IMG/VR virus record: IMGVR_UViG_3300034127_000023
Span: 1 to 35,795 of that record
DNA length: 35,795 bases
Reading direction: 5' to 3' (one strand)
DNA from: a virus
Lineage: Duplodnaviria; Caudoviricetes
The translations under genes and the position numbers were made by a program. How positions within the stretch are numbered: the first letter of the stretch is position 1; every line of letters begins with the position of its first letter. This document shows, piece after piece, positions 1 through 35,795 of this stretch. The notes beneath the pieces were generated by a model. It was not told the DNA's origin, did not search any database, and saw nothing but the letters and a program-made list of their open reading frames with translations.

Positions 1-127
1 TTTTTTGCATGATAGATGCTTCTTTATTGTCGCCCTTTTTAATTGCACTACCAATCATATCATCAAGAGATTGTTTTACATGATCTAAATAAGCCACAGA
101 ATTTGGCTTTACGTTTTTAAGGCTTTC
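1..127. repeat. Terminal direct repeat, identical to 35669-35795 (circular assembly overlap)
   Basis: ttttttgcatgatag...ttaaggctttc occurs at both ends. 127 nt matches a common k-mer size, and an ORF reads in frame across the junction. Confidence 0.95.
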
Positions 128-1225
128 TTGATATGCAGGTTTATTTTCAACAATTCTTTGCGCTTCTTGAATTACTTTATTATTAAATAAATTACTTATT
201 GTTTCTTGTGGAACATCTTTTTTATAAGCTTGCGAATATAGCTTTTTAACTTCAGGAGATAAATCTTGTTCCTTGTATACAGTGTTAAGTAATTTATCAA
301 TTGCTTTTTCTTCTGTTTTAATACGTTGTTCCCCTGCTGCATATAATTCTTTTGAACCTCCTTCAGTTTTTCCAATATTACCTTGAATAGCTCCAAGGTA
401 TGGACTTCCAGATGCTTCGGCAGGCGTTAAATAACTTAATCCTAATCGTTTAGCTGCTTGTAATTTATCTTGATAATTTGTTCCTTCAATTGATTTTGCT
501 ATATCTTTTTGAGCTTCTCTTGTAGGATTCCTTCCAGTTAATCCTAATAAAGAACCCAGCGCAGCAACGCTTAATTGTGCTGAAGTTGGTAATCCTGCTA
601 ATTTAGCACCTCCATATCCTAAACCGCCACCAATACCTCCAAGACCCAAGCGAGCACCAATTCTTAAATAAGGATTTTTAGATTTAATGCCTTCCATTAA
701 TGCACTAAAAGGCAATTGAGTTGCCCCTACTTTTGCAGACTCCTTAAACGGGTGCTCTTCTTCTTGTGTCATCGTATAGGCTGCTGGATAAATCGAATTG
801 CCAACTGTGGATTTTAATAGTTTTCCTATTTTAGGTATTTTTTCAATTGCTTGACCTAAACGGCCTAAAGAAGCTTCTGGCGCAACTATTGCAGGTAAAA
901 ATTGACCTATGACTTCTGTAGCTTTATCAGCAAATGTAGGTTCTTCATTCAATCCAACCATTTTTCTAAAGTTAGTTTTTTCAAAATAAGGGGCATTAGG
1001 CAAATGTAAGGCATGTGGAACATTTCCAATCCCTCTTAATCCTTCTAATAAACCAGCCGTTAAATTTCTTGGGGCTTTTGTTAAAAATCCTTCACCTTCA
1101 AGTTTTTTTTCATTTTTTTTATCACCATATAAAGCAATCCAATCTTTTTTAGGTTTAGTAATATCATTTGTTTTATTATCAGATGATTTATTCCCATATA
1201 AAGCAATCCAATCTTTTTTAGCCAT
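1..1225 (-). CDS. 5' part of the large DNA ejection protein (P22 gp16 position), 594 aa across the circular junction
   Basis: Manual translation from ATG at 1225 (MAKKDWIALYGNKSS...) is open to base 1 and joins VAYLDHVKQ of ORF 35109..35765. 1225+560=1785 nt. Gly/Ala-rich segment. Third gene after the gp7- and gp20-like genes. Confidence 0.8.
   Translation of the reverse strand, partial: MAKKDWIALYGNKSSDNKTNDITKPKKDWIALYGDKKNEKKLEGEGFLTKAPRNLTAGLLEGLRGIGNVPHALHLPNAPYFEKTNFRKMVGLNEEPTFADKATEVIGQFLPAIVAPEASLGRLGQAIEKIPKIGKLLKSTVGNSIYPAAYTMTQEEEHPFKESAKVGATQLPFSALMEGIKSKNPYLRIGARLGLGGIGGGLGYGGAKLAGLPTSAQLSVAALGSLLGLTGRNPTREAQKDIAKSIEGTNYQDKLQAAKRLGLSYLTPAEASGSPYLGAIQGNIGKTEGGSKELYAAGEQRIKTEEKAIDKLLNTVYKEQDLSPEVKKLYSQAYKKDVPQETISNLFNNKVIQEAQRIVENKPAYQESLKNVKPNSVAYLDHVKQSLDDMIGSAIKKGDNKEASIMQK
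1125..1221. repeat. 28-bp direct repeat (1125-1152, 1194-1221) encoding KKDWIALYG twice
   Basis: ccatataaagcaatccaatcttttttag read twice. Confidence 0.85.
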
Positions 1226-2420
1226 GAATGGATCCACCATCTGCAATAAACTCTTTTAATTCTTTTTTTGGAATAGGAAGTTTTGAAATTTCATTTGTGT
1301 TTGGATCTTTAATATATCCCCAAACCGCTCCTTCTGGTGGTGGCTCTTGATATCCCACTTCTTTTTCTTTATCTTCTTGTATCGCTTCATTTCTATTTTT
1401 AAGTATAGTTGAACCACCAACTGATACTTTGTTTCTAGCCTTAAACATTTTGCTTAGACCTTCATCAATTGTTTTTCGCGCCTCTTCTCTAGCTATTCCT
1501 GTAATTCTTGGAGCATGATTTTCTATAATTTGTCCTGAGTGACCCATTAATAAATTAGTAGCAGAAATACCAGGCTCTCCACCAGCCTGTCTATTTCTAA
1601 TTTGAGATAATTCATATTGCAGCGCTTGAACACCCATATATCGACCTAATTTTTTCTGTGATTCAGGATCTTTACTAACACTATCTTTTAATTGATCCCA
1701 TGAATAACCTAAATATGTCGTGCCGTATAAATCACCTAATTTATTTATATATTCATTTCCTGCTTTTAACTCTGATTCAGCTTGAGCAGCTTTAATACCG
1801 GAATTAAGTAAATTTGCAGTAGTACTAGCTTTAACTGTTCTTTCTAATGCTTGTTGGGTGCCAAAAGTCATTGGATTAAGTTTTGTACCGTCATTCAGTA
1901 CATTTCTACCGTTTGCATAAGCATCTGCTGCCTCACGTATTTGTTCTTGAGACAATTGTGGATTATCCGCTTGAACACCGCTTTCAAATTTTGCATAATC
2001 TTTGCTTCCTGTACTTCCACCACCAGCGCTTGTTTTATAATAATTTACCATTGCATTTTCTTTTGAAATCCTAGCTTTTTCACTTTCAGGTAAATACATA
2101 TTTTTAATTTTTTGTTCGTAATTTTCTTGTTCTAGTCTGTTCGGTAAAAATTTATTAGTAATATTTAATCTTTCTGTATCAGCTCCAATATGTCCAGTTG
2201 AAGCAAGTTTATAAGCCAAATCTGCCTTAGCCATTCTATCCGCATAAGGAACTTTGGCTGATTCAAGTCGATTAGCTATTTGAGTCTTCAATAAATTCTG
2301 AGACATTTGGCTAGGCATGTAAGCACTTTTGAAGCCTTTTTGAAGAGCCTCTTGAATATCAGGCATGCCTCCTGCTTCGCCAGCAGTTAATCTAAAAGGA
2401 GAAAATGTAGCTATTCCCAT
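1218..2420 (-). CDS. DNA ejection protein (P22 gp20 position), 400 aa
   Basis: Helical Q/A/K-rich ORF between the gp7-like and gp16-like genes. Call rests on synteny. Confidence 0.65.
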   Translation of the reverse strand: MGIATFSPFRLTAGEAGGMPDIQEALQKGFKSAYMPSQMSQNLLKTQIANRLESAKVPYADRMAKADLAYKLASTGHIGADTERLNITNKFLPNRLEQENYEQKIKNMYLPESEKARISKENAMVNYYKTSAGGGSTGSKDYAKFESGVQADNPQLSQEQIREAADAYANGRNVLNDGTKLNPMTFGTQQALERTVKASTTANLLNSGIKAAQAESELKAGNEYINKLGDLYGTTYLGYSWDQLKDSVSKDPESQKKLGRYMGVQALQYELSQIRNRQAGGEPGISATNLLMGHSGQIIENHAPRITGIAREEARKTIDEGLSKMFKARNKVSVGGSTILKNRNEAIQEDKEKEVGYQEPPPEGAVWGYIKDPNTNEISKLPIPKKELKEFIADGGSIHG

Positions 2421-2422
2421 TA

Positions 2423-3118
2423 TTAGCTTCCTCCATACATATCAGAACTCATTCCCCCGCCACTTCCAAGCCCTCCAAACAACCAAGGTGCAGCCTGACC
2501 CAAGCCACCGAATATATTCGACCAATTTTGTTGATTGCTTAAATTTTTTCCGGCTTGACCTGCGTATTTATAATTTGCCTGTTGACTTAAATTACTGCCA
2601 AGGTTTTCTGCTAATCTTGAACTAGCATCATACCCTCGTGTGGCAAGGTTTTCATTTCCACCTAATCCGACTTTATACAAATCTAATATATGATTTAAAT
2701 AGCTTTCATAGTCTTGAGAGGCGATATCATTAGCTATTTGCATTGAGTTTTGCTGATGCATTGGGGTTCCTAATGTTCCACCCGCAGCAGCCGCATTGCC
2801 AGCAGCTCCTAACGCTTGTTGGAGCTTAAATTGATACCCAGGCGATTCTTTATATCCTGCGCCTAATTGATTATATTGCTGGCCAGGATTTCCCATCAAT
2901 TGAGAATACATTTGCTGTAATTGGGGGGATGTTTGCTGACCTTGCAGAATATAGGAATTTAAATAAGTGCCTAAAGTTCCTGGAATTTGATTCAAATAAC
3001 TGTTAGCTGCTTGTGAAGGGTCGTTTTTATTTTTCTTACCACTGCCAAAAAGACCTGATAGCCCTCCCAGAATTGATCCTAATCCACTTGCCCCAGATAG
3101 ACTTCCTAAAATATCCAT
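2423..3118 (-). CDS. DNA transfer/pilot protein (P22 gp7-like), 231 aa
   Basis: Gly-rich hydrophobic termini (LGGLSGLFG), SPGYQF motif, Q/A/N-rich, downstream of gp10. Confidence 0.75.
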   Translation of the reverse strand: MDILGSLSGASGLGSILGGLSGLFGSGKKNKNDPSQAANSYLNQIPGTLGTYLNSYILQGQQTSPQLQQMYSQLMGNPGQQYNQLGAGYKESPGYQFKLQQALGAAGNAAAAGGTLGTPMHQQNSMQIANDIASQDYESYLNHILDLYKVGLGGNENLATRGYDASSRLAENLGSNLSQQANYKYAGQAGKNLSNQQNWSNIFGGLGQAAPWLFGGLGSGGGMSSDMYGGS

Positions 3119-3162
3119 ATTCCCTCGCTTTCACATCATGTGAATTGTTTAATAATTATATA

Positions 3163-3513
3163 TCAAGTTAATGTAACTGTCTTAAATAAAGGCGGTGTAT
3201 TTGGGTATGTATTATCATTTCTAACCGCTATCATAACTTTGTCTTGGGTGTAATCAGCGGGATCTGGAATTACATACAAAATTGTTCCTAATTGACATGT
3301 ATATTGTCCTTGGCCATCTTGATTATTTTGAATCTGAGTTACAAAGTCATTTGGAGCGGCCTCTTCAAATTGTGTAGGCGCAACCAGTCCTTCTGGGCCT
3401 GCATTTTTTTGAAGTTCGGTAATCAATTGCTGCATAAATACTTGTTCAATTGGGGTTCTATATCCATCTTCGGTTACTATCGGAGATAAAGAAGGAAGAT
3501 TAGGTATTTTCAT
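3163..3513 (-). CDS. Small virion/tail assembly protein, 116 aa
   Basis: ATGA overlap with the gp10-like stop. Occupies the P22 gp26/gp14 position. Confidence 0.55.
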   Translation of the reverse strand: MKIPNLPSLSPIVTEDGYRTPIEQVFMQQLITELQKNAGPEGLVAPTQFEEAAPNDFVTQIQNNQDGQGQYTCQLGTILYVIPDPADYTQDKVMIAVRNDNTYPNTPPLFKTVTLT

Positions 3514-5108
3514 TGATAAACCTCCACCACACCATCAAACACAACAAAACGACCAAACCCCCAAAATTGAAGCATGACTGTACTATCATTAGCAATCCCA
3601 AGTCTTTGATAGATAAATCTTGATTTTCTATTCCCTGTAGGATTCATATTTAATCGAAGTTGATTTCCAAAATTTTCACCACCATCACGCGAAATGGATA
3701 AATCAACTGCCTCAGATGCAACATCTACTTCTGTAACTCCTGTTTGATATTTTTGGTCTAATCCAATGGCTATAAAATTTTCAGTTGCTATTTCGTTGTA
3801 ATCTTCAGTTCCCAATATGATTGGCTGGCCTGCATAAAAAAAGAATTTTTTTATATTGTTTGGCTGACCATTTTCTATCGTAAACCCAAGAGATTTAATA
3901 ATAAAATATCGTTGCGATGGTATCCTAATAGGAGGCGTTATTCTAATCCTAGGTATTTCTTTTATATTAGTTAAAGAATATTGATAGTTTGTAAATGTAG
4001 TGCTAAATTCATAAATATTCCCATCGTTAAAGCTTACAAAGAAATAATTATTATTAAAAAATACAACTCTTCTTGCTATGTGATAATCTAAATTTTCATC
4101 ACTAAGCGTAAAAAACATTTTGCTATCAAAGTCATAAGCATAGCTTAAATTGTCTGTTTTAAATGTAAATTGATATAATAAATGACCGTCCAACTTCATT
4201 AAAAAACCAACACAGTCAGTCGGATTTGTAATTTGTGAAAATTTGAAATCTAATCCATCTGTTGATATTTCTTTAATATTATTACCGTCAGAATACATGA
4301 TTACAGGGCCGGATTGCTCGTTAGAACCAAGCCATACAATTGTATCGCCCAAATCCGCTATAGAAGAGGGATTCAAACATCCATAGTCAATATTGTATGA
4401 GTTTTGCCTTTGATAGGGGAATAATGCTGCGCCCACATCGACCCATGCTTCAACGACATTATGACCAAATAAAAATAATAGATTTCCACGTCCTGGGAAA
4501 GGAACTGCGGCTTGTACTGTGTCGGGTTTTGATTGTAACTGACCTATTGAGTTAGGTGTGTTAGGCCAAGTTGTTCCATCGTTGAATGCTGACAAAATCC
4601 AATTGACTGTTCCAATGCATGCAAGAATAAATCGACCATTTTGAAAATATATAGCACCAGGGCTTACAGTAAATCCAAATGATATAGATAAAGATGCACC
4701 CGTTACTGTTGTTGTGGTGTTAGTAGAGTAATTATAGACATAGATATTAACGCCATCAGTAATAGCTATTTGGTTTTTGTTATTTTCTGCAATGTAAACT
4801 TCGCCAATTGATGTTGCTATTGTTAAAATTGCTGTCTGTTGCAATGCTGTATTGATGCTATATATTTCATTTCCTACAACAGCAACCATAATATTTGCCC
4901 TGGATGAAGAATAAAGCCCTCTTCCCTCTGCATTTGTTGCTAAAGTTAATACATTTTTATATCCCGCATAATCGACTAAAGTATTATCTGAAACAAGCAT
5001 ATTCCATGTTTCTTCAACCGATGTTTTTGGGTATCTTCCATAATGCGTACCGCCCACTATTTTTAATGGCACATCTTGAATTGATTCTTTGGCAAATGGA
5101 GCGGGCAT
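3510..5108 (-). CDS. Packaged-DNA stabilization/tail hub protein (P22 gp10-like), 532 aa
   Basis: Beta-rich. Motifs GHLLYQFTF, LSISRDGGENFGN, GNRKSRFIYQRLG. Follows the gp4-like gene. Confidence 0.85.
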   Translation of the reverse strand: MPAPFAKESIQDVPLKIVGGTHYGRYPKTSVEETWNMLVSDNTLVDYAGYKNVLTLATNAEGRGLYSSSRANIMVAVVGNEIYSINTALQQTAILTIATSIGEVYIAENNKNQIAITDGVNIYVYNYSTNTTTTVTGASLSISFGFTVSPGAIYFQNGRFILACIGTVNWILSAFNDGTTWPNTPNSIGQLQSKPDTVQAAVPFPGRGNLLFLFGHNVVEAWVDVGAALFPYQRQNSYNIDYGCLNPSSIADLGDTIVWLGSNEQSGPVIMYSDGNNIKEISTDGLDFKFSQITNPTDCVGFLMKLDGHLLYQFTFKTDNLSYAYDFDSKMFFTLSDENLDYHIARRVVFFNNNYFFVSFNDGNIYEFSTTFTNYQYSLTNIKEIPRIRITPPIRIPSQRYFIIKSLGFTIENGQPNNIKKFFFYAGQPIILGTEDYNEIATENFIAIGLDQKYQTGVTEVDVASEAVDLSISRDGGENFGNQLRLNMNPTGNRKSRFIYQRLGIANDSTVMLQFWGFGRFVVFDGVVEVYQ

Positions 5109-5132
5109 CTAACCATCCTTGGTCAATGATTT

Positions 5133-5297
5133 TTATTTATAAAAAGAATCATCGTGACTCATATGAATATTAATTTCTTGAATTGGTTTTTTTATATTAT
5201 TATTTTTTTCAAAAAACTTTGAACTATAAGGAGCTGAAAATACTTGTCCTTTATTTTTTATTTCAATTATTCTTTTATTTTGTGGTGTTTTTAACAT
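5133..5297 (-). CDS. Small hypothetical protein, 54 aa (MLKTPQNKRII...), not in ORF track
   Basis: AAGGAG SD upstream of ATG, open frame to TAA. Confidence 0.45.
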   Translation of the reverse strand: MLKTPQNKRIIEIKNKGQVFSAPYSSKFFEKNNNIKKPIQEINIHMSHDDSFYK

Positions 5298-5331
5298 TTC
5301 AAGACTCCTTTAATTAATTATTAATATTAAA

Positions 5332-5529
5332 TTAATGTAGCCCTTTAGCTATCAATCCAATAATTGCACTATTGAAACCTATAATTATTCATATAATCCA
5401 TCTTAAATCGCGTTTTATTAATTTAATATCATCTTTTAATATCTCATTTGATGTTTCTTGTTTAGTAAGTCTTGATTCAAACAATAAGTCGTATTTTGTT
5501 GTTAATATTATTTCTTCTTCTCTAGTCAA
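5332..5529 (-). pseudogene. Coiled-coil/C-terminal TM protein related to the 33.7-35.1 kb array, with an in-frame TGA at 5389-5391
   Basis: Reads LTREEEIILTTKYDLLFESRLTKQETSNEILKDDIKLIKRDLRWII*IIIGFNSAIIGLIAKGLH*. The tail resembles ...MVAHGFHWF of 34040..34357. Confidence 0.65.
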
Positions 5530-5612
5530 ATGATAAATCCTGATTATTCGATAAATATTTAACAAAAATTACCAATTTATAACATAATATAGATATATGT
5601 ATGTTCAAATTG

Positions 5613-6317
5613 TTAAAACGGTAACCAACCAACCCCAATATTGACATATTGCCAGTCAATTGGATATGACGTGTCAAAGTATGATTGCTTGCGCATAGTT
5701 AAATCTTTAGGACTTACATCCATCAATTTTTTTCTTATTTCTTCATACTTTTTCATAGCTTGCTCAGGAAATGTTGCTCCCCATTCTGAGCAAATATAAT
5801 TGGCTAATTCATAACGTAAATATTCAATATAATAAAAATCATAAGTTAAGCTTAAATCAGTGTTTAAGGCCGCCTCTGTAAGAGCAAATTTTCCTTGCAT
5901 CTTTATTTGATAGATGCCACCAGGTAAAAAATACATATAGACATTCATGCCATCCAATACACGTTCAGCGCGATAACTAAACGGAAGGTTAGCAATATTA
6001 TCTACACGCGGAGTTCCAAAATATTCAAATCTACTTGCTTCATACATGCTATATCTGACAACGCCAATATTAAATGTCATCGTATCAATCATTAACAGAT
6101 TGGGTATAAAGTAAAGCTCTTGGTTTGGAACTGTATTAAATTCATAAGAAGTAAAGTACGGAATTAACCGCATATCCGTACTTTTGTAATCAAGTATTGC
6201 GTTTAATAAATATAAACCGTCTGAAATTTGACTTGCATTTGGAGTTTGCAAATCACGACTTACTATTTGTGATAAATAAAACGCTCTCGTAATTAACTGC
6301 TGCGCTGTATAAGCCAT
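5613..6317 (-). CDS. Head-to-tail adaptor (P22 gp4 position), 234 aa
   Basis: N-terminus TAQQLITRAF...DGLYLLNAIL and C-terminal LRYELA are typical of podophage adaptors. Synteny agrees. Confidence 0.75.
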   Translation of the reverse strand: MAYTAQQLITRAFYLSQIVSRDLQTPNASQISDGLYLLNAILDYKSTDMRLIPYFTSYEFNTVPNQELYFIPNLLMIDTMTFNIGVVRYSMYEASRFEYFGTPRVDNIANLPFSYRAERVLDGMNVYMYFLPGGIYQIKMQGKFALTEAALNTDLSLTYDFYYIEYLRYELANYICSEWGATFPEQAMKKYEEIRKKLMDVSPKDLTMRKQSYFDTSYPIDWQYVNIGVGWLPF

Positions 6318-6345
6318 GATTGCAAATCCTTATGCAATTTAGCGA

Positions 6346-7119
6346 TTAAATAAAGAACTCATAACCAACAACGCTTATTGCTACTGCTCCACCTGTTGTT
6401 AACTTATAATTAATTACTGGCGATGGAACTGAAGAAATAGCTACGGTTTGAGCCATCACTAAACTTGTACTTGTTACATGTACGCCTGTTACCTGTGAAG
6501 TTACAGATACGGCATTTCCCGTGCCATTTCCAGGAGTTAAGTTTAAAGTCTGACTAGCTGCTGATGGCGTGTAATCAGATAAAACATAAACAGGTGTGTT
6601 ATTTACTAAAGGCACAAGCGGAGTTAAGTCAACGTTTGCATATGTTGCAGAAGCGCCAGCTGTAACCGCTGTTGCCTGAGGCGCATCATACATAAAAAGA
6701 CGATAAGAGCCATTACCAGTTGTCCAATACCCTTTAAGCAAATGTACTGCGGCATCAGTCGCTACATATCCAATTAATTTAAATGCGCTATAACCAAAAG
6801 GGAGTAATGGTTGTGTGTATGATAATGAAAGCATACATCCTGGAAGATTAGAAGTTACTGGGTCTGCAACCAAAAATACCGCGTACACTTTAGAAGCAGC
6901 CAGTGTTCCTGTATCTAGACCATTAAGACCATTTACAGCAGCATTAATAACAACTGGGCTTAATAACTCAAGCTGAAATGTTTCTGTTGAGTCAATTGTT
7001 GTTCCTACTGCAACATCAAGTTTTGTTAATGGAGTTGTTGCATCATTACTAATACCAAGACCATTCGTATAAAAGAATGGAATCTGACCATATTGTTTGT
7101 AAGTTTCAGGAATTGCCAT
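6346..7119 (-). CDS. Virion structural protein (possible capsid decoration), 257 aa
   Basis: T/V/A/G-rich beta protein directly after the coat gene. Confidence 0.55.
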   Translation of the reverse strand: MAIPETYKQYGQIPFFYTNGLGISNDATTPLTKLDVAVGTTIDSTETFQLELLSPVVINAAVNGLNGLDTGTLAASKVYAVFLVADPVTSNLPGCMLSLSYTQPLLPFGYSAFKLIGYVATDAAVHLLKGYWTTGNGSYRLFMYDAPQATAVTAGASATYANVDLTPLVPLVNNTPVYVLSDYTPSAASQTLNLTPGNGTGNAVSVTSQVTGVHVTSTSLVMAQTVAISSVPSPVINYKLTTGGAVAISVVGYEFFI

Positions 7120-7148
7120 GATTAATAATCCTTATAATCAATTAATAA

Positions 7149-7164
7149 GCCCCTTAAAAGGGGC
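7149..7164 (-). terminator. Probable intrinsic terminator after the coat gene
   Basis: GCCCCTT-TT-AAGGGGC followed by TTATT on the minus strand. Confidence 0.6.
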
Positions 7165-7169
7165 AGACA

Positions 7170-8498
7170 TTACATAGGGAAAGCGAGGCGCATAGAGTTT
7201 TCAGCAACCAATGTGCTACCCCATATGCTGTCTCTTACGTAAGCTCTATTGTTGAGACCAAATTGACTACCAAAATAATGTCTTATAGCCGCTCCTGAGT
7301 CTGGGTCTCTCATATTTACTGTTGTAAATGGTGATTCGTCAGGCAAAGTAGGCATAGCCAAATAAAACTGGTCGCCAGACATCAAAATACCAGCCCTATG
7401 CGAAGGAAGCGGTGTGACTGTCATGCCAGCTTGTATTGCATTATTTAAGTTTTGGTTTTGGTTTTGAGCCCAAACTAAACCCACGCCATTAATGGTTTGA
7501 ATTTGAACTGTAACTGAGCCTGCAACAGTTGCAGCGTCCGCTATAGCTCTAAACTGTACAGGTTGTTGGGTGGGCTTATGACCTATGAAGGTTAAAAAGC
7601 GCATGTTTGGCTGCCCTGAAATACCATCATTAAACTGAAATAAATCACCAGCTTTAATAGCATTTGCGTCACTTCCACCAGTAGGCTCAGTAAATGTAAT
7701 AGCAGTAACATTCTGACCGGTTGGATCATTAGTTGATACGACAGTCATCACATTATTAGGAGCAGCTGTATTACCGATAGTTCCAGAAATATGTAATGGC
7801 AGTAAGTTTGACTGATACCATTCTGTATTTGCAAAACGACCTAATTCCCATGACATGGCGTCTTCATTGTTACGATTAATTGCAAATTGGTTTAAACCAG
7901 TTCCAATGATTGCAGGAATGTTTGCAACAGGTAAAATTGAACACATATCATGTTTAGCAGCACCAAAGTCTTCAAAGTTGGCCACTGCTTGAGCTAATTG
8001 CGTATAACTATTAATAGGTAGAACAGCGTTACCATAAAAACGGAAAGGGCCACTATTAACTTGAGGAGAGCCAAAGCTTGGATTTTGTGGATCATTAATT
8101 ACAACTCCGGATACAAAGTTCTTTAAAATGTCTGCCTCAATGATTGAGCCTAGCTCTTTCATTGCAGACATACCAAATCTATCCATGTATTCACGAACGT
8201 TAAATATAAATTGTTGGTCTGTATAAGCTGCTGCAACGTTAGCGGCTTGAGAACAAATAAGTGACTGCACGCGTTGAACAGAAGGTTGCTCAGTTATCAC
8301 AAGACCAGCATATGAAATATATCGAGGTGTTGTATCAAAAGTAACTGTGTCGCCTAAGTTTGCAACAAGTTCATTAAAATTACGAAATTTCTTGTTAGTA
8401 ATATTGATGCCAACAAATTCGTTTAATAACCACGCCAGTTCGGCTTTTTGATACGTTTGTACAGTTTGCAAAACGTTAATAGGTGTAGAGCCAGCCAT
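7170..8498 (-). CDS. Major capsid protein (P22 gp5-like), 442 aa
   Basis: NLGDTVTFD near the N-terminus, IKAGDLFQF insertion-domain motif, C-terminal RDSIWG. Follows the scaffold gene. Confidence 0.85.
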   Translation of the reverse strand: MAGSTPINVLQTVQTYQKAELAWLLNEFVGINITNKKFRNFNELVANLGDTVTFDTTPRYISYAGLVITEQPSVQRVQSLICSQAANVAAAYTDQQFIFNVREYMDRFGMSAMKELGSIIEADILKNFVSGVVINDPQNPSFGSPQVNSGPFRFYGNAVLPINSYTQLAQAVANFEDFGAAKHDMCSILPVANIPAIIGTGLNQFAINRNNEDAMSWELGRFANTEWYQSNLLPLHISGTIGNTAAPNNVMTVVSTNDPTGQNVTAITFTEPTGGSDANAIKAGDLFQFNDGISGQPNMRFLTFIGHKPTQQPVQFRAIADAATVAGSVTVQIQTINGVGLVWAQNQNQNLNNAIQAGMTVTPLPSHRAGILMSGDQFYLAMPTLPDESPFTTVNMRDPDSGAAIRHYFGSQFGLNNRAYVRDSIWGSTLVAENSMRLAFPM

Positions 8499-8548
8499 TT
8501 CAAATCTCCAAAGTCCATTTATTAGGAGATGACAGTCAAATCAGTGTT

Positions 8549-9289
8549 TTAGCGCCTAAACATTTTTCTGTAGTCACTCACACTCATCTGACCATCATCT
8601 ACAGATGCAGTTGATGAGGATTTGAGTTGACCCATTGGATCACGCGCTTGCGATTCTTGAGCTTTAGCGTCTTCGTTCTGCTTAATTGATTTTGCCAAGG
8701 ATGCCATTTGTTTTTGAGCTATATAAGGCTGGTCACGCACATCTGCTAATATTGCTGTTAACTTATGAGGATTATCTATAACTTCCTTCATAATATCGCC
8801 TGTATTATCAAATGTATTGGCCATCTCTATAAACGCATGCATTCTTGGATCGTTATAATTAAGCTGATTGAGTTCTGCTTCTAAACCTGGATATTTTTGT
8901 TCAGCCGCTTGCATTTTGCCCACAAAGGTATTAATTAAGTGGTCTTGTTTAAGCTGCTGAAATTGTGCTTGAAGTGCTTGAGGGGCTTGTTCTGCAATCA
9001 TCCTTTGAACATCTTCTTGACTCAATTGTGGCATGCCACCTAAGCCCTGATTTTGTTGAGGTTGTTGCATCGGTTGCTGTGCTATTTGAGCACCTTGGTC
9101 TTGTTGCATTTGCATAAGTGCTTCCTTTCGTCCTTTCTCATAAGCTCTTTCTCGTTCTCGCTTGACTACATCCGACACCTGCCGTTGATTAAACTTAGGT
9201 AGTTGGTCGTCTTCAATCTCAATCGGTTTCTGAGCTTGCTCTCCTTGCACCAAATCGTCCTGATTCGGCTCATTTTCTCCAACAGTCAT
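8549..9289 (-). CDS. Scaffolding protein (likely start ATG 9289)
   Basis: Q/E-rich coiled coil ending MSVSDYRKMFRR, a typical coat-binding tail. Lies upstream of the coat gene. Confidence 0.8.
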   Translation of the reverse strand: MTVGENEPNQDDLVQGEQAQKPIEIEDDQLPKFNQRQVSDVVKRERERAYEKGRKEALMQMQQDQGAQIAQQPMQQPQQNQGLGGMPQLSQEDVQRMIAEQAPQALQAQFQQLKQDHLINTFVGKMQAAEQKYPGLEAELNQLNYNDPRMHAFIEMANTFDNTGDIMKEVIDNPHKLTAILADVRDQPYIAQKQMASLAKSIKQNEDAKAQESQARDPMGQLKSSSTASVDDGQMSVSDYRKMFRR

Positions 9290-9393
9290 GTTCAAATCCT
9301 TATGTCCTGACTATTAAAATCGCGTCACCGTGATTCATTCTTTAACGTTAGAACGACACGACTATTTTATCCTCGGATAGCTCCGTAATTTAT

Positions 9394-9423
9394 ACATTAT
9401 TACATGGTGTTAAATTTTGTCAA
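9394..9423 (-). promoter_or_regulatory. Putative sigma70 promoter for scaffold/coat
   Basis: TTGACA (9423-9418) with AATAAT or TAATGT at 16-18 nt spacing. Confidence 0.45.
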
Positions 9424-9428
9424 TCTCA

Positions 9429-9584
9429 TTAATACTTGGGCTTTTTCTTCTTATTTTTTTCGCCAGCCTCACTATATGCTATCGCTACCGATTGCTTTTG
9501 CGATTTTCCTCTTTCCATCTCTCGCTTTATGTTCTCTGAAAAGCCTTTTTTTGTTTTAGCTTTGGCCCCTTTTATCAGGGGCAT
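9429..9584 (-). CDS. Small basic phage protein, 51 aa, not in ORF track
   Basis: MPLIKGAKAKTKKGFSENIKREMERGKSQKQSVAIAYSEAG... resembles the MPLKKG...KQAVAIA small proteins of phage head modules. GGAG SD. Confidence 0.75.
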   Translation of the reverse strand: MPLIKGAKAKTKKGFSENIKREMERGKSQKQSVAIAYSEAGEKNKKKKPKY

Positions 9585-9612
9585 TATTATACTCCAATTA
9601 ATCAATTTATGA

Positions 9613-9683
9613 TTCTCTCGGTAGGAATCGAACCTACAACCTGTCGAAAAACATTCAACGCTCTACCATTAAGCTACGAGAGA
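9613..9683 (-). tRNA. Atypical tRNA-like element, possible Asn (GTT), no encoded CCA
   Basis: Acceptor TCTCTCG/CGAGAGA. D arm TAGCTTAATGGTAGAGC. T arm GTAGG-TTCGATT-CCTAC. Anticodon arm GTTGA-ATGTTTT-TCGAC is non-canonical. Confidence 0.65.
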
Positions 9684-9687
9684 ACAT

Positions 9688-9849
9688 TTATTTAAGACTT
9701 GTTTTCTTAACCATTTTTTTAACAAGCATTTTATCTTCTTTAACATCCGGATGCTTTGAAGACTCTTCCATGTGTTTTTTAGCCATCTCATGATGCTCTG
9801 CTGCTTTCTTCATATGATGCGCTGCTTTTTTCTGGTGCATAACTGCCAT
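9688..9849 (-). CDS. His/Lys-rich small protein, 53 aa
   Basis: MAVMHQKKAAHHMKKAAEHHEMAKKHMEE. AAGGAG SD supports the start at 9849. Confidence 0.7.
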   Translation of the reverse strand: MAVMHQKKAAHHMKKAAEHHEMAKKHMEESSKHPDVKEDKMLVKKMVKKTSLK

Positions 9850-9863
9850 TTTTACTCTCCTTG

Positions 9864-10010
9864 TTAAAATCCAGTGCGTTTTCCGACTGTTCCTTTGCAA
9901 TTAGGTTTAGGCTTTTCTTTTGCCTCTTTTAAATATCCTTTTGATTTTTCTTTAAACTCTTTTTCAGTTGAGGTTTTCATTCCTAAGTTACTTACTTTAT
10001 TACCGAACAT
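9864..10010 (-). CDS. Small basic protein, 48 aa, not in ORF track
   Basis: GGGGAG SD, then MFGNKVSNLGMKTSTEKEFKEK...GKRTGF*. Confidence 0.6.
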   Translation of the reverse strand: MFGNKVSNLGMKTSTEKEFKEKSKGYLKEAKEKPKPNCKGTVGKRTGF

Positions 10011-10020
10011 TTTACTCCCC

Positions 10021-10233
10021 TTATTTATTTTTTTTTCCAATAACTTTATTTGCCTTCGAATCTATTTTTTCTTTTGATGCCTCAGAAAGCTTTCCTTTTC
10101 TTACCATCTGAGTTGCCCTTGCTTTTGCATTGATGGCATGACTCTTATCATTAATTGGATATTTTCTTTCACCAGGCAATCCAAAGCTCTTTTTAGGAAT
10201 TTTATTTCTTTTATTGGAAGTAAGTTCACTCAT
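10021..10233 (-). CDS. Small basic protein, DUF6582-like, 70 aa
   Basis: FGLPGERKYPINDKSHAINAKAR motif. Confidence 0.7.
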   Translation of the reverse strand: MSELTSNKRNKIPKKSFGLPGERKYPINDKSHAINAKARATQMVRKGKLSEASKEKIDSKANKVIGKKNK

Positions 10234-10236
10234 GAT

Positions 10237-10362
10237 TTATATCCTGTTTAGAATGTTTTCTTGTATTTTCATTTTTATATAATCTTCACTTATATCATAA
10301 ACATTATTTAATAATGATAGATGTATTTCAGGATCTTCCAAAGGCAAATGATATTCAATCAT
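10237..10362 (-). CDS. Small hypothetical protein, 41 aa
   Basis: Open frame MIEYHLPLEDPE... packed between neighbouring genes. Confidence 0.35.
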   Translation of the reverse strand: MIEYHLPLEDPEIHLSLLNNVYDISEDYIKMKIQENILNRI

Positions 10363-10363
10363 T

Positions 10364-10549
10364 TTAATCAAATGCTCTGAAATAAACTTTTCCAACATTA
10401 TAAATGTCCTCGTTTGTTAATTTTCTTTGTAATTTTTCTTTGTTTAAATTACGTTTTGCTTTTTTATTATTCGTATACATTGCATCAGCTAATCTTTTGG
10501 TAAAATTTGGATTCATTTTTTGGTTAATTTTATTTCTGTTAGCCATCAC
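10364..10549 (-). CDS. Small basic hypothetical protein, about 60 aa
   Basis: ORF track. AAGGA upstream. K/N/R-rich. Confidence 0.55.
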   Translation of the reverse strand: MMANRNKINQKMNPNFTKRLADAMYTNNKKAKRNLNKEKLQRKLTNEDIYNVGKVYFRAFD

Positions 10550-10563
10550 AAAATCCTTTTTTT

Positions 10564-10737
10564 CTATTTGTCTCTCTTATAAAGATTTTCCATAATCTTT
10601 GTTCTATATTGTTGAGATGCGCCATCTGTTAAATTATAAAGTGATTTATGAATTTGTTCCTTTGTAAATCCATCTCTTTCTAATTTCTCACATCCTCCTG
10701 GCTGTTCAAAATCCTTTAATGTTGGAGTGTATTTCAT
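10564..10737 (-). CDS. Small hypothetical protein, 57 aa, not in ORF track
   Basis: MKYTPTLKDFEQPGGCEKLERDGF... with a TAAGGA SD overlapping the portal stop. Confidence 0.55.
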   Translation of the reverse strand: MKYTPTLKDFEQPGGCEKLERDGFTKEQIHKSLYNLTDGASQQYRTKIMENLYKRDK

Positions 10738-10750
10738 AATAGTAATATCC

Positions 10751-12910
10751 TTATTTAGTTTTTTTATTTATTTCATGATGTAATTTTACAGAATCTCTAA
10801 TGCTGTTGTGATGATCCATTTCACGAGAATGTTCTCTGTCTTTTATTTCTGCAAGTTTTGCTGCTGTTTCAAGTGCATGATTAACTTCTGATGTCTGGGC
10901 CTCTTCTAAACGCACGGAGCTATCAATTTGAGCTTGCGTTACCTTTGATTCAGCAGTTAAAATTTCTGAATCAGCTAATTCTTTGTCTATGGCTAATCTT
11001 GCAATTTCAAACTGGTTATTTATTTGGTCTTGTTCTATTGAATGCTGTACTTTTTGTATTTCAGCCTGAGCTCTTATCATTTGTGGTTGCTGCATTGCCA
11101 TTTGTTGAGCCATTTGTACCTGCTGTTGTTGCTGCTGCTGTTGTTGCTCTAACCATTGTGGTATTGCTTCTTCTAATTCATCTGCTCCGTGCACTGTTAG
11201 ATTCTTGACTAATATTGGCAAGCCTTGAGGGCTGTTCATAAATTTGTTGAATTCTTCTGACACGCCCATCAATGCAATAATTTGTGTTAATGCTTGGTTT
11301 TTTTGAACTTGAAAGTTAACACCTGGTTCAATGTTGACGTAAATTGCACGCTCTTCGTAATCTAAATACGGCTGACCTTCTTGATTTATTTTTTGAGATG
11401 ACTTTTCACCCTTCATGTTCACTATTGAAATAGTTCTTTGACCTAATAGGTACTTGGGCATTAAATCAACGATAACATTAGCCACATGAGCCAGTGATTG
11501 GAGATAACCAACAACATAGGGCATAGATGCTGAATTACCCACAGACGCACTTTCAATAACCGCTTTCCCTGAAAGGTCATTGTCATTTTTCCCAAGATTT
11601 GAAGCGTAAGATCCAAGAATTGATTGAGTTGTGGCTTCTGTCATTTGAAAGGCATTCATTATTTCTGGAGGTGCGGGTGGGTTTTGCACTTCTCGGATAG
11701 GGTCTGGTATTGGTTTATCTGGATTGTTTTCGCTATAAGCATTTACAACTATAGTTGAAGCTATCTGAGGATTAGCTAGTGCTTTTAAATAATCGTCTTC
11801 TTGAGGGATTGATTCTTTCTTGATGATGAATTTAGACATATTCATGTTTTCAAGATAGTTAGCCAGGCATTGACCAGCGAAGTTCTTTAAATCTTGGGCG
11901 CCTTTTGCATTATATATATAAGGGCGCGTCATTAGGAAAGTTGTGTTTGAATTATCATTGGTAAGAACAACGGAGTTACCATCAAAAAATATATGTGGAA
12001 GATACGAATAGTCTGTTTCTTCATAACTTATAATTTGTGATTCAATGATTTTGTATCGACACACCGTCTCTAATTCAGTCCAACGAGGCTTGCCAACAAC
12101 GACAGGAAATTGTTCTATAACTTGTTCATCTTCCCAGTATTGTTGCATCTTTTTGTAATTTTTTTCTGTTATTACTTTTCCATTAGCAAGCTTCATAATT
12201 TTTACGCGGCGCTTTTTCTTTTCGTAATAATCAGCTACAAGAACAATCTTTTGCTCTTTAGAGTCTTTATATGACCAATTAAATCCTTCAATTTCTTTTG
12301 AGTATGATATGTTGCTAATTTTTACATCTGGATGCTGGTCTGTAAAATCTTCAATAGTCATCGGGAATATTTCAAATGACCATTTGCCATCACTTTTATC
12401 AGAATTTCTAGCCATTGGGTCAAACCCACATAACGTTGGGTCAAAGACTCTTTTTAAATAAATGTTTTGTTCCATTGACATGGGACTTGCAAAATCGGTA
12501 TAAACTTTTGCGACTGAAAATCCGCCAGTTAATAAATCTTTGTATATTTCGTATGAAAAGTTTTCTTTATTTGCTTGATAGATAATATGTCTTATATGAC
12601 CTTCCACAGTATCGATGACTTGATGGTTTACTGGGACGCCTTCGGCAGGTGAAACTTCTATTGAAGGCTCATGTTTTGCAAATTCACCTAAAAGCCGTGA
12701 TACATAGCTCTCAACAATATTAAATTCTACGACAGGCTTGTGCGCTTTATGAAGAAGTGCTTTTTGTTGTTGGTTAACAGTTGTTTCAAAGCAATATTTT
12801 CTAAATTCACGATATCGTCTTGAGTTTTCATGAAAATAAAGATATGACTTAGATATATTTTCTTTTATACGCGCAAGATTTGGCTGCGCTGACTTAATAA
12901 TTAGAGCCAT
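10751..12910 (-). CDS. Portal protein (P22 gp1-like), likely start ATG 12910
   Basis: About 720 aa. FDPMAR..D.SD..W.F and SGKAV motifs, Q-rich C-terminal barrel. Follows TerL. Confidence 0.9.
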   Translation of the reverse strand: MALIIKSAQPNLARIKENISKSYLYFHENSRRYREFRKYCFETTVNQQQKALLHKAHKPVVEFNIVESYVSRLLGEFAKHEPSIEVSPAEGVPVNHQVIDTVEGHIRHIIYQANKENFSYEIYKDLLTGGFSVAKVYTDFASPMSMEQNIYLKRVFDPTLCGFDPMARNSDKSDGKWSFEIFPMTIEDFTDQHPDVKISNISYSKEIEGFNWSYKDSKEQKIVLVADYYEKKKRRVKIMKLANGKVITEKNYKKMQQYWEDEQVIEQFPVVVGKPRWTELETVCRYKIIESQIISYEETDYSYLPHIFFDGNSVVLTNDNSNTTFLMTRPYIYNAKGAQDLKNFAGQCLANYLENMNMSKFIIKKESIPQEDDYLKALANPQIASTIVVNAYSENNPDKPIPDPIREVQNPPAPPEIMNAFQMTEATTQSILGSYASNLGKNDNDLSGKAVIESASVGNSASMPYVVGYLQSLAHVANVIVDLMPKYLLGQRTISIVNMKGEKSSQKINQEGQPYLDYEERAIYVNIEPGVNFQVQKNQALTQIIALMGVSEEFNKFMNSPQGLPILVKNLTVHGADELEEAIPQWLEQQQQQQQQQVQMAQQMAMQQPQMIRAQAEIQKVQHSIEQDQINNQFEIARLAIDKELADSEILTAESKVTQAQIDSSVRLEEAQTSEVNHALETAAKLAEIKDREHSREMDHHNSIRDSVKLHHEINKKTK

Positions 12911-14483
12911 GGTATAGACTTTCCTTGGTCTTAAAGAACTCATCCTGAGTTTTCATAATTTTAGCAGCAATTTCGTTTGATTTACTATCTATTTGGCTTA
13001 ATTTTGCAGGATATGCAAAAGTTAACGCAAGAGCATCTGCTTCATCACTTGAACGGATGCCTCTTTTTTTCATATCCTCTTTAGATTCCATTTGCAAACG
13101 GGTGTTTGAATCAAATTTATATTTAACATTACATAAATCAGCATGCAGAGAGTCGCTATCAGGTATTTGACTAGGCTCATCCATCAGCCATTGCTTCATT
13201 TCTCCCCACATTTCAGCGCGTTTATTAAGGTATCGTTCTGCGTTTAATGGTTTGCTGCCGAAATTTACCGGAACAACAAGATGTTTGTAACCTAATTCAC
13301 TTAACCTATCAACGACCCCTGCGCCTAGGCCGCCTACATCGACAAACACCTTATCGGGCCTTTCTTCTTGTATAATGCGATTAACAAGTCCTGTCACTTC
13401 CATAACGTCGCGCTTTACGTAAGATTGTAGATTGTACGCAACACGTCCTTTTCTCCTTATGATGGACGTTCTATCGTCTCCATAACGCGCAGGGTCAACG
13501 CCTATATAAAGATGGCCATATTGTTGAGCATTTGTTTTTCGAGACTTCATAACAAAGTCAGCTTCGATAAAGCTGTCTTCACCTGTTATTTGAAAAGCTT
13601 CTGTAGGATTGTTGGGGTATTCTTGCTTAAATGCTTTCTCTCCATTAAGCCCATTAACAGAAAGCTCAGCTATTTTAAAACGACGCCAGTTTAATTGTTC
13701 ATTTGATAATCCGTATTGGCGTTTAATGTCATCTTCATCCAATGTTGTGATGAATCCATCTAAGCAGGTTTTTTTATATTTATCTTGCCAAAACCAAGGA
13801 ACAAAGACGGCAATAAATTCTGATTGTCCCGCCTCAGCCTTTTGCCATGCTTGATGGTAATAATTGCCAACACCGTTCGCGGTCGATTCTAGTATTATTT
13901 CAGTTCCAGGGAGCCCTGGAACTGCTTGCATGATTCCTTTTGCATGCTCATCTGCATTTGACCAGAAAGCCACTTCTGACCCATGCAATAACTGTATAGT
14001 CGATGAGCGACCTACTGCCTTGTTTTCAGCAGTTCCAAGCTTGTAACCACTATCTAAAGAACCAAAAACCAGCTCTTTTGCGTTCGAAGTAGTTACTTCA
14101 GGCCTTACCAAATTTGGCGTGTTTTCATAATAACGTTGCGCCATCTTGTATAGATTCTGTGTTGCATCAAGTGCATGCGTTAATATAAACGCTTGTATGC
14201 CTCGATTGTGCGTCACTCTATGGTAAAACCTTGCTCCTACATAAGTAGAGCATCCTTGCTGCCTTCCCTTAAGCACAACTGCTCGCACGAATCCTGTGCT
14301 TTCCTTTTGTGCTTCTAATCTGCTATGTATGTATTTTTGTGCTGTATTTAGATCAAAATTTACAATACTTCCAGATTCACTTCTTATCTTAAGACATTTC
14401 CTTGCATAGTGTGGAAAATCATCCTTTAGCTTTTGTCTTATCTTTTTTTCTTCGGGCGTCATCCTGCCATCCTTTATTTTCAT
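12894..14483 (-). CDS. terL: Terminase large subunit (start 14483 or 14462)
   Basis: Walker A VLKGRQQGCST, Walker B LLHGSE, ESTANG coupling motif, nuclease GVDPARYGDD and SSDEADALALTF. Confidence 0.95.
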   Translation of the reverse strand: MKIKDGRMTPEEKKIRQKLKDDFPHYARKCLKIRSESGSIVNFDLNTAQKYIHSRLEAQKESTGFVRAVVLKGRQQGCSTYVGARFYHRVTHNRGIQAFILTHALDATQNLYKMAQRYYENTPNLVRPEVTTSNAKELVFGSLDSGYKLGTAENKAVGRSSTIQLLHGSEVAFWSNADEHAKGIMQAVPGLPGTEIILESTANGVGNYYHQAWQKAEAGQSEFIAVFVPWFWQDKYKKTCLDGFITTLDEDDIKRQYGLSNEQLNWRRFKIAELSVNGLNGEKAFKQEYPNNPTEAFQITGEDSFIEADFVMKSRKTNAQQYGHLYIGVDPARYGDDRTSIIRRKGRVAYNLQSYVKRDVMEVTGLVNRIIQEERPDKVFVDVGGLGAGVVDRLSELGYKHLVVPVNFGSKPLNAERYLNKRAEMWGEMKQWLMDEPSQIPDSDSLHADLCNVKYKFDSNTRLQMESKEDMKKRGIRSSDEADALALTFAYPAKLSQIDSKSNEIAAKIMKTQDEFFKTKESLYHGSNY

Positions 14484-14703
14484 CCTCTATTTCAACAGGA
14501 TCGGGCATACAAAAGTGAGTTATTTCACTTTCTCCAAGCGCTATTTCATCAATGTAACAAGTTGGTTCAAATTTACAGCCATCTTCTTCGTTAGAATGAT
14601 AACGAGCATTGCAAATTACTGAATCATTGTCTTTTTTTCTAACAATATGCACTAATACATGGCCAACAACCGGTATATATTTCTTAACGCTATACCATTT
14701 CAT
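14419..14703 (-). CDS. Hypothetical protein, DUF551-like pattern
   Basis: MKWYSVKKYIP...ITHFCMPDP. Confidence 0.5.
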   Translation of the reverse strand: MKWYSVKKYIPVVGHVLVHIVRKKDNDSVICNARYHSNEEDGCKFEPTCYIDEIALGESEITHFCMPDPVEIEDENKGWQDDARRKKDKTKAKG

Positions 14704-15029
14704 GTTTTTTTCTTTTCCTTTTCCTTTCCTTTTTTATCCGCCAAAATATTTAACATTTTTAAATTGTTATTTGATACGATGGCCTTGATTGATTTAATTT
14801 CATTAGCGCAGGAATACTCCATGTCATCAGTAAGTTTACTTAATCTCTCTAATTCTTCTTCCAAATATTTTAATTTTTTATCTTGATTATTAATTCTTTC
14901 TAATAAATTAACGTTAAAGTCCGACAAATCTTTATTAAATTTATCAACTGCATTAGAAATAAAAGACATTTTAATGTTAACAACAGAATTTATAATTTCA
15001 TTTAATTTTTTTTTATATATAAATATCAT
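14700..15029 (-). CDS. Coiled-coil hypothetical protein, 109 aa
   Basis: ATGA overlaps with both neighbours. Heptad L/E/K pattern. Confidence 0.6.
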   Translation of the reverse strand: MIFIYKKKLNEIINSVVNIKMSFISNAVDKFNKDLSDFNVNLLERINNQDKKLKYLEEELERLSKLTDDMEYSCANEIKSIKAIVSNNNLKMLNILADKKGKEKEKKKT

Positions 15030-15133
15030 TTTTTAGACTTCGCACTTAAAAGTTTCAAGGCTATACCGACAAAAATAGCAGTTATTGATGTTAATGAAAT
15101 AAGACTTAAAATAGTTATATACGCATCAATCAT
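15026..15133 (-). CDS. 35-aa single-TM peptide, not in ORF track
   Basis: AAAGGAG SD. MIDAYITILSLISLTSITAIFVGIALKLLSAKSKK*. Stop overlaps the next ATG. Confidence 0.65.
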   Translation of the reverse strand: MIDAYITILSLISLTSITAIFVGIALKLLSAKSKK

Positions 15134-15168
15134 TTACCAACTCTCCTTTTAGTTATTTGATAATTAAT

Positions 15169-15705
15169 TCATTTAATATCATCAGACTCTATTGTTTCTG
15201 CCTTGTCTTTTTCTGGGCTTCTATAAATAATCCCTGCCTTTTTTCTAAAATTCTTTCGTATTTTTTCGTCTTCAAAAATATGATCGCCTAAAAAATCAAG
15301 GGAATTCTTTATTTTTCTAATGCTTTCTTCCAGATATTTGTATTTATTAAAAAACTTAGTTTCAAAATCATTTTTAATTCCATCAACTGGACAAAAATAA
15401 TTTCTTTTTATAGCAATAAGTGTTTCAGCATTTATTCCATACATTTTTAAAATGTCTGCATCTGGACAATTTTTATTAAGGTGAGATTTTATTTTTCTAA
15501 GGTCATCAAGGGATGGATTTCTGTCGAAATCTCCATTATTTTGAAGTTCTCGCCACTCTGACATACAAAGACCTTTGTATTTTTTACGAGGCTTCCAGTC
15601 ATCTATAGAAGTATTTTCATCGTCATTATTATCCTTAACAACGCCTGTCTTAATATCTTCATCAAAAGCATCTAAATCAAAAGACGAACAATCAGCAAAT
15701 TCCAT
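15169..15705 (-). CDS. Hypothetical protein with acidic N-terminus, 178 aa
   Basis: ORF track. AAGGA upstream. Confidence 0.65.
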   Translation of the reverse strand: MEFADCSSFDLDAFDEDIKTGVVKDNNDDENTSIDDWKPRKKYKGLCMSEWRELQNNGDFDRNPSLDDLRKIKSHLNKNCPDADILKMYGINAETLIAIKRNYFCPVDGIKNDFETKFFNKYKYLEESIRKIKNSLDFLGDHIFEDEKIRKNFRKKAGIIYRSPEKDKAETIESDDIK

Positions 15706-15731
15706 TGCATGTTTCCTTGTTTAATTTTAAA

Positions 15732-16169
15732 TTATTCCAATTCTTTTAAAGCATCTTCATGTTTTATAATAACAGTGGTTTCATTATGCATTTTTTCGCC
15801 GTATAACTTTGGAACAAGTTTAGATGCCATCCATTTACGCGAATCAATTTTAGATCTCAATACGGAGGCATCAATTCGCCTTTGTCCCTTTTCATCAATA
15901 AAATCATGAGGCTCATTTGCTAAATCATTAATATCATTTATAAATACTTCTATTTGATTTTTTTTTGCTTCCGCATATTTCTGCGCGAACTCTGGGTATT
16001 TATTTAGCCATTCGTACACAGCGCGAGCATTTGGAAATTTAGGATGTATTTTGCAAATGGTTTCTAAACCACAGTTTGTTGCGGCAATTGCGTTACAAAT
16101 ATCAGTAGCAATTTGTTCATTGTATGTAGTAGGTCTTCCACCAGGATTTTTAGGCTTATCAATTGTCAT
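15732..16169 (-). CDS. terS: Terminase small subunit (Sf6 gp1-like)
   Basis: GRPTTYNEQIATDIC...VYEWLNKYPEFAQKYAEAK...KIDSRKWMASKLVPKLYG. Confidence 0.9.
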   Translation of the reverse strand: MTIDKPKNPGGRPTTYNEQIATDICNAIAATNCGLETICKIHPKFPNARAVYEWLNKYPEFAQKYAEAKKNQIEVFINDINDLANEPHDFIDEKGQRRIDASVLRSKIDSRKWMASKLVPKLYGEKMHNETTVIIKHEDALKELE

Positions 16170-16353
16170 GATTTACCTTTTTAGGTCTTCCAACTTTTTT
16201 TATTGATTCAAATTGATTAGAGAAGTTTTCAGCGCTGGTTATTGTTGATTCGGATGTTTTTTTAGGCGATACACAGGTATAGCAGTCTTGATAAATTCCG
16301 CCAAATCCTATCAATCTCCTACAACCCATGCATGTCGGGCATTCTCCAGCCAT
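16159..16353 (-). CDS. Small zinc-finger protein with AT-hook-like GRPKK, 64 aa; first gene of the packaging operon
   Basis: CPTCMG...CYTC and KVGRPKK. Confidence 0.65.
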   Translation of the reverse strand: MAGECPTCMGCRRLIGFGGIYQDCYTCVSPKKTSESTITSAENFSNQFESIKKVGRPKKVNHDN

Positions 16354-16384
16354 AATAACTATCCTTAGTTAGCTTAAATCAATA

Positions 16385-16477
16385 ATACGTAAAATATATT
16401 TTATTATCAATGTGCTTAATAATTATTTTGTTATACACGTAAATATATGTTGACGTATAATATATTTTACGTATAAT
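16385..16477 (+). promoter_or_regulatory. Early promoter with ACGT operator-like boxes and a 16-bp inverted repeat
   Basis: TTGACG(16450)-16 nt-TATAAT(16472). ATACGTAAAATATATT (16385-16400) is inverted at 16459-16474. Confidence 0.75.
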
Positions 16478-16545
16478 AATTTTATTGCGTACACGTTTAT
16501 TACAGTACGTAATAATAAATATTATTTGTAAAAAAGGAGAATACA

Positions 16546-16743
16546 ATGGATCTAAATAATAAAACGGACAGGAAAGAAACAGAGAAAAAAGAATTATATT
16601 ATTTTATAGGCGTGGTACATGAATCTATTAACGATATAAGAGATATATGCGACAACACCGATTCAGTTATTTATAAATCTTTGAATACATTGATAACCTA
16701 TATGAATACAAAGATTCATGAACTCCACAAAATTCATGAATAA
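16546..16743 (+). CDS. Early hypothetical protein, 65 aa
   Basis: AAGGAG SD. First ORF after the promoter. Confidence 0.7.
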   Translation: MDLNNKTDRKETEKKELYYFIGVVHESINDIRDICDNTDSVIYKSLNTLITYMNTKIHELHKIHE

Positions 16744-16758
16744 ATTACATTAAAACAC

Positions 16759-16798
16759 GCATAGCACTCTTAGGCCGACAAGACAGAAAGTGCTATGC
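16759..16798. terminator. Intergenic hairpin, 10-bp stem
   Basis: GCATAGCACT-N20-AGTGCTATGC, followed by GTGTTTT on the minus strand. Confidence 0.55.
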
Positions 16799-16880
16799 CA
16801 AACTTGCCTAAGCAAATTTTTTCGAATACTAACTCATGAATAGTAATTTGTAAATTTGTTTGGGCATAAGGAGTATGCAA

Positions 16881-17003
16881 ATGACAAATGATTACAAATT
16901 TGGCCTTATGGATGGATGGCACGGAGACGAACATTTTTCTGATTTTGATGATCCAGAAAAGGATTTTGATTATTACGAATCAGACGACGGATGGGTCGAA
17001 TAA
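16881..17003 (+). CDS. 40-aa highly acidic peptide, not in ORF track
   Basis: TAAGGAG SD. MTNDYKFGLMDGWHGDEHFSDFDDPEKDFDYYESDDGWVE*. TAATG coupling to the next ORF. Confidence 0.65.
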   Translation: MTNDYKFGLMDGWHGDEHFSDFDDPEKDFDYYESDDGWVE

Positions 17004-17194
17004 TGAATATAACCGATCTCGCTGAGACTGATGTTAATTTTGAAGTTTTAAAAGATAGTAAATATTGGGATTTTACCTTTTATGCAAAAGTTCACGATGA
17101 TTATGAATACATGCAATCTTTAAATAGATCTGATATAGAAAGACTTCGCATAAATTGTAAAAAAATATTAAAAGCTACCCATAATCTTTTATAA
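17003..17194 (+). CDS. Early hypothetical protein, 63 aa (MNITDLAE...)
   Basis: TAATG stop/start overlap. Confidence 0.65.
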   Translation: MNITDLAETDVNFEVLKDSKYWDFTFYAKVHDDYEYMQSLNRSDIERLRINCKKILKATHNLL

Positions 17195-17199
17195 ATTAG

Positions 17200-17232
17200 A
17201 GCGCAGCAATTAATTGTGGTAACTGCTGCGCT
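17200..17232. terminator. Intergenic GC-rich hairpin
   Basis: AGCGCAGCA-N15-TGCTGCGCT. Confidence 0.55.
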
Positions 17233-17302
17233 TACAGCCAGGGATAACTGTTAAACCTATAAAACAGTCTTAAAAAGAATATCATTAATTAGGGATTAAG
17301 CA

Positions 17303-17551
17303 ATGACAAAAAATGAAAAGGTAAAAATTATTAAATCTATATTGGAAAAAAAAGAGTTTATTACAAATAAAATGGATGAATTACTTAATCCATTAATTTA
17401 TATAAAAAATAAAGACGATTTTGACAACGATGAAATGTTTACAGATATTTCAAATTTTTTTTATTCGGCAACTTGTTCAATCAATAAATTTTCTCAGTTA
17501 TTAGAAAATGAATTGAAATTAAGTCAAAATACAACCAAAAATTTAAATTAA
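17303..17551 (+). CDS. Hypothetical protein, 82 aa
   Basis: ORF track. AGGGA SD. Confidence 0.6.
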   Translation: MTKNEKVKIIKSILEKKEFITNKMDELLNPLIYIKNKDDFDNDEMFTDISNFFYSATCSINKFSQLLENELKLSQNTTKNLN

Positions 17552-17812
17552 TTAAACTTTAAAGTTATTTATTTTTTCTCTTAAATAACTGTTGGCCTTA
17601 AAACGAGCTACATTCTGTTTTAAGGCGATTTTCTCCTCTAAAGCCATCTCTGTATTCCATATGTGACAATAATTCCGTAAAACTCGTTTCTGTTCGTTTT
17701 CAGGCATATGATAGATTACATTTTGAATAAACTTATAATCTTCTTTTAATAATTCAAATCCTTGGCTTTTTACATAGTTTTTAAAATCTTTGTAATACCA
17801 ATTTCTAAGCAT
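17552..17812 (-). CDS. Hypothetical protein after the replication genes, 86 aa
   Basis: GGGGA SD. C-terminal ARFKANSYLR. Confidence 0.65.
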   Translation of the reverse strand: MLRNWYYKDFKNYVKSQGFELLKEDYKFIQNVIYHMPENEQKRVLRNYCHIWNTEMALEEKIALKQNVARFKANSYLREKINNFKV

Positions 17813-17837
17813 ATCTATCCCTTTATTTTTATTATGC

Positions 17838-18512
17838 TTATTTTTTTAAAATTGACTTCATAAAGCTCATGGCTGAATCAATTGAATTCATAGGCTTATA
17901 AAAGTCATCAATCTCAGGCTTTGCTTCTTTAGCATTAGAAGTTAATGCCTTTGGTATGTCTTTCAATCCTTCTCCGTTCATTATCATTCTAGAGGCAATA
18001 TCATAATTTCTAGAAAAAATAGGAAAAGAACTCGCTTTAGATAGCGTATTAAGCTCATGAGAACCAGTCATAGACCAAGCATGATAAACAATTGGATGAC
18101 TCCAAGTTTTTTTATCTTCGTAAGGGTAAGAATTTTTACAGGCTTCAGAATAGGCATAATCAATGCTAGGAATTCCTAACTCTTCAAGTGTAGGACAACA
18201 CCATTTTTTAAACTCTCCAAGTTGAGGTGGATTAGGATAGGCGTAACTATCAAGCTTTTTTAACCCAAATTTTACTTGAGACAATAAAAAAATATTATTC
18301 GTTGTAAACGATCGATACCAAACTGTCTTCTCAGCTCGTAGGCGCGTTTTATCCTTAAAAAAAGAATCATAACCTCGACAATGCAAAGAAAATTGTGCAA
18401 AAACATAATCCACAAGCTGAACAGCTCTTGAGTCTAAAAGAAATCTATTTTCTTGTTTTTCTTTAGCAACAGAAAGATTAGCTATATTTAACAAATCAGA
18501 AGCCCTATTCAT
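17838..18512 (-). CDS. Replication protein P-like (helicase loader), likely start ATG 18512
   Basis: PNPPQLGEFKKWC, LGIPSIDYAYSEAC and WSHPIVYHA motifs of the lambda P family. AGGAG SD. Follows the initiator. Confidence 0.8.
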   Translation of the reverse strand: MNRASDLLNIANLSVAKEKQENRFLLDSRAVQLVDYVFAQFSLHCRGYDSFFKDKTRLRAEKTVWYRSFTTNNIFLLSQVKFGLKKLDSYAYPNPPQLGEFKKWCCPTLEELGIPSIDYAYSEACKNSYPYEDKKTWSHPIVYHAWSMTGSHELNTLSKASSFPIFSRNYDIASRMIMNGEGLKDIPKALTSNAKEAKPEIDDFYKPMNSIDSAMSFMKSILKK

Positions 18513-19413
18513 AAAGCTCTCCTGAAAAATCAAAAGTTTTTCCTTCTGTTATTTCATCCCAAGTCTGATATCTCGTTTTCTCATAGTTTGAATCTTTCTT
18601 ATTCTCTAGCCATTCGCTTTTAAACGAAGTCCAACCACGCTCTACGGCCTCTTTAAAGGCCTCTATAGGATTAACCTTGCATTTTGATAACTCGTTGTTA
18701 ATGCCCTTCCATGCGGTTCTGGTAATGGCTGCTTTTTTGTTCTTCCTTACTTCAATCCAATCTTCAATCAATTCCTCATCCAGATTATGAGGATTATCTT
18801 CTAACAACTGAGAGAGAGATAAAACTTTTTTAGACACAGAAGAAGGCGAAGCCTTTGTTGTTTTTTTGTTCGAAGACAAGGCTTCATCAGATTTTTCTTT
18901 ATATATTTCTTTATATAAATTATTTCTTTTTATTTCTTTTATATTTATGTCCACCTGGGTAGGTGGGGGGTCACACCTATCTAGGTGGGGGGTACCACCC
19001 GGATAGGTGGGGGGTATAGAAACACATGGCGGAGGGTCGGATTTGTATTCTAATTCCTCATTTAGATCTTCATGCATCCATGGATGATCGTAAAATTGAA
19101 AATGATTCACGCCGCCTTTAACTGGTTGGTAAGTTCCAATTAATTCACAATCTCTAAGCTCTTTTAAAAATCGTTCAACAGGGCTTCTGCTCATGCCTAA
19201 CTCTTTACATAAATTATCTACAGAACGATAAACCTGCCCTTTAGAATTGCTCCATTGTGAAAGCCGTCCATAAAGTAGTTTTGCGCCATAAGTTAGAAAT
19301 TGCGTAGGAACCTGAATCAACCAACAGGGAATATAAACAGCAGGTGAATGAGCTTTAGGATTGTAATTTTTTTTGATTAAAGAAGATGAGTTGTTTTCTT
19401 TTAGAGTATTCAT
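18505..19413 (-). CDS. Replication initiator (lambda O analogue, N-terminal wHTH), likely start ATG 19413
   Basis: LTYGAKLLYGRL...SVDNLCKELGMSRSPVERFLKELRDCELI, internal iterons, C-terminal DWIEVRKNKKA...ERGWTSFKSEW. Confidence 0.85.
   Translation of the reverse strand: MNTLKENNSSSLIKKNYNPKAHSPAVYIPCWLIQVPTQFLTYGAKLLYGRLSQWSNSKGQVYRSVDNLCKELGMSRSPVERFLKELRDCELIGTYQPVKGGVNHFQFYDHPWMHEDLNEELEYKSDPPPCVSIPPTYPGGTPHLDRCDPPPTQVDINIKEIKRNNLYKEIYKEKSDEALSSNKKTTKASPSSVSKKVLSLSQLLEDNPHNLDEELIEDWIEVRKNKKAAITRTAWKGINNELSKCKVNPIEAFKEAVERGWTSFKSEWLENKKDSNYEKTRYQTWDEITEGKTFDFSGELYE
18890..19037. repeat. Putative replication origin: three 22-bp iterons plus a degenerate fourth, next to an AT-rich tract
   Basis: CACC-N4-TAGGTGGGGGGT starting at 18952, 18974 and 18996. 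AT-rich 18890-18948. Lies inside the initiator gene as in lambdoid phages. Confidence 0.8.
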
Positions 19414-19645
19414 GTTATAATTTTCCTGCATGTTATAACACTTCAAAATGAAGTGCGTAAAAAGTTGTAATTTTTTATTTGATGGAACTAGTAGATATTT
19501 ATTACAACCTAAAAGTGAATGGTTTCCGTCTAAAGTTACATTCACACCTGGTTTAAATGGCAAAAGGCAGGAAGCCTGCAAGCCGCTAAACTTTTACAAT
19601 CTTACTACAAAATAAAAACATTAAAATCTAAAACCTTTAAAAAGC

Positions 19646-19909
19646 TCATAAGTCATACTCCTGTTTAATCTTATTGATTTTCCGCTTTGCCATTTCTTTT
19701 AATTTTTGTTGCTGAATTCTTCCCTCCGTTTCAAAATAATTGTCCGCCTTAAGTCTTCCTTGAGTATAATGTTCTAATTTAATTTGTTGAGAGTAAGGAA
19801 TTTTTCTGTTTTTCTTCCAAACAGAAACGCATTGCTTGGATACATTTAGAGCCACAGCCAAACGATAACCAACCCCGTCAAACTCATTTAAAGCCTCTTC
19901 AAGCGTCAT
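19646..19909 (-). CDS. Cro-like HTH regulator, 87 aa
   Basis: RLAVALNVSKQCVSVW...IPYSQQIKLEHYTQGRLKAD. Confidence 0.8.
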   Translation of the reverse strand: MTLEEALNEFDGVGYRLAVALNVSKQCVSVWKKNRKIPYSQQIKLEHYTQGRLKADNYFETEGRIQQQKLKEMAKRKINKIKQEYDL

Positions 19910-19980
19910 TTGATCCTCTTTTAATTTTTAAAAAAATTTATTTATAACAATGACTATAATCAATCAATAACACACATTAT

Positions 19981-20021
19981 ACGTAAAAAAATATTGACCG
20001 CAAGAATTATTAACGTATAAT
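19981..20021 (+). promoter_or_regulatory. Early promoter for the recombination operon
   Basis: TTGACC(19994)-16 nt-TATAAT(20016), with ACGT boxes at 19981 and 20013. Confidence 0.7.
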
Positions 20022-20051
20022 TATATTAACTGTTTTTATAGGGAAGTTTAA

Positions 20052-20306
20052 ATGGTGGAAATTTCATGGTTGCAATTTAATTTTTTGATGTGTGGATTTA
20101 TTGGTGGACTATGTGGAGTCTTTATATCATTAATCGCATCAAAAAAATTATTAGAAAGATATTATATACGTAATCTAAGAATTAAAGATTGCACATTACA
20201 ATATATATTAAAATATTCAAAAGAAATAATGGATTTAAATAAAATAATATCTAATATTCAGCATGAAATTCATATTATGAATGACAAAAATAAAAGCGGA
20301 GATTAA
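20052..20306 (+). CDS. Hypothetical protein with N-terminal TM helix, 84 aa
   Basis: FLMCGFIGGLCGVFISLIA followed by a coiled coil. Confidence 0.6.
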   Translation: MVEISWLQFNFLMCGFIGGLCGVFISLIASKKLLERYYIRNLRIKDCTLQYILKYSKEIMDLNKIISNIQHEIHIMNDKNKSGD

Positions 20307-20312
20307 ACCTAT

Positions 20313-21134
20313 ATGAAAAGCTATCCAACAGGTATATATGATATTTCTAATGATGAATACCATAGCAGCAATGGAGTATCACGAAGCCAGTTAATGAGAT
20401 TAAATAAATCACCTCAACATTATTGGTATGAATATTTAAATCCTTTATACATTAAGCCAGAGCCTACAGAAGCAATGAAAATTGGATCTGCAACACATAA
20501 ATACATATTAGAAAAAAATAAATTTTATGACGAATATTTAATAATTCCTAAATTAGATAAAAGAATTGCTAAAAATAAAGAAATATACGCTAATTTAGCA
20601 TTATTAAATCCAGATAAAATATTGATACAAGAAGATGATTTTGAAGAAATATGCGCATATGAACATTCAATTAAAAATCATATTCAGGCATCACAATTAA
20701 TGATGCAATTAAATATAGAAAAGTCATTATATTGGACTGATAAGGAAACAGGGATTGACTGCAAAGTTCGTCCAGACGGATTCGATAACAATTTTGTCAT
20801 TGATTTAAAAACAACAGAAGACGCCTCAATTCATGCTTTTAAAATGTCATGTTTTAAATATGGATACTATTTACAGGCTGGGATGACTTTAGAAGCTTTT
20901 AGAAATGTAAAAGGAATGGATTTTGATGAGTTTTTAATAATTGTATTAGAAAAAAAGAAACCATATCCAGTTGCAGTTTATATAATGGATATAGACGCAA
21001 TTGAATATGGTGTAAAAGAATTTAAAAGATTATTAAAAAAACTTAAAGAATGCATGGACAAAAATGAATGGCCAGGTTATGAAACACAATATTTAACAGT
21101 GCCAGGTTTTACTAAGTTTGAGGAGAAAGAATGA
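20313..21134 (+). CDS. RecE/ExoVIII-like PD-(D/E)XK exonuclease (DUF3799-like)
   Basis: ISNDEYH..GVSRSQL, GSATHKYILE, CKVRPD, IDLKTT, YGYYLQAG, WPGY. Confidence 0.9.
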   Translation: MKSYPTGIYDISNDEYHSSNGVSRSQLMRLNKSPQHYWYEYLNPLYIKPEPTEAMKIGSATHKYILEKNKFYDEYLIIPKLDKRIAKNKEIYANLALLNPDKILIQEDDFEEICAYEHSIKNHIQASQLMMQLNIEKSLYWTDKETGIDCKVRPDGFDNNFVIDLKTTEDASIHAFKMSCFKYGYYLQAGMTLEAFRNVKGMDFDEFLIIVLEKKKPYPVAVYIMDIDAIEYGVKEFKRLLKKLKECMDKNEWPGYETQYLTVPGFTKFEEKE

Positions 21135-22111
21135 ACACAGAAATAATATCTACAATATCAAATTCATTAAATATATGGGAAGACAATGATAGCTTAATGG
21201 AGATAAAAGCATTATTTGCACCAAAATTAACGTCATTAGAATTTAAAATATTTGTCGAAATGGGAAAAGCCACTAATTTAAATCCATTTCTTAAAGAAAT
21301 ATGGGCTATAAAATATGATGAAAAAGGAAGCCCAAATATATTTATTGGACGAGATGGTTATAGAAAATGCGCACAACGACATCCAATGTATGATTATCAT
21401 TATTCAGAATCAATTTACAGTAATGATGATTTTAGCGTCATTAATGGTGAAATTTATCATAAATACGGAATGATAAACAGAGGCACATTATTAGGCGCTT
21501 ATTGTATTGTTAAAAGAAAAGATTCATCGCGTTATGTATATAACGTTTTAGATATAAAAGAATACGATACTAAAAAAAGTGTCTGGGCTGGAAAGCCTTC
21601 CACAATGATTAAAAAAGTTGCTGAAGCTCAAACACTAAAATTAGCTTTTCAAGAGCTATTCCAAGGCACATATAGTGAATATGAGAAATGGGAAGAAAAT
21701 GATATTTCCGACCACAAAGTAAGCATGACTATTGACAGCAAGCCAGTTTCTAGGGCAGTCTCTAAAGTGAATGAATTATTAAATAAAAAGGAAGTTAGTT
21801 ATGATAATATCATCGATCATGAAACAAATATTGAATTACAAGATATCCAGACTGAAATTAAAACAACAGACAGCGATGAATCCGATTCAATGGTCGAAAT
21901 TGGAAAGCAAAAGAATAAAGTTCTCGATCCAAATGCTTCAAATCCGATAACTCATGATTTGTTAGATGAAATATCAAAATTGTTGTCTGAAAAGCCATTT
22001 GACACAGATAGAATGTCAAAAGCAATGAATTATTTTGAAGTAAAAACAATAGAAGATATGAATATAGGGCAAGCAAAGCGATTTATTGAATTGATTAATA
22101 GAGCTGCTTAA
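21131..22111 (+). CDS. bet: Bet/RecT-family ssDNA annealing recombinase
   Basis: LNPFLKEIWAIKY, IGRDGYRKCA, GAYCIV, W...PSTMIKKVAEAQTLKLAF. Coupled to the exonuclease. Confidence 0.85.
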   Translation: MNTEIISTISNSLNIWEDNDSLMEIKALFAPKLTSLEFKIFVEMGKATNLNPFLKEIWAIKYDEKGSPNIFIGRDGYRKCAQRHPMYDYHYSESIYSNDDFSVINGEIYHKYGMINRGTLLGAYCIVKRKDSSRYVYNVLDIKEYDTKKSVWAGKPSTMIKKVAEAQTLKLAFQELFQGTYSEYEKWEENDISDHKVSMTIDSKPVSRAVSKVNELLNKKEVSYDNIIDHETNIELQDIQTEIKTTDSDESDSMVEIGKQKNKVLDPNASNPITHDLLDEISKLLSEKPFDTDRMSKAMNYFEVKTIEDMNIGQAKRFIELINRAA

Positions 22112-22120
22112 TTAACTATA

Positions 22121-22468
22121 CTATAAAGTAACATACCATTTTATAATTTTAATAGTATCATAAAATCCAAAGGTTACACATGCATAGTAGCCTTTGGAAT
22201 TCATAAGATTTATAAAATTTGATTGGTATGTGGTCAATTTTCCAGTCAATGTTTTTATTTCGATAAATAAACCAGAATAATTACTGATAGGATGAGCGAT
22301 AAATAAATCACTTACACCGGCTTTTACTCCCATTCGTTTCAATATTTTTCCATATGCTGGCGTACATTTTCGTTCATTAGGAATGTGAAACGTACATTTA
22401 TATATATCAGGATATTGAAGCTTAAGCCAGTCAATTACAGCTATTTGCTCAAAACTTTCTTTGGTCAT
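22121..22468 (-). CDS. VRR-NUC domain nuclease
   Basis: ESFEQ, FHIPNE, GVKAGVSDL, LFIEIK..GKLT..Q. Confidence 0.9.
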   Translation of the reverse strand: MTKESFEQIAVIDWLKLQYPDIYKCTFHIPNERKCTPAYGKILKRMGVKAGVSDLFIAHPISNYSGLFIEIKTLTGKLTTYQSNFINLMNSKGYYACVTFGFYDTIKIIKWYVTL

Positions 22469-22560
22469 CCTTGACCTTATTATTTTATAATCTATTTGTT
22501 GTTAATATGATTAAATGTTTTCAGTTAGTATTTTTTGCATAAGTCCAACTTAGCAATTAG

Positions 22561-23085
22561 TTACCAAGAGGCTCGCATTTCCCATCCTTTTAAAAATCGT
22601 TTGTCATTTGGATTTTTAAGCGTTAATTCATCATAAAACATTTTGCTTTGATCTCGAAGCTCATCATGAAGATAGCTTGCTGGTAAATTATTTGCTGTAT
22701 GTATTGTTCTAATACCTAATATTCCATCGACTAATAACCGTCTATATGAAATTGTATTAATGGCACGTTGAAATAATTTATGAGCTTCTAATGCACCCAT
22801 ATTTACACTCATATCAAAAACTTTTGTTGCAATTTCTAACGACTCAAATAAATCGTAATGGTATTTATCCCAAAAGTATTGTTTATAAATTGATTTTGCT
22901 TCGTCTATATCTAAACATAATATTTTGTACTGACAATTTTCTAGCGTCGTACAATAATTTATGTCTAAAAGAAATTTAGGCGTAATTCCAAAATGAGTTG
23001 GTCCGCCAGAATCTTTGGAATCATCTGAAAATCCGCCTTCATGATGAAGTACTACATTTACTGCATAATTAAATCGATCGTCCAT
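22561..23085 (-). CDS. Endolysin, glycoside hydrolase family 108 with C-terminal peptidoglycan-binding domain
   Basis: HEGGFSDDSKDSGGPTHFGIT, FDMSVNMG, VDGILG, FLKGWEMR. Confidence 0.9.
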   Translation of the reverse strand: MDDRFNYAVNVVLHHEGGFSDDSKDSGGPTHFGITPKFLLDINYCTTLENCQYKILCLDIDEAKSIYKQYFWDKYHYDLFESLEIATKVFDMSVNMGALEAHKLFQRAINTISYRRLLVDGILGIRTIHTANNLPASYLHDELRDQSKMFYDELTLKNPNDKRFLKGWEMRASW

Positions 23086-23261
23086 AATCCACTTTTTAGT
23101 GACAGAACGGCATAAAAGGAAGATATATGATATAAATAATCATAAAATAAAAAAGCCGTCCTGGCCATTTAAGTTTATGATTATGTAATTATTTTTACAA
23201 TAGAAAATAGATCTTTGTTTTATGTTAAAAAAGGTACAAAGAACAAAACCCTAAATTTTTA

Positions 23262-23969
23262 TTATTGATTATCGATTTGTTTTGCTAGATCAATAATTTT
23301 TTCTCTTATATCATTAGATATAGAAGTTGTAGCGCATTCTAAATCACGAAAATAATTGTCATCAGCCCAATGTATTTTATATAAATATCCATAATTTTTA
23401 TTACCTTCTTGTTCTATTACAGTTACTTTATTATTTACATCATAAGTAACTACATCTTTATCTATTTTTTCATATTCTTGCATAACTTTTAAGTTAGATT
23501 CTGTGTAAGAACATGTTCCAACTTGATTGTTAACAAAAAATTCTGATGCGCCACTCCATCCGTTGTTGTAAGTCCCTGAAGCTGCAAAACCGATTAATTT
23601 AGTTGCCAAATTAGCCGGTACAGGTTTAAATTTGTATGCCATATGAAGATTATTTAATTGATTTCTTAATCCAGTAAATAAAGGATTTGGATTTTTTTCC
23701 AATGAAATTGATTTCATTTTATCTATTGCAAATAATTCTGAAATTTTTGGATTTGGTTTTTGGTCTATATCACTTGTTTTAAAAACTCTATTATGTAAGT
23801 TTGGATCAGTTTGTAGTTCTTTAGGTAAATTTAATTCCTTAGAATGCACAAGAGTTACTGCGGAATCAACATTAAAGCCTTCTTTTATTAACTCTTCTTT
23901 AGCATCATAAGAATTGTTTGCATAGATATTCGTTGCTAACAAAGAACTTAAAATTATTACTTTTTTCAT
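23262..23969 (-). CDS. Secreted hypothetical protein (signal peptide), about 235 aa
   Basis: MKKVIILSSLLATNIYA signal peptide. Two Cys. Start abuts the upstream stop. Confidence 0.75.
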   Translation of the reverse strand: MKKVIILSSLLATNIYANNSYDAKEELIKEGFNVDSAVTLVHSKELNLPKELQTDPNLHNRVFKTSDIDQKPNPKISELFAIDKMKSISLEKNPNPLFTGLRNQLNNLHMAYKFKPVPANLATKLIGFAASGTYNNGWSGASEFFVNNQVGTCSYTESNLKVMQEYEKIDKDVVTYDVNNKVTVIEQEGNKNYGYLYKIHWADDNYFRDLECATTSISNDIREKIIDLAKQIDNQ

Positions 23970-23970
23970 A

Positions 23971-24360
23971 TTATTTATTCCATCCATCATATTCTGAGCA
24001 GTCTCTAGCGCCGGTTAATAATGTTGCTTTCACTTTGTTTTTTTCATAAACAATATGAGTTCCTAAAAGGGAATAATTTCCCATATCTGGATCTTCAACA
24101 ATGGTATGACCTAAAGCTATCTTGTCAGAATTAATCTTTGGAGCTGTAATGGTATGAGTGTAATAAGCGTCATGATCCATATTTCCGGCTGGATTATGAT
24201 TAGATCTTAATTCAGCCCAAAAAGGATGGTTTTTATACCAGGAGACTGTTTGATTAAGACCATTGCAATTAGCAATACTTCCATGAGTCAAGCTAAGTAA
24301 TCCTGCATGACTTGAAAAAGCTAAAAGTGTAAATGATATTCCCGTTACTATTTTTTTCAT
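23971..24360 (-). CDS. Secreted hypothetical protein (signal peptide), 129 aa
   Basis: MKKIVTGISFTLLAFSSHA signal peptide. His-rich. Two Cys near the ends of the mature chain. Confidence 0.75.
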   Translation of the reverse strand: MKKIVTGISFTLLAFSSHAGLLSLTHGSIANCNGLNQTVSWYKNHPFWAELRSNHNPAGNMDHDAYYTHTITAPKINSDKIALGHTIVEDPDMGNYSLLGTHIVYEKNKVKATLLTGARDCSEYDGWNK

Positions 24361-24488
24361 ATTATTTCCTTTTTCTGTACGGACGCACAGAATATCAAAA
24401 ACTATTTTACAATCAAGAAATGTTTTCTACTTTTTTATTTTTAATAAAAATATGTATAATGCATGTTCTTTTTACAAAGGGGTAATAA

Positions 24489-24905
24489 ATGAACAATGTT
24501 AAGCCTGCATTATCAACTTTTGATTTCTCAGATTTAGAAAAGTTTTTAAAAATAAATTCAAAATCTATCACGCCATATGTCAGTATAATAAAAACAAAAA
24601 ATATGCTATTTAATAAATGCTTTAAAGAAATTGCAAAGAATGAATTATTAAATAAAACTCATTGCAATTTATTTTTTTCCAGAAAAATGAATGCAATTGT
24701 ATTTGAGTTCTTAGATAAAAAATCTGAATTTTCATACAAGATAAATGAAAAATCAATTCAATTTTCATTAGGTGGATTTGTACAAACTTATGGTATTAAT
24801 ATTGAAGACATTAAAGGCAAATACATACCTAAATTAATAGATATTCCAAAAATTGGCAAAAGATGGGTGTTGTTTTTTGATGATAAAATTTCTTTAATTA
24901 AATAG
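24489..24905 (+). CDS. Hypothetical protein, 138 aa
   Basis: AAGGGG SD and upstream TATAAT. Confidence 0.65.
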   Translation: MNNVKPALSTFDFSDLEKFLKINSKSITPYVSIIKTKNMLFNKCFKEIAKNELLNKTHCNLFFSRKMNAIVFEFLDKKSEFSYKINEKSIQFSLGGFVQTYGINIEDIKGKYIPKLIDIPKIGKRWVLFFDDKISLIK

Positions 24906-24920
24906 ATTGGGAATTAACAA

Positions 24921-25214
24921 ATGGCAGAGCAAATAAAAAAGGAATGCACACTAAATATGTTTACTGAAACTATAGATTTATTTAATAAATATTTAAGTGA
25001 ATACACAGAAAATACTAATGATTATAATGTTACCGATATAATTCAATCTTATTTGGCAATGGTTAATGTTCATATTATAGCTAATCTAGCCATTACATTT
25101 AAAATGAATGAATCTAATTCAATGAATGACTTTATAAACAATTACTATAAGAAAGTTAAAGGAAATATAAAAGAGCATATTAGTAAATTGAATGAAATTC
25201 AAAAACAAAATTAA
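24921..25214 (+). CDS. Hypothetical protein, 97 aa
   Basis: ORF track. Co-oriented with the upstream gene. Confidence 0.6.
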   Translation: MAEQIKKECTLNMFTETIDLFNKYLSEYTENTNDYNVTDIIQSYLAMVNVHIIANLAITFKMNESNSMNDFINNYYKKVKGNIKEHISKLNEIQKQN

Positions 25215-25267
25215 ACACACAATAAAACACTATTTTAACATCTAATGACAACAAATAGGATTTACTA

Positions 25268-25441
25268 ATGGAAAACCTATATACGTTTAAACAATTTACA
25301 GATGAACAAAATCTTTTTACAGAAGGATCTTTACGAAACATGATATTCAAACGCCATGAAAATGGATTAGAAGAAAGTGGAGCAATAAAAAGATTTGGAA
25401 GAAAAATATTAATAGACAAAGAAAAGTTTTTTTATGGGTAA
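25268..25441 (+). CDS. Small excisionase/AlpA-like DNA-binding protein, 57 aa, not in ORF track; C-terminus possibly frameshifted
   Basis: MENLYTFKQF...FTEGSLRNMIFKRHENGL...AIKRFGRKILIDKEKFF. AGGA SD. Confidence 0.7.
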   Translation: MENLYTFKQFTDEQNLFTEGSLRNMIFKRHENGLEESGAIKRFGRKILIDKEKFFYG

Positions 25442-25474
25442 ATTCATTGCCTATTAAGAATTATTATCATAAAA

Positions 25475-26581
25475 CTAAATAACTTTATTTTTTAATGATA
25501 ATCTTTTTTTGGAATATTTTCGCTGTGAATCATAAAGTCTTTTTTTCTTACATGATTTGCAGTAACTAGGCTTAATTATTCCATAAATTCTTTTTACTTG
25601 AGTCGTCACTCCGCAATCAGAACAACATCTGTCTATAATAATATTTTTTGAAATATCTTTGTCCATTGTTCCATTATATTTTCTAGAAGCGATAGTTCCG
25701 CATGGTTGGCATCTTTTTTTTAATCCAGGATATGGATGCAAACCACTTTTGCAAGTTATTGGATTAGGTTTTTTTATTCCATATTTTTTATTATATTTTT
25801 CTATTGTTATTTCATGAACACCTAAAATAGATGCTATTTCTGCATTTGTTTTATATTCTTTCTTCAATTTTTTTATCTGTTCTTCATATTTATTCCCGCG
25901 AAGGCCATGTTTGATTTTTATTTCTTTAGGCAAAGAATTAATTATTTGATTATATTTTTTTTTATAATCAAAATTATTTTTTTTATAAGCATGAAGCATT
26001 GAAATTCCTGGTACATTTTTTTTATTTTTTCTGCAAATATCAGTGGGATGACATCTATTTTTTTCTGCTAATTCTAAAATTTTAAAATAATCAACATCTA
26101 AAAATACCTTTAAATGTTTTCTTGATGATATTCTGGCTTTGCATTCTTCAATTATAAATTTAGGTTTTTTTCTTTGTTTGGCTCTGTTTTTCATTATAAC
26201 TTTAAGTTTTTCGCGAGAAGGCGGCGTAAAAATTCCTTCTGCAACTAATTTTTTCCCATGCCTTATATTCATTTCTTTTGTAGATGTACAAGTAAGTCCA
26301 CAGCCCCAAGGAAGACCGTATTTTTCTTTATATTGGTCGGCATTAGTTCCATGAACAAGTAGATGAGCGCATAGTGATTTATAAGACTTCCCACATAACA
26401 AGCATAATAATTTATCAGAGTTAAGATAAGCCTCCATCTCTTCTCTCGTATTAAAAGGTTTTTCTACTGGAAAACCAGGCATTATTTTTCTACGAGATTT
26501 TAATTTCCATTCGTTTATTAGATCTTGCTTTTTTTTCATGCAAGACCCCATATGTCTTTTTCCTGTTATCTCGTAGCTCAT
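25475..26581 (-). CDS. Ros/MucR-domain protein fused to an HTH and Cys-rich modules, 368 aa
   Basis: DKLLCLLCGKSYKSLCAHLLVHGTNADQYKEKYGLP. TNAEIASILGVHEITI. CKSGLH..CQPC and CSDC..YCKSC. Confidence 0.75.
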   Translation of the reverse strand: MSYEITGKRHMGSCMKKKQDLINEWKLKSRRKIMPGFPVEKPFNTREEMEAYLNSDKLLCLLCGKSYKSLCAHLLVHGTNADQYKEKYGLPWGCGLTCTSTKEMNIRHGKKLVAEGIFTPPSREKLKVIMKNRAKQRKKPKFIIEECKARISSRKHLKVFLDVDYFKILELAEKNRCHPTDICRKNKKNVPGISMLHAYKKNNFDYKKKYNQIINSLPKEIKIKHGLRGNKYEEQIKKLKKEYKTNAEIASILGVHEITIEKYNKKYGIKKPNPITCKSGLHPYPGLKKRCQPCGTIASRKYNGTMDKDISKNIIIDRCCSDCGVTTQVKRIYGIIKPSYCKSCKKKRLYDSQRKYSKKRLSLKNKVI

Positions 26582-26748
26582 ATAATTTTCTTATTTGTCC
26601 TAAATAATTTTTTTCTGCATTGAATGGTTTTTCCTTTGCTTATTTTTAAATAGGATAAGATGCAATATTCATAATCTGTTATAGGTTCTATTCCAGAAAT
26701 GATTGTTGCCATTTGTTCTAGTCTTTTGCGATTTTCATATGAATTCAT
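26578..26748 (-). CDS. Small hypothetical protein, 56 aa
   Basis: MNSYENRKRLEQ... Stop overlaps the MucR-like start (ATGA). Confidence 0.45.
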   Translation of the reverse strand: MNSYENRKRLEQMATIISGIEPITDYEYCILSYLKISKGKTIQCRKKLFRTNKKII

Positions 26749-27253
26749 TATTTCATCCGTTTTACTAATTCATACACATATTATAAATTTAAAAATTTAA
26801 TTTATAAATAGTAATCAATGCCTTAGGTTAAATATTAAACACTAAGCCTGATTATCGACATAATCAGACCTAAGAAAATAAATGTAGTTAATGTAGTCAA
26901 CGTTAGATAATTGCTGAATTAAATGAAAACTACATTATTGAAGTGGGAACTAATATTGTCCAAAAACAGGGTCTACGTACACACTAGTCCAATGAGGACA
27001 AAATGATATTTTTGTATTTAAAGAATATATTGATGCTTTAGAAAAAAATAAAATAAAACAAATTAACGACGTGAAGCCAGAATATATTTAAACTAATGCC
27101 AGAAGAGGGCAGAAATCTAAACTTTCGCGGGTTTAAAGCTTCTGGCATAAAGATCATTATATATAATCAATAAATCAATTCAATAAAAAAATTCTTGCCA
27201 AATATGATTAAAATATACCATACTGCGTTTTTTTGATAATTAATGAGGTCAAT

Positions 27254-27415
27254 ATGACGCAAGTTGATAAAAATAAAATTATTGAATTAGAAAACTCAGT
27301 AGAATTATTGCAAAAACAGATTACTGAATTAAAACAGCAAATAAAGATTAATTTATACGAGCTATGGGAATCTGTTTCAATGAATTCACCCATTAACTGT
27401 TATGGTTCTGTTTAA
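27254..27415 (+). CDS. Small coiled-coil protein, 53 aa
   Basis: GAGGT SD before MTQVDKNKIIELENSVELLQKQITELKQQI. Confidence 0.6.
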   Translation: MTQVDKNKIIELENSVELLQKQITELKQQIKINLYELWESVSMNSPINCYGSV

Positions 27416-27443
27416 ATATACAATTAACATTTCTAATTGATAA

Positions 27444-27480
27444 ATTATCAGTCGGTCACAAATTGTAACCGACTGATAAT
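27444..27480. terminator. Long palindrome between convergent genes (bidirectional terminator or binding site)
   Basis: ATTATCAGTCGGT-CACAAATTGTA-ACCGACTGATAAT. Confidence 0.65.
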
Positions 27481-27494
27481 GTTAAAAATTATAA

Positions 27495-28643
27495 TTATAT
27501 TACATGATATCCTATCAATATAGTTCCGTTAAGAGAGGTTGCAGCAGTATTATTGTAAATAGTTAATGTAGAGCTTCCACTACCTGCTGTTGCTGTCAGT
27601 GTTATATTTTTAGTTGTATTTGTACCACCCATTATAGTTAACAAAATAACACTAGTTGCACTAATGAAAGTATTTGTCCATGTAATGGCGTAGGATGATC
27701 CCCCTACTGTAGTAAGAGAAGACGTAGTGATTACGCCTGCTGAACCACTGGCTGTAACAGCATTTGCAGCTTCATTTCCATTTACTTTAGCAAATACGAT
27801 GCTGCTTCCAGCAGCCATTGTATTTGTACCTGAATTTAATAGAAAATTAGCTGTTGCTGAACCTGGATCTGGAATTGAAATAACCGAAGCTTGAGCCATT
27901 GCAGCATTAGACAAAGTAGTCGTTGTATTGCCCGTATTATTTACTGCAGCTAAAATTAACGATCCTCTTGCTGCTGTGGCTGGGAATGATGAAACAGTTC
28001 CAGCATTACCAGAAGAACCAGCTATCAAATTACCTACATCAGTTTCTAAACTTCCTGTCGCTATGTGTTGGGTTCCAGCACTATTAGAAATAATAAAGTT
28101 AGATGTAGAAACGCCTGGATCGGGAATGGATATAGTCGATGCTTGACCCATAGCCGCATTAGATATTGTTGTAATTGTATTTCCAGCATTGGCAACAGCT
28201 GTTAAATGTAAACTTCCTCTTGCTGCAGTAGTTGGAAAGCTAATCAATGCACCTGCTGTTCCTGACAATCCAGCCTGAATATTTCCACCGCTAATTGCTG
28301 TTGTTGGATCTTCTGATAAACCACCAGAAGTATTAGTATAAGTCGCAATGTGATTAGCTATTGTTGGAAGAACTATTGTTGATGATGCGGCTGATAATGT
28401 TATTACTCCATTAACAATGGTTGGGAGTAATTCAATATAAGTTCCAACTGTTGTATTAACGTTGTAGCTTATAATTGCATCAAATATATCAGTAGAATAA
28501 ATAAAGTTTGGATTAATACCTTGTTCTGTAAGATATCCAGCCGTTGTAACTGTTGCTAAATTATCTGTTGTGACTAATTGAACTCTTCTAGGAGTAACAC
28601 CATCTTGCCCAAGAAGTCCAAATGTAGATGAAATAATACCCAT
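27495..28643 (-). CDS. Tail fibre/virion appendage protein with an internal 84-aa duplication, 382 aa
   Basis: T/S/A/G-rich. SFP.TAARGSL...SNAAM.QAS.ISIPDPG occurs twice, 252 nt apart. Confidence 0.7.
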   Translation of the reverse strand: MGIISSTFGLLGQDGVTPRRVQLVTTDNLATVTTAGYLTEQGINPNFIYSTDIFDAIISYNVNTTVGTYIELLPTIVNGVITLSAASSTIVLPTIANHIATYTNTSGGLSEDPTTAISGGNIQAGLSGTAGALISFPTTAARGSLHLTAVANAGNTITTISNAAMGQASTISIPDPGVSTSNFIISNSAGTQHIATGSLETDVGNLIAGSSGNAGTVSSFPATAARGSLILAAVNNTGNTTTTLSNAAMAQASVISIPDPGSATANFLLNSGTNTMAAGSSIVFAKVNGNEAANAVTASGSAGVITTSSLTTVGGSSYAITWTNTFISATSVILLTIMGGTNTTKNITLTATAGSGSSTLTIYNNTAATSLNGTILIGYHVI

Positions 28644-28661
28644 TTTATGTCCTTATATTTT

Positions 28662-29504
28662 TTATTCAAATTCCCAAACAATTAAAACACCACCAGATCC
28701 AGTGCCACCGGCCCTTCCTGGGGTTGTTGCAGTAGCTCCACTGCCAGCCCCACCATACCCAGAACCATTATTTCCAGCAGCAGCAGCCGAAGCAATTCCT
28801 ACCCCACCAGCACCATAAACAGTGCTCCCACCGTTTCCAGAGGAAACAGTTCCTAAAATAGTTAACCCAGGATTTCCAGGATATCCGGCAGTTATTAAAT
28901 CTCCGTTGACCCCAAGTCCTCCGCTGCTTCCTGGTTGCAAAACAGTTTGAGAAGCTGTAAATGCAAAACACCCAACTCCACCAATACCACCTGTTGCTGA
29001 AATAGTTGAGGCACTAAAAGTAGTTGTTCCTCCGGTGCCTCCTGTTCCCCCGCCTGCTGCTCCCGCTGTCCCACCCGCACCAATTGTATAAGTATAAGAT
29101 GCCGCAGGACTTGCTATAAATAAAGAAGTGTAACCACCTCCGCCACCACCCGCAGCAGCAGAAAATGTACTAACTCCTCCAGTAGCTCCGCCACCACCGC
29201 CTCCACCACCTATAATCTCAACCAACAATTTATTGACGCCTGCTGGCTTTGTGTAAGTGGCTCCAGTTCCACTCGTAAAAATCCTTTTATTTACTAAAGT
29301 TCCAATAGTGGCTAATGTTCCTGTAGTTGGAAACGTTACAGTTGTATTTCCTGTAATAGTTCCAATAAAAGTATGGGCACCAGAAAAAGTGGTTGCGCCT
29401 CCCAATGTTAGAGTTGAGGATGACGCATTAGATACGCCAGTTCCCCCAATCGTCGGAGACATTGGCGTTATTTGATTAGCATTTATACTATTGTTAGTTG
29501 TCAT
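28662..29504 (-). CDS. Glycine-rich tail fibre protein, 280 aa
   Basis: YTKPAGV...IIGGGGGGGG...GVLIVWEF glycine-rich domain. Confidence 0.75.
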   Translation of the reverse strand: MTTNNSINANQITPMSPTIGGTGVSNASSSTLTLGGATTFSGAHTFIGTITGNTTVTFPTTGTLATIGTLVNKRIFTSGTGATYTKPAGVNKLLVEIIGGGGGGGGATGGVSTFSAAAGGGGGGYTSLFIASPAASYTYTIGAGGTAGAAGGGTGGTGGTTTFSASTISATGGIGGVGCFAFTASQTVLQPGSSGGLGVNGDLITAGYPGNPGLTILGTVSSGNGGSTVYGAGGVGIASAAAAGNNGSGYGGAGSGATATTPGRAGGTGSGGVLIVWEFE

Positions 29505-29516
29505 ATAAGTTTATCC

Positions 29517-30008
29517 TTAAACTACAGTGATATTTCCCTGACTTGAAACAACCGTCCAAATTGTATTGGCTGTTAAACAACGCAATCTAATGTTATCAAA
29601 TTGAGATACACTAGATAAAGATCCACCTGCTCCTAATGTTGTCGCTAATGTTCCAAAATGAATTTGTTGTCCAGCAGCTTGAGCTAATGTCCATAAACCA
29701 GAGCCTTTACCATTTATTTCTATAAAATCACCAATAGCTGATGTTGTAGGCAATGTAAAAACGACTAAAGTTACACCAGCATCAGATGTATACCCAATGT
29801 TGGATGTCATTGTTACTGGTGTTGTTGTTTGATCAATCCATCCAGAGCTACCTGAGCTTGAAATAGTTATTGATCCAGGGCCGTTTACGATAGAAACTCC
29901 AGCGCCAGCAGTTAATGTAGCTGCAACTGGATTTACGCCGGCAGAACCAATAAATGTTTGACCATCTAATGTTAATTGTGGGGTGTTAGTCGAGTTATTT
30001 GTAGCCAT
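29517..30008 (-). CDS. Short fibre protein, 163 aa
   Basis: LTAGAGVSIVNGPGSITIS. C-terminal domain shared with 30033..30950. Confidence 0.7.
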   Translation of the reverse strand: MATNNSTNTPQLTLDGQTFIGSAGVNPVAATLTAGAGVSIVNGPGSITISSSGSSGWIDQTTTPVTMTSNIGYTSDAGVTLVVFTLPTTSAIGDFIEINGKGSGLWTLAQAAGQQIHFGTLATTLGAGGSLSSVSQFDNIRLRCLTANTIWTVVSSQGNITVV

Positions 30009-30032
30009 AATTATACAATCCTTGTATTAATA

Positions 30033-30950
30033 TTAAGTGTAATTTAAATTTCCCATTGAAGAATAAGCAGACCAATTTGTATTAGCAATTGTACATACTA
30101 TAGAAATACTGTCTCCAACTGTGTTTGATGACCAGCTTCCAGTAATGCCCGTTGTTGATGAAATATCGCCAACTCTTATAGTTTGTCCAGAATTTTGTAC
30201 AATTGACCAAGATATAGAAGTTCCCATTGCAATTTGCAAAGTAGCTCCAACTTTGGAAGTGATGGGCAAAGTAAAAGCAACATTTGACCCAGAATTGTTT
30301 GCAATGTAACTGAATTCTGGAACTAAATTCGCAGTTGGTGCTGCAATTGAAATCCAAGTTGGAAAAATAACAGTAGATGTATTTAAAATATCAAATTGAA
30401 TAAATGTTATTGGACTTGAGCCTATAATAAATGGTCCAGCTGAAGTTTCAATAAACGAAATATTTGATAATGTATTTCCCTCTTGAACTAATACAATTTG
30501 ATATTGAATAATTTGAGCAGGATTATTGTAATCTGTTGCTCTTGTTAGAACCCAGTTTGTTAAACTTGTTCCTACATTTGAAACAAAATAAATTCCATTT
30601 TGAGTTGTATTTGATTGTTGCCATACTAAAACTCTTTGATTAAGTTGTAAGTTGATTCCATCAATTATTAATACGCCCATTGTACTATTATTAGTTAATG
30701 TAGCGCCTACTCCTGCCGTTCCGTTGTCATAAGTAGCTGATAATGGAGTGGTAGTTGCAACTAAAACAGCTTGAACAGTTTTAATTCCAACAGCTGAAAA
30801 GTAGAAATCAAATTCATCGCTTCTAATAAATTTTTTAGTAGTTCCAGCAGCGGCTTGTGTTGTATCTTGAGTATCTGTAGCCGGAGTTAAATCTGTGGCC
30901 TTTGGTACACCCGTTGCTAGTGTACTAATAGGTTCAATAATCTGAGCCAT
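30033..30950 (-). CDS. Tail fibre-associated protein, 305 aa
   Basis: IDG..L....RVLV..Q....QNGIY.V...WVLTRATD motif of phage fibre proteins. Confidence 0.75.
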   Translation of the reverse strand: MAQIIEPISTLATGVPKATDLTPATDTQDTTQAAAGTTKKFIRSDEFDFYFSAVGIKTVQAVLVATTTPLSATYDNGTAGVGATLTNNSTMGVLIIDGINLQLNQRVLVWQQSNTTQNGIYFVSNVGTSLTNWVLTRATDYNNPAQIIQYQIVLVQEGNTLSNISFIETSAGPFIIGSSPITFIQFDILNTSTVIFPTWISIAAPTANLVPEFSYIANNSGSNVAFTLPITSKVGATLQIAMGTSISWSIVQNSGQTIRVGDISSTTGITGSWSSNTVGDSISIVCTIANTNWSAYSSMGNLNYT

Positions 30951-30968
30951 CCTTAGCCCCTATGTTAA

Positions 30969-31349
30969 TTACATCACATTAGTATATAAATTTGTTGCAT
31001 AATATTTAACTGTTATATGAGAGCCGCCAGTATCAGAAGTAATAAAACTTAATGTTTGTCCGGCTTTTACGTAACGAATCAATCCAATTTGAGGAATTAT
31101 TTCTGAAGTCGAAGCCGAAAATGCTCCAGTAGGTGCCACAGCAGTTCCAATTCCATCAAAGTATACTGTTTTACCATATTCAATAGCTATAACTGCCATC
31201 CAATATCGTTGTGAAGAAGGAACAGTAATATGTTGTTCTGTAGTGGCTGCTAGAAGAGCTGAAAAACCATCTAATGCAACTGGTAAATTTGCGCTAGTTC
31301 CTATTGCTGTTCCTGAATCGTCTCTATTAATTAAATAACCAGTAGACAT
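30969..31349 (-). CDS. Small virion protein, 126 aa
   Basis: Beta-rich. Lies inside the tail operon. Confidence 0.6.
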   Translation of the reverse strand: MSTGYLINRDDSGTAIGTSANLPVALDGFSALLAATTEQHITVPSSQRYWMAVIAIEYGKTVYFDGIGTAVAPTGAFSASTSEIIPQIGLIRYVKAGQTLSFITSDTGGSHITVKYYATNLYTNVM

Positions 31350-31363
31350 ATTTTAATCTCCGT

Positions 31364-33550
31364 TTAAAATGCGCCAATTCTTAAATCAATAACATAATGA
31401 TAATCTACATAAGCATAAGCGTTAGGCAATGCTGCAACAGCTTGAGTAAATAATGCTGCTGGATTTAAAGATGCATATTGAAAAGATTTTTGGCCAAATT
31501 GAATTGCTGTATAATTTCCTGCAATAGCAATATCTTGGGTATAAGCCGTCCCATTATTGACTATAGTTGCTAAAACATTCCCGCCTGTTCCAGTTATGGG
31601 AGAATAAAAAGTAATTCTTGATGCAGCAGCCGGAACCCATTTTACAGAATTATAATTTAGATCAATTAAAGTTCCATACATTGAAGTAGTCGCTCCTCCG
31701 CCATCTGGTTGAGCATTTTGTCTAGCCGTTATTAGTCCAGATGGAGATGCGGCCGTTCCAGGAACAACGGCATTGTCATAACTTTTTTCATAGAAAAATT
31801 GACATTCTTTCAATACATCATCAAATGTTTTTGGTGCTGGTTTAGTTGGAATATCACCTGGGACAACTGATATAGAATTAAAATTAACTGTAGCTGCATT
31901 GTTCATTGCAGCAAATCCTACAAAAATTGCGAAATAACTTGCTGTTGCTGATGCTGTAGTTCCTGTGGCATCCCAGCCATTAAAACCATAATTGGATAAA
32001 GTTGAATTCAACAAGAATTGCGCATTACCTGCATTATTATTGCGTGTTATTTCTGTCCAGCCTGCTGCAACAGCTGTTGGATATCCATTTGCATTAACAG
32101 TAGTAACAAATGACAAGGGCAGCGTTGGAACAAGTGCGTTTGGTGTATACCATAAGGATATTGTTCCAATTAATCCATTTGTATTTGATGTAAATGCTTC
32201 AACATTCACGGACAATCTATTTTTAAACATTTCTTCAGTAATTGGAGCTGGTAAATATTGTATTAATCCAAATTGAGTTGCATTGGTTACATCTGATGAT
32301 GTAATAATCATAGCGCCATTTGAGGCTCGTGTAGTTCCCATTTTACTAATCGTTGTTTGAAATAAAATGGTTTGATCCCAAGTTGATTTATTAAAAACAG
32401 CAGCAGCAGGAACCGTGCTTCCATTAGGCTGAGCTGGATTTAATGGGAAATCCCAACCCACTAGATAAGATGATATAGGTTTATCTTGTAAAGGCTGACT
32501 GTAATAATGAAATAAATGGTCTAACTCTCTTTGCGTTGTTTGTTCGATAAAATTGGTTGTGATGTTTTCATTTGCGACGCCAATTACTTGTATGCTTGTT
32601 ATTTGAATATGAGCGCCTGGAGGTATATTAATTATAATATCCACATAGCCTGGCGTTAAAGGACTGTCGTTATTTATAACCCCATTTATAGCTTTAGTTC
32701 CTGAATACTGATTAAATCCTGTTGCAGGAATTACTTGATTTATTAATTGATAGCTAGTTCCTATGGGTGCATTTGATGGAACATAATCCATTGTTAAAAA
32801 GTGCGTGCTGGAATCTTGCGATCCCACTACAAACGATCCATTTGCAAATCCATTAGCTAGAATCCTTGGATCTTCTAACAATCTTTGCCTTAACTTAAGA
32901 GACGTTAAAGTATTTGATGAAGTAATATCGAGTAAAAATGATGGGTTTGATTTAATTGCGTTATTAGTTGATGCAATTTGTTTGACAGTAAAAGTTCCTG
33001 AGCCACTTGTAATAACATCCCAATCTGGCGCTATATTAGTTACTAATGCTGTGCCTGTGACATTATAAACAACACCTGTTGAAGGTGTCGTTGTGCTGAA
33101 ATTAACTACTGAAAACTGTGGATTTGAAATAATATTATCTGTAAGCGCTAAACTAGACAAACTACTTGATGCGGAAGATAAGTTAGGCCAAGCATCTCTA
33201 CTAAATTGAAAGACACCTTGTGCACTATATACAGTAATAAAATATAAATCGATTATTCCTAATGTTGAATTGGGAGAACCATCATAAGGAAAAAAATAAG
33301 GAATAATATCATTTCCATTTTCATCAATAAAAGTTCCTACTGATGAAAGCTGCAATGGATTTGCTAAAGGTGTATATATAAAAGTATTAGATGGAGTAGC
33401 GCTTAACTGATACACAGGCTTTAACACCGTGTGATCGTTATCTTCATAAAAAGTCACTATTCCCGCGCTTAAAGGAAATCCAGAGTCTTTATCTACAAAA
33501 TAATCTTGAAGACTAGGTACTTGAACAAACCTAGGATCTAGTGAAGGCAT
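31364..33550 (-). CDS. Main tail fibre/tailspike-like protein with N-terminal particle-binding domain, 728 aa
   Basis: DKDSGFPLSAGIVTFYED...LKPVY..NPLQLSSVG resembles podophage tailspike head-binding domains. LKECQFFYEKSY fibre motif. Confidence 0.8.
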   Translation of the reverse strand: MPSLDPRFVQVPSLQDYFVDKDSGFPLSAGIVTFYEDNDHTVLKPVYQLSATPSNTFIYTPLANPLQLSSVGTFIDENGNDIIPYFFPYDGSPNSTLGIIDLYFITVYSAQGVFQFSRDAWPNLSSASSSLSSLALTDNIISNPQFSVVNFSTTTPSTGVVYNVTGTALVTNIAPDWDVITSGSGTFTVKQIASTNNAIKSNPSFLLDITSSNTLTSLKLRQRLLEDPRILANGFANGSFVVGSQDSSTHFLTMDYVPSNAPIGTSYQLINQVIPATGFNQYSGTKAINGVINNDSPLTPGYVDIIINIPPGAHIQITSIQVIGVANENITTNFIEQTTQRELDHLFHYYSQPLQDKPISSYLVGWDFPLNPAQPNGSTVPAAAVFNKSTWDQTILFQTTISKMGTTRASNGAMIITSSDVTNATQFGLIQYLPAPITEEMFKNRLSVNVEAFTSNTNGLIGTISLWYTPNALVPTLPLSFVTTVNANGYPTAVAAGWTEITRNNNAGNAQFLLNSTLSNYGFNGWDATGTTASATASYFAIFVGFAAMNNAATVNFNSISVVPGDIPTKPAPKTFDDVLKECQFFYEKSYDNAVVPGTAASPSGLITARQNAQPDGGGATTSMYGTLIDLNYNSVKWVPAAASRITFYSPITGTGGNVLATIVNNGTAYTQDIAIAGNYTAIQFGQKSFQYASLNPAALFTQAVAALPNAYAYVDYHYVIDLRIGAF

Positions 33551-33690
33551 AGATAAATCCTTTATCTATATTGATTGTTCATTCTACAATAACTTCAATT
33601 GAAATACCAATTTATCAAATTATTTTGACCTATGTTTGATTAAATTATGAGCATTTGATATACTATAATTTTGAGCAATATGAAATTATT

Positions 33691-33933
33691 ATGTCTACAG
33701 AAAAACTTGAACCTCCAAAAGAAAATAATATAATCCCTCAATCCATTGAAATTAAAGTTGCATTACTTGAACAAAGTATTGGATTTATTAATCAAACATT
33801 AATCAGATTAGAGAAAAAAATAGATGATGGCTTTAATAAAACAGATTCTAATTATAAATGGTTAATAAGAATGATTGTTGGCATTTATGCTTCAGGATTT
33901 ATAACTTTACTTGGATACTTTTTAAAACATTAA
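33691..33933 (+). CDS. Coiled-coil protein with C-terminal TM anchor (Bdr/DUF1640/XhlA-like architecture), type A1, 80 aa
   Basis: MSTEKLEPPKE...VALLEQSIG...KWLIRMIVGIYASGFITLLGYFLKH. Confidence 0.7.
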   Translation: MSTEKLEPPKENNIIPQSIEIKVALLEQSIGFINQTLIRLEKKIDDGFNKTDSNYKWLIRMIVGIYASGFITLLGYFLKH

Positions 33934-34039
33934 CATTTTATTATGATAACTATAAATGACCTCATGAAAAGACTACAAGCGTTTAAATTTGAATTGATGC
34001 CAAACGGTGAACAGCAATTTTGAGCAATATGAAATCATT

Positions 34040-34357
34040 ATGTCTACTGAAAAGATTGAGCCACCAAAAGAGAATAGTATAGTTCCAAATTCAATTGATA
34101 CTTGTGTCGCTTTGCTTGAGCAAAGCATTGGTTCTATTAATCAAACATTGATTAGAATCGAACTTCAAATGAAAGATGGATTTAATAGAATAGATGCAAG
34201 ATTTGAAAAGATAGATGCAAGATTTGAAAAGACAGAATCTAAATTTGAATTAGAATTTAAAGAAATTAAAAAAGATATTAAATATAATTTTAGATATCTT
34301 TTTACTATTATTTGCGGCTTAGGTGCAATGGTTGCTCATGGTTTTCACTGGTTTTAA
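34040..34357 (+). CDS. Paralogous coiled-coil/TM protein, type A2, 105 aa
   Basis: N-terminus and upstream DNA duplicated from 33667-33810. 21-bp tandem repeat at 34190-34231 (IDARFEK x2). Confidence 0.75.
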   Translation: MSTEKIEPPKENSIVPNSIDTCVALLEQSIGSINQTLIRIELQMKDGFNRIDARFEKIDARFEKTESKFELEFKEIKKDIKYNFRYLFTIICGLGAMVAHGFHWF

Positions 34358-34458
34358 CGAGTAAACATGTTGACGTTAAAAGAATTTGTTAAAATTGTTA
34401 AATTTTTATTTATTTTACCAATTGTTTTATATCATTATAATTTAGTTTAGAGGTTAAT

Positions 34459-34674
34459 ATGTCATCAAATAATCCAGAGTTTTATATTGACCATGAAGTT
34501 AGATTGCGTTCAACTGAAAATAAATATATAGATTTAAAAGACGAAATAAAAGAAGTTAGATTGGAACTTAAATCCGAAATTAAAGAAGTTCGTAATTTAA
34601 TTTACTGGTTGATCGGAATTGGAATTACATCAATTATTTTACCAATTGTTTTACATCATTATAATTTAGTTTAG
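34459..34674 (+). CDS. Coiled-coil/TM protein, type B1, 71 aa
   Basis: GAGGT SD. RLRSTENKYIDL...RNLIYWLIGIGITSIILPIVLHHYNLV. Confidence 0.8.
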   Translation: MSSNNPEFYIDHEVRLRSTENKYIDLKDEIKEVRLELKSEIKEVRNLIYWLIGIGITSIILPIVLHHYNLV

Positions 34675-34682
34675 GGTTTTAT

Positions 34683-35072
34683 ATGTCATCAAATAATGTC
34701 GAATTATACGTAGACCAAGAAATTAGATTAAGATCAACTGAAAATAAATATATAGATTTAAGAGAAGAAATAAAAAGCGCTAAAATTGACATTAAGGAAG
34801 AGATAAAAAATATCAGAGAAGAAATAAAAGACGTACGAGTAGAACTTAAAGAAGATATAAAAAGTGTCAAAGTAGAACTTAAAGAAGATATAAAAAGTGT
34901 CAAAGTAGAGCTTAAAGAAGATATAAAAAGTGTCAAAGTAGAGCTTAAAGAAGATATAAAAAGTGTTAGGAAAGAAATAAATGACGTGCGCAATTTAATT
35001 TACTGGGTAATTGGTATGTTAATTACATCAATTATTTTACCAATTGTTTTACATCATTATAATTTAGTTTAG
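34683..35072 (+). CDS. Coiled-coil/TM protein, type B2, 129 aa, with hendecad repeats
   Basis: Paralogue of B1 with inserted VELKEDIKSVK repeats. Confidence 0.8.
   Translation: MSSNNVELYVDQEIRLRSTENKYIDLREEIKSAKIDIKEEIKNIREEIKDVRVELKEDIKSVKVELKEDIKSVKVELKEDIKSVKVELKEDIKSVRKEINDVRNLIYWVIGMLITSIILPIVLHHYNLV
34838..34966 (+). repeat. 33-bp tandem repeat, about 3.9 copies
   Basis: agtaga(a/g)cttaaagaagatataaaaagtgtcaa starting at 34838, 34871, 34904 and 34937. Confidence 0.95.
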
Positions 35073-35080
35073 AGGTTAAT

Positions 35081-35131
35081 ATGGGTATTTTATTTGTTAT
35101 GGCTTGTATTATTTTTTTTGCACTTGTTTAA
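35081..35131 (+). CDS. Possible 16-aa hydrophobic peptide MGILFVMACIIFFALV
   Basis: GAGGT SD and ATG supplied by the third 51-bp repeat. Confidence 0.35.
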   Translation: MGILFVMACIIFFALV

Positions 35132-35795
35132 TTAATTCTAATTCCATAGGTTTTTGTTTATCAGAATTAAAACCTTCTGTAATTCTTCCCAATAACTGAG
35201 TGGCTCTAATTAATTTTTGCTCTTTGTTGGTTAAATCATTTATTTTGTGCAATTCATCTGCCCATTTTGGGTTAGTTATCAACTCAACCATTGTTTTATC
35301 ATTTTTTCCAAAACTCAACAATTGTTTTAGCATTTCACTATAAGCTTTTTTAGTGTTTCTTTCTTGATTCATTCCTACTTTATTTGTTCCATGAGCTGTT
35401 CTTACTGTTGGAGGATTTATTAAATCCTTAAAAACAAGTCTCATATCTTTTAATTGTTGCTGAGCTTCCGGAACATTTCTTAAATGATTCTGTAATTCTT
35501 CATATTTTTGTTTGTTTTCTAAACCTCTGTATAAATTAGTCCCTCTCATTTCTTTTGTATTAAATATTTTTTCAATAGTTTCTCTTGCAGATTTCCTTTC
35601 GTATAAAGAACGTGCTTTTTTATATTCAGGCGCTATTTCATCCATTTTAGTAAGCATCTCATCTTTAGTTTTTTGCATGATAGATGCTTCTTTATTGTCG
35701 CCCTTTTTAATTGCACTACCAATCATATCATCAAGAGATTGTTTTACATGATCTAAATAAGCCACAGAATTTGGCTTTACGTTTTTAAGGCTTTC
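35109..35795 (-). CDS. 3' part of the gp16-position ejection protein (continues from 1..1225)
   Basis: In frame across the 127-nt overlap. Confidence 0.8.
   Translation of the reverse strand, partial: ESLKNVKPNSVAYLDHVKQSLDDMIGSAIKKGDNKEASIMQKTKDEMLTKMDEIAPEYKKARSLYERKSARETIEKIFNTKEMRGTNLYRGLENKQKYEELQNHLRNVPEAQQQLKDMRLVFKDLINPPTVRTAHGTNKVGMNQERNTKKAYSEMLKQLLSFGKNDKTMVELITNPKWADELHKINDLTNKEQKLIRATQLLGRITEGFNSDKQKPMELELIKQVQKK

Follow-up and report, generated by a model that had tools for sequence, protein, structure and literature searches.

About a dozen start codons of a P22-like phage lie within or beside short inverted repeats with GGA in the loop, which raises the question of whether these repeats are operators for CsrA and, if so, how much of virion synthesis they would govern. 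The window that we analysed, 35,795 nt long and 33% GC, encodes a portal (PF16510), an Sf6-like TerS (PF20901), and coat, head-closure, and ejection genes in P22 order. A preliminary description had listed ten such repeats, and all ten were recovered at their positions on the minus strand, which carries every feature below unless stated otherwise. Hairpins are predicted folds throughout, and loop share denotes the fraction of sampled structures of a 50-nt start region in which GGA lies in a hairpin loop.

Among 52 curated starts in the window, 46 bear a GGA, and at 11 of these the MFE structure places it in a hairpin loop. Shuffling gave 4.5 ± 2.1 such starts (2 of 500 shuffles reached 11) and swapping flanks gave 3.6 ± 1.7 (0 of 500); with an energy filter of ≤ −2 kcal/mol, 6 of 44 starts kept a hairpin against 0.9 expected. 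The proposed enrichment over shuffled sequence was thus borne out. Its description as genome-wide was not: of the starts that bear GGA, 9 of the 29 late ones and 2 of the 17 others have a hairpin, and the coat, scaffold, TerS, and small portal-to-scaffold genes have none. A second GGA within 63 nt is no more frequent at starts with a hairpin than at others (tail genes, 0.53 vs. 0.54), and the portal start is the one clear two-hairpin case.

The tail block opens with a 728-aa gene whose SD, spacer, and AUG are covered by a 10-bp GGA-loop hairpin (33548-33570; loop share 0.99; −5.7 kcal/mol), and stems of at least 5 bp are present at 16 of 40 distinct homologous starts. At the 305-aa fibre gene (30944-30959; 0.99; −4.8 kcal/mol), the loop GGA overlaps the AUG and a G-rich SD occupies the 5′ arm. 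The hairpin before the 163-aa fibre gene (30013-30027; 0.97) has counterparts with all different arms, stems reaching at least 5 bp in five of the six closest orthologue rows, window included. Weaker folds precede the Gly-rich 280-aa fibre gene (AGGA loop, 29508-29523; 0.41; −1.6 kcal/mol) and a 126-aa gene, where an AT-rich hairpin with an ACGGAGA loop (31350-31370; 0.33), absent from the preliminary list, is unfolded when folded alone; 8 of 21 homologous starts have one. An AGGA-loop hairpin overlaps the AUG of the VRR-NUC gene (22463-22476; 1.00; −4.7 kcal/mol), and its stem differs among the orthologues in G001, G006, G018, and G027.

The first late gene (16159-16353), which encodes a CxxC...CxxC zinc-finger-like protein, is preceded by an AGGA-loop hairpin (16356-16371; 0.95). 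Two hairpins had also been reported on the plus, or early, strand: the one before the 40-aa acidic ORF at 16881 is present, with an AGGAG loop (16864-16878; 0.97), whereas that at 16546 is not (0.00). Tandem AGGA does precede both TerL and the scaffold gene, as described, but forms only a 3-bp stem at TerL (14462-14474; 0.64) and no hairpin at the scaffold (0.00). The portal SD lies in a weak hairpin with a 4-bp stem and 8-nt loop (12916-12931; 0.35), and about 20 nt upstream, in the 3′ end of TerL, we found a second GGA hairpin that had not been listed (12937-12951; −3.3 kcal/mol); this makes the portal a two-site candidate. The upstream hairpin is kept in G002, carries a two-sided change in G001, and is absent in more distant rows. 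Further along, a bulged, weak hairpin precedes the 257-aa post-coat gene (7119-7140; 0.25; −2.0 kcal/mol), and firmer ones precede the 234-aa gene called gp4-like by its position (6319-6338; 0.96; −4.8 kcal/mol; kept in L001, L002, and L072, with another stem in L057) and the gp10-like head-closure gene (phrog_578; AGGA loop, 5109-5126; 0.78; −5.1 kcal/mol; stems differing in L002, L072, and L003). Another hairpin new to the list (1227-1241; 0.84) precedes a 594-aa gene spanning the circular junction.

The coat family of this phage is widespread, with 2838 relatives among 7998 candidates scored. For the family comparison we handled 36 virus records (G007, G028, G031, G032, and G040 were left out), with start codons from our own SD-weighted caller; pooled counts include G022-G026, which are without the family coat. 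GGA-loop hairpins occur at 72 of 214 tail, neck, and ejection starts vs. 20.2 expected, a class picked after per-cluster counts had been seen, and head and other classes also exceed the null. Within-genome swapping plus the energy filter left 33 of 217 vs. 5.1. The preferred loop is AGGAT (57/292 vs. 25.7 expected; AGGAG, 22/280 vs. 18.4), AAGGAT forms 31 of 88 stable family sites, and of the 98 family sites whose stems reach 6 bp or more, 91 have GGA between −14 and −8. GGA lies over the AUG in two window genes; where it overlaps the AUG, stems of at least 4 bp occur at 10 of 29 starts vs. 1 of 8 in host genes. The earlier observation that stems vary while the loop is kept extends to the relatives' orthologues: stems are exchanged and arms replaced wholesale. 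About half the family is without hairpins, and enrichment is absent from 18 of 32 phage records, five of those 18 being without the family coat.

Could such hairpins be a by-product of AAGGA Shine-Dalgarno sequences with an A-rich stretch on one side and a U-rich stretch on the other in 33% GC DNA? Many stems are A/U-only, and three of the listed sites fold weakly. Nonetheless, composition-matched and within-genome nulls were exceeded 3- to 9-fold, and GGA-in-loop was the sole enriched arrangement in family tail genes (38 vs. 8.0), with SD-in-3′-arm (15 vs. 21.2), upstream (18 vs. 16.6), and downstream (10 vs. 12.9) geometries not enriched. Control phages were at the null (P22, 1/47; Sf6, 0/37; PspH6, 2/39; TP901-1, 3/42; 80alpha, 3/51), as were host gene starts (13/202 vs. 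11.9 expected); the AT-rich control phages and host genes stayed at or below it with the energy filter too. The within-genome swap and the geometry test have largely refuted the chance explanation, and we give it hardly any credence. A reading as DNA palindromes was rejected, as the stems have no common sequence and TCC loops show no excess (5 vs. 3.2). The G-U vs. A-C asymmetry in stems (20 vs. 14) was not significant, so strand-level RNA selection is unsupported by that measure.

The preliminary suggestion that virion synthesis as a whole may be gated in this way was not supported. Extra GGA sites and more than half of the phage records lack enrichment, and coat and scaffold, whose starts rarely bear these hairpins across the family (2/22 and 3/20), have a sigma70-type promoter, a leader, and an SD-in-stem hairpin of their own. 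The promoter match ahead of the scaffold-coat block (9396-9423; 11/12, extended −10) is the best in positions 1-18000, and many relatives have TTGAC in the corresponding position; the packaging block is preceded by a sigma70-like match of 10/12 (16382-16410), a consensus match only. Late blocks appear, from their sequence, to run from plain sigma70-type promoters. The scaffold gene has a conserved structured 5′ leader (9310-9386) with a covarying H-type pseudoknot, then a hairpin and, ahead of the SD, another pseudoknot-like element. It matches no Rfam family; our model of it found 6 matches in 51 sources, none of them in P22, Sf6, PspH6, TP901-1, or 80alpha, and failed to detect the more divergent leaders, those of G019, G020, G021, and the G227 prophage. 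At the coat start (8504-8530), the SD is buried in a 6-bp stem, a geometry unlike the GGA-loop class, and 32 of 48 distinct coat starts have an anti-SD upstream, compared with 2 of 72 starts with GGAG in four other genes.

The host is probably a member of the Legionellales, an order assigned from prophages and a cargo gene. Syntenic prophages occur in two Legionellales genomes, G227 and G225, and both are hairpin-enriched. Relatives of the cargo gene (23262-23969) occur in 64 of 203 genomes of G034's order, in 2 of 401 Gammaproteobacteria genomes class-wide, and, among 72,556 plasmids, only in two Legionella plasmids. We found no integrated prophage close to the window (coat identity is 49-52% for G227, G225, and G511), and bins of Nitrospirae, Methylococcaceae, and Leucothrix also contain contigs of the family. 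A tblastn search with the coat had no match among annotated phages and plasmids, and a cluster look-up for 10 coat relatives returned no host names. A tRNA-Asn was rejected as a host marker, the sole match in five genomes examined being partial, at 80%, in G511. A search of sequencing runs listed one DNA run, which may be the source, and no RNA run. As the preliminary description would require, csrA is present in 204 of 204 genomes of this probable host order, up to three genomes of the order having been left unscored here and in the cargo-gene count.

That description had also noted no visible csrA or Q in the window, and our searches agree. Neither Pfam nor a paralogue-inclusive HMM finds csrA there; the best HMM match, at 10.7 bits, was discarded, its position indicating an apparently out-of-frame segment inside the 594-aa gene. 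No Q-type late antiterminator, integrase, or CI was found among the 57 window proteins; orthologues of the zinc-finger gene match a Q-like PHROG in 2 of 9 cases, weakly (E 0.06-0.08). Nor does the window hold a convincing Csr/Rsm sponge sRNA or an Rfam match to one, and two GGA clusters considered as such lie inside ORFs missed by our gene caller. Among relatives, CsrA is encoded in 5 of 36 virus records and the G511 prophage, with three more loci by HMM. Stable hairpins occur at 0 of 49 clustered tail starts in csrA-carrying relatives vs. 33 of 210 in the rest, and in 0 of 6 carrier genomes vs. 14 of 25 others (Fisher 0.02, kinship uncorrected). The exception is G003, a csrA carrier that counts as enriched under the stem rule (12 vs. 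3.2), with one stable fibre-gene hairpin outside our gene clusters. Within the family, carrying csrA and having stable hairpins at tail genes largely exclude each other, and most relatives with their own csrA are among its hairpin-free half. Hairpin-poor members also occur in csrA-positive hosts (G511 prophage, 0/9; L081, 0/5).

We favour the reading, at a probability of roughly two in three, that the hairpins are single-site operators for host CsrA. About a dozen low-copy genes of the tail, neck, packaging, and accessory classes have GGA-loop repeats over their start sites; these repeats would fold into RNA hairpins in vivo, where CsrA of the probable Legionellales host, or a host paralogue, may bind them and keep ribosomes from loading as long as free CsrA is abundant. 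Repression would be lifted when RsmX/Y/Z sequester CsrA at the transmissive-phase switch or, alternatively, when late mRNA out-titrates it. Head proteins would come under separate control, through the scaffold leader and coat SD stem. With apparently plain sigma70-type late promoters and Q not found, the hairpins would therefore supply part of the late control, at the post-transcriptional level. That they form a growth-phase gate on particle completion is a more tentative proposal, since a constant damper fits the same data as timing by CsrA availability.

Such a damper might need no protein: a weak stem across SD, spacer, and AUG, combined with a short AGGA SD, would set low output of virion parts, the SD remaining in the loop because burying it would shut the gene off. 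Concentration of the hairpins on low-copy tail and neck genes and their rarity on coat and scaffold suit this idea, as do the RNA structure at other starts in the family, the unenriched second GGA sites, and a small excess of non-GGA SD loops (GGT, 22 vs. 14.2; GGG with stems of at least 6 bp, 10 vs. 3.8). But tail genes show no excess of any other geometry, hairpins that place GGA on the AUG hide the SD yet expose GGA, P22 and Sf6 need similar stoichiometry without such hairpins, and the stable ones are missing from csrA-carrying relatives; we regard protein-independent damping as unlikely. There is a slimmer chance still that a phage-encoded RNA-binding protein reads the hairpins, either a remote CsrA fold or, for example, the product of the zinc-finger first late gene. 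Some relatives do encode CsrA, and the zinc-finger gene is family-wide and bears a hairpin in several members, yet it is also present in hairpin-poor genomes, the window lacks CsrA by Pfam and HMM, and no gene family tracks hairpin-rich genomes in a gene-presence profile, the best positive one (p=0.019, uncorrected) having homologues in hairpin-poor loci.

Returning to host CsrA as the reader, we can sketch a broader scenario, which is possible but doubtful: a large undescribed P22-like Legionellales family would have swapped Q-type control for control at the RNA level, with the new tandem-pseudoknot scaffold leader governing the heads; host CsrA keeping tail, neck, packaging, and lysis-region genes shut up to the transmissive phase; infectious particles completed as the amoeba is vacated; and operators lost in lineages that captured their own csrA. 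The near-exclusion of csrA and operators is a testable evolutionary prediction. If CsrA binds, virion completion would be tied to host growth phase, and the phage supplies concrete candidate CsrA targets, negative controls, and a probable host with a CsrA-run life cycle. The results also point to a widespread phage family with prophages in Legionellales, an order with, to our knowledge, one well-characterised phage.

We found no on-topic paper on complete Legionella prophages, and no report of CsrA sites on phage virion mRNAs, in the open-access literature. Legionella phage LME-1 is alike by description in its short tail and probable host group, but differs in its T7-like morphology, and the paper describing it mentions CsrA 0 times (PMC12407071). 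P22 and Sf6 (Lederbergvirus) share with the window the portal and TerS families and the order of head, neck, and ejection genes; they use Q-type antitermination, whereas in the window Q was not found and sigma70-type promoters adjoin late blocks, and their starts are without GGA-loop hairpins. P22 gp8 scaffold autoregulation and the T4 gene 32 pseudoknot operator resemble only the 9310-9386 leader, as structure before the scaffold gene; a literature search on the P22 autoregulation found no relevant paper. CsrA homologues are encoded by 30 of 2517 phage genomes (PMC7366521), and knock-down of the homologue PTXU04 gp28 gave small plaques (PMC11879866); the portions of these two papers available to us name no phage mRNA target, and the latter, from 2025, describes the role of CsrA in phage life cycles as previously untested. 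Some members of our family carry csrA as those phages do; the window does not. In the L. pneumophila CsrA regulon (fleQ, lqsR), from the window's probable host order, an AAGGA or AGGA loop likewise overlaps the RBS, as at fleQ, and relief comes via RsmX/Y/Z in the transmissive phase, but fleQ has two sites and the window genes mostly one (PMC5338858, in part). Full repression by CsrA usually involves two sites 10-63 nt apart, although this is not obligatory, and hfq is described, in the material available, as a single-site target. The family's AAGGAT loops match the CsrA SELEX consensus and its six-base loop, and several stems, at 6-10 bp, exceed most stems given in the available part of that study (PMC7652899). 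CsrA, RsmA, and RsmE operators such as E. coli glgC, hfq, and pgaA also present GGA in a short loop that covers the SD or the start codon, with an AAGGAU core; the putative operators of the window differ in lying on phage virion genes, in being mostly single, and in their often longer, AU-rich stems. Host starts overall show no excess of such hairpins, whereas a third of the tail starts in this phage family carry them.

All ten inverted repeats over minus-strand starts, and both tandem AGGA stretches, are present as the preliminary description listed them. When 52 curated start regions were folded, GGA lay in a hairpin loop at 11 of the 46 GGA-containing starts, compared with 4.5 in shuffles (2/500 as high) and 3.6 in a flank-swap null (0/500 as high), which bears out the proposed enrichment. 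Seven listed sites fold strongly (GGA in the loop in 0.78–1.00 of sampled structures), while the portal, 29504 and 7119 hairpins fold weakly (0.25–0.41). Three sites beyond the ten turned up in the window; the scaffold tandem AGGA and start 16546 gave no GGA-loop fold. The pattern had been called genome-wide, a term we drop because the motif is missing from coat, scaffold and TerS. A 40-aa, highly acidic ORF (16881–17003, plus strand) follows a strong GGA hairpin and carries several more GGA in Asp-Gly codons. The 368-aa protein with a ROS/MucR domain (25475–26581, minus strand) has a GGA hairpin at 26591–26607, 19 nt upstream of its start.

Relatives were recovered through the coat (best 80 of 106 viral loci, more being added by further scans), and 31 records were taken whole or nearly whole. 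With stems of at least 5 bp, 14 of 32 records, window included, exceeded their own swap null (p<0.05) and 18 did not. Pooled over 1684 distinct starts in 34 genomes, GGA hairpins occurred at 72/214 tail, neck and ejection starts (20.2 expected), 21/114 head and packaging starts (11.1) and 95/925 starts of other genes (64.6). A −2 kcal/mol filter with within-genome swaps gave 33/217 vs. 5.1, 9/115 vs. 2.5 and 46/933 vs. 13.6, respectively. The suggested comparison with P22 (1/47) and Sf6 (0/37) revealed no excess there; PspH6 (2/39), TP901-1 (3/42), 80alpha (3/51) and 400 kb of the G227 bacterial chromosome (13/202) were likewise at null, and under the energy filter these controls fell below it (phages 1/216 vs. 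4.8; chromosome 2/202 vs. 4.1). As predicted, stems change among relatives, orthologous starts holding the loop while the arms are exchanged: the 163-aa fibre gene shows this in 5 of its 6 closest orthologue rows, the 728-aa gene in 16/40, the 126-aa gene in 8/21, VRR-NUC in 4/24 and the lysin in 1/11. Mapped on the coat tree, the trait has a patchy distribution: basal lineages and the clade containing the window have it, and several other lineages lack it. We judge the GGA-loop hairpins to be a real, selected RNA feature.

We next consider what might read them. Among tail genes, GGA-in-loop was the only enriched geometry (38 vs. 8.0 expected), with no enrichment of hairpins that sequester the SD or are adjacent to it. 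AGGAT loops were enriched, but AGGAG, the better SD, was not; AAGGAT accounts for 31 of 88 stable sites. Where GGA lies over AUG, 10 of 29 such family starts have stems of at least 4 bp, and in the window's two starts of this kind the SD is in or beside the 5' arm. Counting against a loop-centred reading are a small excess of non-GGA SD loops (GGT, 22 vs. 14.2), flat G-U asymmetry and the lack of enrichment of second GGA sites at hairpin starts. We predict, with a probability of roughly two in three, that the hairpins are operators for host CsrA. CsrA would bind the loops and block initiation at low-copy tail, neck, packaging and accessory genes; repression would lift once RsmX/Y/Z tie up CsrA at the transmissive switch (PMC5338858) or once late mRNA titrates it. 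The sequence fits a phase gate and a constant damper alike, and a true timing gate, which takes under half of the weight given to host-CsrA operators, is doubtful.

The host of the window very probably belongs to the order of G034, a genome whose contig is labelled uncultured Legionella sp. and whose order we searched. There, csrA is present in 204/204 scored genomes and the family coat in 3/205. Syntenic prophages lie between host genes in two bacterial genomes, G227 (one 3.3-Mb contig; C1, ~1,738,600–1,774,000) and G225 (C27, ~49,300–87,400), each with several csrA copies; a class-wide sample added one in G511 (C23, ~254,000–293,000). Hairpins with stems of at least 6 bp are enriched in the first two (5 vs. 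1.4 and 4 vs. 1.3), whose neighbouring host genes appear to be shared (matching N-termini). We stop short of certainty because the prophage coats are only 49–52% identical to the window's and other family contigs were found in unrelated bins. Relatives of the cargo gene at 23262–23969 occur in 64/203 genomes of the order, in 2/401 class-wide and in only two plasmids, both Legionella. The two cargo genes (23262–24360, minus strand) have signal-peptide-like starts, the 235-aa one being common across the probable host order.

CsrA is encoded by 5/36 virus records, the G511 prophage (where a GGA hairpin lies at the start of csrA itself) and three more loci. Stable hairpins occurred at 0/49 clustered tail starts in six csrA-carrying genomes vs. 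33/210 elsewhere, and in 0/6 carriers vs. 14/25 other genomes. This tendency to mutual exclusion is suggestive only, since the carriers represent three or four lineages and G003, a csrA-carrying relative, is a partial exception. It fits a host-made reader: any phage that expressed CsrA early would be expected to shut down its own operators.

The window is a complete circular phage genome (127-nt terminal repeat, 33% GC). Annotation of its 57 proteins identified P22-like portal, Sf6-like TerS, TerL, coat, head-closure, ejection and fibre genes, lambda-type O/P replication genes, exonuclease/RecT, a Cro-like gene, a GH108 lysin and VRR-NUC, and no integrase, CI, Q or CsrA. Nor did a six-frame Pfam search, or an HMM made from 13 paralogues of phage and host origin, detect CsrA. 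Gene position, with no profile match, underlies the labels 'gp4-like', 'scaffold' and 'tail spike'. A tRNA-Asn(GTT) (9611–9684, minus strand) separates portal from scaffold. Four short coiled-coil genes (33655–35072, plus strand; two paralogous pairs) have C-terminal hydrophobic helices and identical promoter-like hexamers repeating at 34414, 34638 and 35036. The close relative G002 carries an int-alpA RNA (RF02996; L139:2415–2482).

Sigma70-type promoter matches at 9423–9396 and 16410–16382 (minus strand) precede the late blocks; they are matches to the consensus, which overall is matched no more often than in shuffles. The family-wide first late gene (16159–16353, minus strand) encodes a small zinc-finger-like protein (CxxC...CxxC) that has a basic tail and is a candidate late regulator; its PHROG matches are weak (Q-like, E 0.06–0.08, in 2/9 orthologues). 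The promoter match at 9423–9396 leads into a conserved, covarying, tandem-pseudoknot-like scaffold leader of ~80 nt, with two pseudoknots and a hairpin and no Rfam match; promoter and leader together span 9310–9423 (minus strand) and also occur in L004–L083, L137, L140, L206 and other viral loci. Across 43 distinct sequences, 95.1% of cells are paired, with two-sided changes in 9/16 pairs (0/500 shuffles; slid controls 17–42% paired). The first pseudoknot and hairpin covary well (8/10 pairs); for the second element the support is conservation plus a single two-sided change, and in the window's clade the first helix of this element deviates. Visual inspection revealed divergent leaders in G019, G020, G021 and the G227 prophage. 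The P22 scaffold is reportedly autoregulated, and by analogy we would guess the same role for this leader. The coat SD is buried in a stem (8504–8530, minus strand), an upstream anti-SD being present in 32/48 distinct coat starts, possibly for translational coupling to scaffold.

Our literature searches turned up no account of phage virion mRNAs carrying CsrA operators; the parts available of PMC7366521 and PMC11879866 concern phage csrA genes only, and those of PMC12407071 describe LME-1 as T7-like, CsrA being absent from that description. Whereas CsrA targets are usually bridged via two sites, the phage starts show no second-site excess. The family's AAGGAT and AGGAT loops match the CsrA SELEX consensus with its six-base loops (PMC7652899), and AAGGAT agrees with the AAGGA loop that overlies the RBS of fleQ (PMC5338858). 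We regard the hairpins as a candidate variation on a known CsrA control element.
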